Source: a virus
Taxonomy: Duplodnaviria; Caudoviricetes
Reading direction: 5' to 3' (one strand)
Length of the DNA stretch: 64,000 nucleotides
IMG/VR virus record: IMGVR_UViG_3300013121_000032
Span: 1 to 64,000 of that record
Below, piece after piece: positions 1 to 64,000 of the stretch (positions are counted from its first letter, which is position 1; the number at the start of each line of letters is the position of its first letter). A program made the position numbers and the translations under genes. The notes beneath the pieces were generated by a model. The model searched no databases and had not been told where the DNA came from. It saw nothing but the letters and a program-made list of their open reading frames with translations.

Positions 1-291
1 AAGGTCACCAGAATGCAAATGAAGTCTTATGGGCTGTCGGATCATAAACCGTTTTACATGGATTTCAGCAAAACCGATACCCCTACGCTCAATAATACCC
101 AATCCGGCTTGTGTTCCGTGTAGAAACTCTTCCAGCACAGTAGTGCAAGCAAAAGCCAATAAAAAAATATTATTGGAAACTAAGAAAAAAGGAATATGTA
201 CCTCATACAGAAAATCTAAAGATACAAATTCTAAAAATATAAAAGATATGAGTGCGCAGATTCTTGCAAAAAATAATCTAGTCTGGCTCAT
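1..291 (-). CDS. Hypothetical membrane protein, truncated by window start
   Basis: ATG at 291 overlaps the stop of 278..466; frame open to base 1 (MSQTRLFFARICALISFIFLEFVSL...), hydrophobic N-half; fits minus-strand gene packing better than the plus-strand ORF 29..298. Confidence 0.6.
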   Translation of the reverse strand, partial: MSQTRLFFARICALISFIFLEFVSLDFLYEVHIPFFLVSNNIFLLAFACTTVLEEFLHGTQAGLGIIERRGIGFAEIHVKRFMIRQPIRLHLHSGDL

Positions 292-466
292 TTCTTAATA
301 ACCTACACTGAAAGTCTTTAAAGTTTTCCATAGTCCAAAAAGTTAAATTAGTTAATGGCTGCCCAATAAACTTTTTAACTATTGGTGCAGAATCAATTAT
401 AATACCAGAATCATTTGTTGTCACTCCTATTGTAAAGGCATGGCAACTTATCCAATATTCTCTCAT
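278..466 (-). CDS. Small hypothetical phage protein
   Basis: ORF tightly packed with neighbours; APIVKKFIGQPLTNL segment. Confidence 0.65.
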   Translation of the reverse strand: MREYWISCHAFTIGVTTNDSGIIIDSAPIVKKFIGQPLTNLTFWTMENFKDFQCRLLRNEPD

Positions 467-762
467 TAAGGCCTCCAGAAGAAAGGTACATTTGCAATCG
501 GAGTGACGTTTGCTTCTCTTTCTCTTTTATAGTTCCACCACTGAATATACAATTCAATGTACTTATCAGTTTTCTGGCTTATATGGTATGGATAAAGATG
601 TTTAAAAGAATACATTGAAAAATCTGAGCAATCTCCCCTTTCTAATTTAATATATCCAAACTCAGGAAGATCCTTAAATGGAGGAATTCTAAAACATATA
701 TCCCAAATATCACTTAAAACATGAGAATATCTAGGTTTAACTTGGTGCCCATTAATATACAT
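466..762 (-). CDS. Hypothetical protein
   Basis: 98 aa ORF, 1-nt overlap with downstream gene. Confidence 0.6.
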   Translation of the reverse strand: MYINGHQVKPRYSHVLSDIWDICFRIPPFKDLPEFGYIKLERGDCSDFSMYSFKHLYPYHISQKTDKYIELYIQWWNYKREREANVTPIANVPFFWRP

Positions 763-764
763 TT

Positions 765-953
765 TTATCCACCATTTGTTTCATTTGGAAACTTAACTTC
801 ATTTGGAGGTTTACCAATTAATCCATGTAAAGGAGAATATATAACTATTAAACAATAACCATCTTTCTCATGTATAGCAAAAACTTTTCCACTTTGCCAA
901 TTAGTACTATGAGGGGTTTTAAATTTTACAGGATCATTAACTTGAAATCTCAT
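765..953 (-). CDS. Small KOW/SH3-like beta-barrel protein
   Basis: MRFQVNDPVKF...GKV pattern; paralog of 950..1183. Confidence 0.6.
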   Translation of the reverse strand: MRFQVNDPVKFKTPHSTNWQSGKVFAIHEKDGYCLIVIYSPLHGLIGKPPNEVKFPNETNGG

Positions 954-1183
954 ACTTGTTTAAAATTGGTATATGGTTGCTGTAATGATTCACTCGGAAA
1001 TCTAATATTCTTTAATGCAATATTGAAATTTTTACCTGTTTTATCTTGGACAACAACATAGGGAGCTTGTCCAGCATTTATACATTCCAATTGGATATCA
1101 ATAATAAACCCAAAATGGACTTTATCTCCATTATAAAATTTACATGGATCTTTTATCTTAAATCTGGATTTTATTTGCGCCAT
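950..1183 (-). CDS. Small KOW/SH3-like beta-barrel protein
   Basis: RFKIKDPCKF...GFI...IRFPSE; 4-nt overlap with paralog 765..953. Confidence 0.6.
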   Translation of the reverse strand: MAQIKSRFKIKDPCKFYNGDKVHFGFIIDIQLECINAGQAPYVVVQDKTGKNFNIALKNIRFPSESLQQPYTNFKQV

Positions 1184-1491
1184 GAAACATCAGTCCTTCT
1201 TTTAAGATAGTAGATGAGAGCAGCACGTATAACGTGAGGATTATGTACTTTATTTCTATGGACAATGGCTAAGTCACTTGCCTTTTCATAAATATCTCTA
1301 TAAAGAGTCCTTAAATGATAGTCTTTTGAAAGATGATCATTACTGGTCATCATATCTAGTGACATAGATAATGTCAATAGTCTATTAATACTTACACCAG
1401 TTTTATCTGCTAAAGTAACACCATCATTCAAAGGCGTTTCTCTTAATATACGCTCATTTAGTATTAGCATAAAAATTTTGCACGTATTCAA
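1171..1491 (-). CDS. Hypothetical protein, possible HTH
   Basis: TLADKTGVSINRL resembles a helix-turn-helix. Confidence 0.5.
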   Translation of the reverse strand: MNTCKIFMLILNERILRETPLNDGVTLADKTGVSINRLLTLSMSLDMMTSNDHLSKDYHLRTLYRDIYEKASDLAIVHRNKVHNPHVIRAALIYYLKRRTDVSWRK

Positions 1492-2128
1492 TAGATGGAG
1501 GATAGTACTTATCTTTATTAAAAACTTGGATAGTCTCTAATTCTGGATAAAGAAGAGCAGTAAGCTTTCCGCCAGGAAAGACGCAGCCAGTATCAATGTT
1601 ATACTCAGTAACACCATCAGCTAACATCTTTACTTGCACTTCTTTAACTGGTTTATTACCACGAACTACAATCATTCCATCTGCTGGAACATAAGAAGTT
1701 CCAGCACCAATTACTGTTAATCGACCAAACGTTAATCTATTTTTACAGTCCATTAAGAGATTGAGAAAATTATCATAAAGATTAACATGCTTCAAAAGCC
1801 TTCTAGTAGTTGAATAGTCATTTCTCCTACCATCAGAACCATCATTATGCTCATTGAGATACATTTGCTCAATTGGACCAATAACACTATAAAATCTTCC
1901 CTCATCCTGAAGCTTTCTTAGAATTTCAACAGTTTCTTTTATTTTAGGCCCTTTGTCTGAGAAATTCCCAGTAAAAACAATACACCTATCAGGTGAGATT
2001 TTTTCCAAAAGCTCTCTTAACTCATCTGCACAAAAATGAACATCGCCAATAATTGCAAACTTTGACATTTTTTTCTTACTCATAGAATCTGATGGAGTAA
2101 ATTTATAATACAACTTTGTATGAGACAT
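1454..2128 (-). CDS. PrpE/Pnkp-type metallophosphoesterase homolog with degenerate active site
   Basis: IGDVHFC, GNFSDKGP, GPIE (for GDxHGC, GDxxDRGP, GNHE) and C-terminal IDTGCVFPGGKLTALLYP. Confidence 0.75.
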   Translation of the reverse strand: MSHTKLYYKFTPSDSMSKKKMSKFAIIGDVHFCADELRELLEKISPDRCIVFTGNFSDKGPKIKETVEILRKLQDEGRFYSVIGPIEQMYLNEHNDGSDGRRNDYSTTRRLLKHVNLYDNFLNLLMDCKNRLTFGRLTVIGAGTSYVPADGMIVVRGNKPVKEVQVKMLADGVTEYNIDTGCVFPGGKLTALLYPELETIQVFNKDKYYPPSIEYVQNFYANTK

Positions 2129-2479
2129 TTAGAACAAACCAGAAGTTAGTGAATGGATTTTCCATAAAGCAGCAATAATAGGATGCTTCTTACTGAACGG
2201 TCTGGTATCCTTAATAAACTTAAATTTAGTCGGAATGGTTACTAATGTACCATCTTCTAACTTATAAGTAAAGAGTTTTTGTTTAGCTTTAAGAACTCTT
2301 ATAATGCCAAGCTTTGTTTCATAATAATATGGAACTTCCATAGTATTAGAATCTACTAGTTCAGATACAACTTGAACTGGAGTAGCTTTAAGTTGAGATT
2401 GAATTTCTTCAAAAGAGGAAGCATTAGCAGATTGACAAACCAAACTACTTATTAACAGAGCATATATAAATTTTTTCAT
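2129..2479 (-). CDS. Exported protein with signal peptide
   Basis: MKKFIYALLISSLVCQSANA, Sec-like signal with AxA cleavage site. Confidence 0.65.
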   Translation of the reverse strand: MKKFIYALLISSLVCQSANASSFEEIQSQLKATPVQVVSELVDSNTMEVPYYYETKLGIIRVLKAKQKLFTYKLEDGTLVTIPTKFKFIKDTRPFSKKHPIIAALWKIHSLTSGLF

Positions 2480-3252
2480 TCTTTATTTAACCTTAAAAGT
2501 TTGGGTACTGTATCAAGCCAGCTTTGATTTAAATAATCAAAACCTGGAGAAACTTCTTCCTTCTCATATTCTATGACTCTAGGATGATGAGTAAGTGTAT
2601 TTTTTGGATTAGTTAAAGAGACATTACAAAACCTAATTCCGTTTTCTTTAATTGTCCATTTTTCACCTTCTTCTGGACCTATATGTCCAAAAATATGGAT
2701 TTTAGGGGGATGCTTTAGTTCTTTTACTCCCTCTTTAATGGCATAAAAGCCCTCATGAGCATAGTAATAAGTTGTATTATGTTGTTTACCTCCCATATAA
2801 TATGTTTCACAAGATCTTCTAACAGAATCTAAAATAAAGTATGGATTATGGTGAGTAATTAAAACATCTAGCTTTTCAGGAAATTTAAACTTATCATGAT
2901 CAGTTCCTAAACAAGTAAATGCTCCTTTAGCAGTTATTGGACCCCAAGGACAACCATAAAAGACGACACCATTAAGCTCAATAGAACGATCTAAAAGCAC
3001 AGTAGCATTAAATAAAGATAATGTTTCTACACTACGCTTAAGTTCTTTATAGATTAAATAGTCCCAATTTCCAGGAACATAAAGAACGTGTTTAAATTTA
3101 CCTTCATTACTTTGAAGCCATGTACAAAAGGTATTAAAATCGGCAATTGGAGATTCACCATTACAGATATTACCAGCATGAACTAGAACATCACATTCTG
3201 GAATTTCTTCTTTATATAATCCATGGGAATTAGCTAGTGCAACTATTTTCAT
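2476..3252 (-). CDS. Calcineurin-like (MPPED-type) metallophosphoesterase homolog with degenerate active site
   Basis: ANSHG, HAGN, PGNWD, THH, FGHIG occupy the DxHG/GD/GNHD/H/GHxH positions. Confidence 0.75.
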   Translation of the reverse strand: MKIVALANSHGLYKEEIPECDVLVHAGNICNGESPIADFNTFCTWLQSNEGKFKHVLYVPGNWDYLIYKELKRSVETLSLFNATVLLDRSIELNGVVFYGCPWGPITAKGAFTCLGTDHDKFKFPEKLDVLITHHNPYFILDSVRRSCETYYMGGKQHNTTYYYAHEGFYAIKEGVKELKHPPKIHIFGHIGPEEGEKWTIKENGIRFCNVSLTNPKNTLTHHPRVIEYEKEEVSPGFDYLNQSWLDTVPKLLRLNKE

Positions 3253-3929
3253 TGGTTTTCCATTAATGCTTTAAGAGATACAGGACAGATAGGCTCAACT
3301 AGTTTTTGAAGTGTTTTTGCATACTCCTGAATCTCCCATTGTGCTCCTTCGTGATTTCTTAAGTGTATAAAATTAGCTACTGCTTGTAAAGAGGCTGTCC
3401 AATAATATTCTGTATAAAAACAAAGGGGGAGGACTGCTCTTGCTTGCTCTCTTGCTACTCCAGCATCTATAAGAAACTTATAAGAACTTTTTGCTTCTGT
3501 AATACTGCTTAAATAGGCCTTTCTAAGAGGATCATCACGTTCAAAGGCTCCATCAGAAGCTTGTTTATTGTTTTTAGACTGTTTTCTGAAGACTTCTGGC
3601 ACATAAAACTCAACTTCTCCAAGATCTACATATCTTCCAGAGATTTCATTCCAAGCATGATCTTTTTCAGAGTAATTAGCACCAATACAGTGTTTATACC
3701 ACTGCCTTGCAACAAATTCTGGTACTTTACAATGAAATTGGAAGGAAACATGCCTAAATGGGCTAAAATGTGCATGTTTTGCCAAATAATTGATTAAATT
3801 TGCATCTTTGATGTCAAAATTGTCTTTTCTTTTACCAAAACTGACACGAGCACTGTTAACAACAGTCAAATCATTGCCTAAATGATCAATTAGATGTACA
3901 AAACCATGGTCAAGTACTTTATTTTTCAT
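3249..3929 (-). CDS. thyX: FAD-dependent thymidylate synthase
   Basis: VNSARVSF, HFSPFRH, VARQWYKH, WNEISGRY, REQARAVLP, LRNHEGAQWEI motifs. Confidence 0.95.
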   Translation of the reverse strand: MKNKVLDHGFVHLIDHLGNDLTVVNSARVSFGKRKDNFDIKDANLINYLAKHAHFSPFRHVSFQFHCKVPEFVARQWYKHCIGANYSEKDHAWNEISGRYVDLGEVEFYVPEVFRKQSKNNKQASDGAFERDDPLRKAYLSSITEAKSSYKFLIDAGVAREQARAVLPLCFYTEYYWTASLQAVANFIHLRNHEGAQWEIQEYAKTLQKLVEPICPVSLKALMENQ

Positions 3930-4251
3930 TAGATGGCTTATTATAGAGATCTTCTAAAGCTTGAAACTTATTTTGTTTGAATTCATGGAGAGCAAAATTA
4001 AGCTCAGTAAAGGCTTGGATGAGAATTCCATTAATCCTTTCACGGCTTAAATTTGTATCCCAAGCATCCCAAACCTTAGCTTCTACAACCACTGTAGGAA
4101 CTTTTTGAAGCCTAGTTCTTGTACCATGCAAAGCACTCAAGTAATTAACAAGAGAAGAGGCTTGTGGAGAGGCAGGAGGGTCCATATATCTTACTACAAT
4201 ACGTGCTGGACGGTCCTTAAAAACACCTGTCCATAAAAGTTGATCTTCCAT
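3919..4251 (-). CDS. Hypothetical protein
   Basis: 110 aa ORF preceded by AAAGGAG Shine-Dalgarno. Confidence 0.65.
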   Translation of the reverse strand: MEDQLLWTGVFKDRPARIVVRYMDPPASPQASSLVNYLSALHGTRTRLQKVPTVVVEAKVWDAWDTNLSRERINGILIQAFTELNFALHEFKQNKFQALEDLYNKPSNEK

Positions 4252-4252
4252 T

Positions 4253-4342
4253 TCAAACCACTCCTTTTAAAATAACCTTTCTTACTATAATAGAAATTAC
4301 TACATCCAGAAGAATATTTAATACAAACTTTAGAAATATCAT
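4253..4342 (-). CDS. 29-aa hydrophobic micropeptide (not in ORF track)
   Basis: MIFLKFVLNILLDVVISIIVRKVILKGVV*; ATGA overlap with 4339..4539; exactly fills the gap. Confidence 0.5.
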   Translation of the reverse strand: MIFLKFVLNILLDVVISIIVRKVILKGVV

Positions 4343-4539
4343 AATCGTTTACATGCTCCAGTAACCAATAAAAGAACAAAAGCAAGAAGAATAATTAAGC
4401 CAATCTCCAAACTAAAAATATGGATAATTTCTTGCTTAATAGAGTGAAAAGCATTATCTAGCCCTTGTTGGAATTGCATTGCTTGCCCAATTTCATACTG
4501 ACTATCCCATTGTGACATTATAGACATGGCCTCCAACAA
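4339..4539 (-). CDS. Small membrane protein
   Basis: C-terminal TM helix IGLIILLAFVLLLV; true start may be a downstream Met. Confidence 0.55.
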   Translation of the reverse strand: MLEAMSIMSQWDSQYEIGQAMQFQQGLDNAFHSIKQEIIHIFSLEIGLIILLAFVLLLVTGACKRL

Positions 4540-4732
4540 TAGTTAGATTAAATCTATTAGGATTACAATCGCTTGTAACTATCATAGATCTACCTTCTTC
4601 ACAGATAATACGGAAACGAGCATTTTTAGCCTTCAATCGAGCAATAGCTGCTTCTTTAGAAAGACCAACTAAATCTTGCCCTTCATTTGATCTAAGCTTA
4701 TTGACGCCCTTTGCAAAAATATCCATTACCAA
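4502..4732 (-). CDS. Peptidase inhibitor I78 / potato-inhibitor-I-like protein
   Basis: LVGLSKEAA...RII...MIVTSDCNPNRFNLTIVGGHVYNVTMG matches the T-x-D...R-x-N...G C-terminal signature. Confidence 0.75.
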   Translation of the reverse strand: MVMDIFAKGVNKLRSNEGQDLVGLSKEAAIARLKAKNARFRIICEEGRSMIVTSDCNPNRFNLTIVGGHVYNVTMG

Positions 4733-5934
4733 TACCTATCCTTCCATGATTTTTCATACCATGTAACTAGATTACCAAGTTCCTTATAAAAGTCAATCTT
4801 AGGTGTCCATTTAAACTCTTCCCTTAATTTTTGTGAAGAGACAAAATATCTAAAATCATGAGCTACCCTATCTCCAATTTTAGAAGAGATAAGGGAGAAA
4901 TCCCCGTCCATAATAGTAAAAATACTATTAACTACATCTAAGTTTTGGATTTCATTATCTGCTGATATATTCCAAATTCCACCAACAGTTTGGGCAGGAT
5001 TTTCTAAAAGTATTAAAAGTGCTCTACAATGATCCTCTACGTGAAGCCAATCTCTAAATTGTAAACCTCCACCATAAAGAGGAAATTGTTTATTTTCTAA
5101 AATTGAAAATATAGTTTTAGGAATAAACTTTTCAGGATGTTGTCTAAATCCAAAATTATTTGTACAGCGGGAAATAATAGTAGGAAGACCATATGTCTTA
5201 CAATAGGACTGAACTAAAAGGTCTGCTGCTGCTTTAGAGGCAGCATATGGAGAGGAAGGATTTAGAGGATTCCCTTCCTTTTTTGGATGCTTATCTATTG
5301 CAGCAGAAGCTCCATAAACCTCATCTGTACTTACTTGTAAAAAAGCATCTACCTTTGTAGCAGCATTTAATAGTGTTAATGTTCCCATAACATTAACAGA
5401 CATAAAATCCTCAGGATCAGAAATTGATCTATCTACATGAGAATGGGCAGCAAAATTAACAACTAAATCAATATGTCCATATCTACTATCTTTTGAGAAA
5501 AGATGATTAACAAGCTCTTTATTTCTAATATCACCCCTTACAAATTGAAAAGCCGGATTGGATGTTGGCATATTTTTAATATTAGAGCCAATTGATAAGT
5601 TATCTAGACCAATAACTCTATACCTTCTTGTGGAAAGGAGAAGATCAACAAAATGGCTACCAATAAATCCAGCAGCACCAGTAACTAAAACAAGTTTAAT
5701 CCTATCTTGTTCCATAGATTCAAAACAAGACTCATGAAAAGGCAAACCATTGCTAAATTTATATTTTTGTACTTTAGAACCCCGATCATTTAGAATAGGC
5801 TCAATTTCTTTAAAACATTGAGCACACCGCATAGTTCTTGGATATGTTAATGGTTCTGGAATAGGCATTTTCGGTAAAAGAGTTATAGGATCTTCTTCCA
5901 TATCCTCATTTCTATATGGATATCGCCTAAACAT
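4726..5934 (-). CDS. rmlB: dTDP-glucose 4,6-dehydratase (RmlB/RfbB family) with N-terminal CxxC...HxxC extension
   Basis: VTGAAGFIGSH, FAAHSHVDRSI, STDEVYG, PYAASK, RCTNNFG, EKFIP, RDWLHVEDHC, HDFRY; start uncertain (5934 or 5901 avoid deep overlap). Confidence 0.92.
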   Translation of the reverse strand: MFRRYPYRNEDMEEDPITLLPKMPIPEPLTYPRTMRCAQCFKEIEPILNDRGSKVQKYKFSNGLPFHESCFESMEQDRIKLVLVTGAAGFIGSHFVDLLLSTRRYRVIGLDNLSIGSNIKNMPTSNPAFQFVRGDIRNKELVNHLFSKDSRYGHIDLVVNFAAHSHVDRSISDPEDFMSVNVMGTLTLLNAATKVDAFLQVSTDEVYGASAAIDKHPKKEGNPLNPSSPYAASKAAADLLVQSYCKTYGLPTIISRCTNNFGFRQHPEKFIPKTIFSILENKQFPLYGGGLQFRDWLHVEDHCRALLILLENPAQTVGGIWNISADNEIQNLDVVNSIFTIMDGDFSLISSKIGDRVAHDFRYFVSSQKLREEFKWTPKIDFYKELGNLVTWYEKSWKDRYW

Positions 5935-6241
5935 AGATATGAGTATCAAACATAGGCTTAAAGCGGAAAGTGTATAAACGCATTCCATTGTACATCGAAT
6001 AGCCCCTATACTCCGCATTAAAAATTCTTTGAATTTTAACACCATTTTTAGATGGAGCATAGGTTAACCTTAATGAGTATTGCTCTCCAACAATATAGTC
6101 ATTCAATTTCTTCTTAAGAAGAAATTGAAGAATTTTATGGTTATTTAAATCTAAACCCGGAGCATAGATATCTGCCATAGCTGGAAAACCAATAATCTCA
6201 AAATTTCCCTCTAAGGTATCAAGTTCAATCTTTTCAATCAT
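5927..6241 (-). CDS. Hypothetical protein
   Basis: 104 aa ORF with GAGG upstream. Confidence 0.6.
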   Translation of the reverse strand: MIEKIELDTLEGNFEIIGFPAMADIYAPGLDLNNHKILQFLLKKKLNDYIVGEQYSLRLTYAPSKNGVKIQRIFNAEYRGYSMYNGMRLYTFRFKPMFDTHIYV

Positions 6242-6276
6242 CTTATAAGGCCTCTGCTGGAACGCATAGCTCTATT

Positions 6277-6304
6277 AAAACAAAAACTTCCCAAGAAGGG
6301 AAGT
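6277..6304 (-). terminator. Rho-independent terminator ending the tail transcript
   Basis: ACTTCCC-TTCTT-GGGAAGT followed by TTTTGTTTT on the minus strand. Confidence 0.75.
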
Positions 6305-6332
6305 AAATGTTTCTAAATTGTAATTAATTTAA

Positions 6333-6557
6333 CTACGGCTGGGCTTGAATTAGATAGTTTACTGTAGCTGTAGTAATAGTTGCATTAGATGAAGCATTAA
6401 CTGCCGTTTGGATGGATTGCAAAGTAATAATCATAGCATCCAAGGTAGCCTTTGCATTAGCCTGCTCACCATTACCAGCCTGCTCAATAAAAATACCCAA
6501 CTGTCTATGCATATCCCGAGCTACATGACGAAGACCTGTTGCTGCTGTTGCTACCAT
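6333..6557 (-). CDS. Small Ala/Thr-rich protein, probably virion-associated
   Basis: Last gene of tail module; GATAAAAT box upstream. Confidence 0.6.
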   Translation of the reverse strand: MVATAATGLRHVARDMHRQLGIFIEQAGNGEQANAKATLDAMIITLQSIQTAVNASSNATITTATVNYLIQAQP

Positions 6558-6887
6558 TTATTTTGTACCTTCAGAGGGAGTATCTTCTAATATTTTATCG
6601 GCTGGCTTTAAAGGAAGAAAGTTTGGTGGAGGAGGGGGTAATGGTTGTGGACCTTTTCTACTTTTATCTGGTTTCCAATCAGTTCCACATCCCCCTCCAG
6701 GGCATTTAGCAGGATACCTATCCTTATTATTTGGATGGACATATTCTACTAATCTAGCAGTATTGGCTTTATGAAGAGATAAGATTAAATCAGTTTTATT
6801 TACAGTAAAGCTTGCTCCTGATTCAAGTTCTATAGTGAGAGAATTATCAGCATGGAGGATAGATTGAATAATTTTTTCTGCTGTCAT
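6558..6887 (-). CDS. Hypothetical protein (CPGGGC motif, Pro-rich tail)
   Basis: ORF packed in tail operon. Confidence 0.6.
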   Translation of the reverse strand: MTAEKIIQSILHADNSLTIELESGASFTVNKTDLILSLHKANTARLVEYVHPNNKDRYPAKCPGGGCGTDWKPDKSRKGPQPLPPPPPNFLPLKPADKILEDTPSEGTK

Positions 6888-7210
6888 ATGAGATTAGGAT
6901 CTCCTTCATCTGTTCTGGTTTTAATTAAAAAATCCCAATATTGAGGAAATTGTTCTTTTAAAGGGTTATTAGGTAAATCTCTTGCAAAGCCTTTATTAAC
7001 TAAACCATTAATAGTAATTGCTTCCTCAATAGTAATAACATTTAATCTGACTGCTAAATCAACTACAGGAGTTAAACTTATATCAAATGTTACATATGAG
7101 TTTTGAAAAAGCTTGGCAGCGTTGGCAGAAGATAGATACATAATAGTTCCATCTGTTAACACAATTTTAAATACTCTATATTTATCGTTAAACTCGACGT
7201 TTTCTATCAT
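6884..7210 (-). CDS. Hypothetical protein
   Basis: 4-nt overlaps on both sides. Confidence 0.6.
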   Translation of the reverse strand: MIENVEFNDKYRVFKIVLTDGTIMYLSSANAAKLFQNSYVTFDISLTPVVDLAVRLNVITIEEAITINGLVNKGFARDLPNNPLKEQFPQYWDFLIKTRTDEGDPNLI

Positions 7211-9786
7211 GGAGAAGTTGGTTTAATTGGAAGAATGTAGTCCAGTACTGTCTCTCCAATTATACTAACTTTACCACTAGCCTGTTTTCCTGGAGTAGTT
7301 AGTCCAGAGGTAGCAATGTTAAATTGTCTAATATACTCTTTTCCATTTAAAATATAATATCTCTGTACAGTATAAGAATCTGGAGCTTTTAAGAAATAAC
7401 TGGATGCTCCAGAAGGGGCTGGAAAAGGCCATTGACCGTGTGGACTAAAAATTTTATCTGTATAAACATCTGGCAAATCATAGCCAATTACATCAGGACC
7501 AATTACAGTAAAATCATTGTTTTGAATTGAGCTTCCAATTTGCTTTAATTGTGTATTTAAACGGGAAACAGCTCCATCATTATTTAAATCTGAATCCATT
7601 GCAATAATGGCATTAGTTACATTATCAATTGTTGCATCAGAAGGAACAACTTGTGCCCTAAACACAGAGATTAAATTATTGATTAAACTAGCAGTAGCTG
7701 AATCACCAAAAGCATCAGCTAAAGAAGCCCAATCCACTAATTGAACAATAGCAGTAGTATATAAATCAGTTGTAGCAGTATCTGATAGACTAGCCTCTCC
7801 TGTTCCTGAGATTCCTGTTAGATTTCCTTGAAAAAGCCACGGAGAGCTTAATCTATATATTCTATTAAAATTTTGAGAATAAACAAAAGCAGCATTTGTA
7901 TTATCAACAAACCCCCTTCCTCTCCAAGCAGAAGCGAGAAGATTAGAGTCATTTCCATCTCCCAAAAGCTGAGTAATTATTCCATATAATGTTGGATTGG
8001 TATGGAGATGGTTAATAACCATTGAAGATCTTCCACCAAAAACTGCAAAATCACTTGGAGGGCTAGTATTAAAAAAGAGGCTATCATAATTAATATCTAC
8101 CCAATAATAAGCAATTGGAGCAAATGCATAGGAACAACCAGTTCCTAATGGTGCAGCAGAAGTGAAGGCTCCTAAAGTTGTAGTATTTAATCCGCTATAA
8201 TAATGGAAATTAAATTCATTATTTACAGCAAAATTATTAACATTATTAAAAATTCCTGGTCCTAAGGTATTACATACAGCATATGCATTCTGAGAACCTG
8301 GATTAAAGGTAGTTCCATCAAGATAGCACTCATTTCCATTATGAAAACAATCTCCTCCACTACAACCATTTGTTATATATTTTTCATAATCAAAAACTGT
8401 ATTTTGTGTAATGGAATAACTTGGTCCAGCACAAGGATCAAATGAAGTATTGTAGTTTAAATAAAAAACACTTTTAATCCAGCTTTCTGCTGTAATTGTG
8501 CCATTTACATCTCCAGTTTCTGGAATCCAAATATCTGGAGTAGGAAGATAGGCTAACCTATAAGGAAAATCGCTATTGTAAGTATAGGTTATTGTATGAT
8601 CAAAGGTTTCATCATAATTGTATGTATTTCCAAAAATTCTTGGGCAGCTTGTACTAGTTGAATCATTATCAAACATTTCATGAATAGATTCAGTCCAACC
8701 TGATTGAGCTACAGCAAATAAATAGCAATTTACATGAGTGGTTACTAAATCTGCATCATAAACTGCATTTCCACTTGTATCTGTTGTTGCTTCATTATTA
8801 AAGGTGTAAATATAGTTTTTAAAGATGGAAAAGTTTGGAGAAACAGTCCATGGAATATTCTGATTAGCTGTAGTAGTTACTTGTCCATAAATTTGGCCAC
8901 AACCAACACTACAGTTTGTTTTCAAAAATTGATAGCCAGTATCTGCTAACCAATTCATATTTATAATTGGATTAAATTGATTAAAGATTTTATCTGAAGT
9001 TGAATATGGATAAAAAAGGGCTTGTGAACCATTCTCTCCAGCTTTTGGAGCAGGAATAATGCTATTAGTTCTATCTGTTAGGTCTTCAGCATAAGAATTA
9101 ACATTTATTGAATTTATCTTACTAGCTTTAAATACAACTACATTATTAGGTGGAGTACTATCTTTAGCAACTGGATATGTATATAAAGCACTGTCAGTAG
9201 TTAAATTAGAGGATGTATAGGAGACTAGACTTATATCTGTAAAAATTGAATAATGGGCAAATTGGAAGTAAATTGAAACAGAAGGATCATAAAAAGTTAG
9301 GCTTCCAGTTCTAGTACTAATATACTGGTTTTCTGTTACAGTTCCGAGTAAAACCCCCTTTCCATTAGAGGAAAGTCTACCTTGAATAGTTGCTGGATCT
9401 TTATCAAAAAGATTATTAGTGTAAGGAAGATAGTATTTAACTGCACTTCCGGTTTTTCTAATATAAAACCATAAGCTATCTCTACTTAAGATATAGCCCA
9501 TTCCCTCATTTCCATCCAAATTTGATTGATCAGGAAGTGGTTTATTAGCTACAACTGCTTTACTATGAATTTTGCAAACAATTGTATACTTATCTGGAGA
9601 TCCTACAGGAATTACTGTAGTAGAGCTGCCATCAGCCATTGTAGCAGTAGTTAAATCATCTGATAGCTTAGCTAAATTACAGCAGCATTGGCTAGAAGAT
9701 GTTTGAACTACATATTGTTGAAGGGCTTCTAAAGCAGCATTCTTTGCAACTTTTTGGGTATATTTAAACCCCTCATTAGAAGCCAT
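7207..9786 (-). CDS. Large tail-tip / putative receptor-binding protein
   Basis: 859 aa, S/T/N/G-rich with Cys-rich centre, distal end of tail module. Confidence 0.6.
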   Translation of the reverse strand: MASNEGFKYTQKVAKNAALEALQQYVVQTSSSQCCCNLAKLSDDLTTATMADGSSTTVIPVGSPDKYTIVCKIHSKAVVANKPLPDQSNLDGNEGMGYILSRDSLWFYIRKTGSAVKYYLPYTNNLFDKDPATIQGRLSSNGKGVLLGTVTENQYISTRTGSLTFYDPSVSIYFQFAHYSIFTDISLVSYTSSNLTTDSALYTYPVAKDSTPPNNVVVFKASKINSINVNSYAEDLTDRTNSIIPAPKAGENGSQALFYPYSTSDKIFNQFNPIINMNWLADTGYQFLKTNCSVGCGQIYGQVTTTANQNIPWTVSPNFSIFKNYIYTFNNEATTDTSGNAVYDADLVTTHVNCYLFAVAQSGWTESIHEMFDNDSTSTSCPRIFGNTYNYDETFDHTITYTYNSDFPYRLAYLPTPDIWIPETGDVNGTITAESWIKSVFYLNYNTSFDPCAGPSYSITQNTVFDYEKYITNGCSGGDCFHNGNECYLDGTTFNPGSQNAYAVCNTLGPGIFNNVNNFAVNNEFNFHYYSGLNTTTLGAFTSAAPLGTGCSYAFAPIAYYWVDINYDSLFFNTSPPSDFAVFGGRSSMVINHLHTNPTLYGIITQLLGDGNDSNLLASAWRGRGFVDNTNAAFVYSQNFNRIYRLSSPWLFQGNLTGISGTGEASLSDTATTDLYTTAIVQLVDWASLADAFGDSATASLINNLISVFRAQVVPSDATIDNVTNAIIAMDSDLNNDGAVSRLNTQLKQIGSSIQNNDFTVIGPDVIGYDLPDVYTDKIFSPHGQWPFPAPSGASSYFLKAPDSYTVQRYYILNGKEYIRQFNIATSGLTTPGKQASGKVSIIGETVLDYILPIKPTSP

Positions 9787-9787
9787 T

Positions 9788-10051
9788 TTAAACTATATAT
9801 CCATCAACTATTAAAACAGTCATTCCAGTTGCTAGTGGACGTTGGCTTAGAGCCAAAGCTGTAGTAGTAGTTCCATCACTATATGTAATGGTATATTGAG
9901 GAATGCCTGTTGTTTGATCTGTAGAAATGGTACTAATTACTGCCAAAGCCTGACAATCTCGTTTAGACTGGACTCTAATATTAGAATACTCTTTAACAAT
10001 AAGAGTCGCCTCATTTCTAGCAATTTGTTGAATTCTTTTAAGTAGACTCAT
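9788..10051 (-). CDS. Small tail-tip protein
   Basis: Position after hub; resembles N-terminus of 7207..9786. Confidence 0.55.
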   Translation of the reverse strand: MSLLKRIQQIARNEATLIVKEYSNIRVQSKRDCQALAVISTISTDQTTGIPQYTITYSDGTTTTALALSQRPLATGMTVLIVDGYIV

Positions 10052-11487
10052 GATGCCACATATGGTAAGTAATTAGGAGGAAGCTGATTATATTGTTGAA
10101 TAACTCCACCAGACTGGTTGACGTATTCTTGAATATAGTGTATCTTCAAATAGTTAGCAAATTGAATATTTAATATACCGGGAGAAGTGAAGCTAACCGA
10201 CTCAATTATACCCGAAATAGCAGTATTACAGACGGTTGCTTGTATTAACATTCCAGGTAGTGGAATTGATCCAAAAAAGACTGTTTGTAAAGATCCGGTA
10301 TAAGATTTAAAAAACTGGAAATTATATTGAGTTCTGGCTAATATATTTTGGGTTGTGTCTTGAGCATCCTGTTGTGCTTTAGCAAATTGTCCACTTAAAT
10401 CATTTGTTGTACAACCAACAGAGAAAACAAAATTTCCATTATTAACAGCATCAAGACTAGGAAATAATGTATAATTAACCTTTGCTTGTGGTTTGTAATT
10501 ACCACCAGTTGCAGAGATCTTAGCGTAAGGATTAGAAATAGAAACTCCACCCATGTTATACCAAATACTATCATCTGTAGTAACTAGATTAGTAGCAGCA
10601 AAACTTGGACCAGTTGTTCCAGTAGATACTCCCTGACCAGGCTGGACAAGGATTTGCATGTAAACTTCTGCAACATCTTGTGGTAAGTCTATAAATACAT
10701 CTGGATCATCTGAGGTAAATGGCTTACTTGTTGACCAAAGCTTTTTAATTGCTGGTGTAGCAGTTCCACCACCAGTAGGAAGGGTATTAATACCAGGATT
10801 AAAGGGCAATAATTGAGGAATAACAGTATACCCTATACCAGAAACACCTCTACTCAAATCTTCATGATATTCGTACTCAAGACCCATAATAAGGCGATCT
10901 GTAGGAATTCTCCATTGTCCAGTTATAAAATTAGGCAAACAGATTAAATAGGTATTATTTCCATCCCACCTAACTACTCCTCCAACCATATTAGCTAATG
11001 TACTTAAAGCTCCAGCAGCAGTGTCACCACCTTGAGTAAAAGTGTCAGTTAGTCTAACATCAAAAGGAACAGCCCAAATAATATTTGCTCCAACTAAACT
11101 ACCAATAGCTTTAGCAGCAGATGAGGCACTAAAGAATTTAGATGATTGAGCAGCTAATGTCTGATTAGTTAATACTTCATACATCCAAGGATCTCCAGCT
11201 AAAAGAAACTGGAATTGTCTATTCATTTTAGGATTGCCAAAAATTCCACTGGTTAAAACACCTACTTGAGAATTATTTGCAACCTTACCAGAACTAGTAA
11301 TAGATCCATTAAAGCCAAAGATATTAACGTTATCTCCAAGATTACCTGGAGATGTAAGAGAGGTACAACTAAAATTACCTCCAGTATCATCTAGAGTAAA
11401 ATTAAAACTCAATAGATTACAAGCCGAGGAACTACCAACAGCAACATTGCTGTATTGAACAAAATAAGTATTGGCATCTATTGTCAT
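10048..11487 (-). CDS. Baseplate hub / minor tail protein
   Basis: Hub-like ALSTLANMVGGVVRWDG segment and C-terminal PLPG...IIESVSF; tail position. Confidence 0.6.
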   Translation of the reverse strand: MTIDANTYFVQYSNVAVGSSSACNLLSFNFTLDDTGGNFSCTSLTSPGNLGDNVNIFGFNGSITSSGKVANNSQVGVLTSGIFGNPKMNRQFQFLLAGDPWMYEVLTNQTLAAQSSKFFSASSAAKAIGSLVGANIIWAVPFDVRLTDTFTQGGDTAAGALSTLANMVGGVVRWDGNNTYLICLPNFITGQWRIPTDRLIMGLEYEYHEDLSRGVSGIGYTVIPQLLPFNPGINTLPTGGGTATPAIKKLWSTSKPFTSDDPDVFIDLPQDVAEVYMQILVQPGQGVSTGTTGPSFAATNLVTTDDSIWYNMGGVSISNPYAKISATGGNYKPQAKVNYTLFPSLDAVNNGNFVFSVGCTTNDLSGQFAKAQQDAQDTTQNILARTQYNFQFFKSYTGSLQTVFFGSIPLPGMLIQATVCNTAISGIIESVSFTSPGILNIQFANYLKIHYIQEYVNQSGGVIQQYNQLPPNYLPYVAS

Positions 11488-12227
11488 GGTGGGGCTGTTC
11501 CTGCATTATAAGTATATATAACTCCCCCAATAATAATTGTAGGAATAAATGGATTATCTACACTACTAGCATTGGTAACAGGTAAAACACTAAATGGAAC
11601 AGTTTGAATATATGTAGAATCAGTTACATTCATTGTGGTACTAATTGCCATACTTGTAGAATCAACTTGATCAGCAGGAGCACATACTGATATCTGTGTT
11701 GAATCTATAATATCAATAGATTGGAATGGATTGATATTCTCATAAAGATTAAATAATTCTGAAATTGCTACTGTAATATTAATTTGAGTTGAGTCTCTAA
11801 GAGAAAGATCATCTTCCCAGGCTACTGCTCTTGATCCTCCAGCCTCATCAAGCATTGGCATAGTTTCTGTAATTTGAAGAACATAGTTAATAGCTGTGCT
11901 ATCTAAAAGATTAATTGGTTCTTCAATATAAGCCCTACCAGTATAAATAAAATCAACTAAATTAATTGGTTCAGAAATTAAGATTGTATAACCAATAATA
12001 GTTGAATCCAATAAATTAATTGGTTCTGAAGCATTGGTAGCAATAACATTTAGATATTGATAATTAGAAGAAATTAATGAAGTATGTGTAGAATTACTTC
12101 TACTTGAGGTAGAAATTCCATATGCTTTATTATTGTTAGTGTAAGAAGATTTTAAACTTGTATGAGTAGATGTAGATACTACAGATTGTAAATCTTCATG
12201 AAGTGGTTTGACATTAATTCTTGACAT
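11484..12227 (-). CDS. Minor tail protein with ISEPINLxD repeats
   Basis: Repeats ASEPINLLDS / ISEPINLVDF / IEEPINLLDS / ISELFNLYE. Confidence 0.6.
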   Translation of the reverse strand: MSRINVKPLHEDLQSVVSTSTHTSLKSSYTNNNKAYGISTSSRSNSTHTSLISSNYQYLNVIATNASEPINLLDSTIIGYTILISEPINLVDFIYTGRAYIEEPINLLDSTAINYVLQITETMPMLDEAGGSRAVAWEDDLSLRDSTQINITVAISELFNLYENINPFQSIDIIDSTQISVCAPADQVDSTSMAISTTMNVTDSTYIQTVPFSVLPVTNASSVDNPFIPTIIIGGVIYTYNAGTAPP

Positions 12228-12236
12228 ATCAAACCT

Positions 12237-13448
12237 CTATGTTGTGTATCTACTTAAATCCCACAGAGCTGTGGTTCCTTCTCCATACTTGATTATCTCA
12301 ACAATAGTTTTATTGCTTGGAATTCTATAGGTGGCGGGAGATTGCATGATAGTATCAAAAATTAATTGAGCAGGAGAACTAGTATCATCTAGCCAAATTA
12401 ATCTACATTTAACATCACTTCCACCATTCTGAACTGTTACAGTTCTTGTTCTAGTATCTCGTGGAGTAATAGTAAAAACATGGATTTTAGGTGTAGCGGT
12501 ATTTTGAAGTGCCCATCCTTTATTATTTGCTGTATTAATTCCAGCAGCAGTTACAGAGTTAATAGCAGTTAGAAATAGAGAATCCTTAATTTGTCCAGGA
12601 TTAACTGAAAAATCTAGCTCAAATACTGAATTATTTGGGGTGGTATTAACTCCACAAGTTAAAAGGCATTCACCAGAAGCAGCATTGGAAAGTATTAAAG
12701 CATCAGAAGCGCTAGATGTAGATGTTTGAAAAACATAGAGTTGAGCTTTTGTTGTCCAATCATAAATAAAGACAGTATCAGCCGTAGCAATAGTTAGAAT
12801 ATTGGTATCATAAGCCATTCCAGCAATTGCTGAAACGTTTGAGGTTGTTTGAGTACCACCATTAGGAGACATTGGCAGAGGCATTTCATCATAGATAGTA
12901 CCATTAGCATCTATTTCAAAAATTCTTGCATTTCCTACTGTAGAATTGTTACCACCAACTAGCCACCTTCCAGCACTTTTTAAAATTACAGTAGTGAATG
13001 TAAAAGAAGGACCAGAGCCAAGAATAGAAAGTTGTGAAACTGTTTGAGTATTGGCATTTACCTTAACCAAAGTATTAGTAGTATTAGTTGCAGCTATACA
13101 AATACCAGTAGAAGTATCTCCAGCAATTTGTTGGTTTTTTACTGTACCACCTGTTGCTAAACCTCCAGCAATATTTGTTCTATATCCACTAGAGTTTTCA
13201 ATAATATCTACAGTAGTTACTGCGCTAGAAACAATTACAGAAGAAAGATTAGTAGCCAACGTAATAGCTGATGGAGTGCTTAAAGTATTGATATTACTAC
13301 CAACTTGAGAACGTGTAGACAAATCATATTTTCTCATTGTAGAGGAGGAACTTTCTACAATATAAACTTGATTTTGAGTAGTATCTGTAGCACCATCTCT
13401 CCAAGTTACTGCGGATACAGAAATAGCTCCATCATACGTAATACTCAT
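12237..13448 (-). CDS. S/T-rich beta-propeller-like virion protein
   Basis: Beta-rich repeats; paralog of 13445..14644. Confidence 0.6.
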   Translation of the reverse strand: MSITYDGAISVSAVTWRDGATDTTQNQVYIVESSSSTMRKYDLSTRSQVGSNINTLSTPSAITLATNLSSVIVSSAVTTVDIIENSSGYRTNIAGGLATGGTVKNQQIAGDTSTGICIAATNTTNTLVKVNANTQTVSQLSILGSGPSFTFTTVILKSAGRWLVGGNNSTVGNARIFEIDANGTIYDEMPLPMSPNGGTQTTSNVSAIAGMAYDTNILTIATADTVFIYDWTTKAQLYVFQTSTSSASDALILSNAASGECLLTCGVNTTPNNSVFELDFSVNPGQIKDSLFLTAINSVTAAGINTANNKGWALQNTATPKIHVFTITPRDTRTRTVTVQNGGSDVKCRLIWLDDTSSPAQLIFDTIMQSPATYRIPSNKTIVEIIKYGEGTTALWDLSRYTT

Positions 13449-14644
13449 GCCTCAAACTCCCTAATATCCCAAGCCTCATCAACAAACCTGGTTCCAGTTA
13501 AAGCAATTTCAATATAATTATGGTTTTTATAAGCATTGAGCAATTGTTGACCAGCAGAAATGGTTTGGTCTAGTTCAACCATAGATCGATTAATACCGTC
13601 ATCTCTAATTCTGATAATTCTTCCAGTTACATCAGTTCCAGGAGGGTTTTGAATCCTGGTTTGAACTTGAGAAGTACTTAAAGCAGTGATATCAAATGTT
13701 CTAGCAAGGTAATAACTTGTAGAAGAAGAGCCTATCCAAAGTCTATTTATAGAGGGTTCAATTCCACAATATCTATTAGGTTGAGAAGTTTCATTAAAGA
13801 AAACATCCTGATAGTAAGAGCCGGATGCAGAAAAACAAAGAACAGATGTACTACAATAATTATTTACAGAGAATGGTCTTGTAAGCGTAGTAATACCGCT
13901 GGCAGCATCACATAAAACTGTATTATTATTAGATACTCCACCTAAAGAACAAATTTGTTTAGCTACAATAGTTGAAGTTGAATATTGATAAATGTAGAGT
14001 ATGCCTTTATCTAAAGCTACAGCTAAACTATCATTATAATAACTAACTCCTGAAACGACATGATTAACCGCACCACCATCATTTGGAGTTGTAGGAAGAG
14101 TAATGCTTTTAAGAACAGTACCAGAAGAGTCTACTTCATGAACTTTGCCATTAGAAGTTCCAATTAAAAAGGTATTAGTATCAGTTTTATTTGTTACACA
14201 AGTAGCATTAGCTCCAGAAAGTGCAGCCGGTGTAGGGGCTGTAATGGTTTGAGTAGATCCATTAATACACATCAATTTTCCAGCAGTAGTACTGGTTGCT
14301 ACTGCTTTTCCAGTAGAAGGATTACCAGCTATTTGTTGTTGAACAACAGAACTCCAAGTAGCTGTAGCATTAGTAGTTACTTTAGTAAATGCTCCAGTAT
14401 TTACATCAAAAAAATCTACCTGAGCTGAACCGAATACACCACATGCAGTGGCTTGATTGACAAGAGCTAAGCCGGTAAGTCCACCACCTAGAGCATTTCC
14501 AGTACTTGATTTTTGATTCCAATTCCAATCATAAATTCTGAATGAGTTATCATTCATTCCTACAAAAATGCCAGTTGCATTAGTGCAAGCACAGAGGAAA
14601 GTAGAGCCGGATGGAACGTTTAAATCATTACGTAGGGTAAGCAT
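13445..14644 (-). CDS. S/T-rich beta-propeller-like virion protein
   Basis: Shares QQIAG, LP.xPNxGG, L.xAASG, AWD motifs with 12237..13448. Confidence 0.6.
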   Translation of the reverse strand: MLTLRNDLNVPSGSTFLCACTNATGIFVGMNDNSFRIYDWNWNQKSSTGNALGGGLTGLALVNQATACGVFGSAQVDFFDVNTGAFTKVTTNATATWSSVVQQQIAGNPSTGKAVATSTTAGKLMCINGSTQTITAPTPAALSGANATCVTNKTDTNTFLIGTSNGKVHEVDSSGTVLKSITLPTTPNDGGAVNHVVSGVSYYNDSLAVALDKGILYIYQYSTSTIVAKQICSLGGVSNNNTVLCDAASGITTLTRPFSVNNYCSTSVLCFSASGSYYQDVFFNETSQPNRYCGIEPSINRLWIGSSSTSYYLARTFDITALSTSQVQTRIQNPPGTDVTGRIIRIRDDGINRSMVELDQTISAGQQLLNAYKNHNYIEIALTGTRFVDEAWDIREFEA

Positions 14645-14657
14645 AGCCCTCCCTATT

Positions 14658-15257
14658 CTAGAGTCTTAAAGTAGTCTGTACAGTAATAGTATTTGATCCA
14701 GACTTAAGAATAGAGCTACCATCAATAAAGTGATTTAACATAACTCCTGATGTAGATGTAGGAGTAGCCGGATTTGTAGTAGTATTAAACAAAGCATATT
14801 CTTGGAATGGTTGTCCATTATTGCCATCACCAGTTCCATATACTGCTTGTACAACTAATTTTTGAGTATATGTAACACTACTAATAGTAATTGTTTCTGC
14901 TACTATATCTGCATTAGAAAGAGCAGCACCAGAAGTATTTGTAAGGGTTTTTCTAGAAGCATTTCCAATTAATTCATAGGTAAGTCTTGTATCACTAATA
15001 GCAGCAGCGGTTGCAGAAGCACCAGCACCAAGGGCATTAATTGCAGCTAATCCAAAACCAAATAGCCTATCAAAGTCTAAATTTTTTCCAACATTAGTAA
15101 TAAGGTTTTCATTAGTATGCTCTGAAACTAGTACTCCATAATGATTGATTACATCAGGAGAAATAGAATTAAAAATCTCAGGCTTATCTTGATATGCTGA
15201 TAAATCATGTTCAAGTATTGCCCAAGAAGCATATAGTGGTTTGATAATAACGTCCAA
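14658..15257 (-). CDS. Tail fibre/baseplate attachment-type protein
   Basis: LITNVG...GASATAAAISDTRLTYEL...EYALFN...KSGSNTITVQ pattern typical of this phage family; TTG start. Confidence 0.65.
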   Translation of the reverse strand: MDVIIKPLYASWAILEHDLSAYQDKPEIFNSISPDVINHYGVLVSEHTNENLITNVGKNLDFDRLFGFGLAAINALGAGASATAAAISDTRLTYELIGNASRKTLTNTSGAALSNADIVAETITISSVTYTQKLVVQAVYGTGDGNNGQPFQEYALFNTTTNPATPTSTSGVMLNHFIDGSSILKSGSNTITVQTTLRL

Positions 15258-15292
15258 TCTATTAATCCTTATAGTAAATCATGTAAACTATA

Positions 15293-16171
15293 TCAAGGCC
15301 TTCCCCTGATAATTCCTCTACGTTTTAAACCTAAATCTATATAGCTAGTAGCTTGATTATTTGCTATATTTACTGGACAAGTAACTTTTAACCAAAACTT
15401 CCTTCCACAAACAAATATGGATTCTCCTGCATAGTGTGGAAAATTAGTTAATCCAGGAACAGTTAATGTTCCCCCTCCACTGGAACTTTTAGCACTAATT
15501 TGCATAATTTCTTGAGTAGCATTTCCAATATTGACAATAATATAGTCTCCAGCGTAATATGGTTGAGACATAGCTGTAGAAGTTAAAATAGAGCTAGCTC
15601 CAGAATTAGAAGAAGCAGAAATAGAACCAAATGCTAGAATAGAGTCTGTATAAAGGACTGTTCCTGTTGCTTGATATGTTAAAGCGTTACCATTTGCATC
15701 AGAACATGCTAGCTGACAAAAGGAAGTTTGAGCACCAGAGGATGAGATTAAATCTGTAATTGATATAGCTATTCCAGCTTCTCCTGGATAGCTTGTATAC
15801 TTATTAAGGTGGATTGTAGTGCTGTCTATAAGCCAAAAAGGAACTTCTTGGACTGTTGGATTAGACACTCCATTTACAGTTGATTGATCAAATACGGCAG
15901 CTCCTAAGCTAATAAGAGCTGGAGCTACACCTTGAGAACCGGTTGCAGGAGCAGGAGAAACTGTAAATGTATTGTTACTTAAATTCCTAGTAAATCCACC
16001 ATTATATTCTGAGTATTGAATAGAGCCAAATTGAACTAAAGAGCTAAGCTGGGAAGCAGTTTTCTGTGTTAAAGTAAAAGTTACAGTAGTTCCATCACCA
16101 ATATAGGTGTCTACTGGACCTAATTGACTAGCAACAGTAAATGGAGTATTGTTATAGAAATAAAGACTCAA
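15293..16171 (-). CDS. Minor tail/virion protein
   Basis: GDGTTVTFTL motif; AGGAGAG SD; tail module. Confidence 0.6.
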   Translation of the reverse strand: MSLYFYNNTPFTVASQLGPVDTYIGDGTTVTFTLTQKTASQLSSLVQFGSIQYSEYNGGFTRNLSNNTFTVSPAPATGSQGVAPALISLGAAVFDQSTVNGVSNPTVQEVPFWLIDSTTIHLNKYTSYPGEAGIAISITDLISSSGAQTSFCQLACSDANGNALTYQATGTVLYTDSILAFGSISASSNSGASSILTSTAMSQPYYAGDYIIVNIGNATQEIMQISAKSSSGGGTLTVPGLTNFPHYAGESIFVCGRKFWLKVTCPVNIANNQATSYIDLGLKRRGIIRGRP

Positions 16172-16213
16172 TTCAACTTCTCTAAAACTCTCCTAAAAAT
16201 ATATCAACTTTAT

Positions 16214-16483
16214 ATGACAGTTAGGCAATATGTTTATATAAGCTCAATAGATAAGAAATGGCATAAGGTTCCTTTTCAAAATTCTAGTTTTTATGATTTA
16301 ATCATACCAAAATTTAAAGACTTGACCTATGATTGTTATTTAGGCTTTAAAAGTAATAATACTTTATCTATATTCAGTATAAGATTAATAGAGGATATGT
16401 CTAATCTAACTTTTCACTCTAAACAAAAAATAGGAATATCATTAGGTTCTTTTATAAAAAATGAAAGATTATCTCTTTATTAA
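16214..16483 (+). CDS. WHKVP-family small protein, copy 1
   Basis: MTVRQYVYI...WHKVP...IPKFKDL..C..GF...KIGI; start chosen by alignment with paralogs. Confidence 0.65.
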   Translation: MTVRQYVYISSIDKKWHKVPFQNSSFYDLIIPKFKDLTYDCYLGFKSNNTLSIFSIRLIEDMSNLTFHSKQKIGISLGSFIKNERLSLY

Positions 16484-16700
16484 GGATAGAAGTGGAGAAT
16501 GGCATAAAGTACCTTACATCTCCTCTTCTAATATTTATTACAATGTACTAATTCCGGCTTTTAAAGATTTAGATGCTACTTGCTTTGTTGGATTTGGAAG
16601 TGGATCTTTTTCAGTAGTTGTATATCCTATTGTTCAGATATATACTGGTGAAAAATATGGAATAAAAGTGGGATATGCTATAGGTAAAGAAATCATTTGA
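16461..16700 (+). CDS. WHKVP-family small protein, copy 2
   Basis: MKDYLFI...GEWHKVP...IPAFKDL..C..GF...KYGI. Confidence 0.65.
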   Translation: MKDYLFIKDRSGEWHKVPYISSSNIYYNVLIPAFKDLDATCFVGFGSGSFSVVVYPIVQIYTGEKYGIKVGYAIGKEII

Positions 16701-16701
16701 A

Positions 16702-16969
16702 ATGGCTAATTATCTTTACTTACAGAAAAATGGAGAATGGCATAAAGTGCCATGTATTATTATTAATACTTGGGATATTGAATTTGTCATACCTAATTTT
16801 TTAGATTTGAATAAAAGATTGTTTGTTGAGTTTCCCAAATAGTTCTTCTTTTAAGTCTATTTATAAAATTCATAAACTTTATTGTAAATCAAATAATAAG
16901 ATAGGAATATCTATTGGTGTATTTTTACGTTCAGAAAAAATTAAAATTAATGGAAAATATCTTAATTAA
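16702..16969 (+). pseudogene. WHKVP-family copy 3, frameshifted
   Basis: MANYLYLQKNGEWHKVP...IPNFLDLNK, then an extra base in AATAAAAGAT (~16810-16818); +1 frame continues DCLLSF...KIGISIG to TAA at 16969. Confidence 0.65.
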
Positions 16970-17631
16970 GATGAAGTTGAGGATAAAGCTGAATCAACTC
17001 TATTTTCTATAGTTAAACTAAATGTTTTATAGATATCTGATCCACTAGTAGCATTAGGAATTTCAAAAGATGGAATTGCTTGAAAATCAGAAATAAGCAT
17101 ATTAGATTCTGTAAGACCATTCAGAAATGCTCCTGTCAAAGTTAATCCGGTACTTTGTAAAGTACTTACAATAGTATCTGTTTGTAAAGAAACCAAGTCT
17201 GTATAAGAGATATCACTATTAGCTTTAGCTATATGGGCTTGTAAAGCTGCTAAATAACGTTTATGGGTAGTAGCAATATCTGATAACCAATCTACTGCTG
17301 TAGAGGTACATAAAGCACTTCTAAAGGTATATCTTCTAATACTCCATTTCCGTTTAATACTATCTAATTGAGAAAGAGTATCTGGACCTAAAGGTCTAGC
17401 ACGAGAACTGGTACAGGTAATTGCTAATTGAATTGGTAAACGTCCAAATGTTTCTACAATAATAGGCATAGCACCATTTGATTCTTTAGCGTTTCTTAGT
17501 TTTTCATTAGAAAATTCAGGACGTTCCCAAGGATCAGTAACATATTGAAAGGTTACATCATCAATATAAAATGTATTAGATGATCCACTAAAAGTTAATG
17601 TAAAGGTACTACCTGGAGGAAGTAAAGGCAT
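16966..17631 (-). CDS. Distal tail protein (Dit-like)
   Basis: Immediately downstream of the tape measure; size and composition. Confidence 0.55.
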   Translation of the reverse strand: MPLLPPGSTFTLTFSGSSNTFYIDDVTFQYVTDPWERPEFSNEKLRNAKESNGAMPIIVETFGRLPIQLAITCTSSRARPLGPDTLSQLDSIKRKWSIRRYTFRSALCTSTAVDWLSDIATTHKRYLAALQAHIAKANSDISYTDLVSLQTDTIVSTLQSTGLTLTGAFLNGLTESNMLISDFQAIPSFEIPNATSGSDIYKTFSLTIENRVDSALSSTSS

Positions 17632-20600
17632 TAATTAGCTCCTGCAAAAACTTGATTCATGGCCATAGCAATAGATTGAGAATCTACTTTAATACCTGTT
17701 TGCATCATAGTCTTAATATCCTTAAGAACATCTGCTGGATTAGTTGATTGTTTTGGAGAATTAATCAAAGAATTTCCAATCTCATTTGCATAAGGAATCT
17801 TAAAATCAGGATTTGTAGGTAATGGAACTCTAAAGTTATATCTAGGAGCTTTGGTTTCTGCTGCTCCAAGAAAGCTTAATGGCAATCCAACACCTGGAAT
17901 TCCGATTCCTTGATTAAAGGAATTTCCTAAATCAGTCTTTTGAGAATCCAATAAAAACTGAACTTGATCAGCATTTCTACCCCTAGCATTTGAGTCTAAG
18001 AGAGCACCAAAGATATCATTAACAGCTTGTCCACCTTTACCTTTTTGAAGGTTAACATCAATCGGTTCTCCAAGAAATGAGTTTAATTGCATGTTTGGAT
18101 CAAGAACATCAATTGGTGGGGGTGGAACGCCTTTCCAAGTAGGTTTACCATCATACATTACAGATGGCTTAGGTTTAGGCTTAAAAAATAAGGAAGACTG
18201 ATCTGGTCTTTCAGGAGGGGGTCCATCATTCTCAGTCCAATTAATCTCTCCATTAGTTAATTCGGTTTTATCTAAAGGTTTTGGCATAAAGAAAAGCGGA
18301 GATTGATCTGGTCTTTCTGTAGGAGGTTTAGGCTTTGGCTTATTTGGTCCATAAGTTTCCAAATCAAAAGGATTAGAGCCATACCTGTCTAAACTATAAA
18401 AATAATCTTCAGCTCTTAGGGATGAGCTATTATATGAAGCTTCAGGAAGAGTAACATTAGGCAAACCAAATTGACTATTAATGTAGTCCTGAGCTTTTTG
18501 ACCAGTTTTAGCTGCTTCAGTACCAGGAAGAGTAAATTTTTGTTTAGCAATTTCAATAAGCTGTCCAAGTTGCTCACTTAACAACTTAAGAGGAAGCTCT
18601 TTTAAAGCTGTATTAGTTTCTTCTAAATTTAATACAAGAGCATTCCTCTGTTCTTGTTCAACTTTAGGAGCATTTTCATTTTGCTGTTCCAGAACACTGA
18701 ATTTTTCTCTTAGAAGATCTTCATCAAATCTTGCCCTAGCCTCTTCATTAAAGTTAGCACTTCCTCTAACTAAGGTATTATCTATAAAACCTGGAAGACC
18801 AGCATTAGGATTAACTTTATATACTTCTTCAGCAGCAGAAATAAGCTCTCCTTGTCTACCTAAGGCTCTTAATTTAGAACTACGATCAAAATCTTGAAGA
18901 GAACGTTTAGCAGCATCAACCTTATCAGCAAAATCTCTAAGCTTAAGAGGAACTAATTTAAGATTATCAGTAAATTCAAGAATAGCTTTTTTAGCATTAA
19001 CTCCAGCTAATGCTATATTATTTTGTTTATCTTGGACTTCAGATAAGTTATCTTGATTAATAGCTGCTTGTTGTTGTCCTTTTCGTTGAGCATTTTTTAA
19101 AGCAGCAAGCTTTTGAATAGCTTCAGGAGAACCAGGAATAGAGGTATTATAAGCTTCTTGAGCTAAATCAATCTGTCTTTGAATGGAGGCACTAGCATCT
19201 ACTCCTGTTTGAAGTCGCTGTTTAGATGCTCCAAGTTGACCAAATAAAGAAATTTGACTAAAGGTTTTAGCTATTTCTTCACCAAGCTTCCTTATATTTT
19301 TCTCTTCATCTTCATAAATCTGAATACCAATTTTCTTTCTAAGAGCAGCATCTTCAGTTAGAAGCTCTTCAACTTGAGACAAAATAGAGTTCCGAAGCTC
19401 TGGAAGCTCTGCAATAAAACTATCAGCAGCTCTTGTTATTCCTTCTACAGATAAATCAATTGGTTTTAGAAGATTATCTAATCTTTGATTTAACTTAGAT
19501 TCTTGAACTACTTCTTCTTGTTTGACAGGAGTAGGAGGTTCTGCTGAAATAGCTTTTCCAATTCCTATACCAGCCTTTCCACCTAGAATTCCTCCTCCAA
19601 CACCTCCAGCAAACCCACCTAATAGGGCACCTGCTTGAGCACCAAGAATTGGTTGACCAAATAAAAGACCGCCTAAACCACCAAGAATTCCACCAATTAA
19701 AGCGCCACCACCAGCACCAGCAATTCCACCACCAACAACCCCTACTCCACCAAGAGCAGATTCAGTCTCAATTGGATGTTTTCTAAGAAGATTAATTAAT
19801 TTAATGACTTCTTTAATAGTATTATCTAAAGCTGTAATAAATCCTGGAAGGGCGTTGGAAACCATTTCCAGAATCTTGTCAGTAATTTCTCCAAAATCTT
19901 TTGCTAATTCTACAATAGAGTCTTGAAGTTTAGGATCTGTTAAAGCGTCAGCAATTGCTTTAAAACCGGGAGCTGCTTGCTCAAGAAAAGTAGTAGCACT
20001 TTGAGTTTCAATATTAGAGGCAAAACCACTAATTCTATTTAATTGTTGTGCTGGAAGAGGGCTATTTCTAAGTGCTTCAGGAAATACATTAAGTCCAGAA
20101 ATACCACTTAGAATATCGTCTATACTTCCAGTAGGTCTAAAGAAGCCAGGAGCTAAACCACCAATAGCTGCTTTAAAAGCTGTATTTCTTCCAATAGTTC
20201 TATCTAGGATATCTCGCCTTAACTGAGTAGGATTTTCTAAAATACCGGGGTTAATAGTAGCAATAGCAGAAAGAACTGGAATAAGGACATTTAAGAATTG
20301 CTCATCAGTAAAATCAGCTCCAGTTTGGCTTAAACTTTCTCCTAAAGCAGAAGCAGCAGTACCAACAGATTGGGAACCAATACCAAGAGGAACCAATCTA
20401 GCTTGTGCAGATTTTAAGAGATTAGCTGATCTTCCTTGAAAAAACCGCTGGGAGTCAATTGGATTTAATTCTTTTCCATTTAAAGTAGCTCTAGAAGTAG
20501 ATTGGAAAACGGCAGCTAAAGAAGTTATTGATCTTTCAAATTCAAGACCAGACTCAGCAGCAGATCTCAATGCTTCAGCTAATTTTTCAAAGTTTTTGAT

Positions 20601-21473
20601 AATACCTTCTGTAACTACAGAACCTATTGTAGAACCAAGAAGAACGTTACCAAATGTAGCACCACCAACTAAGCCACCTGCTAAACCTCCAGCTCCTCCA
20701 AACAATCCACCAAATGCTAATTCATTAATGGCTCTTCTATCCTTAAAGACAGAAAAATCCAAAAGAGAGAAGTCATTTAGTTTAACATCGCCTTGTCTAG
20801 ATGTAGGAATTCCTGCATTTAATGAGGCTTTTCGGATAATATCTTTATCAACATCTGCACCTGAACGTCCCAAAAGCCTTCCAAATACACGATCAAATCT
20901 AGAAGTCCCAGAAAGAGTTTCATTAAGATCTTTAATCCGATCATCAATAATAGAAAACTTATCTGTAGAGGATTCTATAGTTCTAGAGAACTTTCTAAGA
21001 GCTGTGATAGCTCTTACTCCAGCTACAGAAAGTTCAGCACTTTGAGTAGTTAATGTTCCCATTAAACCAGCATCAGGATTAGACTTTTCTCCTAATTTAA
21101 TTCGTTCTAATTCTGCCCTGGTTTGCTCAGCTAAGAGAGCGCGCTGATAAGCATCTTGAGAAGAGGATTGTCTTGAACTAGAAGCTCCTGGATTATTAGT
21201 ATATAAATTACCTAAACCTGTTAGATTAACTTTAATATTTAATCCTGATTTTTCCCATCGTAGAAGAGTATCAAAAACCGGAGAGTTAATAGTTAAACTG
21301 GTTTTAATATTAAGGATATTATTCTGAAGCTTCTCTAATTTTTGTAGAGCTGCATCTGAGGGAAGATTTAATTTAATGATTTTTTCTGAAGAAACAAGAG
21401 CTTCTATCCGCTTAATTAAAGCGGTATCTCCTGTAGCCATAATTTTTAAATTTAATGTTCTACTATCAGCCAC
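17631..21473 (-). CDS. Tape measure protein
   Basis: 1280 aa, helical Ala/Leu-rich, Gly-zipper segments, follows tail chaperones. Confidence 0.85.
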   Translation of the reverse strand: MADSRTLNLKIMATGDTALIKRIEALVSSEKIIKLNLPSDAALQKLEKLQNNILNIKTSLTINSPVFDTLLRWEKSGLNIKVNLTGLGNLYTNNPGASSSRQSSSQDAYQRALLAEQTRAELERIKLGEKSNPDAGLMGTLTTQSAELSVAGVRAITALRKFSRTIESSTDKFSIIDDRIKDLNETLSGTSRFDRVFGRLLGRSGADVDKDIIRKASLNAGIPTSRQGDVKLNDFSLLDFSVFKDRRAINELAFGGLFGGAGGLAGGLVGGATFGNVLLGSTIGSVVTEGIIKNFEKLAEALRSAAESGLEFERSITSLAAVFQSTSRATLNGKELNPIDSQRFFQGRSANLLKSAQARLVPLGIGSQSVGTAASALGESLSQTGADFTDEQFLNVLIPVLSAIATINPGILENPTQLRRDILDRTIGRNTAFKAAIGGLAPGFFRPTGSIDDILSGISGLNVFPEALRNSPLPAQQLNRISGFASNIETQSATTFLEQAAPGFKAIADALTDPKLQDSIVELAKDFGEITDKILEMVSNALPGFITALDNTIKEVIKLINLLRKHPIETESALGGVGVVGGGIAGAGGGALIGGILGGLGGLLFGQPILGAQAGALLGGFAGGVGGGILGGKAGIGIGKAISAEPPTPVKQEEVVQESKLNQRLDNLLKPIDLSVEGITRAADSFIAELPELRNSILSQVEELLTEDAALRKKIGIQIYEDEEKNIRKLGEEIAKTFSQISLFGQLGASKQRLQTGVDASASIQRQIDLAQEAYNTSIPGSPEAIQKLAALKNAQRKGQQQAAINQDNLSEVQDKQNNIALAGVNAKKAILEFTDNLKLVPLKLRDFADKVDAAKRSLQDFDRSSKLRALGRQGELISAAEEVYKVNPNAGLPGFIDNTLVRGSANFNEEARARFDEDLLREKFSVLEQQNENAPKVEQEQRNALVLNLEETNTALKELPLKLLSEQLGQLIEIAKQKFTLPGTEAAKTGQKAQDYINSQFGLPNVTLPEASYNSSSLRAEDYFYSLDRYGSNPFDLETYGPNKPKPKPPTERPDQSPLFFMPKPLDKTELTNGEINWTENDGPPPERPDQSSLFFKPKPKPSVMYDGKPTWKGVPPPPIDVLDPNMQLNSFLGEPIDVNLQKGKGGQAVNDIFGALLDSNARGRNADQVQFLLDSQKTDLGNSFNQGIGIPGVGLPLSFLGAAETKAPRYNFRVPLPTNPDFKIPYANEIGNSLINSPKQSTNPADVLKDIKTMMQTGIKVDSQSIAMAMNQVFAGAN

Positions 21474-21948
21474 GGCTTAATCCATATAATTTAGTAGTTT
21501 TACGAAGAAATTCTCCATAAGCTCTATCTATCCAATCTCTTGTAGGAGAGCCTTGAGCTTCAAAACCATAAATACCAACAGCCTCAGAAGTCCTAGAACG
21601 TTTAAAAAGCCTTCTGCTATTAGGCCTATTACCTAAGTTTAATTCATATGCAATTAGAGCAGAAGAACGCCCATTAGAGGCTGTATGAGGAGTGTCTACA
21701 ACAAAAAATCGAAGGGTTGGATTAACATTAGAAAGTGAGGACAAATCGGCTTTTATATGAAAATTTCTAAGTTGCCCTGTTCTAACAGGAACCTTACTTT
21801 TAAAAGCATTAACTGCTTCAATAGAAATATCTAAAAGAGAATTTCTTATGAACTCATCTATCTCAGATTTAAAACCGAAATTCTCAATAGAAGAGATAGA
21901 GTTCAAATCCTTTTGACAATTTATAGTTAGCAGGCTATATTCAGGCAC
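21466..21948 (-). CDS. HK97 gp10-like tail completion protein
   Basis: KSKVPVRTGQLR signature. Confidence 0.7.
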   Translation of the reverse strand: MPEYSLLTINCQKDLNSISSIENFGFKSEIDEFIRNSLLDISIEAVNAFKSKVPVRTGQLRNFHIKADLSSLSNVNPTLRFFVVDTPHTASNGRSSALIAYELNLGNRPNSRRLFKRSRTSEAVGIYGFEAQGSPTRDWIDRAYGEFLRKTTKLYGLSRG

Positions 21949-22007
21949 ATTAAATTCCTTTAATCTTCAAGGAGATTGTACCGTTTAATGATATAAATAA
22001 AGAGGAG

Positions 22008-22073
22008 TATATCTCCCCGAGCACTCCGCTACATTTGTACATTTGAGTGCCTAGAGCCTTTAAAAAGGCTCTA
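22008..22073. repeat. Cluster of inverted repeats between tail chaperone and gp10-like gene
   Basis: TAGAGCCTT/AAGGCTCTA and GCACTC/GAGTGC stems, plus GGAG/CTCC just upstream on the plus strand. Confidence 0.55.
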
Positions 22074-22362
22074 TTCTTTAGTACCAAACATTCTTCCAAT
22101 ACATCTAAGAAGCTCTAGTTCTCGTAAGGAAAGAGTTTCTTCCATTGATTCTGCCCTAGTCTGAATTTTCTCTGCATATTTAACCATTCTAGGAAATGGG
22201 AACTCTTCAAAATCTTGCCAAGACCAGCCGAAAAACGGTGATAAGAGGAAATAGTATTCATCCATCCAATCCCAATCTTCTTCTATTCTTGCAAAAGCGT
22301 TAGCTAATGATTGTTCTTCAAGAAATTTCGTCCGCTCTTCTAGGGGGATGAAACAAGCCATC
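22071..22362 (-). CDS. Tail assembly chaperone C-terminal extension (gpT-like)
   Basis: FFGWSWQDFEEFP motif typical of gpT-like domains; overlaps the end of 22318..22836 in another frame. Confidence 0.65.
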
Positions 22363-22836
22363 AGGATCACTGATTGCCCCCATAGAGAGGAGATCAAAAC
22401 AGAAATTTCTAGTATCTTCCCAAGCAGCCTCATCAAAAACTTCTTGAGTAATTTCTGCCAGATTAAAAATCTTACAAATAGCATTTAGTAATTCAAAAGC
22501 AACTGTACTTACATGATCTACAAGAGCTTGAGCAATAAGTCTAGCATCATAAGCCTCTTCAGACTCATCAGGAAGTTTGGCACTTTTTTCAGCTTCTACA
22601 GTAAGTACTCTTATTCTCCATTCTTGAGCATCTTCTTTCTTGGTTTCTCCAGTAGGATTGCCATCACCATCCAAAACTGGAACATCTAAAAGAGGATATC
22701 TAACAAGGAGATTATGTCCACGTTTAATATCATTATAGGCTTTATACAGCTCTTTAATTCTTTTATTCTTAAGTTGATCTGATTCAATAACTAAGCGTCT
22801 AACAGAACCAAAATTTAGTTCTAATCGTTTGGACAT
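22318..22836 (-). CDS. Tail assembly chaperone (gpG-like)
   Basis: Between tail tube genes and tape measure; GGAGG SD; acidic and helical. Confidence 0.7.
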   Translation of the reverse strand: MSKRLELNFGSVRRLVIESDQLKNKRIKELYKAYNDIKRGHNLLVRYPLLDVPVLDGDGNPTGETKKEDAQEWRIRVLTVEAEKSAKLPDESEEAYDARLIAQALVDHVSTVAFELLNAICKIFNLAEITQEVFDEAAWEDTRNFCFDLLSMGAISDPDGLFHPPRRADEIS

Positions 22837-22844
22837 TTTTCCTC

Positions 22845-23366
22845 CTAGTAAGGTGATTTACTACCCATTATAGATTTTAATGATGTATTATCTCTTTTAT
22901 AGAATAGAGGGGTAAATCTATTTCTATTTTGAAATGATAGAGATAAAGGAACAATGGTAACTTTATCTTTGTTGTAGTTGAGGTTAACTTCTTTTTTTGC
23001 ATAACATTTAGGAATATAAATACTATGGTTTCCATTTGCTCCATCAGGATGTAAAAGTAAGACAGATAAAGTACTGAAAGTAGAAGAATCATCAGGATTA
23101 GTAGTTGATGGTAAATTTCCCATAGCTAATTTAACAGCAGTATCATCATCAGAGAGAAATTGAAGATTAATAGAGATTTTTGCATAATCTGTTTGAAGAC
23201 TATTAGTCGCTACATCAAAAAAAGATTCAGGAATTGTGTAGTTTAATGTTGCTCCACCTGTTCTTAAAGTAGAAATATAAGTAAGTTGGGATGATGAGGT
23301 GGAATCACCTACATATACAGCACTAAATGCAGCTACTTCTATTGGTCTATTTGCCATTTCAAGCAA
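22845..23366 (-). CDS. Tail-tube-fold protein (second copy)
   Basis: TGGATLNY...IYIPKCYAKKEVNLNYNKDKVTIVPLSL typical of siphovirus tube folds; start probably ATG 23357. Confidence 0.6.
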   Translation of the reverse strand: MLEMANRPIEVAAFSAVYVGDSTSSSQLTYISTLRTGGATLNYTIPESFFDVATNSLQTDYAKISINLQFLSDDDTAVKLAMGNLPSTTNPDDSSTFSTLSVLLLHPDGANGNHSIYIPKCYAKKEVNLNYNKDKVTIVPLSLSFQNRNRFTPLFYKRDNTSLKSIMGSKSPY

Positions 23367-23506
23367 ACTATACCAATTAATAAAGCCCCTATACTAATTA
23401 GGAGCTTTTATTATTAATTAAATAAATATAAATTAAAATATAATCTTTAACCGGGGAAGGTCCAAGCGATTTCTCTCCCTTCAGTGGGTCTTTTTCATAT
23501 ACTTTA

Positions 23507-23535
23507 AATTTACAGGAATATTCTCTATTTGTCAA
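23507..23535 (-). promoter_or_regulatory. Sigma70-type promoter
   Basis: TTGACA-17 nt-TAAATT directly after the tail-tube terminator. Confidence 0.6.
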
Positions 23536-23540
23536 GCAAG

Positions 23541-23581
23541 AAAAAAACCACTTCTTTGGAGGGAGAAAAAGAAGTGGTTTT
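23541..23581 (-). terminator. Rho-independent terminator after major tail protein
   Basis: CCACTTCTTT...AAAGAAGTGG stem followed by T7. Confidence 0.8.
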
Positions 23582-23603
23582 AAAGATAACTAATTACGGA
23601 GAA

Positions 23604-24602
23604 TTAGCCACCATATCTCTTATAGATGATTTCCGAGTGTTGAGAACCAACCAAGGTATCAATAGGAGCCGTTTGGAGGTTATATTGAATAGGGGCTTGG
23701 GCAGTTTTCGTAAAGGAAACCGAAGATGCAACTTGGTTTGCAGTCAAATTACCGATAAAGAGTCTGGTTTCTCCTACACCAGTAGCATCTACCGGCATAT
23801 TAAGAATCAATGCCCTATTACCTTTAACAAGAGCTGTTGCAGTTAGCAAGGTTTGTTGTGCTACTTCAATAGTTGAAGTACCATCACCTGCAAATGTTGC
23901 ATATAGACCAGCAGAAGATTTAACAAAATCTAGAACAGCATTAGGCAATGTTTGGAACTGGATATTGGCAGCTCTAGAGGTTGTAAGCTGGAAATCAGGA
24001 GCATTATCAGGAGAAATAGTAACGGTAGTTACATCTCTATTGATTGATACACCTTGAGTAGTTGGTCCAAGAGTAGTATAAGTAACACCATAAGGTGCTC
24101 TACTACCAAGAAAACTATCATTGGTATTAGATTGCAGAGTACTATATGTATACGTAGGTGAAGAAGTCAAAGGTTGCGCCATTACAGCATAGTTGAAATC
24201 TTTTGTCGTATCAATATAGGCAAAATCTGCAAGCTGGAAGTTACCACTACCAGACTTAAGGAAAATAGCTGCTGCAATTGCTAAGTTGTAGTTAGCAGGC
24301 CAGTTTCCATTAGAAACGTGAATTCTAATAATTTGTCCTGAAGTAAGTGAAAGCACACCAGAACCAGGAGAAACCGGTCCAATAGTATAGCCACCATTTA
24401 CAATATCCCTACCTAAAAGGCACATAGCAACTTGGTATGTAGTTGAAGTGCTCAAGTTGGAATTAACATCATTATTAAGAAAAGCTGATGGAGAAACAGC
24501 ACTGGCATCAAAAACAAGAGTTGAAAGGCTAGGAAGCGCAGTAGATGAATCCACTGAAAGCTGAACTGTTGGGACTCCTACCCTAAAGGATTGATTAGGC
24601 AT
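23604..24602 (-). CDS. Major tail (tube) protein with extra N-terminal domain
   Basis: C-half LGPTTQGVSINRD...VSFTKTAQAPIQYNL tube signature; AGGAG SD, own promoter box and terminator. Confidence 0.75.
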   Translation of the reverse strand: MPNQSFRVGVPTVQLSVDSSTALPSLSTLVFDASAVSPSAFLNNDVNSNLSTSTTYQVAMCLLGRDIVNGGYTIGPVSPGSGVLSLTSGQIIRIHVSNGNWPANYNLAIAAAIFLKSGSGNFQLADFAYIDTTKDFNYAVMAQPLTSSPTYTYSTLQSNTNDSFLGSRAPYGVTYTTLGPTTQGVSINRDVTTVTISPDNAPDFQLTTSRAANIQFQTLPNAVLDFVKSSAGLYATFAGDGTSTIEVAQQTLLTATALVKGNRALILNMPVDATGVGETRLFIGNLTANQVASSVSFTKTAQAPIQYNLQTAPIDTLVGSQHSEIIYKRYGG

Positions 24603-24807
24603 TGGTTGGATAAGCTCCTAGAATACTTCTTAACATTGTAATTTTATCTATTGACAAATATATGAAAAATTAAAAAATAAAAGCCGCTTAGAAACTATTT
24701 GTATTAAGCTTGTGAGAGTACGCAAACAAACAGCAGAGGAACGAATTTTATCAGACTATTGGTTTAATAAAGTTAATTATTACCCAATAGTTTGGTTTCA
24801 AAGAGCT

Positions 24808-25416
24808 TTACGGAAGATTAAGAACTTTAGAAAAAAGTCTAACATAATCACACCTATAGGTGATAACAATTTCTGAAGCATCTGGAGCTAAATCAAATTT
24901 TTCCCAAACGCATTTAAACATAGATGCAGAAGTAAAATTATCTATTGTTGAATCTCCAGAAATAGGAATATTAGGTGACTTTTTTGATAGTCCTCTTTGT
25001 TTCTCATCCAATAAACATCTAATTCTAAGTTCCGCCTGCTTTAATCTTTCAAAATCTGTAGTTTTAACTGGACGCTCTGTTTGAAAAAAGATTTTAATCA
25101 TAGATCTTTCGGCACCAATAGCATCATCTAGCATTCCATCAGATTCATAAATTGATTCGGAAGGATAAGGAATAACCTCAATATAACCAGGAAATCCTAT
25201 TCTGGTTTTTGATTCTCCTTGTGTAGCAAGAATCCTAGTAGAGTAGTCAGCAACTCCTGAAGCTCCCATCCAAAGTGTTGAAAGGGAAGTATAAAGATAT
25301 TGTGGAACATCAGCATCTACTGTCCATCCGATTAATGGATTGGCTGCTCGTGTAGCTGAAGCAGTACTATCTACTACATCAGATAGTAAATAATTTTTTA
25401 TAACCTTACTAGACAT
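24808..25416 (-). CDS. Tail terminator / neck protein
   Basis: Position between head-closure and tail tube genes. Confidence 0.55.
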   Translation of the reverse strand: MSSKVIKNYLLSDVVDSTASATRAANPLIGWTVDADVPQYLYTSLSTLWMGASGVADYSTRILATQGESKTRIGFPGYIEVIPYPSESIYESDGMLDDAIGAERSMIKIFFQTERPVKTTDFERLKQAELRIRCLLDEKQRGLSKKSPNIPISGDSTIDNFTSASMFKCVWEKFDLAPDASEIVITYRCDYVRLFSKVLNLP

Positions 25417-26032
25417 CTTCTTCTATACCCATTACAGTATATTTTCCAGAGATAGACATAATATCTGTAATTTTCCAGATATATGTTTTATCATTATCAG
25501 ACTCAACTAACCTCATACCTTTAATAATTTGAGGATTTAAACCGATTCCTTGACGGTTATACATAAGTACTTTTCTTTTTGTTTGTGGATTAGCATCAAT
25601 TAGTCTAATCTCTCCCTCATTAATAAATGGAAAAGTAAAGGAAAATCTCACATTAGTATATAAAGGAGTAGCTGGATCTTCACAGATATACCCTATTCTA
25701 TCTGTAATAAATCCATAAGGAATCATAGTAGTATTTGGTACACGAGAAATAGTAATAGGCTGTAAGCCATCTTGATCTCCTTGAGCAGTAGGAACAAGAA
25801 CATAGCCAGTTTTTAAATATGTCATATCTCCATAAATATATGAAAACCCAAAACCTGGAATATTAGGCTCTGCTGTAGCCTGCTCAATTCTAAATGAAAT
25901 TGGAGAGGGCGATACTAAAGAACCTAATTGATTAGAAGCTGTATAATCAGGATTATAGACATAGTAAAGAGAAGCCTCACTAAAAATTACAGCTCTTTTC
26001 ATATATTTCTTAAAAAGTTTTAACGGATTCAA
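25409..26032 (-). CDS. Head-closure / neck protein
   Basis: Position after adaptor; C-terminal YIWKITDI. Confidence 0.55.
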   Translation of the reverse strand: MNPLKLFKKYMKRAVIFSEASLYYVYNPDYTASNQLGSLVSPSPISFRIEQATAEPNIPGFGFSYIYGDMTYLKTGYVLVPTAQGDQDGLQPITISRVPNTTMIPYGFITDRIGYICEDPATPLYTNVRFSFTFPFINEGEIRLIDANPQTKRKVLMYNRQGIGLNPQIIKGMRLVESDNDKTYIWKITDIMSISGKYTVMGIEEDV

Positions 26033-26988
26033 AGAATATACTCCCTAAGTTCTGTTGTTAAAAATTGTAAGCTATCAAGTGGTCTAAAGAATTTAGTAGC
26101 AAAACCTCCAACTTTAAGTTCACTTACATTCATACTAATATCATCAAGAATATTAGAGCAAACTATTAAAGTTTTTTCTTTAATAATTCTCGGAATATTC
26201 ATATATCCTGCTCTATAGGTTAATTTAACCTCATTATTAAGATCAAATGGTTCTGAAATTTCCATTAAATCATTAGTAAATCGGTAATTTAAAATTCCTA
26301 ATCTTCTATCTACTTGATAAGAGACAGCAAAATTATTAACCATCATAGAGGTAATACCTAAAATATATGGTCTTCTAATCTGAGGGACATCAAAGTTTAA
26401 TACAGGTTTTGTCTTTAATTTAATACTTCCAGTTCTAATACCGATCTCTTCATGATATTGAGTACCTAAAACAATATTATTATTAATTAACCTAACTAAT
26501 TGGGAAGAGGAAATTTGTAAAAGAGTGGCTAATTGAGAATCAGTTAAAAGATTCTCATTATTATCTTCAAAATCAATCCCCATAACAGGAGACATAGTTC
26601 TAGCTTCTGTTACAGTACAAAGAGTTGGAGTAGAGTCTATTTGGACTATATTACTCCAAGCATTATTAGATATGGTTACTCTAAATTGGCATTGTGCCCA
26701 AAGAGTAACTACATGATCAGATCTCATTGCTTGGAATTGAACTGGAAAACCTTCCCAGTTATAGGCAGGAGTTCCATCATATACATAAGAATTAACAGTT
26801 AAAGCTGAATTAATAGCCTGGACAATATTAGTAGCTAGTTTAATTTCATCTTGTCCGGCAACTCCTGAACAAGATATAGTTAGGGTGATATCAGCCGGTG
26901 TAGCATCAAAAGTTTCAATATAGAGGGTTAAATTACCAGTGCTAGCACACGGAGTTAAACAAGACAGGTATACCCTATTATCAGCCAA
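26029..26988 (-). CDS. Head-tail adaptor (gp6/gp15-like) with N-terminal extension
   Basis: LCTVTEAR...VKLTYRAGYMNIPRIIK...SELKVGGF...LREY pattern. Confidence 0.75.
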   Translation of the reverse strand: MADNRVYLSCLTPCASTGNLTLYIETFDATPADITLTISCSGVAGQDEIKLATNIVQAINSALTVNSYVYDGTPAYNWEGFPVQFQAMRSDHVVTLWAQCQFRVTISNNAWSNIVQIDSTPTLCTVTEARTMSPVMGIDFEDNNENLLTDSQLATLLQISSSQLVRLINNNIVLGTQYHEEIGIRTGSIKLKTKPVLNFDVPQIRRPYILGITSMMVNNFAVSYQVDRRLGILNYRFTNDLMEISEPFDLNNEVKLTYRAGYMNIPRIIKEKTLIVCSNILDDISMNVSELKVGGFATKFFRPLDSLQFLTTELREYIL

Positions 26989-27029
26989 TTTACTTTTCCT
27001 CGTAGTCTCTTGAGAATTTTATCTGTAAA

Positions 27030-27608
27030 ATGACTAAGCTTCATTTAGGTTGTGGTCCAGTAATCATAGAGGGATTTATAAATATAGATATGGAAGGCAC
27101 TCAATTTGTGTATGGAGATACACAAAGATTAAGAGCCGACTTATCTAAAGGTTTACCAATACAAGACTATAGCTTAAAACCAATTTTAAATATTGATTTT
27201 ATTCAAAGTACACATTTTTTTGAACATTTAACATATAAAGAAGCTATAGCTCTTATGCAAGAATGCTATGCAAAATTACAACCTAAAGGACAATTTAGAG
27301 TATCCTTACCAAACTTTAGGACAATGGTTAAAGCTTATTTAGAAAAAGATAAAGAGTTCTTTAATTTACCTGGAGTTAAAGAATTTTGGCCTTCAGGGCA
27401 ATTGATGGAAGTAATCAATTTTGGGTTATATCAAAGAGATCAAAATGATATTGCAGAACATAAATCAATGTGGGATGAAGATTGGACAATCTATAATTTA
27501 ACTAAAATCGGATTTACAAATGTTAAAATAGATGAGTTTAATCCTAAGTTAGATTCATCAGAAGAAGTTCGGAAACGCTATACTTTTTCTATCATTGGAA
27601 CTAAGTAA
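27030..27608 (+). CDS. Class I SAM-dependent methyltransferase (glycan-cluster type)
   Basis: LHLGCG...GFINID, HFFEHL, LQPKGQFRVSLP. Confidence 0.85.
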   Translation: MTKLHLGCGPVIIEGFINIDMEGTQFVYGDTQRLRADLSKGLPIQDYSLKPILNIDFIQSTHFFEHLTYKEAIALMQECYAKLQPKGQFRVSLPNFRTMVKAYLEKDKEFFNLPGVKEFWPSGQLMEVINFGLYQRDQNDIAEHKSMWDEDWTIYNLTKIGFTNVKIDEFNPKLDSSEEVRKRYTFSIIGTK

Positions 27609-27611
27609 AAC

Positions 27612-27932
27612 TTAATTAAAATCATAAAATAAAGATTTTCGGAGAAAGGTAAAAATCTCACGAATTGAAAGATAACCTAAATTTCTTCTCATATGTCCAG
27701 AAGTTTCAGATAAAACCCTAAATGTTGGAGATTTATATCTGTGTTGTTTAGAAAACTCTGTAATGTAAATTTCTACTTTAACTAATGGTTTTCCTAATAA
27801 ATTAAATAGAAGACATAGATTATCTTCTTTTCTAAGAAGCCTTAGAAATTCTTTCTCTGCCATTTCTACATTTCTATGAAGAAATTCTAAATCAAATTGT
27901 TTAATCATTATCTTCTGACCATTGGATATCAT
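27612..27932 (-). CDS. Hypothetical protein, paralog of 27936..28214
   Basis: Ends FTFLRKSLFYDFN. Confidence 0.6.
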   Translation of the reverse strand: MISNGQKIMIKQFDLEFLHRNVEMAEKEFLRLLRKEDNLCLLFNLLGKPLVKVEIYITEFSKQHRYKSPTFRVLSETSGHMRRNLGYLSIREIFTFLRKSLFYDFN

Positions 27933-27935
27933 ACA

Positions 27936-28214
27936 TTAATTAAAGTCCTTAAAAAGTGTTTTACGTAAGGCTTTAAAAAAGGAAGCTCGTGTATGTAATC
28001 TACATACACCTTTAGGCTGATCAGTTCCAGTAATACTAACAAAAAATTTACCAGGACTATTAGATAAAGGTTTAGTGAAATTAAATCTTATAGGCTTATC
28101 TTTAATTTTAATAATGAAGGATATGGATCTTCCAGGTTCTGAATTATGCCTCAATAGATCATTTAAAAGATCTATTATCTTTATCTCTAATTCAGAAATA
28201 GAATTATATTCCAT
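27936..28214 (-). CDS. Hypothetical protein, paralog of 27612..27932
   Basis: Ends FFKALRKTLFKDFN. Confidence 0.6.
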   Translation of the reverse strand: MEYNSISELEIKIIDLLNDLLRHNSEPGRSISFIIKIKDKPIRFNFTKPLSNSPGKFFVSITGTDQPKGVCRLHTRASFFKALRKTLFKDFN

Positions 28215-28484
28215 TTAATGCTTTTCTAGTGTTTTTTTACGAAAATACATAGCTCTATCTGCTAATGTAAATGCAGTAATAATCTCATCATTAGAAAGAT
28301 CAAAATCTCTTGATAATTTAGATTCCATACCACCCATAATACAAGCAGCATATAGATCTCTAATAGTTATTTCAGAAAGATCAGCAGTTAAAGCATTAGT
28401 AGCAGGACTAATACCAATTAAAATTCCAATTATTAAAATAATTGGAATAGAGTATTGGTTAAGACTTAAAAGGATTCTTTTCAT
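28215..28484 (-). CDS. Conserved small phage protein with N-terminal hydrophobic helix
   Basis: TIRDLYAA..MGG...AFTLADRAM resembles the widespread TLRDYFAA...AYxxADAML family. Confidence 0.65.
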   Translation of the reverse strand: MKRILLSLNQYSIPIILIIGILIGISPATNALTADLSEITIRDLYAACIMGGMESKLSRDFDLSNDEIITAFTLADRAMYFRKKTLEKH

Positions 28485-28719
28485 TGATATTTCTCCCTAC
28501 TTCCTTATAGTACCATTCCTTATATTCAGGATCAATAGTACCCAGTTCATATATTAAGTCAGATGTTACAATCATTCTTCCTTTAGCTAGTTTAATAGGA
28601 GAGGTTGTAATATAATCTCCATCAGAAAAAACCGGATGATTATAAACAACACCTTGAACCTCAGTTAAATGAGGCAATCTAGCATCTGAAATAATAGACC
28701 ATTGTTCAAGTAGAGGCAT
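28459..28719 (-). CDS. Conserved small phage protein
   Basis: LEQW...GVVYNHPVFSDGDYITTS...YELG motif. Confidence 0.7.
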   Translation of the reverse strand: MPLLEQWSIISDARLPHLTEVQGVVYNHPVFSDGDYITTSPIKLAKGRMIVTSDLIYELGTIDPEYKEWYYKEVGRNINEKNPFKS

Positions 28720-28733
28720 ATCTACTTGTAATT

Positions 28734-29207
28734 TTACTTTACAGGTAAAACGTATTTTTCTTTAACATCATTTTCCCGATCAATCATTGTAATACCGTCA
28801 CAATGATCAGTTTCATGTTGAGCACAAAAAGCTGTTAATCCCTCTAAAATTAAAGAGGTATGTCTACCGGATGTAGTTTGGTACTTTAATTGAATTTTTG
28901 GGTATCTTAGAACCATGGCTATTTGTCCAGGCATAGATAAACATCCTTCTTTAGACCACTCCATAGTATCTGAAAGAGGAATAATTTCAGGATTAATGAT
29001 TGATCTAATAGAAGACTGATCTACCATTACAAACATCCTAAGAGGAAGCCCAACCTGAGGAGCAGCTAACCCTATTCCATTTTCCTTTATCATAAAATTA
29101 CCCATTTCATGAGCAATTTTAGTCAAGCGCTTTCCAAAGAAAGTTACTTTTTTCCCTTTTCTAGATAGGATAATATCATCTTTATCTACAAGATTCATAA
29201 AGTTCAA
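28734..29207 (-). CDS. def: Peptide deformylase (short phage type)
   Basis: GIGLAAPQVG, EGCLS, QHETDHCDG. Confidence 0.93.
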   Translation of the reverse strand: MNFMNLVDKDDIILSRKGKKVTFFGKRLTKIAHEMGNFMIKENGIGLAAPQVGLPLRMFVMVDQSSIRSIINPEIIPLSDTMEWSKEGCLSMPGQIAMVLRYPKIQLKYQTTSGRHTSLILEGLTAFCAQHETDHCDGITMIDRENDVKEKYVLPVK

Positions 29208-29757
29208 TTATTTCCTCAATTGAGACGGGAGAATAGTTCCAAGCGTCAACACCACAGTCTATTGTAATAGTACCACGATTACTCTTATTAATCTTTTCAT
29301 GTGGCTTAAAGTGCCTATGGCCATGTAAGAGGGTAAGACCATCATCAGTAGGTCGATAATCCTTTAATCTATCTTCAAATGTATGATCTCCAGTAAAGGG
29401 TAAATGGGAAAGCTTAAACTTATATCCCTTATACTCTAAAACATCACTATGGCAGATAGAATTCCAGCCATGTTGAAGATATCTCTCATTCCATCTTTTA
29501 CATCCACGAAAAGGTTTATCATGGTTTCCAGCAATTAAATGTATTTCTTTTCTATTTAATCTTGGAAGAATACTTTCACTGGCTCTTGGATTCATAGAAA
29601 AATCTCCAAGATGGTACACAATATCTTGATTAGAAACCCTATTATTAAAGTTCTCAATTAATGAGAGATCCATCTCTTTAATAGATGAATAGGGACGATC
29701 ACAGTATTTAATAACGTTTGTATGCCAGTAATGAGTATCAGATGTTAAATAAATCAT
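29182..29757 (-). CDS. Calcineurin-like phosphoesterase, intact
   Basis: SDTHY, LGDFS, GNHD, SHLP, HGHRH, DCGVDAWNYSPVS. Confidence 0.9.
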   Translation of the reverse strand: MIYLTSDTHYWHTNVIKYCDRPYSSIKEMDLSLIENFNNRVSNQDIVYHLGDFSMNPRASESILPRLNRKEIHLIAGNHDKPFRGCKRWNERYLQHGWNSICHSDVLEYKGYKFKLSHLPFTGDHTFEDRLKDYRPTDDGLTLLHGHRHFKPHEKINKSNRGTITIDCGVDAWNYSPVSIEEIIELYESCR

Positions 29758-30293
29758 TCATATACAGTCTTCCAGATAGACTCTCCTATAATGTTGTAAG
29801 CAATCCTATGCTCATCTTTAGGGTTAAAATTTTGAGTTACAAGATAGAGTAAGATTCTATCATCTAAATAAGGATTAGAGATACCATGTGCTACTCCAGG
29901 TGGAATGATAACCATTTGTTTATTTAATACTAGTCTCATATGGGGAAGGGTTTTTATACGTCCTTTTAAAAGATTAAAATTAATTTGTTCAATTTGGAAA
30001 TCTCTCATTCCTTCTACTATCGGTCTTAAATCAATAAGATTTATAATCATTTTTTGAAGGGGGAAGAAGCAGTCTACTTGATTTCTATGAACATGGAAAG
30101 CTTTAATTGTTCCTGGATGTAATAAAGAATAGTTAAACTGCTTAATATCTAAAGGTTCTTCGTAAAGATCAAATTTACCTTCAACTAATCTGGCAATCTC
30201 CATAAATTCTCCACCACAATCTTCATGAAGATTGGGTTGGATTATATGAACACCTTTAATTCGTTTAGGTTCTATGTAATTCTGTAAACTCAT
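29754..30293 (-). CDS. RmlC-like cupin (NDP-4-keto-6-deoxyhexose epimerase/isomerase)
   Basis: DCGGEFME, QFNYS, PGTIKAFHVH..Q.D, IDLR, IPPGVAHG. Confidence 0.85.
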   Translation of the reverse strand: MSLQNYIEPKRIKGVHIIQPNLHEDCGGEFMEIARLVEGKFDLYEEPLDIKQFNYSLLHPGTIKAFHVHRNQVDCFFPLQKMIINLIDLRPIVEGMRDFQIEQINFNLLKGRIKTLPHMRLVLNKQMVIIPPGVAHGISNPYLDDRILLYLVTQNFNPKDEHRIAYNIIGESIWKTVYE

Positions 30294-30609
30294 TTATAAT
30301 GCCATTCCATTTTGCTTTTTCATTACCAGTTAATTCTCTACATGCAATAAGAGAAGAATAGGATTTATAAGCTAGACAATCTTTCCAAACTCTATACATG
30401 AAACCTCGGATATATCTTGTATAAATATTATGATTCTCTTTAATAAAGATTAAAAAATCTTTGGAGTATCCTAAATCCTTAGGAGGAAAATCATTAAAAT
30501 CCCGCGTAGCAATTAAAATATAATTTGGTTCTTCTACTACCAAGTATCCAGGACCGGATACCCAATTATCCTTTAATTTAATGAAAAACTTTATAGGACG
30601 ATCCATCAT
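30265..30609 (-). CDS. Hypothetical protein
   Basis: ORF packed in cluster. Confidence 0.55.
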   Translation of the reverse strand: MMDRPIKFFIKLKDNWVSGPGYLVVEEPNYILIATRDFNDFPPKDLGYSKDFLIFIKENHNIYTRYIRGFMYRVWKDCLAYKSYSSLIACRELTGNEKAKWNGIINEFTELHRT

Positions 30610-31270
30610 ATAATTGCCAATTTATTCCCTGTTGTTTTTCTTTAAAATATTCAGGATCATCTTTCCATAAATCCCATCCTAAGTGATAGAGCTTAGTTGG
30701 TAACTTAGTTATAGTAGCACCATTCTGCATAGCAGTCCAGAGCAAATCTCCATCTGTAAAGCCTGAGGTTAACTTAGTAGATAGATAAAAATCAAAAAAT
30801 GCGGACTTAATTCCCATTAACCAACAGCCAAACCCATCTTCAGAAAACCCGCCATTTGGAGGCACATAGTTAGATGTATCTAAAGAAAATCCGGCAATAG
30901 TGCTTGTTTCCATAGCCTTACTTAATTCAGAAAACCAATCAGTATTTTTTGGTACAACTATATCCAAATCTGTAAAAATAAACCAATCAGATTTCGGAAA
31001 AGTCTGATAAGACCAAATTAATCCATGTCCCTTACAATTAGTAGAGGATTCAATCCAAGTTAAATTAGACTGTTTTCTACCCCATTCCCTTATTTGATCT
31101 GAATGAGGGGATAAGCTATCTACTATATAACATGATATTTTTGGATTAGAATCTAATATACTAGAGATTGATTTTTGTAAATAGTCTAATCGTCTATAAC
31201 TAATTCCGAATAATGGAGTCATAGGTAAAAGACAACTCATTGGTATATGGAACTGTAATACGTCCTGCAA
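30578..31270 (-). CDS. GT-A fold glycosyltransferase-like protein
   Basis: SYRRLDYLQKSISS, IVDSLS, FIFTDLD (DxD), GFTDGD, YHLGW; true start probably MTPLFG. Confidence 0.75.
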   Translation of the reverse strand: MQDVLQFHIPMSCLLPMTPLFGISYRRLDYLQKSISSILDSNPKISCYIVDSLSPHSDQIREWGRKQSNLTWIESSTNCKGHGLIWSYQTFPKSDWFIFTDLDIVVPKNTDWFSELSKAMETSTIAGFSLDTSNYVPPNGGFSEDGFGCWLMGIKSAFFDFYLSTKLTSGFTDGDLLWTAMQNGATITKLPTKLYHLGWDLWKDDPEYFKEKQQGINWQLYDGSSYKVFH

Positions 31271-31532
31271 TTCCTGTAGCTATGGTATATTCTTCTAGAA
31301 GCTTAGCAGGAACAACTTGATCCTCTTTATTATGGTATTTTGTTAGTATTTTATAACTGCTACCTTTATATTTAATAGTAGATGGTAAATCAGTTCCATT
31401 ATAGCAAAATTTAAAAATATTATTTTTTTCTGGGCCGTCAACAAATTTAACAGTTATACTTTCAAAACTATTCCAGGAATTCCAGGAATTAAAAGCAGTA
31501 GAGTTAACAATAGTATTAATATATTGTGGCAT
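31200..31532 (-). CDS. Hypothetical protein
   Basis: VKFVDGP motif; packed ORF. Confidence 0.55.
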   Translation of the reverse strand: MPQYINTIVNSTAFNSWNSWNSFESITVKFVDGPEKNNIFKFCYNGTDLPSTIKYKGSSYKILTKYHNKEDQVVPAKLLEEYTIATGIAGRITVPYTNELSFTYDSIIRN

Positions 31533-31533
31533 T

Positions 31534-32301
31534 TTATAATCTTCCTAAGAGAGCGTCTTGTCTAATATTAGCCGTATCCATAACTATTAAACTACGATTC
31601 TCAGGATTATTACAAGTAGATTCTAAATTAAATCTATACTTAGATAAGTCTTCATTAATATAACCAAATGTATGCTCTTTAGACATCATTAAAAGAGCCG
31701 GATAGTCTCCTAAAATATACCCACGTTCAGTAAAAAGCTTATAGTTAAAAAACTTTTTATACAGATGAGCACGATACATTGCTGTACAAGTTAGGACAAA
31801 ATTGGTAGTAAGTAATGTATCTCTAACATAGCCAATAGGGGCTGGAAGCTCACCCCATGGAAAATTCTTCCTACCATCAGAGAGAACTTTACCATTTGGA
31901 AGCTCTATTTCAAAATTAGAGTGGACCATTCCATATTTAGTTTTCTCAAGAAAAATAACTTCTTTCTCAGTTTTTGATGGATAAATAACATCATCACTTT
32001 CTAATAGCTGAACATATTTAGCATCTGGATGAATTTTCTCAGTTAAAAACTGGATATTGTTTCTGCCTTTTAATCCTAAATTAGATTGATGATGGAAAAT
32101 CCTGACATATTTAAACTTAAATTGAAGTGGACGACAATAAGCCTCAATAATTTTTTTAGAATCATCTGTAGATCCATCATCACTAATAAGCACTTGCATA
32201 TTATCATAAGTTGAATCTAAGAGGTTATTTAAAAGCTCTTTAAGCCACTTACCATGATTATAAGAAGCTATCAATAGAGAGACTAATGGCTTATCATTCA
32301 T
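31534..32301 (-). CDS. Glycosyltransferase family 2
   Basis: PLVSLLIASYNH, SDDGSTD, NLG, LESDD, GDY, YR. Confidence 0.92.
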   Translation of the reverse strand: MNDKPLVSLLIASYNHGKWLKELLNNLLDSTYDNMQVLISDDGSTDDSKKIIEAYCRPLQFKFKYVRIFHHQSNLGLKGRNNIQFLTEKIHPDAKYVQLLESDDVIYPSKTEKEVIFLEKTKYGMVHSNFEIELPNGKVLSDGRKNFPWGELPAPIGYVRDTLLTTNFVLTCTAMYRAHLYKKFFNYKLFTERGYILGDYPALLMMSKEHTFGYINEDLSKYRFNLESTCNNPENRSLIVMDTANIRQDALLGRL

Positions 32302-33065
32302 TTTAATTTTGCTTCCGATTTATAAGTATAATAATTTGGATATCCACGTTTAATCCAATCAGCTTCAGCTAGATCAGAATATCTAAAATTAGCTGTCCAT
32401 CTAATGACATTAGATCTATTATCTCCTGAACGATGGACAAGGAACTGAGAAAAGATTATAATATCCCCTTCCTTGGCTGGTAGAGGAATGAAATCCTCAT
32501 CTTTGTACTTCTCTACCACTCCAAAAGATTCAACCATTTTGGTGGCTATACAGCCCTCTAAATGACTTTTAGGAACAACTTCTAATGGGCCAACTGCTTT
32601 CTTTGTACAATCCATAAGGGGAAGCCAAACTACAACTCCATTAGTTGATTGCTGAATAGATGCCCAATCTTGATGGGGTGGAGTTTTGTAATTAATCTCT
32701 GATTTTGCTAATTTTTTATGGTGGAAAAATACAACTGGTCTGGTAGATATAGTAGGCCATTGTAATCCTAATTCTTTAAGAACTCTAAATAATTGTTTAT
32801 TTAATCCAAGCTTATGTAAAGAAGGGAGATGTTGGATAGCTTTTCCACACCACATTAAAAGCTGTAGATTATTCATTAGATCAAAAATATCTGTCTCATA
32901 ATAAGGAAATCGGTATGTATTTCCATATAAAAAATAATTTACTTGTGTAAACAGAATTTGTTTAGCTTCTTTACTGAGCTTAGATATCTTCTTTTCTGGA
33001 AAGAATCCAGAAAGAATAAGATATCCATTTTCTTTATAAAATGTTATTTGTTCATTGGTTAACAC
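32298..33065 (-). CDS. PhyH-family 2OG/Fe(II) dioxygenase
   Basis: LTNEQITFYKENGYL, PHQDW, WLPL, GPLEVVPKSH, GDIIIFSQFLVHRSG, R. Confidence 0.9.
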   Translation of the reverse strand: MLTNEQITFYKENGYLILSGFFPEKKISKLSKEAKQILFTQVNYFLYGNTYRFPYYETDIFDLMNNLQLLMWCGKAIQHLPSLHKLGLNKQLFRVLKELGLQWPTISTRPVVFFHHKKLAKSEINYKTPPHQDWASIQQSTNGVVVWLPLMDCTKKAVGPLEVVPKSHLEGCIATKMVESFGVVEKYKDEDFIPLPAKEGDIIIFSQFLVHRSGDNRSNVIRWTANFRYSDLAEADWIKRGYPNYYTYKSEAKLK

Positions 33066-33948
33066 ATTTAGCTACCTGAATACGTGAAGTAAAGTGATTA
33101 TTATAAAGAAGATAGCAATCTCCATTTGACCACCATAAATAGGGATAAGCTTGCATAAAATCATCATCAGAATTTTTAATAATAAAATTCTCATCTTGAC
33201 GAATCCATATACCATCATCTGGATAATATACAGCATATCCTATTCTATAGGCTTCCATTTTTTCTTCTCTATAATATTTTTTTCCTCTATAAGAAAAAAG
33301 CATATGCTTTAATTTTTTTTGATCTGTCCAAACAAATGGTCTAGCTAATCCACCTTCATGATCTTGAGGTTCAAGAATTGAAAAGCCATTAGGCTCAGAC
33401 TGCTTTCCAGAAATAACCCACTGATTGATGGAGTAAAACGGTTCATTATCTTCCCATTTAGTGTAATTCATATAGTATAGAGAATTACTTTCCCTATATG
33501 GCATTGAAATTCCAATTGGATGAAGGGCTGATCTCTCATAGATAGGATTTTTCCTATCTTTAATCCACCCTCTTGATGTAAAAGTTGCACGACCAACAGA
33601 AGTCCTATATCTTACATTAGAGTTCTCAACCTTATTCCATCCAACATAATAAAGATGATGTTCTGGAGTAACTTGACTTATCATTACTCCACTATCATCA
33701 AAATGACCAGGTTCTCCTAAAGTTAAAATTGGATTCTCATTATGTAATGAGACGTTTAATAGTTCACCAGGTTGATTTCGATAAGAAATTTTGTATTCAA
33801 AAGGCAAAGATCTAGATTGACTATCTCGTGCTGAAAACCCAATAACAAGATAACCATTTAAATCAATATAAACACATGGAGCTTGAGATCCTTTAAACTG
33901 CCCATTATCAAAAGCTGGAAGCTCTGCAATTTTTTCAAAAACAAGCAC
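33052..33948 (-). CDS. Five-bladed beta-propeller glycosidase-like protein (glycan-cluster type)
   Basis: PILTLGEPGHFDDSGV, YYVGWN, RP, FSYRG, YRIGYA, MQAYP blade motifs. Confidence 0.75.
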   Translation of the reverse strand: MLVFEKIAELPAFDNGQFKGSQAPCVYIDLNGYLVIGFSARDSQSRSLPFEYKISYRNQPGELLNVSLHNENPILTLGEPGHFDDSGVMISQVTPEHHLYYVGWNKVENSNVRYRTSVGRATFTSRGWIKDRKNPIYERSALHPIGISMPYRESNSLYYMNYTKWEDNEPFYSINQWVISGKQSEPNGFSILEPQDHEGGLARPFVWTDQKKLKHMLFSYRGKKYYREEKMEAYRIGYAVYYPDDGIWIRQDENFIIKNSDDDFMQAYPYLWWSNGDCYLLYNNHFTSRIQVAKCVNQ

Positions 33949-34469
33949 TATCTATAAGTTCCAACAAAGTAGTATTGTTTTTTCTTAGGGTAATAGAGGA
34001 ACAATTTTCCATCTCCTAATTCAAGGTCTAATCTATATATATTACCAATTTTGGCACCTTTGTCAAAGATTGACTTGGTTAATTGAATCAAAAATTGATA
34101 ATCATCAAAATTTTGAAAATATTCAGAAAGGAAATAAATTCTTTCTCTAAGCTTTCTGCGTGGAACAGGAAAAAGAAGCTTAGTTGCTTTACCATTAAAT
34201 TTTCCAGAGATTTCAAAAGCTTGATCTTTATTTTCTTTAACTGCAAGCATTAAAGACTTTTTAATATCTTTAGGCATTAAAATCAATTGTCCATTAGGTT
34301 TGGGAACTTCTTTAACAATAAACTTCTTAAAGTATTCCGACTTATGGAGGAATTGTCTGTATCGATCTGCTTCGTGTGTGAAAGTTAGGGCTGGGAGAGA
34401 TCCCAGCCCAAGTTCTTTCTGATACTCAGCAGTCTCTTTCAAGGCTTTTAAGTATTGGGAAATTCTCAT
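33948..34469 (-). CDS. Hypothetical protein
   Basis: 173 aa ORF overlapping both neighbours. Confidence 0.6.
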   Translation of the reverse strand: MRISQYLKALKETAEYQKELGLGSLPALTFTHEADRYRQFLHKSEYFKKFIVKEVPKPNGQLILMPKDIKKSLMLAVKENKDQAFEISGKFNGKATKLLFPVPRRKLRERIYFLSEYFQNFDDYQFLIQLTKSIFDKGAKIGNIYRLDLELGDGKLFLYYPKKKQYYFVGTYR

Positions 34470-34972
34470 ACAAGGTACTCATTAATCTTAGAGTAGTCGT
34501 CCCATTGAGCTACTTTGAACCAATGCCGATTGATCTTAACAACCAAAACCGGATCTACCAATCTTTGCTTTTCCCATTGAGGAATGAAAGCCAAATGGAA
34601 TTCTGTACCTTGATCTTTATATTGATCCATTACTCTCTTAGCAGCTTCAAGAGCAGTTCTAGGAATAATAGGTACAGAAGCTGTACAAAGATCATTACCG
34701 ACTCTAATACTGATATTGTTTAGAGGTTTATTCTCCAATTTAATGAGAGCAAATTGGGGAAGTTTATTGAAGACTTTATTTTGCATTTCAGGAAAACGAG
34801 GGAAGATCTTACGATCTGGACTCTTAATTGCCGGAAGATCAATTTTCTTTGTTTCTTCCAATTTCCTAATTTGGCGTTCAATATCATTTGCCAAATTTGT
34901 TCTTGGAAGGGTAATTACACTAGACATTTTGTTTTCTCCTTTGAAGGAAATATCTTGTTTGTTCAATTCCAT
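34466..34972 (-). CDS. Hypothetical protein
   Basis: Promoter-like element upstream; alternative start at MSSV after AAGGAG; DPVLV...WD motif. Confidence 0.65.
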   Translation of the reverse strand: MELNKQDISFKGENKMSSVITLPRTNLANDIERQIRKLEETKKIDLPAIKSPDRKIFPRFPEMQNKVFNKLPQFALIKLENKPLNNISIRVGNDLCTASVPIIPRTALEAAKRVMDQYKDQGTEFHLAFIPQWEKQRLVDPVLVVKINRHWFKVAQWDDYSKINEYLV

Positions 34973-34987
34973 TTCTTCTATGCTTTA

Positions 34988-35016
34988 ATGGTAGTATAAA
35001 ACCGGCTTTTTGTAAA
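34988..35016 (-). promoter_or_regulatory. Sigma70-like promoter
   Basis: TTTACA-17 nt-TACCAT upstream of 34972. Confidence 0.45.
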
Positions 35017-35086
35017 GAGAGAAAATGGTTAATTGGATAATAGATAGGAGGAATTTTTTCTGTAATCAGTACAGAGATGTATTTAG

Positions 35087-35374
35087 TCATTGTAGTGCTC
35101 CTGTCATCATTTTTTTAAAACATTTTTCACATACCCTTTTTTTACCTTTTTGAATATTAAATGGTTCAAGGGAAGGGTAGGGAAGATGCTCAAACTCTAC
35201 TAGTGCTGGTTTTAATATTTGTGCTGCTTTTTGTCTACAAACAGCACAGACAAAAATATAACCTTCAGGTGGCTCTAATTTCTTAGATGAAAAAAGATTT
35301 CCTGGTCCTTTTATATAAAGGGCAGGTATAAGTACTATTACTAATACCAATAAAAGAAGGAAATAATAATCCAT
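35087..35374 (-). CDS. Membrane-anchored CxxC...CxxC zinc-finger protein
   Basis: N-terminal TM helix; CAVC and CEKC. Confidence 0.65.
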   Translation of the reverse strand: MDYYFLLLLVLVIVLIPALYIKGPGNLFSSKKLEPPEGYIFVCAVCRQKAAQILKPALVEFEHLPYPSLEPFNIQKGKKRVCEKCFKKMMTGALQ

Positions 35375-35376
35375 AA

Positions 35377-36051
35377 TTACCGCATCTCAATATCCAAAGA
35401 ATTTTTATTAATCCTGTTATTTCTTCCTTCTAAATAAACAGAGTTTGGTTCTGTATCTTTAGTAATGATAGCTCCAGAACCTACCAATGTTCCTTCTGCT
35501 AATATCACTTCAGGAGATATTACAGCATTGGCACCAATAAAGCAATTATTTTTAATAATACAACTAGAGCAAATAACTGTTCCTGTTGTAATCCAACAGA
35601 AATCTCCTATAGAAGCATTATGACCTATATGGCTACCAGCCCAAATAATGGTTCCTTGACCAATTTTAGAACCAGTTTGTATTTGACAATTTTCTTGAAT
35701 CCAAGAACCTTCACCAATATCTGTTCCATACCATATCTTGGTAGATGGATGGATTAAGGTTAAAAGCTTACCACCCCACTCTTTCCATCTATTAAATTTA
35801 AGCTCTCTTACTTTATTCATCATCCTATAAGAAATAGGTAGGAAAAGATGGGCTGGAGCTTCACCAACTCTTAAAGAGTCATTAATAAGATTAGCATTAA
35901 ATTTATGTACAATAGTTTTTCGCCATTCCGGCATAGCTATATATTCAGGATCAGCTACAAGAGAAATCTTTTGAAATTCAGCATCTTTCAAATATTCAAA
36001 AGCTACTCTAGCTAATTCTCCTTGTCCAAATAAGAAAATATCAGGTTTCAT
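35377..36051 (-). CDS. Hexapeptide-repeat sugar acyltransferase (NeuD/PglD-like)
   Basis: LFGQGELA N-domain, LIHPS, IGEGSWI, SHIGHNASIG, FIGANA, VGSGAIITKD. Confidence 0.9.
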   Translation of the reverse strand: MKPDIFLFGQGELARVAFEYLKDAEFQKISLVADPEYIAMPEWRKTIVHKFNANLINDSLRVGEAPAHLFLPISYRMMNKVRELKFNRWKEWGGKLLTLIHPSTKIWYGTDIGEGSWIQENCQIQTGSKIGQGTIIWAGSHIGHNASIGDFCWITTGTVICSSCIIKNNCFIGANAVISPEVILAEGTLVGSGAIITKDTEPNSVYLEGRNNRINKNSLDIEMR

Positions 36052-36284
36052 TGTTTTACCTTATTCATAACTTTTTCTCTAATCTCTATAAGAGAAAGGG
36101 CTTTTGCTTTATCTTCTTTTTCTAAAGCTTGATAAAACTCCATTTCCCAATCATGAGAATCTGAAAACCAAGCTGTATCATTTCTTTCTTGATAGTCTAA
36201 AAGAAATTTAGCTGCTAGCTTTCTAAGAGAGCCTGATCCATATTTAGTATACATTTTGAACATAGTTAAGTTCCAAGCTGCCAT
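36048..36284 (-). CDS. Hypothetical protein
   Basis: Packed ORF. Confidence 0.6.
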   Translation of the reverse strand: MAAWNLTMFKMYTKYGSGSLRKLAAKFLLDYQERNDTAWFSDSHDWEMEFYQALEKEDKAKALSLIEIREKVMNKVKQ

Positions 36285-36288
36285 TATA

Positions 36289-37191
36289 TTAAGACCTATA
36301 GAGGGGAAAATACTTAGATTCTTTATTTACATTTTTGCTTAACATATCATAAATTTCCTGATTATGGATATGTTTAATAATTTTATTTGTTTTTATAAAG
36401 CTCCCCCAACCAGATTTAAATCGGGAAAGACCACCATTATTACCAGATGTATGTTCAGCACCTAAAATTAAATACCTATAACCTAAATGCTTAAATACTG
36501 TAATAGCATGATTAATGATAAGATAGCTATTACCATTTTCATATCCTTCTAATGTACTAGCTCCTATATGAAAATAAACATCTTGATTTTGAATATAGAA
36601 AAGACCAAAACCGAGAAAATGTCTACTCATTCCGACCATATATGACCTTAATAAAAAGTTATTAAAGCATAAAGAGCCTGGAACACTGAAAAGCTTTTTA
36701 AATGTTTCTAAATCATAATTTGTAATATAGTCCTCTGGAGTAGAGTGGCGCTTCATTAATTCTTGATAGCATTGCCATTGGAGATTAGAAGGAGGCCCTA
36801 CATTAATTTCTATTTCTCCTTTAGCTTTATTTACATTCCTCTTATGTTGCTCTGAATATTTAGATATGGAGGAATCTTGGAGATCCACAATATAGTGGTC
36901 TTTGTAAGGTTGTCCATATCTAATATACTCAGAAGTTTTTATAGGATCAATTGGAGGGGTAATGATTAAAGAGCTAATAGCTCTATCATCTATCTTAGGT
37001 CTATGTGGAAAAAAGGAAAACGGATATGGGCTAATATAATCAAAATAATCTGTATTTGGAATTTTTCTTTTAATTAGACACGAACCTGTTTGAGGATCAG
37101 ATAGCACCTCACCTAAACGGGTAAAGGTGTCTAAATATTCTTGAGATAGATAACCAGTTCTCACTAATCCATACATCCATGAACAAAGCAA
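36289..37191 (-). CDS. FemAB-like GNAT acyl/aminoacyl transferase
   Basis: SPYPF, HKRNVNKA, YFHIGAS, LILGA, GLSRFKSGWG, YFPLYR. Confidence 0.8.
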   Translation of the reverse strand: MLCSWMYGLVRTGYLSQEYLDTFTRLGEVLSDPQTGSCLIKRKIPNTDYFDYISPYPFSFFPHRPKIDDRAISSLIITPPIDPIKTSEYIRYGQPYKDHYIVDLQDSSISKYSEQHKRNVNKAKGEIEINVGPPSNLQWQCYQELMKRHSTPEDYITNYDLETFKKLFSVPGSLCFNNFLLRSYMVGMSRHFLGFGLFYIQNQDVYFHIGASTLEGYENGNSYLIINHAITVFKHLGYRYLILGAEHTSGNNGGLSRFKSGWGSFIKTNKIIKHIHNQEIYDMLSKNVNKESKYFPLYRS

Positions 37192-37610
37192 GAATTTACA
37201 CCAGCAGAGGCTAATTTATCCCTTACAAGTTGAGCAAGTTCTTCATCCCCTTGAGCATAAGGAACAGCCATACCAGAAGATCCTCCACCAGCAAATCTTT
37301 GGAAACCCTTAACTTGAGGATAGGGATATTCTTTAAGAATATCGTTAATTTTAGTCCATACTTGTGGATCTCTAGTATCAATCATACCTGGATGTTTAGC
37401 CAAAGATTTCAAATAAAAAATAAGAGTCCTAACATCTGGACATCTATAGCCTACTACAAGATCACTATCCTTCATTTCTTTAGCAATTACTTTAGGATCT
37501 CTACCAGTAACGGCTGCAAGGGTATGAAGGGAAGTTCTACGTGGACGATGGATCTTAGGGCACATTGTTTCCATAACAAGTTGCCAATCATATTTCTTAT
37601 TATTAGGCAT
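37164..37610 (-). CDS. Hypothetical protein, possible HTH
   Basis: SLHTLAAVTGRDPKVIAK. Confidence 0.55.
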   Translation of the reverse strand: MPNNKKYDWQLVMETMCPKIHRPRRTSLHTLAAVTGRDPKVIAKEMKDSDLVVGYRCPDVRTLIFYLKSLAKHPGMIDTRDPQVWTKINDILKEYPYPQVKGFQRFAGGGSSGMAVPYAQGDEELAQLVRDKLASAGVNSCFVHGCMD

Positions 37611-37803
37611 TAGTCATATTCTCCATATATTCTGAACGAGTTAATCCGATAGGTTTAAGAACGGATTTAGGATAAACAAACAAACCTTCCCTATTTAAAA
37701 GGGCAATCTTAAATGTAGTTAGAGAAATTACTTCCTTTATATATCCAGTATCATCATCAAATCCTGGCGTATGTATTAGTACTACATCATCAACTTTTAA
37801 CAT
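37603..37803 (-). CDS. Small KOW/SH3-like protein
   Basis: LKVDDVVLI...TGYIKEV. Confidence 0.55.
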   Translation of the reverse strand: MLKVDDVVLIHTPGFDDDTGYIKEVISLTTFKIALLNREGLFVYPKSVLKPIGLTRSEYMENMTNA

Positions 37804-37838
37804 AGAACCTTTCCTCTAAGGAAATACTAACCCATTAA

Positions 37839-38111
37839 CTATTTTTCGTCAATTGAAAATAAAAATTTAACATCAACTCCTTGATAGGATTGATAGGAAA
37901 AACCATTTTCTATCATCTTATAGACAGCTTTAAAAACATATAGACGTTGAGGAAAAAATCTCATTATTAATTTAGCCTCATCTATACAATCTTGAAGATT
38001 ATCAAAAACGAATACAGATTTTACTCTCCTTGGCGACCTTATCTCATTTAATGCTGTTGTTATAGCATCATTCTTTATTGATGTGCGTTGGAGTATATAT
38101 TTTGAAACCAT
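37839..38111 (-). CDS. Hypothetical protein
   Basis: 90 aa ORF. Confidence 0.55.
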   Translation of the reverse strand: MVSKYILQRTSIKNDAITTALNEIRSPRRVKSVFVFDNLQDCIDEAKLIMRFFPQRLYVFKAVYKMIENGFSYQSYQGVDVKFLFSIDEK

Positions 38112-38158
38112 AGATATACTTGTAACAGATTAGATTTCATTGTGTCAAGGAGTTATTA

Positions 38159-38581
38159 ATGAAACTACTTAAAAATGTTGAAGTTCCTAAGGTAGAGGGG
38201 TACTGGATTATCCATACTGGTAGACCCTTTTATAAGCTATTTGATATGACCAAGGATCGGGATACTGCGCTTTTGCTTAAAGCAAGAGAAAAAGGTGAAG
38301 AGCAGGAGCATCCATTGGCTAAACCTTTTAGAGTTAAAGATTTTCCGGCTGAGAATATTTCTTATTCTCCCAAAAGAGTTCAAGATTGTCTATATGCTGA
38401 AGCAGATGAATTTGGAGATTTCCATACAACTGATCCAATGCAAGCTAGAACAATCTGGGAAGCTATTAAAAATGATCCTCCAGTAGATACAAAGGATGGA
38501 AGAAAAGGGGTTACACCTTATTTGGATCAAATTTGTCATCCAATTCCTGAATTTAAGGACTTGACAAAGCCTACAAAATAG
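38159..38581 (+). CDS. Hypothetical protein
   Basis: AAGGAG SD; 140 aa. Confidence 0.7.
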   Translation: MKLLKNVEVPKVEGYWIIHTGRPFYKLFDMTKDRDTALLLKAREKGEEQEHPLAKPFRVKDFPAENISYSPKRVQDCLYAEADEFGDFHTTDPMQARTIWEAIKNDPPVDTKDGRKGVTPYLDQICHPIPEFKDLTKPTK

Positions 38582-38616
38582 GTCTATTATTTAAATTCCA
38601 TAAGGTTCCAGTGAGT

Positions 38617-38645
38617 GTAAAGAGGAATGATTTATTCCTCTTTAC
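38617..38645. terminator. Perfect hairpin / possible terminator
   Basis: GTAAAGAGGAAT-GATTT-ATTCCTCTTTAC. Confidence 0.6.
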
Positions 38646-38655
38646 TGTATTATAA

Positions 38656-38868
38656 ATGAAGAAAGATTATTTTATTTTTTGTGATAGAAAACGTCCATCA
38701 GGTAGTACATCCTATCTATTTAACTCATTTTACTCATTTTACTCTTTGGATGAGGCAGTTAAACATTGTAAACGACAAATTGGGTTTTATAAGTCTTTAA
38801 CATCTACAGATGTTATATGTATTTTTAAATATTCTGATTCAAAATATATTTTTATAATTAATATATAA
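38656..38868 (+). CDS. Hypothetical protein
   Basis: 70 aa AT-rich ORF. Confidence 0.5.
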   Translation: MKKDYFIFCDRKRPSGSTSYLFNSFYSFYSLDEAVKHCKRQIGFYKSLTSTDVICIFKYSDSKYIFIINI

Positions 38869-38928
38869 AAATCAAAGACCGCTGTTAGAGCAGCGGTCCA
38901 AGATTTCAACCCGCAAGAGCGGAATTGA
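38866..38928 (-). terminator. Double hairpin terminator after major capsid gene
   Basis: TCAA.CCGC/GCGG..TTGA, then GACCGCTG/CAGCGGTC followed by TTTGATTTTT. Confidence 0.8.
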
Positions 38929-38944
38929 GGCCAACATGCTAAAT

Positions 38945-40069
38945 TTATGAAGCCAAGTTAGTGATAGAAACACGGCTGACTTGCAAAGGATCGTCAAGCG
39001 TGAAGATATCAAATACACAAAGCAGTTCATAAAGGGTAGGTTCAGGTCTTGCCAGAACAAACGGGCCAGTCTGACCATCCATTTTGAAACGGGCCATTCT
39101 CGGAATTTCACCACAGAAGATGAGAGCCGAGTTAGCAGGCATTTGTGTATCATATACACACGGAATAACTCCGCCTGGATATGCAACATAGGCTACTTCT
39201 GTTGCTACAGAGTAATTAACCAATTGATTACGGAAGTTCTGACCCAAGGATTGCATCCAAGTTGCAGAATTTTCACCAGGGAAACGGTTAATCATAAGAT
39301 CCCGTACTACTGGCAATTGACCAACTGTAGTCCACAGAAGGAATTGGTGCCCACCATAACCCAATTGCAGAGCAATAGTATTAACTGCATTTTGGATTAA
39401 AGTATTAGTAAGGTTTGAACCACCAGCATTAACACTATTAAGTGTTGAACGGGTAATAAAACCGCCAAGTTGAGGAACGTTACCAACTACTTCCGAAATT
39501 TGTTCGGTATTAGAAAGCAACATATTGCTCATCGTTCTACGGATTCTAACGATTTCATCATCAATCTGATCTTGAAGAACGTTGACATCGCTTTGTTGTT
39601 CAGCTATGCTGGAGAGCATAAACGAAATTTTCAGGGTATCACCAACCGTGGTCAACGTGTTATAACGTTGGTTATAAGCACTTTGAACGTTAGCTGGAAG
39701 AGCGCCATCAATATTGAACTTAGAAGCGGTATCCGTAACGATATCTCTTTCTTTAATTCTGAATTGATAGTCAGTAATAGAAGGAAAATCGCCTTTTGAT
39801 TCCAACCAGTTCAGGAATTTAGTTTCATCATTCCTACGAACTGCTACACGATCAGACAAGCTGACCAAGCGCAGAGCAGAAATATCTACTGTACCCAAGC
39901 TCTTCAGTTGTGGGAGCATAGTGCTCTTAATAACTTCATTAGCTTTTGCATAGCCACCAAACTGTTCGGCAAGAGCTTGCATAACAGGCTTGGAAGCTAG
40001 CTTATGTTGACTGGATTGGCTCTTGTTGGAAAGAACCTCAGTCATTCTTTCGGTAAACATAGGTTCCAT
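38945..40069 (-). CDS. Major capsid protein (HK97 fold)
   Basis: Follows protease/scaffold; 374 aa; visibly more GC-rich codons than its neighbours; strong terminator. Confidence 0.85.
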   Translation of the reverse strand: MEPMFTERMTEVLSNKSQSSQHKLASKPVMQALAEQFGGYAKANEVIKSTMLPQLKSLGTVDISALRLVSLSDRVAVRRNDETKFLNWLESKGDFPSITDYQFRIKERDIVTDTASKFNIDGALPANVQSAYNQRYNTLTTVGDTLKISFMLSSIAEQQSDVNVLQDQIDDEIVRIRRTMSNMLLSNTEQISEVVGNVPQLGGFITRSTLNSVNAGGSNLTNTLIQNAVNTIALQLGYGGHQFLLWTTVGQLPVVRDLMINRFPGENSATWMQSLGQNFRNQLVNYSVATEVAYVAYPGGVIPCVYDTQMPANSALIFCGEIPRMARFKMDGQTGPFVLARPEPTLYELLCVFDIFTLDDPLQVSRVSITNLAS

Positions 40070-40071
40070 TG

Positions 40072-40452
40072 TTATTGATTCTCCTTGTTATACAGAATGG
40101 ACGCTAGATCCGCTGCCAATCCTTTAGGGGCAGCATCAGGGTTAGAGGTAATACTTGAAGCAAGGACACGTCTTGCAATTTCTTCATTAGAAACTTCAGC
40201 AGCTTTAGCCATAGCTTCAGCTTGAGCCTTACCAGTTTCTTTGATCTCTTCAATAGCTTTGGTATTAGCTTCTATAGTAGAATTAATCTTTTCAAGCATT
40301 GAAGTCAATTTAGCAACAACTTCCATCAATTCATCATTAACAGGATTAGTAATGGGTTCAGTAGGCTGTTCTTCTGTTTTGGTTACAGGAGTTTCAGAAA
40401 CTACTTCAGTAGGAGCTTCATTAGCTACTTCTTGATTCACTTGTTCGGTCAC
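40072..40452 (-). CDS. Nested in-frame scaffolding protein
   Basis: GGTAAAATT box (40486-40494), AAGGAG SD and in-frame GTG at 40452. Confidence 0.6.
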   Translation of the reverse strand: MTEQVNQEVANEAPTEVVSETPVTKTEEQPTEPITNPVNDELMEVVAKLTSMLEKINSTIEANTKAIEEIKETGKAQAEAMAKAAEVSNEEIARRVLASSITSNPDAAPKGLAADLASILYNKENQ

Positions 40453-41334
40453 GAGATGATCTCCTTGATTTTGTTTCTCTTCTAAAATTTTACCATTGGC
40501 TATAGTAGATTCATCGTTTTCTAATATAGGCGTAAAAGAATTCCTTCTAATACCTGCTGCTGGTTGCATAGGAACAGCTACTAGTGAGATTTCAAAATAA
40601 TCCTTGACACCTGCAATCTTAGCTGTTACTGTGTTTCCAAGTTCATCTTTCATTCCTGGAGTATGTACACATTTAATTGAATACATAGAATGATTACAGG
40701 AATCACAAACATAATCCATAGGATCAAGAGCAAATCCTACAGATACCTTATTATAGATTCCACCTAAAATACTTTTAATAGTGTGCTGGTTTTCAGGAAG
40801 GTTCAACATATAAACTTTCTGATTAAGAAAATTTCCTTTAGCAGAAGCATCATATATTTTTCCTAATGTAGTTGATGTAGACCAATTATGATCCATTAAA
40901 AATGGTTTATCTATAGACATTTCTGCCATTTGCTTAATAGCTTTAGGAAGGAAATGCTCATAACCGCGATCAACATTTGTATCAGCAGATTTTAGAGAGA
41001 AGACATAAACATCTTCTTTAGACAGATCAATATTAGAAAGCTGATTAATTTTTGCCATATCTTCATCAGAAGGAAGATAATCAGATTCTTTAGAAGGTTT
41101 TTTACCTTTAGTTTGAATTTCCTCAAGAACATTAGGAGTTTCAAAACCAGCTAAAAGGGAATGCATTTTAATCATTCCATCTTTAGTAGGACTAGGAAGA
41201 CCTTTAGTTTTTGCAATTTCTTCAATGCTAATAGTAGACTCAGCTTCTAAAGCATCAATTTCTTCTTGAACTGATTTAAGCATTTCTTCAATTTCTTGCA
41301 ATTCAAAAAGTTTCTTAGCTAATTCTTCTTTCAC
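40072..41334 (-). CDS. Prohead protease fused to scaffolding domain
   Basis: VDRGYEHF, FLMDHNW, VSVGF, CDSC..C.H insert, FEISLVAVPMQPAAGI; acidic coiled C-terminus. Confidence 0.88.
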   Translation of the reverse strand: MKEELAKKLFELQEIEEMLKSVQEEIDALEAESTISIEEIAKTKGLPSPTKDGMIKMHSLLAGFETPNVLEEIQTKGKKPSKESDYLPSDEDMAKINQLSNIDLSKEDVYVFSLKSADTNVDRGYEHFLPKAIKQMAEMSIDKPFLMDHNWSTSTTLGKIYDASAKGNFLNQKVYMLNLPENQHTIKSILGGIYNKVSVGFALDPMDYVCDSCNHSMYSIKCVHTPGMKDELGNTVTAKIAGVKDYFEISLVAVPMQPAAGIRRNSFTPILENDESTIANGKILEEKQNQGDHLVTEQVNQEVANEAPTEVVSETPVTKTEEQPTEPITNPVNDELMEVVAKLTSMLEKINSTIEANTKAIEEIKETGKAQAEAMAKAAEVSNEEIARRVLASSITSNPDAAPKGLAADLASILYNKENQ

Positions 41335-41375
41335 AGATTAAATCCTCTTAATAAAAGCTATTAGAATTTTATCTG

Positions 41376-41762
41376 TTACCATTTAGAAACAGCTAAGGAA
41401 TAAATATAAGCTTTCCAAGATTCAGGAAGTTCATCTTCTCCAAGACTTAAAACAGCAGAATTAGCTATATTATCTGGATCAATCTCAGGAGGAATTTGAA
41501 TACAAACTCTTTTATAGGTGTTAGGAAGCAGAGGTTTTCCTTTAGAGTCAACTGGATAAAAATCCACGGTAACATACCCATCAAGAGGATGGGTATGTAC
41601 CAGAGCAATTTTAGTATTAGTTTGAGGGGGAACAGCCGGTGGACTAGATGCTAAATGAAGCATAAGTTTTTCCGGTGTTCTTTTCTTATATTTATATAAA
41701 AGAAAAGAAACTACGCCAAGATTTAATGTAGTATTTAAGATAGATAAGAAATCTATTTGCAT
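41376..41762 (-). CDS. Membrane-anchored paralog (GxxTV...DxxG family)
   Basis: N-terminal hydrophobic helix; GYVTVDFYPVDSKGKPL...QIP. Confidence 0.6.
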   Translation of the reverse strand: MQIDFLSILNTTLNLGVVSFLLYKYKKRTPEKLMLHLASSPPAVPPQTNTKIALVHTHPLDGYVTVDFYPVDSKGKPLLPNTYKRVCIQIPPEIDPDNIANSAVLSLGEDELPESWKAYIYSLAVSKW

Positions 41763-41811
41763 ACTGAAATAATATCAAGATTAAAAATATTTTAATCGGA
41801 TGGTGTTTAAT

Positions 41812-42120
41812 TCAAACAATAGGAAGCGATGAAGAAGCTTCAGCAGTATTTAAAAGAAATGTATGGAAGCTATCAACAGTTTCTTGATCTGCTGTACCCA
41901 ATACAACTGCTTGAAAATCTGCCAACTTTTCTTGAGGTATTTGTGTAGAAAATGTAGGTTGAGATTCAGTTAAAATATTACCATTAGGGTCCAAAAGATC
42001 ACAAACTACAGTAGCCCAACCGGTAATGATTTGATCTACTGAATGAATTTGAGCCTTGACTGCATAATCAATATGATCAATAATAGGAAAACTTGCGAAA
42101 ACGTCTCTAGATACTGCCAT
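41812..42120 (-). CDS. GxxTV...DxxG family paralog
   Basis: Start MAVSRD with GGGG SD and GATAAAATT box; GWATVVCDLLDPNGNIL...QIP. Confidence 0.6.
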   Translation of the reverse strand: MAVSRDVFASFPIIDHIDYAVKAQIHSVDQIITGWATVVCDLLDPNGNILTESQPTFSTQIPQEKLADFQAVVLGTADQETVDSFHTFLLNTAEASSSLPIV

Positions 42121-42154
42121 TTTAAAATCCCCATAAGAACCAGCTAATAGAATT

Positions 42155-42472
42155 TTATCGGGGGATAGAGGATAACCCTTCTGGTGACAGGAATAAATTC
42201 TCATCTAGAACGTTTTTTTGGGCTTCTGTAATAGTACCAGCAACAGCACGTCTAAATAAAAGCGCTATATTACTAAGGACTGTAGTAGTAAACCACATAT
42301 CATTTTTAAGATTATTATCATTACTATCAAAAAAAGAATATCTAACTGTAGCCTTTCCTACTTCATATTCTTGATATTCTGCAATAATACAGTAGGAAGC
42401 CTGTATTTCTGGTAAAGGGTTTCCAAATTCATCTAATGGAATTATTAAAGCAGTAGTTGGTTGTTTAAACAT
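42155..42472 (-). CDS. GxxTV...DxxG family paralog
   Basis: GKATVRYSFFDSNDNNL. Confidence 0.6.
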   Translation of the reverse strand: MFKQPTTALIIPLDEFGNPLPEIQASYCIIAEYQEYEVGKATVRYSFFDSNDNNLKNDMWFTTTVLSNIALLFRRAVAGTITEAQKNVLDENLFLSPEGLSSIPR

Positions 42473-42653
42473 TTATAATTAATAACTTAGCCTTTTGTGG
42501 GGGCATTTGATGAAAAGTAATAGGAATACCCAGGTAATGATAATTACCTGTTTTTAAATTAATCCTATAGCCTCTAACAGCAGCAGTTAGTAATGGTAAT
42601 CCTAAATAATGGAAGTTTCCAGAGGTTAATCTGTTAGTATAAATTATTGCCAT
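42465..42653 (-). CDS. Small protein with duplicated GN(F/Y)HYLG(L/I)P motif
   Basis: Direct internal repeat. Confidence 0.6.
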   Translation of the reverse strand: MAIIYTNRLTSGNFHYLGLPLLTAAVRGYRINLKTGNYHYLGIPITFHQMPPQKAKLLIINV

Positions 42654-44747
42654 TTATTGTACCAAAGCATCTAGCCAAGTCCACCAAGTATTATTTGTAG
42701 TTCCACCATAACATTCAAAGTATACCCTAATAGCTTGATATATAGCTGTACTATTTGTATATGTTATGGTTAAAGTTTCCCAGGTATTAGCAGAGGCGGC
42801 AGCGGTAGCTGTGATATCTGAAGTAAGTCCGGGAGTCTCATTAGCCCTAATTTTAATTAGGGTGGTTATACCTGTATTATCCCTTCTAACTCTAGCTAAA
42901 AAGGTAAGAGTTTTTCCTGCTTCTACTATTATAGCTCCCCGCCCTGTTAGACATTCATCTAACGGATAATCGGCAGTTCTAATAGTTGAAGTAGGAGAAA
43001 ATTTTCTTCCATGATTAGAAGGCGCTTCAAAAGTAGTAGAATCGTCCTGAATAGTTCCACCATCGGTTCTAGCTATATTAGTTCCAGATACTCCACCTTC
43101 ATAAAATGAGTTAACCCTAGAATTTCTATAGTTAGTAAAGGTTACTTTTGTAGCTTCTGATATAGAGGCATTATATAAATAACAAGGAGCATTATTAGTT
43201 CCTGATTGAATCAGTGCTGCTGTTGTATTATTTGCTGTTACTAAATTAAGTATTTCGTCGGCTGATATTGAGACTCCTTGAGCACCATTCTTCTTTGCTA
43301 CAACACTGGATAATCGTGCATTACCAGCATATAACCCAACACCTCCATTATTTGAGCACTCAACTGTAGTATTGGGATATTGATTAGTATTAGTATGGCA
43401 CTGAATACCGTTTGTAGTATTAGACAACGCTCTAACATTACCTAGTACCATGTTAGGATTGGCGCTACCTGAACCTGAAGAGGTTATTCCCGATTGGGTA
43501 TTGCTGACTATAAACACGGGTTCTATAGTCCCGACTCTTAGGGTATCAATGGCATTAGTCTGCTGGCCAATTCCAGTAGCCCCACCAATAATATGGCACC
43601 CCTCTATATTAAAGTAGGCATTAGATGCACCTACTTGCCCATGGCCTAAATTTCCAAATCTAACACAGGAGAATCCCTTATATATGATATTCCTAATACT
43701 AGCTGAGGTTAATCCCCAAGGAATGCCACTTCCCAAGCAATCAATCAAAGTGTCATCTCCACTATTTCTAGTAGACATATTAGTTCTATCCCATCCCCCA
43801 GATAGGGTTATGGCAGCTCCAGTAACAGCTCCTGTAGTAACGTTCAAGTTGTATACTACTGTATTGGTTGTGGCTGGAATAGTGGATTGAACAAAAGGCT
43901 CTTTCTTATATATAGCGCAGGTTTCCGTAGTACCGGAATATCCTCTTCCAGATCCTTGGGCTGATGCTACGTTTTGATCTAAAACTATAGTAGTTCCGTT
44001 TATGGATTTAATATTCCACCAACTGTAATCTGTAATATTATTACCACCAGTACCCGAACCATTTTTGCCTATCACAGAAGTTAGAGTTAATGAGTCAGCA
44101 GAGGAGGTAGCTTTACATGCGATAATATCATCTATAAGAATAGTTACTGTTCCTGGATCACTCAGGCAGTTCAAGGCTACGGATTTAATAGAACTTCCTA
44201 AGTTGCTTCCAGCATTAATAGTAATAGGTGCCCAGGCCCCTGATAATAAATTAACAGGAATAGTAAAACTATTTACAGGTGTCGCTCCCGCTACATCAGA
44301 GCACAAATCTATTCTCAATACATTAGCTGCCACAGCAGCATTGGGTTGAATCCAAAAACTAATTTGCTGATATCCAGATAGGTCCAGTGTTCCTGTAGCA
44401 TAGTACGCAGCTAATCCTGTAGTAAAAGCAGCAGCAATGGCTATAGAAGAACTATTAGACCCTTCTTTTCTTGTAGTTGAGGTAGTGCAAACTACGTTTG
44501 CAGATGCAGTAGTCCAAGCCCCATCTAAATAAATATTTTGAGTAACGGCTGATGTAAGGGTTACTGTTATAGATCCGTCAGTAAAAGTAGCATTTTGAGA
44601 TAGAGGAGTAGCTGTTGGAGTCCCTTTAAACCTAACTTCATCTCCAGCAGCCAAAGTAAATCCAGTAAAACTGCCTTTTCTATTAGCGAAAGAAGATCCA
44701 TCAGCCGTTCCAGCTCCACCCTCTAAATCTACATAATAGGTTGTCAT
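42654..44747 (-). CDS. Virion fibre/spike with carbohydrate-binding-like and parallel beta-helix domains
   Basis: TYYVD..GG...DGSSFA N-terminus, LDLSGYQQISFW, N..GI beta-helix repeats, ANTWETLTITYT. Confidence 0.7.
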   Translation of the reverse strand: MTTYYVDLEGGAGTADGSSFANRKGSFTGFTLAAGDEVRFKGTPTATPLSQNATFTDGSITVTLTSAVTQNIYLDGAWTTASANVVCTTSTTRKEGSNSSSIAIAAAFTTGLAAYYATGTLDLSGYQQISFWIQPNAAVAANVLRIDLCSDVAGATPVNSFTIPVNLLSGAWAPITINAGSNLGSSIKSVALNCLSDPGTVTILIDDIIACKATSSADSLTLTSVIGKNGSGTGGNNITDYSWWNIKSINGTTIVLDQNVASAQGSGRGYSGTTETCAIYKKEPFVQSTIPATTNTVVYNLNVTTGAVTGAAITLSGGWDRTNMSTRNSGDDTLIDCLGSGIPWGLTSASIRNIIYKGFSCVRFGNLGHGQVGASNAYFNIEGCHIIGGATGIGQQTNAIDTLRVGTIEPVFIVSNTQSGITSSGSGSANPNMVLGNVRALSNTTNGIQCHTNTNQYPNTTVECSNNGGVGLYAGNARLSSVVAKKNGAQGVSISADEILNLVTANNTTAALIQSGTNNAPCYLYNASISEATKVTFTNYRNSRVNSFYEGGVSGTNIARTDGGTIQDDSTTFEAPSNHGRKFSPTSTIRTADYPLDECLTGRGAIIVEAGKTLTFLARVRRDNTGITTLIKIRANETPGLTSDITATAAASANTWETLTITYTNSTAIYQAIRVYFECYGGTTNNTWWTWLDALVQ

Positions 44748-44750
44748 ATT

Positions 44751-47315
44751 TTATCCAGTCCTCAATATTTTTAATGTAATTGAGGCTCTAGTAATTGTAG
44801 AAGCACTCTCTAAAACAAACTTCAAGCAATCACCATCATTTATAGTAGTTGTCCAACCACTTAATGTAGTATCTTGAGATTTTTGAGCAGAGGTAAGTGT
44901 TGGCTTTGCAGAAGCAACAATAGAAGTCATAGTTGGAAAGCTAGAATATGTAGATTTATAGATATTAAATACACAGCTACCAGTCTGATCTGCAAGAATA
45001 GTAACCGATTGAATTGTACCGTTAACAGTTGAATAGTACTCACCAACCTCTCCTGAGATTAGACTTGATGATGCTCCATCTATAACTAAAGTTGTGAAGA
45101 TATATGGTGTAATAGTTTGGTATACACTACTATTAGTTCCAACTAAGGTTTGTCCAAGTGTAGGAACAGTAGAGATTCCTGTTCCACCACTTTGAGGAGA
45201 TTCAATTCTAGGTTTAAGGTATCTCCAAGTTTTAACTCCGTCAGAAATAATCCCCCAAACTTGTAAAGTAGGAACAGTAGTTGAGGTTAAACTTCCTTCA
45301 ATAGTATCTGTACCATTAGTAGAGACTGTACAAGTATTAGAACCTGTAACTGTAATATTTTTAAACCAGAAAATTTTACCAGGCATTGATGATGCAGCAC
45401 TTAAAAGCATAGTTAGATTGCTAGATGATGCATCCATTCCAATATATGAATTAGTTGAATTAGAAAGAGTTAAATTAGAAGTAGCTGAAGCAAATCCAAC
45501 TAAACCATTTGTCCATGCAGGAACATCTGTTGCTACTGCCAAAAATTGGGAATTAGCACCAATTGGAAGATTAGCAGCAGTATTAGCTGCACTATAATAA
45601 GGAAGATCTCCTTTATTTCCAGTAGCACTATAACTAATACTAGGAGTAGTTGTAGGATTGGAGACAGAAGTATTAAACCAGGGGCTTAGATTTCCAGAAG
45701 AGACAGATATAACAGAACCGCTACCTCCACCTCCAGAAGAAACACTAGTAGGAACAATAGTTAAGGTTGTTCCATCATTTGATAGATAGCCTCCAGATAC
45801 TGTTAAATTAAGGAAATTTAATGTACCAGAAGGTGTAGATCCTAGTATTTGGTGGGCAGCAGTTGATGCTATATCAGCCACATTAGCTGTAGCATTTCCA
45901 GCAGTACCTACAACAGAATGAGCAGCACTTTGACGGAATTTACTATTGGATACTTTATTAGATCCGATTGTAGTATTTCCAGTATTGTCAATAGTAACAT
46001 CGCCTGACATAGCTACATCAGCAGCTACGTTAGAAGCATTTCCTACATATACGTGAGAATTAGTTAATGCTTTATTTGCAACAGCATTATCTGCATATGC
46101 TGTAGTAGCAATTTTAGTAGAGTTGTCTCCAGCAGCTTGAGTGGTAGTTGTGGGATTACCAGGAATAGCTGTGTTATTAGCTAAATCTATTGTGGGACTT
46201 CCTGCTATACCGTCTCCATTTGTAACTGTAATGTGTGAAGCTGTACCAGTTATGGTCCTACCTATAAAAGACGAACCATTTTGAGAGATCATTCCAGAAT
46301 TACTGGATGAAGCAATATTATTTAAGGTATTGCTGTATGCAGTAGTATAGACTTTTGAAGTAATCCCTACTGTGGGATCTCCAGATACTCCATTACCATT
46401 AGTCACAGAGATATAGTTAGTATCTCCAGATTGGAGAGTTCTACCTGTAAAAGTATCTGGTGCTGTTTGTGTTACTAAACCATTAGTATTAAATGCAGCT
46501 AATGCTGTTAGTGTAGGATCAAGAGGTTGTAGTTCAGATGCAGAAATAGTTAAACTGCTAAGTGGTCCACCATCTTGAATTCTTAATCCACCAGATACTG
46601 CAATTTTTCTAGCAGCACTTAGATCAGAGGGAAGATCAATAGTCAAAAAAGCATCTGAGTTTACTGGTGTTGAGAGATTAGTCCTAGCTCCTGAAGCTGT
46701 AGTAGATCCAGTTCCTCCATGAAGTACTGGCAAAGCTCCGGTTATTTGTCCAGCATCAATACTTTTATTTGTTAATATTTGACTTCCATCAAGAGATACT
46801 ACACTAGATGGTAGATCAGTTAAGGCTAAAAGTCTAAAAGTAGGTACAGCAGAACTTCCAGAAGCTGGACCAGCATAAATTAATCCAGAACTTTGAGAAA
46901 CTAATGTATAAGTAATGGATGGTGTAGTAGTTGGATTAGCTACATTTGTAGTAAATAATGGACTTAAATTTCCAGCAGAAACATTAGTTACTGTACCACT
47001 ACTACTTCCACCACCTGTTGCTGTAAGTAAAAGAGAATTAGTGCTATATGTAACAGCAAGACCAGTTCCTACTACTAACTTAAAACTATTAGGAAGTTGA
47101 TATGATTCATCATCTCTAGTGATATAGGTTGGTGTAGTTAATGGGGCTGGAGTAGCTGAAATAGTTACATTTCCAGAAGAAACCATAATGGTAACTCCTG
47201 GACCTGGAATCAATAATTTACCATTAATTAGATCAGCATCAGCCGCAGTAAGAACATACTGAGCGTCATCTGGAGCATAAATAGGTTCTGGCGGATAGTT
47301 TAAGTTCGCTGTCAT
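44751..47315 (-). CDS. Long S/T/G-rich fibre protein
   Basis: GTVTNV, LPVLHGGTG, DNSTKIATTAY, VAMSGDVTI, GDLPYY and GGTG fibre motifs; duplicated SGNLSPxFxTxVxNPTTTPSI. Confidence 0.75.
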   Translation of the reverse strand: MTANLNYPPEPIYAPDDAQYVLTAADADLINGKLLIPGPGVTIMVSSGNVTISATPAPLTTPTYITRDDESYQLPNSFKLVVGTGLAVTYSTNSLLLTATGGGSSSGTVTNVSAGNLSPLFTTNVANPTTTPSITYTLVSQSSGLIYAGPASGSSAVPTFRLLALTDLPSSVVSLDGSQILTNKSIDAGQITGALPVLHGGTGSTTASGARTNLSTPVNSDAFLTIDLPSDLSAARKIAVSGGLRIQDGGPLSSLTISASELQPLDPTLTALAAFNTNGLVTQTAPDTFTGRTLQSGDTNYISVTNGNGVSGDPTVGITSKVYTTAYSNTLNNIASSSNSGMISQNGSSFIGRTITGTASHITVTNGDGIAGSPTIDLANNTAIPGNPTTTTQAAGDNSTKIATTAYADNAVANKALTNSHVYVGNASNVAADVAMSGDVTIDNTGNTTIGSNKVSNSKFRQSAAHSVVGTAGNATANVADIASTAAHQILGSTPSGTLNFLNLTVSGGYLSNDGTTLTIVPTSVSSGGGGSGSVISVSSGNLSPWFNTSVSNPTTTPSISYSATGNKGDLPYYSAANTAANLPIGANSQFLAVATDVPAWTNGLVGFASATSNLTLSNSTNSYIGMDASSSNLTMLLSAASSMPGKIFWFKNITVTGSNTCTVSTNGTDTIEGSLTSTTVPTLQVWGIISDGVKTWRYLKPRIESPQSGGTGISTVPTLGQTLVGTNSSVYQTITPYIFTTLVIDGASSSLISGEVGEYYSTVNGTIQSVTILADQTGSCVFNIYKSTYSSFPTMTSIVASAKPTLTSAQKSQDTTLSGWTTTINDGDCLKFVLESASTITRASITLKILRTG

Positions 47316-47338
47316 TTAAATCCTCCAAGGATGAGGAT

Positions 47339-47761
47339 CTAAAGATCCGCTTCTATCTTTATAGTGCAAGCATTTGTATTATCTTGATTAAAGAAAGATA
47401 GCCTTGTCCAACGGGGAACTTTATCCAAAGAATAATTAATATCAGTTCTAACTGTTTGGGGTGAAACTGCACCAGTAGTAACAGGATTGAGGGTCATAGG
47501 AGTTCCTACTGAAACATATAGTGGAACAGAAGAGCCATCTAATACCATAGGAATAGTTCCAGTAGCTGTGGGATCGGCACCGCCAAAACCATCATAAATA
47601 TTTAGTGTAACTCCAGATGATGCAGACGAAGTTAATGCATAAGTAACTTCTATAAGAACTTGGAAATTAGCTAACTCATATAAATCAATATCCAAAACTC
47701 TTGTTTGTTTCGGATTAATAGTAAATCCTGGTTGAAGAACTTGATAGTTATTTCTGGACAT
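47339..47761 (-). CDS. Putative virion structural protein
   Basis: Beta-rich; downstream of portal. Confidence 0.55.
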   Translation of the reverse strand: MSRNNYQVLQPGFTINPKQTRVLDIDLYELANFQVLIEVTYALTSSASSGVTLNIYDGFGGADPTATGTIPMVLDGSSVPLYVSVGTPMTLNPVTTGAVSPQTVRTDINYSLDKVPRWTRLSFFNQDNTNACTIKIEADL

Positions 47762-47823
47762 CTTCTTTCTTTACCTTTTTCTTCTTAAGGATTACTATTT
47801 GTTTTTTCTTTTTGAGTTCTTCA

Positions 47824-49467
47824 TTAGAGAGCTTTTTTATTTCTCTTATGAAAGTATTCTCCGTCATCTTTTCCACCTACTTTAAGCATTAACGCTTCTA
47901 TCTCTTCCAAAATTTTATCTGATTCAATTTCATTTAAATCTGGATCAGATTGTTCTGGAGCAAGAAGATCTGGAAGTTGAGTTTGACCTTCTCCAGTAGC
48001 CTTAAGAGGAGAATTATCCAAAACAATATTTCCTCTTGGATCATTAGGAGGAAGAGGTTCCCAACCTAGAATTTTTTCTCTAGCCTCATTTACAGTAATA
48101 ATTTTCCCAGTAGTAGCTAGGAAATTAATAGTTTGAGCGGCAGCAAGAGTTAAAGCGCCATATCTACCTGATGGAACAATTTTAATATCTTGAATTCCAA
48201 GTAGATTAACTAGAATTTGTTGGTTAAGAAAGCCATCTATCTTAGAGGTAAGTCGGTTAATAGTTGCATCAAATTGAGCATTAACTACGTTCTCTACAAG
48301 AGAAGGTTGATATTGGGCTGTGGTTGATCTTGGAATTCCTATCTTTTCAGATGGAACACCTAAAAGGGTAGAAACCATTTTAGCTGTATGGTCTTTTCCT
48401 TCAAGGTAATTAGCATCTAATTCTCCAGGTTTCATCATTTGATGAACATCTTTAATATTGTTCATAGCTAATACACCATGACCAGCTTTAGCACCAGCAT
48501 GGAGAAAATCAAATTGAGCTTGAACCTCTTTAACCCAATCAGAGGATCTAGCAGTAGGAATACCATCTGCATCTTTAGGGTTTTCTAAAGAAATTAACCA
48601 ACCAATAAGCCCGCCTTTTTGAAAGATGGTATTATTAAGATTCATGGCATGGAGAATAGTTTCAATTTCAGTAATTGCTGAAACTAGTGGGGGGCTGCCA
48701 ATTTTATTACTTGAGAGGGATGGTAATTTAAGATGAAGAATATCTTTAACATCATAAGTAATCTTCATCCGTCCAACAGTATATTCCCAAGCAATGATTT
48801 CTTCTGTGCTTCTATCAAAAATAGGGAGAAGCTTATTTGGAAGAAGTAGCTCTAATTTAATGATTCCTCTTGTTCTAGTTCTATGAGGAAGAATAAAAGC
48901 ATTACCATAATTCTGAAGATGGGCTATTAATTCTACTCTTAACTCATCTACCTTAAGATTTTTTAATATTTTATATACTTCAGCAAGTCTAGTCTCAGAT
49001 GTTCCTTTAATAGATTTAAGATAGAAGCCATCAGACTCTACTGCTTCTCTAATTAAATCTATTGCTCTACGAATAGCCCAATACTGCTCAGAAATATAAG
49101 CAAAAACTCCAAAAGGATTAGCAAAATAATTCCAAAGCTTAGTTCCAGAAGGACGATATCCAAACATATCAGCAGAGCCTCTAAGGATATAGCTCTTAGA
49201 GGACTCATCAGCCTGTACTACAGGAAGTTGAACATCTTTTTTGGTATTAATTGTTTCCAGAAATTGTTCAAACTCTAAACCCCTTCTGTAAAATTGGGCA
49301 GGATCTTTAACTACTTCAGTTGAGGATAGCTCAGAGAAAAAATCTTTTATAGCTCCCTGATATTCCGGTTTATAGGATTTAATGAAGTATTCTAGATAAG
49401 AACGTTGACCAGTTTTATAAAGTAAGCTATTATAAGTTTTTGAAATTGAGTGAAAAATGTTATCCAT
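47824..49467 (-). CDS. Portal protein (HK97 family)
   Basis: YGNAFI, LELLLP, ILHLK, GSPPL, LLGVPSEKIG, ITVNEAR..LGWEPL. Confidence 0.92.
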   Translation of the reverse strand: MDNIFHSISKTYNSLLYKTGQRSYLEYFIKSYKPEYQGAIKDFFSELSSTEVVKDPAQFYRRGLEFEQFLETINTKKDVQLPVVQADESSKSYILRGSADMFGYRPSGTKLWNYFANPFGVFAYISEQYWAIRRAIDLIREAVESDGFYLKSIKGTSETRLAEVYKILKNLKVDELRVELIAHLQNYGNAFILPHRTRTRGIIKLELLLPNKLLPIFDRSTEEIIAWEYTVGRMKITYDVKDILHLKLPSLSSNKIGSPPLVSAITEIETILHAMNLNNTIFQKGGLIGWLISLENPKDADGIPTARSSDWVKEVQAQFDFLHAGAKAGHGVLAMNNIKDVHQMMKPGELDANYLEGKDHTAKMVSTLLGVPSEKIGIPRSTTAQYQPSLVENVVNAQFDATINRLTSKIDGFLNQQILVNLLGIQDIKIVPSGRYGALTLAAAQTINFLATTGKIITVNEAREKILGWEPLPPNDPRGNIVLDNSPLKATGEGQTQLPDLLAPEQSDPDLNEIESDKILEEIEALMLKVGGKDDGEYFHKRNKKAL

Positions 49468-49502
49468 TGTTAGCCCTAAAATCTCCTTTTAATTTTATCC
49501 AT

Positions 49503-50696
49503 ATGAAGAAACTAGAAGTTGGAATTCCTAATTTGCCTGGTATTGCTAAGTTTAAAGAGCAAATTGATGGAATTTTTAATCGGAGACAATTAACTAACAA
49601 TGGCCCTCTTGTTCAAGAGTTAGAAAAGGTTTGGGAAGATAAGTTTAAAGTTAAACATGCCATTGCTGTTAGTAATGCAACAATGGGATTATATTTGGCA
49701 ATGGAGGCTTTGCTACCTAAAGGTGCAAAAGTTATAGTTCCATCATTTACTTTTATTGCTTCAGCACATGCAATAACTCAAGCATCCTTAAATCCAAAAT
49801 TTATAGACTGTGGTGGACCTTCTATGATGTATCATCCATCTACATTAATACTGGATGATATGTTAAATAAAGAACCTGGCATTAAAGGAGTTTTAATTCC
49901 CAATCTTTTTGGTACAGCTTCTAATTGTGAATTTATAGGTTCTATTGCTAAACGTAGAAATGTTAAATTAATATATGATTCTGCACATGGAGTTGGAACA
50001 TCATTTAGGTCAACTTCTAATAAACCAATTCCATTAGGAGGGTTTGGTGATTGTGAGGTTTTTAGTCTTCATGCTACTAAACTTATAAATGGATTTGAGG
50101 GTGGTATTATTACAACTAATAATTCTGATTTAGCTGTTACTTTAAGAGAAATGAGAAACTTTGGTTTCCAAGAAAATGCTGGAGTTCAGGGATCTTCTGT
50201 AGGATATGGTACTAATGCTAAACTAAGTGAAATCCATGCCTTAATGGCATTATGCAATCTAGAGTATTTAGATGAGATTATTAATCATAATAAAATGATT
50301 TTTGATTTATATGTAAAACATCTGCCTATGCAAATTAATGTAATGGCTCCCATAGCTTATACATATAAATGTAATTATTCGTATGTTCCTTGTGAAGTTG
50401 GTGGATCAGAAAGCTCTATTAGAAATAGATCATTAAGAGATTTCATTCTTAAATATATTTATGAGAAGGCTAATATAAGAGCTAGGATTTATTTTAAACC
50501 TTGCCATTTAAATCCTATTTATAAGGTTTTAGAAAATAAAGTTCCAAATGCTGAGAGATTAGCAGCTACCTCTTTCTGCCTTCCTACAGGTTTAAATATT
50601 GATAAAGATGATGTTATCTATATTTGTGCAAAAATTAGAGAGAGTATAGAACAATTCAATACTCTCTCTAAATCGCAAGGGGCAGCTTGTAATTAG
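49503..50696 (+). CDS. DegT/DnrJ/EryC1/StrS PLP aminotransferase, VioA/DesI-like (NDP-4-amino-4,6-dideoxyglucose)
   Basis: VGIPNLP...LTNNGPLVQELE, VSNAT, PSFTFIAS, YDSAH, FSLHATKLINGFEGG, RNFGF, GTNAKLSEIHA, CLPTG. Confidence 0.92.
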   Translation: MKKLEVGIPNLPGIAKFKEQIDGIFNRRQLTNNGPLVQELEKVWEDKFKVKHAIAVSNATMGLYLAMEALLPKGAKVIVPSFTFIASAHAITQASLNPKFIDCGGPSMMYHPSTLILDDMLNKEPGIKGVLIPNLFGTASNCEFIGSIAKRRNVKLIYDSAHGVGTSFRSTSNKPIPLGGFGDCEVFSLHATKLINGFEGGIITTNNSDLAVTLREMRNFGFQENAGVQGSSVGYGTNAKLSEIHALMALCNLEYLDEIINHNKMIFDLYVKHLPMQINVMAPIAYTYKCNYSYVPCEVGGSESSIRNRSLRDFILKYIYEKANIRARIYFKPCHLNPIYKVLENKVPNAERLAATSFCLPTGLNIDKDDVIYICAKIRESIEQFNTLSKSQGAACN

Positions 50697-51202
50697 ACGT
50701 TAATTGTCGTTACGTTAGCAACTACACCACTTCCGGTAGCAGCAACTGCACCAGATGTACCAGCAATCGTGGAACCAAAAGCATTAACTGCGGAACCAAA
50801 ATCGGGCCATCCTTGCAGAGAGTTTACTGCACCAAGACAGTATACACCAAATGCTGAGAATTGAGCACCTGAGGCACCTGCTGTTAATTTAAGACCGGCT
50901 TGGAGTTTGCTTGAAGTAGTATTAACAAAATATCCACCAAGGGCAGTATTGTTAATAGTAATTGTTGCATCAGGAGAACCAAAGTTGGGAGTACCAGCAT
51001 GGACTGAGGCATCAATAGTTACAGCACCACTAACAAGCTTACAAAGAACCAAGAAAGCTTCCGGTGAGGGGGTTGTAATATTAGTAGATGTTTGAGTAGC
51101 ATTATTACCCATAGGCGACTGCACTGCCAGGGTAAAACCCAAATCAGTACTATTATCAAGCTTATGGCAAACTACGTTAGCTCGTTGCGTGGGAATAGCC
51201 AT
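50693..51202 (-). CDS. Ala/Gly/Thr-rich virion protein (possible head decoration)
   Basis: Between TerL and portal; AAGGAG SD; capsid-like codon usage. Confidence 0.6.
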   Translation of the reverse strand: MAIPTQRANVVCHKLDNSTDLGFTLAVQSPMGNNATQTSTNITTPSPEAFLVLCKLVSGAVTIDASVHAGTPNFGSPDATITINNTALGGYFVNTTSSKLQAGLKLTAGASGAQFSAFGVYCLGAVNSLQGWPDFGSAVNAFGSTIAGTSGAVAATGSGVVANVTTINV

Positions 51203-51251
51203 TTATTGTAATCTCCTTAAAAGATTATTAAACTTTACAATAGAACTATAC

Positions 51252-54197
51252 CTAATCACCTAGAGATCCTTGATTTTGTTGGGTTTTCAGCTTTTCATAT
51301 AAGAGGCGATCATGGGCCTCCCGTTCTTTTTTTTCTTTTTCTAATCTCTCCTCAAGAATAGACCTATCAAAGAAGGCTCCTATAGATTGTAGTAAAGGTT
51401 TAGGAACCAGACTTTGTTCATGTTCTTTAATCAACTCTTCTGTTTTAGTTTGAGGAGCCTCTTTTAATGTATGAGTAATTTCTGATTCAATTTCTCTAAT
51501 AGATTCTTTTTCTGTTTCTATAACTTGGACTGGAGGGCTTAATTTAATAATAGGAAAAAGTTTAGATATAGCATATCCAAATGCACAAGAAGGATGAGTC
51601 ATAATAGGAGTAATTGATCCTTTCTTAAAGCTCTCCTTAGCTACCTCATCAATCTTTTTATCTTCTTCTTTTCCAAACTTATCCCAATTAACAGAGGCAA
51701 GAGAATTAATTAAGGCAGCACATTTAGGATGAATTTGAGTTCTAATTTCACCTTTAGCATTTTTTAGGATAGCATTAACATTATTAATCCTATCCCTAAT
51801 GGAGATCTTAGTAGCTCCTTCAATTTTTGTAGTTCCAATTTCTACATTAAAACCATGATCTTTTAAATAGTCATAAAGAATTTTAAAAGATGTTCGTTTA
51901 GTTTCTCTTTTAGCAGCACCATATAAACCAGCAGGATCACCATAAATATAGACTGTTCCTTTAAATCCTAAATACCTACTTACAAACTCTTTAGCTACTT
52001 GTTCTTCATTGGAATTCCAAAGAACAATTTCATCAAATACCTCTACTCCACTATCAGTAATATGGAAAAGAGAAGAACACATAGGATCTTGATTAAAATC
52101 GTGTGTCCAATAAATATCCTTAAAAGGATTAAAAGAAACATCAGTAGAAACATTATCATTTGAAAAAGATTTATAGATTTTCCCCTCTCTTAGTTGTACA
52201 ATTTGACCAAGAACAAAAACCTTATAGTCCTGTTCAGAATAAATATCTTTCATGTTCTGAACAAAGTCTGAGGGAAGGTGCGGATTATCAAATGATGCAG
52301 ACTGGATAACTCGATAATATGATTGATTTCCAGGACACTTATTTTCTTTATGCTGTGGCTTACCGAATACAGAAATAGAATGGCAATAAGGATTAGGACA
52401 AACCCCTCCTTCCCAAGACCATTCAGTTTTTTCACCACCTATCCATTCAAACTGCCCTAGATTTCTATCTAAGCAACTAAAGCAATATTGGCATTTACAA
52501 AGATCTCCTATTTGAATTGGTGGACCTTCATAACCAGGAGCAAATTGTTCTAATGCAAATTTGTAATAAACCCAATCTCTTTCTCCTGTAGGGTTCATGG
52601 TAAGAATAAATTGTCTTAAATCAAGATTCCTACCTCTGCTTCTCCTAAGCATTTCATCAAAGCTTCCACCTTTCATCAGGTTTAATTCTTCAATCATTAC
52701 AAGATCGGCAGTAAAACCTCTAGCTACTTCATACTTATCAAGATTAAGAAATTTTAATTCACTTCCATTTTGAAGCCTAAGAAGAGCATCCTGTTTTAAA
52801 TAGGATTTTACAAAAGGGTGATTCCATTCATTTCCATCATTTAAAGAGAACCGTTGAGCAAACTCATCAATAACATTACGTTTAAGGAGAGGAAAGTTTT
52901 TACCACCTACGACAGCTCTAACATTGGAAAAGCCTGCTATCACTTCAGTTACAGCAGCAATAGCGCACGCACTATTATGAACTACAGTAAAATCACCTAA
53001 AAGAAATAGTTTATCTTTATCAAGAACTACTCCATAATAATCATCCTCCTCTAACCTTTCTAATTTAAATCCAGTAGTTAAAACATCTTTTTTCTGTTGT
53101 CTGGACTTAGCTTGTTTTCTTAAAAGCCTAGTAGGGATAATAGAAAGATCTCCAGAGATACAGACTCTCCAGTATTCTCCAGTAAATTTGCCTTTAGAGG
53201 TTAAGCAAGATTTTTTACATTTAGTTACATAGGCTGCTAAACCCAAACTTCTAGCAATAAAAGCTATATCTTCAGAAATACTTTGATTTTTTTGAGTAAA
53301 ATCTATAACTCCTCTACTAAGATTACCATCCGTATCAATAAGACCAGCAAGAAGTTTAAGTCTAGTTTCAATAGATCCTGTTTTATATACTTTAGGAATG
53401 TGCTTATTATTTAATAAATTTAATACTTTTAAAGTGGGAATCATTTCTAAAACATTAATTCTATGGATTGGAGTTTTAGATTTATTATCAACATAAGCAG
53501 AAACTGTTTTTTTAGCTTTATCTCCAAAATCAAAAAGTGCTTGTTTAATTTCTCCATCAATTGTAGTAAATTGGAAAGAATCTGAGTCTCCATCCCCTAA
53601 CCACAATCCTAAAATATAGGGATCAATTGGAAGGGGTTTAGATTGATTTGGAAAATTAATTAATCCAGATCTATAAAGTTTATAGGCAGTTTGTTTTCTT
53701 TTGCTCCAGGTTAAATACTCCTTAACAGAAACATTAACTATTTTCTGTCCTCCATATCTAGGAGGTTTAATATAAAGGCTTCCAGACTTATTAACTCTAG
53801 TCTCTGTTCCTTGATTAGTAAGTTTAAGAGAAAGAATATGAGATTCATTGCAATAGAAGGAATCGCCTTTAATTGGAGTAACTTTATAAAAAGTTTCCCT
53901 TCCCCTACCCAATTCCAATACTTTCCTTGGAGTAGAATCAGGCCCCATAAGAAGATCTCCTACTTTAATATCTTCTATTTTTAAAATAGATCCATCAAAA
54001 CCTAGTACTGGCGTTCCTTTTAGAAAACTCTTGCCTGATCCTGCGCCTCCGATCATTAAACAAATGTCTAAAGGATGATTATGTGGACGCTCTTCTGGAC
54101 GCATATGATGGAGGAAAAGCTGCTCTTGCATCTTTGTAGCACCATATGGATATCCAGGCTTTGGTTGAGGAAATGGGTATAACGGAGGTAACTTCAT
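51252..54197 (-). CDS. terL: Terminase large subunit (intein-containing)
   Basis: Walker A GGAGSGK|S, VMIEE, TMNP, DNPHL, nuclease DFN, YGDPAG, DRIN. Confidence 0.95.
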   Translation of the reverse strand: MKLPPLYPFPQPKPGYPYGATKMQEQLFLHHMRPEERPHNHPLDICLMIGGAGSGKSFLKGTPVLGFDGSILKIEDIKVGDLLMGPDSTPRKVLELGRGRETFYKVTPIKGDSFYCNESHILSLKLTNQGTETRVNKSGSLYIKPPRYGGQKIVNVSVKEYLTWSKRKQTAYKLYRSGLINFPNQSKPLPIDPYILGLWLGDGDSDSFQFTTIDGEIKQALFDFGDKAKKTVSAYVDNKSKTPIHRINVLEMIPTLKVLNLLNNKHIPKVYKTGSIETRLKLLAGLIDTDGNLSRGVIDFTQKNQSISEDIAFIARSLGLAAYVTKCKKSCLTSKGKFTGEYWRVCISGDLSIIPTRLLRKQAKSRQQKKDVLTTGFKLERLEEDDYYGVVLDKDKLFLLGDFTVVHNSACAIAAVTEVIAGFSNVRAVVGGKNFPLLKRNVIDEFAQRFSLNDGNEWNHPFVKSYLKQDALLRLQNGSELKFLNLDKYEVARGFTADLVMIEELNLMKGGSFDEMLRRSRGRNLDLRQFILTMNPTGERDWVYYKFALEQFAPGYEGPPIQIGDLCKCQYCFSCLDRNLGQFEWIGGEKTEWSWEGGVCPNPYCHSISVFGKPQHKENKCPGNQSYYRVIQSASFDNPHLPSDFVQNMKDIYSEQDYKVFVLGQIVQLREGKIYKSFSNDNVSTDVSFNPFKDIYWTHDFNQDPMCSSLFHITDSGVEVFDEIVLWNSNEEQVAKEFVSRYLGFKGTVYIYGDPAGLYGAAKRETKRTSFKILYDYLKDHGFNVEIGTTKIEGATKISIRDRINNVNAILKNAKGEIRTQIHPKCAALINSLASVNWDKFGKEEDKKIDEVAKESFKKGSITPIMTHPSCAFGYAISKLFPIIKLSPPVQVIETEKESIREIESEITHTLKEAPQTKTEELIKEHEQSLVPKPLLQSIGAFFDRSILEERLEKEKKEREAHDRLLYEKLKTQQNQGSLGD
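52974..54029 (-). mobile_element. Intein with LAGLIDADG homing endonuclease (352 aa)
   Basis: Starts SFLKGTPV, block B CNESHILSL, LGLWLGDG and LAGLIDTDG, ends VVHN followed by Ser; splicing restores GSGKS. Confidence 0.93.
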
Positions 54198-54691
54198 TGT
54201 TTATGGACAATAGAAACTTCATATTTAGGAGGTCCAGAAATTTCTGGATCATCTTCTGTACTAGAAGCTCTAGTAGAATCAGCTTTTAATTCTCTTACTT
54301 TAACTTGATTGACTATTTTGGCAGCAACCTCAATACATTTTAAAGCTGTATTGAAGTCTACTTTAGTTATAGGAACACCATCTTTTCCTATAGCCACTTC
54401 TCGTGGAATAAGGCATTCATCAAAAAGGGTATCTAAAAGTTTTAATTGATTACGCTCATTAGCAATTCGGATATCATCAAAATTAACTTCATATTTAGCA
54501 ATTAATTCTTTAATTTCTTTTTGATGCTGAACTCCTACTTGGAGTATTAAACCTCCATCTATATTATGTCCTGTAAAGAATTTATTAAAATTAGATTTAA
54601 CCAAATCTAATTGTTTATCCTTAGCTAAACTATTTATAATAAAAGATATTTGAGCTTCAGTTAAAGAGCTATATTTTTGTAATTGAGGCAT
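54194..54691 (-). CDS. terS: Terminase small subunit
   Basis: Directly upstream of TerL with 4-nt overlap; IRIAN...L..L...ALKCIEVAAK helical pattern. Confidence 0.7.
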   Translation of the reverse strand: MPQLQKYSSLTEAQISFIINSLAKDKQLDLVKSNFNKFFTGHNIDGGLILQVGVQHQKEIKELIAKYEVNFDDIRIANERNQLKLLDTLFDECLIPREVAIGKDGVPITKVDFNTALKCIEVAAKIVNQVKVRELKADSTRASSTEDDPEISGPPKYEVSIVHKQ

Positions 54692-54720
54692 TTGTTTTTA
54701 CTCCTGTTTTAACTTTACCA

Positions 54721-55086
54721 ATGCTAAGACCAGAAATTATTGAGAGATATAAACAAATTGTTACAGAATCTGCTAAGCTAGAAAAACAACAAAAGGAGCT
54801 TAGAGAGGAAGTTATTAAACTTATAGATGAATCTGGAGGATGGGATGATTGTTTTCTCCAAATTGATGAGAAGGCTATCTATCATGAAGATTTAATTTAT
54901 GAATGGGTTTGTTCTACCTATCCTGAATTTAAAGAAGAGGTTAGGAGGGAAACATTAAATTGGGAAAAGTTTAAATCCCTTTTAAATCTAGGCAAGATTG
55001 ATATTACATTAATTCCTAATACCCATATCCAATTTGTTCCTATAAAAAAGGTTATAACTAACAGAAGGAGAAAACGTAGTGGCTAA
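54721..55086 (+). CDS. Hypothetical coiled-coil protein
   Basis: First gene of plus-strand replication block. Confidence 0.65.
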   Translation: MLRPEIIERYKQIVTESAKLEKQQKELREEVIKLIDESGGWDDCFLQIDEKAIYHEDLIYEWVCSTYPEFKEEVRRETLNWEKFKSLLNLGKIDITLIPNTHIQFVPIKKVITNRRRKRSG

Positions 55087-55270
55087 AAGATTTAAGAAAG
55101 AGATAGGACTTACTTTACAAACTAGTCCTTTTCATTCTATTTATATATTCTCTTCTATTGAAGGGGATAATTTAGAGGAAGTAACTAAAGAAGCTTTAGA
55201 AGATATTAAAAAAACTAAAAAGATTATTGAAGAGACTTGGCAAGCAGAAGATTTTAAATTGAATGGATAA
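55079..55270 (+). CDS. Hypothetical protein
   Basis: AAGGAG SD, GTG start, overlaps neighbours. Confidence 0.6.
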   Translation: MAKRFKKEIGLTLQTSPFHSIYIFSSIEGDNLEEVTKEALEDIKKTKKIIEETWQAEDFKLNG

Positions 55271-58040
55271 GGCAAAGTTTTTACAACTTCTGCCTGCATT
55301 TAAAGAAAAATTTTTATATAAGCAAGCTGAGTTTTCTATTCAGCGCTTTACTAAACAAACTAATTCTCTTGATTATCATAAACAAAAACGATACTTAAAA
55401 GACCAAGATCTTTTTCTTCATTTTACTCAAAAACCCTATGAGAATGATTATTTTATTTCATGCTCATATGCAATTTTTGGTAGATTTCAAGATGATCTTG
55501 TTAAATGGGTAGCTTTTGATGCTGATAGTCCAGAAGATTCAGATGTTGTAATCAATAAATTAATTCCATATTTTGAAAAGAAAGGTATTGATTATCTTTT
55601 AGAGGAGTCTAGAGATAAGAGGTATCATCTTTGGATTCTATGTAAAGACATTAACCATCAGTTAATGGCAGACTATCTTGAGCAAATATTTGATGAGGTT
55701 GGTGGGAGAACTGAGGAAGTTTATCCTTTTTTTGGTAGAGAAAAGGCTTGTATTAGAATTCCTGGTGGGTTCCATTTTAAATCTAAACAAGCTCATGATT
55801 TAATCTATAAAAATAAGGCTTCCAGCTCTCCTGAATTTATTTTAGAAAGCTTTATAAAAGCAGAACCAATTACTGAAGATTTTATTAAGGCTAATTTAAA
55901 GGCAAAGCCTACAATCATTTCTAATACACCTAGAAAGGTCTATAAGCCATTTTCTTATTTAGATAGGTGTCTTCCCCAACCTATGGAAGATCTTCCGCCT
56001 ACCATTAATAAAATGGCCTCTAATTGTCAAGCTATTAATAAGCTTATTAGGGGTGTAGTAAATGAAGAGCAGCTTATTGAGAAACAAGGGATTGTTTATC
56101 ATAAAACTGGATTATATTTAAGTGGATTAGCCGCATATAATGATGCAATTAAAAACTCTTCTGAAGGATCTGAATGGTTTGAATCCTTAAAAGAGAATTT
56201 TAGAGGTAGAGATGCTACTTCTCACCATTGGAATAATGCTAAGAAAGAAGAGAATCCTAACAAGTATGTTCCTAATTGCTCAACATTTCAAACAAATTTT
56301 GCTGGTATATGTGATGGTTGTCCATTTAAGAATAGAAGTAATTTTTGGAATCCTAGACAATTTATTTTTGGAAAGCAATTGAGGAGAACTAAAGTTAGTA
56401 ATACTAACTTAGTAACTGCTGATGAGATTAGAGCTACTACTTTTCCATTAGTTAGAAATAAAATTCTCGCTTATTTAGAAGAAAGGATTAAAAAGGATAT
56501 TCTTATTGCCTCTCCTCCAGGCTCCGGTAAATCTCTTCTTTCAGATCGTCTAACTGTTGAACTAGCTAATAAGGGGAAAAATGTCCTTCTTGCTGTTCCT
56601 ACTGCCAAATTAGCTTTAGAGCATAAAGAACGTATAGAGGAAAGAGGTCAAAAAGCTCACCTTTTAATGAGCCATAAAAATACATTTGAGTACCAAGGAT
56701 TAACTTTTGATTGTCCTGAATATGACAATATCCAGTACTATGTAGGATTAGGGGCCGATTCTCAATTCTATAAAAAACGATATTGCAGTAAGTGCCCTCT
56801 TCGTTCTACATGCCCCTATCCTTCTCAATACAAGGAAGCTGTAAAGCCTGAGAATAGAATAGTTATTATTCAGCATACACATTTCCAATGTCCTGAAGTT
56901 TTATATCAATTGTTTAGTCAGAAACAATTTGATGTTTTAATAATTGATGAAAGTTTTTTAGACAATTTAGTCTCTAATATCAGGCCATTACCTATTGAAT
57001 ATGAGATTCTTTTAAATTCAGAATATATTTGGGCTAGGAATTTAGGTAGATGGTTAAAGGAAGGAGGGTATCCTGTTGGAAAGGTTTATCCAAGTATTGC
57101 TCAATTAGAAGAGTTAAAACTTAAATTTGAAGAGGCTGGCATTCCGTGGAGATTAAAAATCTTTATAGATGCTTATAATGTTAATCAGTACTTAAGTAGA
57201 ATATCTGGCTTAGATTTATTCTTTCCACTTCCTAATATTCCTATACGTCTTTTAACTGATGCTACTCCACCTATTGAAGAACTTCAAATAGCCTTAAACA
57301 ATCAAAATATAGAAGTGATTGGAGATGGAGAGGTTTTAGATTACACACAATATCATCCTGAGAATAAAATCTATCAAGTATTAGATTCAAGTCTTTCCAA
57401 AACCTCATTATCTAAGAATGAAAAATTCTATGACATTCTAAACTTCATTGGTGAGAAATGTTTAAAGGATTTTAAACATGATAAGGTTCTTATTACTGTT
57501 TATAAATCCCATGTAGAAGAAACTAAAAACTATATGAAGGAGAAGTTTCCTTCTCTTACTGATTTAACTATTAGTACTATGCAAGTAGGAGTAAATACCT
57601 TTGCAGATCATACTGTCCAATTTATTCTTGCTTCTGTATATATGAATGGAAATCAACTAGCTGAAGCTGCATATAAAATCAAGTTCATTAAAAACTTCTG
57701 GAGAAGAAGAGAAGGTTTAGCAGAGATTCCTAATCGGTTTCCAGTTGAAATTTATGAAGGTAAAGTAATTGGATCTACTGTAGTTAGTACACCAGTTAGA
57801 AAAATTGAATTGGACGGAATTTTTGAATATCCAGATTTCCAATCATTTATTCCTGAATCTGATTTTGAAAACTATATTCATCAACATAATATTGGAAAGT
57901 CTCAACAATCCATGAGACTTAGATTTAAGATTAATGATCCTGTTAGAAAGATTGTTTATATATTTGGGAACTACAATTTCAAGTCATTACTAATTACTGA
58001 TGTAGTTACTTTCGATTCATTAATAGAATCTTTAAATTAA
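55263..58040 (+). CDS. AEP primase - SF2 helicase fusion
   Basis: AEP motifs FDAD, ESRDKRYHLW, IRIPG; Cys cluster; Walker A SPPGSGKS; second Cys cluster; Walker B IIDES; TDAT. Confidence 0.8.
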   Translation: MDKAKFLQLLPAFKEKFLYKQAEFSIQRFTKQTNSLDYHKQKRYLKDQDLFLHFTQKPYENDYFISCSYAIFGRFQDDLVKWVAFDADSPEDSDVVINKLIPYFEKKGIDYLLEESRDKRYHLWILCKDINHQLMADYLEQIFDEVGGRTEEVYPFFGREKACIRIPGGFHFKSKQAHDLIYKNKASSSPEFILESFIKAEPITEDFIKANLKAKPTIISNTPRKVYKPFSYLDRCLPQPMEDLPPTINKMASNCQAINKLIRGVVNEEQLIEKQGIVYHKTGLYLSGLAAYNDAIKNSSEGSEWFESLKENFRGRDATSHHWNNAKKEENPNKYVPNCSTFQTNFAGICDGCPFKNRSNFWNPRQFIFGKQLRRTKVSNTNLVTADEIRATTFPLVRNKILAYLEERIKKDILIASPPGSGKSLLSDRLTVELANKGKNVLLAVPTAKLALEHKERIEERGQKAHLLMSHKNTFEYQGLTFDCPEYDNIQYYVGLGADSQFYKKRYCSKCPLRSTCPYPSQYKEAVKPENRIVIIQHTHFQCPEVLYQLFSQKQFDVLIIDESFLDNLVSNIRPLPIEYEILLNSEYIWARNLGRWLKEGGYPVGKVYPSIAQLEELKLKFEEAGIPWRLKIFIDAYNVNQYLSRISGLDLFFPLPNIPIRLLTDATPPIEELQIALNNQNIEVIGDGEVLDYTQYHPENKIYQVLDSSLSKTSLSKNEKFYDILNFIGEKCLKDFKHDKVLITVYKSHVEETKNYMKEKFPSLTDLTISTMQVGVNTFADHTVQFILASVYMNGNQLAEAAYKIKFIKNFWRRREGLAEIPNRFPVEIYEGKVIGSTVVSTPVRKIELDGIFEYPDFQSFIPESDFENYIHQHNIGKSQQSMRLRFKINDPVRKIVYIFGNYNFKSLLITDVVTFDSLIESLN

Positions 58041-58404
58041 TTAATGTTCAAAAGACTTGATTTTCAAATATTAAATGTGAGCATAATAGAAGCAGCCCTA
58101 ACTATCCCTAACTATTAATAATCTATATATGTAATTTTTTTAGTAGATTTTTTAAAAATTACTTAAGTCCAAAGAATTATTAAAAGAATTTAAGGTATAG
58201 GCAATTTTGCGGAAGTCCTTTAGAAATTTTAATACCGGCTATCTTTATTGCCTAAGTAGTATTTATTGTAATAAATAGGTGAAACCCTTCGTTTAGAAAA
58301 GGGTACTATAATAGATAGTATAAAATATGTGTAGAAATATAAACAAACCATACAAATTTATGCTATAAAAGTATTAAGTAATGTTGTTTACTTGAAGGAG
58401 ATAT
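58041..58404. other. AT-rich intergenic region, candidate origin / regulatory region
   Basis: Longest non-coding stretch seen; CCCTAACTAT x2, TAGGCAAT/ATTGCCTA and ACCCTT/AAGGGT inverted repeats. Confidence 0.4.
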
Positions 58405-59193
58405 ATGATTAATAAAATTCAAAAAGAATGGGCTAAAAAGTTATTTGAACAAAAACAAGAAGCCAGAAAAGAACAGGAAGAAAATAGAGAAAAAGGAAAA
58501 TTACTAAAGGATAATCCCCGTAGATTTTTCCTAGTAAAAGACAAGCCATTTTATCTAAGTTTTCTACATCCGTATGAAGACTCATTAGATTTGCTTGTCC
58601 ATATTTTCTATACAAGGGATAAAGAGGGCAAACTTAGAACTAAACATATTCTTTGTGAAAATAACTATATGCCACATGACCCAGTATATAAAAATTGCCC
58701 ATATTGTCAAGAACCCGATGATTGGGGTGGAAAAAATAAACCACATACATTCAAGTGTATGATTGCCTATGTCCACAATTTTGAGGGTGAAACCTTTAAT
58801 AATAATCCTATCAATCCTGTAAGGATTGTAGAACTTAGATTTGGTAAAGGTGCAGCAAACATTAACTCATTGGTTGATGATGATAGAAAAGGTAAATTCC
58901 AAAAAGCTATCTTTATTCAGAAGAGAACTGGTGAAGGTAAAGATACTGTCTATGAGCCTTTGAAAGCTATTCCTAGAGATAGAGAATGGACTGGAGAGCA
59001 ATTTGATCCAGAAGTTCCTAGAGAGATATTGGAACAATATGGAGCTTATACTAGTGAACAAATAGCTACAGAAATCTTACTTAACTATGAAAATGTTAAA
59101 TGGGATTTGTGGGGTATACCAGATCCTTCTATAGAAGATAGTGCTCCAGCAGTACCTATTGGAAAAAGCAAAGCTAAAGAAGTTTTGAAATGA
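58405..59193 (+). CDS. gp32-like single-stranded DNA-binding protein
   Basis: H...C...CPYC zinc site, KRTGEGKDTVY, acidic/Pro tail, location between helicase and polymerase. Confidence 0.75.
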   Translation: MINKIQKEWAKKLFEQKQEARKEQEENREKGKLLKDNPRRFFLVKDKPFYLSFLHPYEDSLDLLVHIFYTRDKEGKLRTKHILCENNYMPHDPVYKNCPYCQEPDDWGGKNKPHTFKCMIAYVHNFEGETFNNNPINPVRIVELRFGKGAANINSLVDDDRKGKFQKAIFIQKRTGEGKDTVYEPLKAIPRDREWTGEQFDPEVPREILEQYGAYTSEQIATEILLNYENVKWDLWGIPDPSIEDSAPAVPIGKSKAKEVLK

Positions 59194-59453
59194 AAAAGAA
59201 ATTCTCTACCTTAAGAAAGGAATTTAAAACTCTTCTTTCTAAGTTAGAGCTTACACCAGAAGAAAGAGAAGAACTAAAAGAGTACGTTGATAAAGATGGT
59301 ATTCCATTTACCATTCTCCTCTTCTGGTGTACCGATAGGATTGGACCGGATTTACTTAAACAATTGGATAAGATCATTGATAATTACCCAACAAGACGTA
59401 GAAAAAACTTACAAATACATACACGACAAACAAGATCTCGAAGAAGCAATTGA
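59190..59453 (+). CDS. Hypothetical protein
   Basis: ATGA overlap with SSB gene. Confidence 0.55.
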   Translation: MKKKFSTLRKEFKTLLSKLELTPEEREELKEYVDKDGIPFTILLFWCTDRIGPDLLKQLDKIIDNYPTRRRKNLQIHTRQTRSRRSN

Positions 59454-61524
59454 TTTTTTGACAGACTTTATTAGTAAGTCTCCTTTTATAGCTTTAGATT
59501 TAGAAACCTTTAATTACACAAACTCCTCTAATGTTCCCAGACCTATTAAGTTTAATGGGATGTTTGAAGGAGGAATTAAAACAATTCAAATTGGCTTTCC
59601 TTTAGATGTCTGTAATCTTCAATTCATTATTGATATTGAAGAGCTATTAGCTAAAGGACTAACTCTTCAATATCTAGGAAGTAAGCTTAAGGTTTTAGAA
59701 AAGGCAACAATTCTTGGACAAAATCTAAAATATGAATTTCAATTTTTGTCTGTTTACTTTCATATTAGATTAAGAAAATTTAGAGATGTCATGTTGATGT
59801 CTCAAGTACTTTTAGCTGGAGATAAGATTAAACATAACTTAGCTAGTTTATATAATGAGTATATAAGCCAATCTGAGTTTAAAGCCTTAACGGGAAAAGA
59901 CTTTGCTGAATATGCTGAATTTAAGGCTACTCTCCAGAAGTCAAGATGGAGAGGTACTTTAACAGCAGATCAGCTTCAGTATGCGGCTGATGATGTTAAA
60001 TTAGTTTTTCCTCTTTATGATAACATTTGTGAAAGATTAGATGAGTTTGTAGAAAAATATGAGCAAAGAGTTCGTTTAAATCAGACTATCTATAATGCTA
60101 TTAAGTTAGAGTGTGACTTGATTCCTACGTATGCAATGATGGAATTAAGGGGTATAGGATATGATAAAACTTATCACCAAACTATTGTTATTCCTTTCTT
60201 AGAAGAAAAAAGAAAAGAAGCAGAAGATCAGGTTGCTAAATACTTTGTTAGAGAAGTTATAAAATCTAATGGTTTAAGAGGAAAGGCTAGAGTTGTCTGG
60301 ACAGATAAAGAAGTAATTAACTTATCATCTCCAATTCAAATTAAAACCGCTTTAAATGGTGCTGGAGTATCTGTATCTGATTCAAGAGAAGAAACACTTA
60401 AAAAACATATTTCAGATCATCCAGCTTTACCTTGGATTCTTCAATATAAAAAAGCTGATTCTCTATTAGATAAGTTTGGAGAGAAGATGCTAAACCTCTG
60501 CTCAAGAGATAGCATTATTCATGCTAACTGGTATCAAATAGGATCTGATGAAGGATCAATTGATACAGGTAGAAGCTCATGTCAAGGACCAAATTTACAA
60601 CAAACTCCAGCAAGAGAAAATATTTTTGGTAAATCAGCAAGAGAGTTATTTAGAAAATCTTTTAAAGCTAGACCGGGATATATCTTTATTGATGTTGATT
60701 ATAAACAAGTAGAGCCTAGAGTTACAGCTCAAATTTGTAATGAAAAAGCTATGCTTGAAGCATTTAATAAGGATATAGATCTTTATTCTGCTGTTGCTAA
60801 GAAATGGCTAAACCTCGATTATTTACCAGAACGAGGAGATTATAAACGGGATTTTATAGGAAAGACTGGATATTTAGCTTTATCTTATAAAGCTGGTCCA
60901 ATGAAGTTAAGAGATTTCGTAGCTGAAGAATCTAAAGGAGAAATTGTTTGGACTGATTTAGAAGCAAAAGAATACTGGAATTCTTTCTTTGCAAGTTTTC
61001 CTGGAATTGCTAGAAAGCAAAATGAGATAGACCAGTTTATTAGAAAAAAGCCAGAAGGATTTTCTTCTCTTGCACCATTTAAAGGTAGGAAACCCATTAC
61101 TATTCTTTTTACTGAGCTTGGTCGTCCACGTCGATGGTGCTTAAAACCAGAACAAGAAAGAATGCTAGATGAAGATCTCCATAAGTTTGGAGAGAATCAA
61201 AGATGGAATACCTATCAGAAAAGATTAAATGAAATCTCTAGGGAAGGCTATAACTTTATTATTCAAGGAACTGCCGCAGATATTTTAAAAGTATCACTAA
61301 AATTAATTCAAGATAGATTTGAAGCTGCTGGCTTTGATTTTGAAACTGAAGGAGTAATTGCAGTTGTACATGATGAACTTCTAATTGAGGTTAAAGAAGA
61401 GCACCAAGAAGAAGCTTCAAAAATTGTAGAGGCTTGTATGATAGAGGCTGGACAACGATTTATAGATAGACTTCCAGTTGGAATAGATTTGAAGATTGGA
61501 CATAATTGGGCAGAAGTACATTAA
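59377..61524 (+). CDS. polA: Family A DNA polymerase with 3'-5' exonuclease
   Basis: Exo DLET / NLKYE / YAADD; TGRSSC..PNLQQ; motif A DYKQVEPR; motif B; NFIIQGTAADILK; motif C VHDEL; TTG 59377 preferred start. Confidence 0.95.
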   Translation: MIITQQDVEKTYKYIHDKQDLEEAIDFLTDFISKSPFIALDLETFNYTNSSNVPRPIKFNGMFEGGIKTIQIGFPLDVCNLQFIIDIEELLAKGLTLQYLGSKLKVLEKATILGQNLKYEFQFLSVYFHIRLRKFRDVMLMSQVLLAGDKIKHNLASLYNEYISQSEFKALTGKDFAEYAEFKATLQKSRWRGTLTADQLQYAADDVKLVFPLYDNICERLDEFVEKYEQRVRLNQTIYNAIKLECDLIPTYAMMELRGIGYDKTYHQTIVIPFLEEKRKEAEDQVAKYFVREVIKSNGLRGKARVVWTDKEVINLSSPIQIKTALNGAGVSVSDSREETLKKHISDHPALPWILQYKKADSLLDKFGEKMLNLCSRDSIIHANWYQIGSDEGSIDTGRSSCQGPNLQQTPARENIFGKSARELFRKSFKARPGYIFIDVDYKQVEPRVTAQICNEKAMLEAFNKDIDLYSAVAKKWLNLDYLPERGDYKRDFIGKTGYLALSYKAGPMKLRDFVAEESKGEIVWTDLEAKEYWNSFFASFPGIARKQNEIDQFIRKKPEGFSSLAPFKGRKPITILFTELGRPRRWCLKPEQERMLDEDLHKFGENQRWNTYQKRLNEISREGYNFIIQGTAADILKVSLKLIQDRFEAAGFDFETEGVIAVVHDELLIEVKEEHQEEASKIVEACMIEAGQRFIDRLPVGIDLKIGHNWAEVH

Positions 61525-61592
61525 AAAATGTATATTATAGAAAATTTATGTTATACAATATGTAACAGTTTGTTTATAAAAGGAATTTATAA

Positions 61593-63104
61593 ATGTCTTT
61601 AATTGACGAAGTAAAGGAACTAGTAAAAAAAGGGTATGGAAGAGTTATCATTGCTCGTGAATTAGGGATTAGTAGTCAGAAAGCTACAGCTTTAATTAGA
61701 CAAGCTAGATTAGATGATACTTCTCTTCCTGGTCCTAATACTAACCCATTAAAAGATCTTGCGCATCAAAATAGGCAAACAGGTAAATCTCCAAAGAAGA
61801 TTAAGTTTCCTAATTCTTATACTAATGAAGATAAGATTAGATACTATGCAGATTTAGGTTATGGCAGCAGGAAGATTTCAAATATTTTAGGTCTATCTGA
61901 ATATTTTGTAGATTCTAAATTAAGGAAGCTAAGAGGAAAACCTAAACGGATTACAAAACTAGAGCAACTTAAAACTAAGTTAGAGTCTGGTTTAGATAGA
62001 TATGACTTGGCAAAAGACCTATGTACTACTCCTACTGGTTTGGATTTAATGATTCAAAAGTCAGAAGGAGAATATAGTCCAGTTAAAACTTGGATTAAAA
62101 AGAATGCTAGAACTGGAATTAAGCTATCTAAATTTAAAGAAGCTTTTAAAATTTCTACAAAAGCGCGAGCACTAGAGATTTTAAAGGAAAATTTTCCTGA
62201 ACATTTTATTTGTGAAACAAATATTCCAAATGATTTAATCTTAACTCCTATATTAGATAATAGTAAAAACTATGAATGGCTTGGGGGTGGTAGACCAAAC
62301 CGTAGATTTAAATATTTTGTATCTGAAGAGGGTAATTATATGTCAATTATGTTTGATGATGATTTACCAGATAATAAGATTAAGATTTATAATCTAACTG
62401 ATATCCATGTAGGTTCTAAAGCATTTAGAGGAGAACTGTTTAGGAAGCAGATTGAAAGAATTAAAAATGAACCAAATTCTTTTGCTACTATTGGTGGAGA
62501 TTTAATTGAAGGTATTACTAAGGTATCTGTAGGCGATCCTATGGAACAATACTGTTCAATTAATGAGCAGGTAGTAGAGGCTGTTAAAACTTTACTTCCA
62601 ATTGCACATAAAATTATTGCAGTTGAATGGGGAAACCATTGTGGAGGTAGAACAGAGAAAGCAGCACAGTTTGATTTAGCTAGAACAATGGCACAGATGC
62701 TTCAAGTACCTTATTTTAGAGTTAGGGTAGTAATAGATTTGAATTTTAGAGGAGTACAAAAACGGTTATCATTAACCCATAAATATGGAAAGGCATTAAA
62801 AATGCCTCAAATTATTATGGCAGTTAAAGCTTTATCATCTCAATCTTTATATCCTACTCATTGCTGGTTTAGTGGACATAATCATGAATCTTTTGTAATC
62901 CCTATGGAGACAACAGAACTTATACCAGGTAAAGGTTTTGAGATAGTAAGATTTCATATTGCTAATGGTGGTAGTTTTGTTAGGTATACAGGAACGTATG
63001 CAGAGCAAGAACTATATGGCCATGCTCCGCAGGATATGGTATATTTTGAGTTTGATGAAAATGGAAACCATTTAAGTGGATCAGTTCCAATAAATTCATT
63101 GTGA
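61593..63104 (+). CDS. Multi-HTH protein fused to calcineurin-like metallophosphoesterase
   Basis: GYGRVIIARELGIS and GYGSRKISNILGLS HTHs; TDIHVG, GGDLIE, GNH, H, GHNH. Confidence 0.85.
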   Translation: MSLIDEVKELVKKGYGRVIIARELGISSQKATALIRQARLDDTSLPGPNTNPLKDLAHQNRQTGKSPKKIKFPNSYTNEDKIRYYADLGYGSRKISNILGLSEYFVDSKLRKLRGKPKRITKLEQLKTKLESGLDRYDLAKDLCTTPTGLDLMIQKSEGEYSPVKTWIKKNARTGIKLSKFKEAFKISTKARALEILKENFPEHFICETNIPNDLILTPILDNSKNYEWLGGGRPNRRFKYFVSEEGNYMSIMFDDDLPDNKIKIYNLTDIHVGSKAFRGELFRKQIERIKNEPNSFATIGGDLIEGITKVSVGDPMEQYCSINEQVVEAVKTLLPIAHKIIAVEWGNHCGGRTEKAAQFDLARTMAQMLQVPYFRVRVVIDLNFRGVQKRLSLTHKYGKALKMPQIIMAVKALSSQSLYPTHCWFSGHNHESFVIPMETTELIPGKGFEIVRFHIANGGSFVRYTGTYAEQELYGHAPQDMVYFEFDENGNHLSGSVPINSL

Positions 63105-63481
63105 GGTTAAATATGGATTTTGTTTTACTAAAAAATCAATTACGAGTAGTGGCTGGAGATATTCCAGGTGGAAAATATTCTATTAATAATAATGGATTAC
63201 TTTCTTTAAATGATCAAATTATTGATCTTCCTAAATCTTTAGTAAGTGTAGAAGAACAATCCTCTACACAAGCTAAAAATTGGTTGCTTGGAGCGGCTGC
63301 TTTACCTTTTATACTGGTAGCTCCTTTATTGGCTATTATAGCTGGATTATTAGCAGTACATATAGGAACTACTCAGAATGTATGTGCTCTATATACTTTG
63401 AAAGATGGAAAGAAATTCATTGGAATTTCTACATTAGAAACTTTTAATACTTTAAAAGCAATCAGTGGATTGACAGCTTAA
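63101..63481 (+). CDS. Membrane protein
   Basis: Hydrophobic hairpin WLLGAAALPFILVAPLLAIIAGLL; LKDGKKFIG. Confidence 0.65.
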   Translation: MRLNMDFVLLKNQLRVVAGDIPGGKYSINNNGLLSLNDQIIDLPKSLVSVEEQSSTQAKNWLLGAAALPFILVAPLLAIIAGLLAVHIGTTQNVCALYTLKDGKKFIGISTLETFNTLKAISGLTA

Positions 63482-63530
63482 TTTAAAAGCAGTAATCTAA
63501 ATTATCTGGTCGTTGTGAGGCAGTATTAAA

Positions 63531-64000
63531 ATGAATACCTATACAGAATTCTCTACATTAAAAACTCCTCAATCTCAGCCTATTCTTGGTGAGAGTATGG
63601 AGCAAAATAATGCTGGAGGATTCTCGTATACGGTAGATAAATGGCAATTACTTAAACGTTTCCTAATTCTAGGCACAGATCAAGGAACTTTCTATGCTAG
63701 ACCCCAACCATTAACAATTGAGGCTGCTAAAAATATTCTTGATTGTATTAAAGAAGATGGTAAAAGGACTGTAAATGAAATTGTTTCTATTTCGGAAAGC
63801 TATAAGGCGGCTACGAATGATCCTGCTATTTTCGCCCTTGCCCTTTGCACGTCACCTAAATATGCTTCTGAAGAAACTAGAAAATTAGCATTTTCTAAGT
63901 TGATGAAAGTATGTAGAATTCCTACTCATCTATTTAAGTTTGTAATGATTGCAGAGCAACATAGAGGTTGGGGAAGTGGTCTTAAACATGCTGTTGCTAA
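63531..64000 (+). CDS. Ro60/Rsr TROVE-domain RNA-binding protein, truncated by window end (not in ORF track)
   Basis: TPQSQPI...QNNAGGFSYTVDKWQLLKRFLILGTDQGTFY...NDPAIFALA...VCRIPTHLF...RGWGSGLKHAV; GAGG SD. Confidence 0.92.
   Translation, partial: MNTYTEFSTLKTPQSQPILGESMEQNNAGGFSYTVDKWQLLKRFLILGTDQGTFYARPQPLTIEAAKNILDCIKEDGKRTVNEIVSISESYKAATNDPAIFALALCTSPKYASEETRKLAFSKLMKVCRIPTHLFKFVMIAEQHRGWGSGLKHAVA

Follow-up and report, generated by a model that had tools for sequence, protein, structure and literature searches.

The complete genome of a 121-kb uncultured tailed phage encodes genuine enzymes for a predicted N-acylated 4-amino-4,6-dideoxy sugar as well as at least six glycosyltransferases. 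All ten glycan genes named in an earlier sequence-only reading of the window, i.e., the whole stretch of 64,000 nucleotides of this genome that was analysed, are open frames whose coordinates agree with those assigned to them exactly or to within a few codons, and profile and structure searches recovered the proposed enzyme class for each. Their description as dispersed holds for the dehydratase and the aminotransferase, which are separate insertions, but not for the remaining eight, which lie co-oriented, and mostly with overlapping frames, in a single block at 27.0-38.1 kb; glycan genes thus occupy three loci and both strands. A GT2 and a GT-A enzyme are encoded within the window alongside a GH130-like enzyme, while four further glycosyltransferase genes lie beyond it in the replication/early arm (genome positions 78414, 88718, 95741 and 97773), two of them preceded by sigma-70-like promoters (TTGACA-N17/18-TAnnnT). 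The phage looks virulent, since it has genes of its own for a DNA polymerase, a ribonucleotide reductase and a sigma factor, and a genome search found no tyrosine integrase.

Among the sugar-nucleotide enzymes, all equivalog cut-offs were missed by the phage proteins. The dTDP-glucose 4,6-dehydratase, an RmlB-type SDR (4726..5901, minus strand, within a long ORF at 4726-6060), matches PF16363 (E 2e-67) and TIGR01181 (E 5e-101), in the latter case with 338 bits vs. an equivalog cut-off of 365 bits. Its catalytic domain spans residues 124-438 of the long ORF, which carries a short N-terminal extension with a CxxC...HxxC motif. Because the long ORF runs out of frame across ORF 5927-6241 for its first 53 codons, translation probably begins at the ATG of position 5901, the first one beyond the stop of ORF 5927-6241. 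An RmlC-like cupin (29754..30293, minus strand) is a candidate NDP-4-keto-6-deoxyhexose epimerase/isomerase; it scores 39 bits against PF00908 (cut-off 27) and matches Sulfolobus RmlC (2b9u) at 4e-6 over residues 14-171. The DegT/DesI-like sugar 4-aminotransferase (49503..50696, plus strand; ORF from 49440, with M22 aligned to the start of related proteins) is identified by PF01041 (1.3e-65) and TIGR04427 (1.6e-72), although its 245 bits fall far short of the DesI equivalog cut-off of 650 bits. Its nearest homologues are C-4 enzymes, namely DesI (2po3, 1.4e-50) and perosamine synthases, with the C-3 enzyme QdtB behind at 4e-24. The gene is a solitary insertion, on the opposite strand, between the genes for portal and terminase, a site that is empty in the relatives G001 and G002, both of which also lack an RmlB homologue.

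Two enzymes could act on the resulting amino group. A NeuD/PglB/VioB-type hexapeptide N-acyltransferase (35377..36051, minus strand; TIGR03570, 1.6e-39) has the C-4 N-acetyltransferases PglD and PerB as nearest PDB entries. Near it lies a FemAB-like (Acetyltransf_6) GNAT (36289..37191, minus strand), a candidate aminoacyl or acyl transferase on the amino sugar that is assigned from Atlas features (0.98) and structure (TM 0.87), with no match in Pfam, PDB or GenBank phages; relatives with a fused PglD_N-Hexapep-Acetyltransf_6 architecture exist. The position of a FemAB-like enzyme beside a PglD-like acyltransferase suggests an unexplored route to sugar aminoacylation. With a C-4-type aminotransferase and a PglD/PerB-like acyltransferase, the set appears consistent with a single NDP-4-amino-4,6-dideoxyhexose pathway, as had been proposed. 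The chemistry best fits a series from dTDP-glucose via 4-keto-6-deoxy and 4-amino intermediates to N-acyl or N-aminoacyl forms with methylation, in which C-4 regiochemistry and dTDP, rather than UDP or GDP, as donor are predicted from the nearest homologues. The earlier idea that the phage does not borrow host donors is not borne out: the complete 121-kb genome has no RmlA nucleotidyltransferase (PF00483) in a search whose control was positive in 14 of 14 genomes, and the pathway therefore begins with dTDP-glucose or a comparable donor supplied by the host.

Among the transferases, the GT-A enzyme (30578..31222, minus strand; ORF to 31270, likely start 31222) belongs to an unnamed family without a Pfam model. 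The protein of 214 aa bears a DxD motif and reaches only 0.007 in Pfam, while its AF2 model (pLDDT 94.8) finds GT-A-fold matches at probability 1.0. The family comprises 41 proteins, all of them metagenomic and from contigs of at most 157 kb; a precomputed PF00535 match exists for only two members, and there are no matches among 50,697 GenBank phages. In the PDB the model fits ArnC, TarP and GtrB best (TMq 0.5-0.66), and TarS is also among the closest solved structures, whereas the membrane helices of ArnC and GtrB are missing. The best match among viral structures is Mimivirus L138 (TMq 0.79, E 5e-10, at a sequence identity of only 17%), besides a 490-aa viral protein (TMq 0.78). Its partner, a GT2 glycosyltransferase (31534..32301, minus strand; PF00535, 1.6e-18), has homologues adjoining GT-A in G002 and in loci L137, L141 and L144.

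The GT2 frame overlaps by four bases that of a PhyH-type 2OG/Fe(II) oxygenase (32298..33065, minus strand; PF05721, 1.4e-20), which also matches the 'sporadic carbohydrate cluster' oxygenases of TIGR04324 (1e-7). Beside it lies a GH130-like five-bladed beta-propeller (33052..33948, minus strand; Atlas features 0.94), a glycoside phosphorylase, transferase or hydrolase, whose family profile matches beta-1,2-mannobiose phosphorylase 7fip (3.8e-12) and 9fj8 (7.5e-10) and whose homologues adjoin bacterial DegT genes in loci L160 and L150. A class I SAM-dependent methyltransferase (27030..27608, plus strand) is assigned at fold level only, by an LGCG motif and a family profile matching PDB 3dli at 4e-8, its family counting 7420 representative clusters at E<=1e-3. 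It accompanies the GT pair, with 32% identity to a protein of the G002 island and 30% to one of the L137 operon.

The block forms an accessory island of about 10 kb between two conserved genes on the minus strand, a virion-module gene on the left (26029..26988; 42% identity to G001, 31% to G002) and a capsid-like gene on the right (38945..40069; 43% and 41%), the latter located downstream of a protease/scaffold gene (40072-41334) with PHROG head/protease matches. An intrinsic terminator past the capsid-like gene (38876..38899, minus strand; 9-bp stem with six GC pairs and a T tract) marks the right border. Island genes overlap by 1-14 bases over long runs and are thus probably co-translated. 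Two of them are not glycan genes, i.e., a peptide deformylase (28734..29207, minus strand; PF01327, 7e-40), which is close to GT-A in five of eight loci, and a metallophosphoesterase (29182..29757, minus strand; PF12850 and PF00149, E 7e-9 to 8e-8).

By co-occurrence, the ten genes are one pathway. On the metagenome contig L137, GT2, GT-A, methyltransferase and DegT genes form one tight same-strand operon that also contains a 4,6-dehydratase-like SDR, separated from them by three methyltransferase genes, and in the 103-kb relative G002 the same four families lie within 4.2 kb. Among 80 neighbourhoods of the nearest bacterial DegT homologues, a GT2 is found within 6 kb in 47 and a hexapeptide acyltransferase in 25, while methyltransferase (7), FemAB-like (6), RmlB (6) and GH130-like (2) genes are rarer. 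Treating the scattered genes as one set is therefore borne out by the contiguous, clustered and co-clustered arrangements on L137, in G002 and near bacterial DegT homologues. In the DegT tree, the proteins of the phage (G000) and G002 are sisters (SH-aLRT 89), a grouping on two very long branches. Patchy presence among close relatives was one of the outcomes that the sequence-only reading would have taken as a refutation, and six of the ten genes are missing from both relatives found, G001 and G002. Each of the three lineage members (the phage, G001 and G002) has a glycan island within its virion module; the islands occupy two different sites and differ in most of their content. The GT-A module of unrelated AT-rich phages resides amid genes for PhoH, ThyX, deformylase and cobalamin adenosyltransferase, i.e., in AMG-type islands and not among virion genes.

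A recently captured O-antigen operon had been considered improbable, and our data agree: identity to proteins from about 185,000 species genomes peaks at 47% for RmlB and 40% for DegT, the GC content is the same as that of the phage, and GT-A contigs are of viral size. Furthermore, a genome-wide Kyte-Doolittle scan for hydrophobic segments revealed no protein with more than two predicted membrane spans and hence no flippase, Wzy polymerase, ligase, oligosaccharyltransferase, GtrA/GtrC or initiating phosphoglycosyl transferase, in line with the reported lack of flippase and Wzy. This lack of polytopic membrane proteins points to a cytoplasmic acceptor.

The exact sugar, the sequence of reactions and, most of all, the acceptor are matters of inference. 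Phage RmlB would convert host dTDP-glucose into dTDP-4-keto-6-deoxyglucose, which may be epimerised by the RmlC-like cupin before C-4 amination by the DesI-like aminotransferase. N-acylation by the PglD/PerB-like hexapeptide transferase and/or aminoacylation by the neighbouring FemAB-like GNAT would follow, then tailoring by the methyltransferase and the PhyH oxygenase. The soluble GT2 and GT-A pair, the GH130-like enzyme and up to four other glycosyltransferases would finally assemble a short, methylated oligosaccharide on a soluble acceptor in the cytoplasm, most likely at least one virion protein of the phage itself, by analogy with mycobacteriophages and Mimivirus. We tentatively favour such a single trans-acting glycan system acting on the phage's own virion protein(s). 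Transfer to the particle had been proposed earlier; we keep it as a proposal, since position amid virion genes is weak evidence and no proof of a virion target when the island is accessory, varies among relatives and holds a deformylase, when GT-A occurs in metabolic islands elsewhere and when other glycosyltransferases are encoded in the replication arm.

Several observations bear on the acceptor. A virion target is favoured by the placement of all three glycan islands of the lineage in the virion module, by the proximity of the GT-A fold to L138 from the Mimivirus fibril cluster and by the missing tyrosine integrase, seroconversion being typical of temperate phages. On the other hand, the closest solved GT-A structures (ArnC, GtrB, TarP and TarS) act on lipid carriers or on teichoic acid, and the capsid-like and tail proteins possess no Ser/Thr-rich tail or other evident sequon. 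Deformylase and phosphoesterase genes in the island, the six genes missing in relatives, the metabolic company of GT-A in unrelated phages and the four glycosyltransferases of the replication/early arm likewise count against it.

Remodelling of the host envelope is possible, though we consider it somewhat unlikely. Phage glycosyltransferases would use the phage sugar to decorate a cytoplasmic-face intermediate of the host, be it teichoic acid or an undecaprenyl-linked precursor of O-antigen, capsule or S-layer glycan, host machinery would export it, and the altered surface would block superinfection or keep progeny off debris. This would agree with the relationship of GT-A to ArnC, GtrB, TarS and the prophage-encoded teichoic-acid transferase TarP, with the polysaccharide-type clusters around bacterial pathway homologues, with the AMG-type islands of unrelated phages and with the promoters of two right-arm glycosyltransferases, which would suit early expression. 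However, the phage supplies no flippase, GtrA/GtrC-like or any other polytopic membrane protein, its GT-A shows none of the membrane helices seen in ArnC and GtrB and has a Mimivirus fibril-cluster enzyme as best viral structural match, and an apparently virulent phage leaves little time for a new envelope polymer to appear.

Some other soluble acceptor, i.e., a non-structural phage or host protein, a small molecule or a peptide, such as a product of the genome's amidoligase cassettes or of ATP-grasp enzymes found with the GT pair in other phages, is improbable. COOH-NH2 ligase and amidoligase genes are present in the genome, an ATPgrasp_Ter enzyme adjoins the GT pair in G002 and in loci L129, L132 and L141, and related modules contain TylF-, FkbM- and CmcI-type methyltransferases, which are typical of secondary-metabolite sugars, but the island encodes no aglycone-forming enzyme (PKS, NRPS or RiPP core) and six or more glycosyltransferases speak for an oligosaccharide attached to a macromolecule more than for a metabolite carrying sugars. 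Still less probable are independent metabolic passengers without a common product, the pathway then being a coincidence of widespread sugar-enzyme families in an accessory island. The genes missing in relatives, the distribution over three loci and both strands and the unrelated genes within the island would fit this, whereas the contiguity of the same families on L137, in G002 and around bacterial DegT homologues and the chemically consecutive series of dehydratase, 4-aminotransferase and N-acyltransferase do not.

Phage GT-A and GT-B enzymes glycosylate 5hmC, 5hmU and 5hoC (bioRxiv 10.1101/2023.12.21.572611; PMC13326640). Glycosylation of a modified base of the phage DNA, previously listed as an alternative, is nevertheless unlikely here and ranks as highly improbable, because in spite of a dCTP-deaminase-like gene and a 2OG oxygenase, which is of PhyH and not TET type, the complete 121-kb genome lacks a thymidylate-synthase homologue (PF00303), a C5-cytosine methylase (PF00145) and a TET/JBP oxygenase (PF12851), one of which is required to create the hydroxyl acceptor in every route described (PMC13326640, abstract).

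Extending the preferred reading of virion glycosylation beyond this lineage is speculative and rather doubtful as a joint claim: GT-A plus GT2, methyltransferase and DegT could be a conserved viral module by which diverse uncultured tailed phages coat their particles with methylated, N-acylated or N-aminoacylated amino-deoxysugars, with lineages exchanging tailoring enzymes in the way bacteria exchange O-antigens. It is established that giant viruses and a few mycobacteriophages glycosylate their virions with enzymes of their own; the glycans there shield particles from antibodies and shape recognition. If true, the module would be the phage counterpart of the giant-virus glycan coat. A tailed phage that also produces a rare amino-deoxysugar itself would mean that self-made coats are commoner and chemically more elaborate in bacterial viruses than now known, as would a transferase family common to unrelated uncultured phages and fold-related to Mimivirus enzymes, with consequences for how stable phages are, how they adsorb and how they evade immunity in therapy. 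Even with a host-envelope target, the conserved GT2/GT-A/methyltransferase/aminotransferase module is a defined, testable unit.

No report of an amino-deoxysugar pathway encoded by a phage was found in the literature. TarP, acting on Staphylococcus aureus wall teichoic acid (6h1j), and GtrB of seroconversion (5ekp) share the GT-A fold (TMq 0.53-0.60) and phage encoding, but are of temperate-phage origin and have no sugar-nucleotide biosynthesis genes alongside; GtrB is anchored in the membrane and acts together with GtrA and GtrC, and TarP has a trimerisation domain. Mycobacteriophages glycosylate capsid and tail-tube subunits with their own glycosyltransferases (Freeman et al., 2023, Cell Host Microbe, via PMC12619734). 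Only glycosyltransferases have been reported for them, with C-terminal extensions as acceptor sites, whereas the phage studied here adds predicted sugar pathway genes and its capsid-like protein has no such extension.

The viosamine island of Pseudomonas syringae pv. tabaci (vioA, vioB, vioM, vioT, vioS, vioR, acp) serves flagellin O-glycosylation (PMC3927599) and likewise combines a dTDP-viosamine aminotransferase, a hexapeptide acyltransferase, a methyltransferase and a dedicated transferase; a non-acetyl acyl group on the amino function, an O-methylated sugar and a surface-exposed filament protein as target complete the likeness. It differs in being bacterial, in a chromosomal RmlB, in the 1173-aa VioT, whose size is unrelated to that of the phage glycosyltransferases, and in acyl synthesis via ACP, KAS III and a reductase, for which the phage island has no genes.

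The Mimivirus fibril cluster produces 2-O-methyl-Vio4NAc with methyltransferase R132, aminotransferase L136, 4,6-dehydratase R141, the N-acetyltransferase and glycosyltransferase L142 and the GT2 enzymes L137, L138, R139 and L140, L138 being a glycosyltransferase of this Vio4NAc cluster (PMC10117803). Unlike the phage, Mimivirus is a eukaryotic giant virus with UDP-sugars, multidomain glycosyltransferases of 250-880 aa and known fibril proteins as acceptor, while the phage has additional FemAB-like, PhyH, RmlC-like and GH130-like enzymes and genes spread over three or more loci. Both combine a 4,6-dehydratase, a PLP aminotransferase (in the phage a putative 4-aminotransferase), an N-acyltransferase, a methyltransferase and several GT-A/GT2 enzymes, with sugars that are lineage-specific.

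HMM, profile and structure searches agreed with the sequence-only reading that all ten glycan-related genes are open frames of the class proposed for each. Curated HMMs recognized RmlB (TIGR01181, 5e-101), the GT2 glycosyltransferase at 31534 (1.6e-18), the PhyH protein at 32298 (1.4e-20), the NeuD/PglB/VioB hexapeptide acyltransferase at 35377 (1.6e-39) and the DegT aminotransferase (1.3e-65, with DesI as the best-scoring model), while the match of the RmlC-like cupin at 29754 was weaker, yet over the Pfam cut-off, and accompanied by a full-length alignment with Sulfolobus RmlC. For the 30578 protein the HMM match to GT2 reached only 0.007; an AF2 model derived from its family alignment (pLDDT 94.8) has a clear GT-A fold with the DxD motif present. 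Single-sequence phmmer returned no usable PDB match for the 27030, 33052 and 36289 proteins. The profile of the large family that includes the first matches class I methyltransferases, the family profile of the second retrieved GH130 beta-1,2-mannoside phosphorylases from the PDB (3.8e-12), and the third resembles FemAB/Acetyltransf_6 proteins in language-model features (0.98) as well as in predicted structure (TM 0.87). In some relatives of the 36289 protein a PglD-type hexapeptide domain is fused on, mirroring the adjacency of the two genes in the window. Probable starts lie at 31222 for GT-A and at 49503 for DegT. RmlB (from 4726, minus strand) probably starts at 5901, since the 53 codons ahead of that position run through ORF 5927-6241 in a different reading frame; the hydrophobic N-terminus is an artefact of this overlap, so the idea of a membrane-anchored enzyme was discarded. 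Before the Rossmann fold, RmlB carries an N-terminal extension of ~70 residues (5700-5901) with a CxxC...HxxC motif, which is unusual among RmlB enzymes.

The ten genes would serve one shared pathway, a reading well supported by three independent lines. On the metagenome contig L137, the GT2, the GT-A, a methyltransferase of the 27030 type and DegT form a tight same-strand operon with three additional methyltransferases and an SDR of 4,6-dehydratase-like type. The same quartet recurs in G002, a relative from the phage lineage of the window, and the GT2 plus GT-A pair recurs in two further contig stretches, L141 and L144. A search of species genomes with the single DegT sequence gave no match, and bacterial homologues were found via an alignment; in the 6 kb around the 80 nearest of these (35-40% identity), homologues of the phage GT2 were present at 47 loci, those of its hexapeptide transferase at 25, of its methyltransferase at seven, of RmlB and of the FemAB-like protein at six each and of the GH130-like protein at two. 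Among solved homologues the aminotransferase is closest to DesI and perosamine synthases and the acyltransferase to PglD and PerB, which makes chemistry at C-4 likely, and the product of the pathway is probably an N-acylated 4-amino-4,6-dideoxyhexose. As the genome contains no nucleotidyltransferase, the first sugar donor is that of the host, which refutes the proposal that the phage makes its own sugar rather than borrowing host donors.

The record comprises 121,235 bp, is linear and 100% complete according to CheckV, and the window is its first 64 kb, with ~33% GC throughout and neither a dip nor a jump across the glycan genes. PHROG matches reveal a tailed-phage left arm on the minus strand, with tape measure (17631-21473), head protease/scaffold (40072-41334), portal (47824-49467) and large terminase (51252-54197), and from ~55 kb on a plus-strand replication arm follows, beginning with a helicase and DNA polymerase. 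Megablast of 25 kb found no close DNA-level relative among GenBank phages, and phage matches to the head protein were remote only (25-34% identity). In the head protease/scaffold, C210, C213, C222 and H224 form a cluster that is invariant across 12 relatives and could be a zinc site within the prohead protease domain, while the C-terminal half is scaffold-like and poorly conserved. With 981 aa the large terminase has about twice the usual length; its relatives align in segments and its PHROG matches break near residues 337 and 420. An insertion, for instance an intein, may therefore be present; elsewhere the genome does encode intein and LAGLIDADG domains.

Eight of the ten genes constitute one block at 27.0-38.1 kb, on the minus strand except for the methyltransferase, with many overlapping stop and start codons. 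The block starts just past a strong terminator (38899-38876) that follows a capsid-like gene. Within it, a peptide deformylase and a metallophosphoesterase are encoded as well. The genes are therefore less dispersed than first described. DegT stands alone, inserted on the opposite strand between portal and terminase at a site that is empty in both lineage relatives, G001 (a 36.7-kb fragment) and G002 (103 kb, ~80% complete). These two genomes were recovered solely through the protease/scaffold alignment, an IMG/VR scan with the single portal protein having found no relatives, and share 30-50% amino-acid identity with the phage over head, tail, terminase and replication genes. The island of the window is flanked by conserved genes (26029-26988 and 38945-40069), and at exactly this site G001 carries a 5.5-kb island of different content (L004:12550-17636) with two GT2s, a C-methyltransferase (Pfam Methyltransf_13 plus Methyltransf_14) and an SDR. 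This distinct deoxysugar set suggests that the sugars differ from lineage to lineage, as they do between Megavirinae clades. In G002 the site is nearly empty, and a ~10-kb island lies instead between two tail genes; it is opened by a thermolysin-type M4 metallopeptidase (L046:1216-2169) and further encodes an ATP-grasp enzyme, a GT2 (29% identity to 31534), a TylF O-methyltransferase, a GT-A (34%), an HNH nuclease, a 27030-type methyltransferase (32%) and DegT (35%). Neither relative encodes a counterpart of RmlB, the cupin, PhyH, the GH130-like protein, the hexapeptide transferase or the FemAB-like protein.

When 5.8 billion proteins were searched with a profile, 41 members of the GT-A family emerged, all of them metagenomic, with longest contigs of 60-157 kb and a precomputed Pfam match in only two; no match was present among 50,697 GenBank phage records. 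Its IMG/VR members belong to unrelated AT-rich phages (contigs of 58-221 kb) and lie next to genes for GT2-like, short DegT-like, TylF/CmcI methyltransferase, ATP-grasp, GT4 and sulfotransferase proteins. Among solved structures the GT-A model resembles ArnC, TarP, GtrB and TarS (TMq 0.5-0.66), and two predicted viral structures stand out, a 490-aa viral protein (TMq 0.78, 22% identity) and Mimivirus L138 (TMq 0.79). L138 is a member of a set of GT2s resembling one another in the Mimivirus cluster that also encodes the Vio4NAc enzymes R141, L136 and L142 (PMC10117803). A peptide deformylase lies no more than a few kb from GT-A in five of eight independent loci from unrelated phages, namely in the window (28734-29207, minus strand) and in L129, L131, L132 and L141, which may reflect either a functional link or shared residence in accessory islands. 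An ATPgrasp_Ter-type enzyme adjoins GT2/GT-A in four loci (L046:3371-4675 in G002, L129:10705-11967, L132:11298-12569 and L141:149-922), all without the FemAB-like gene, and may offer an alternative route to an amide on the amino sugar.

The glycan system is larger than was visible to the sequence-only reading, as the right arm encodes a further GT2 (78414-79022), a GT-B-like protein (88718-89902) and two weak GT2-like proteins (95741-96550 and 97773-98561). Two of these four genes are situated directly downstream of TTGACA-N17/18-TAnnnT promoters; a scan of the island for sigma-70-like promoters yielded 55 sites, no excess over shuffled sequence, which gave 73 on average. Directly upstream of the gene at 95741 lies that for a proteasome-subunit-like protein (genome 95127-95729; L002:12127-12729). 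Further products of the right arm are a fatty-acid desaturase, a papain-like peptidase and a P-loop protein resembling phosphomevalonate kinase.

With regard to the acceptor, a virion protein is the leading idea, suggestive only and held tentatively. In its favor, the glycan island resides inside the virion module in all three lineage members, virion glycosylation in mycobacteriophages, as cited in PMC12619734, provides a precedent, and the fold link of GT-A to Mimivirus L138 counts in the same direction. On the other hand, the island, an accessory hotspot, carries a deformylase too, unrelated phages hold the GT-A module among genes for PhoH, ThyX, deformylase and cobalamin-adenosyltransferase, four glycosyltransferases sit in the early arm, and nothing distinctive in the way of a Ser/Thr-rich acceptor tail or motif was found on capsid-like and tail proteins. 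For these reasons a TarP-like action on a polymer at the cytoplasmic face of the host envelope stays a serious rival, while an autonomous route to the envelope is opposed by the lack of any protein with more than two hydrophobic segments and of a tyrosine integrase in the genome. Glycosylation of a modified base in the phage DNA is unlikely, since all phage DNA glycosylation described so far (PMC13326640; bioRxiv 10.1101/2023.12.21.572611) starts at a base stemming from a thymidylate-synthase homologue, a C5-methylase or a TET/JBP oxygenase, none of which the genome encodes.

Across ~185,000 species genomes the best identity was at most 47% for RmlB and 40% for DegT, and the best homologues of both (35-47% identical) are scattered over so many phyla that no host lineage can be derived from them, in line with the earlier view that the genes were not recently captured. 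A quick tree unites the two phage DegTs (SH-aLRT 89), each on a long branch, a grouping that long-branch attraction could explain. Long residence of the enzymes in phages fits these data better than recent capture. Precedents for such a system exist in Mimivirus, in mycobacteriophages and in the viosamine island of P. syringae (PMC3927599); what is new in comparison with these is the GT-A family together with its conserved partners, and the FemAB-like enzyme.
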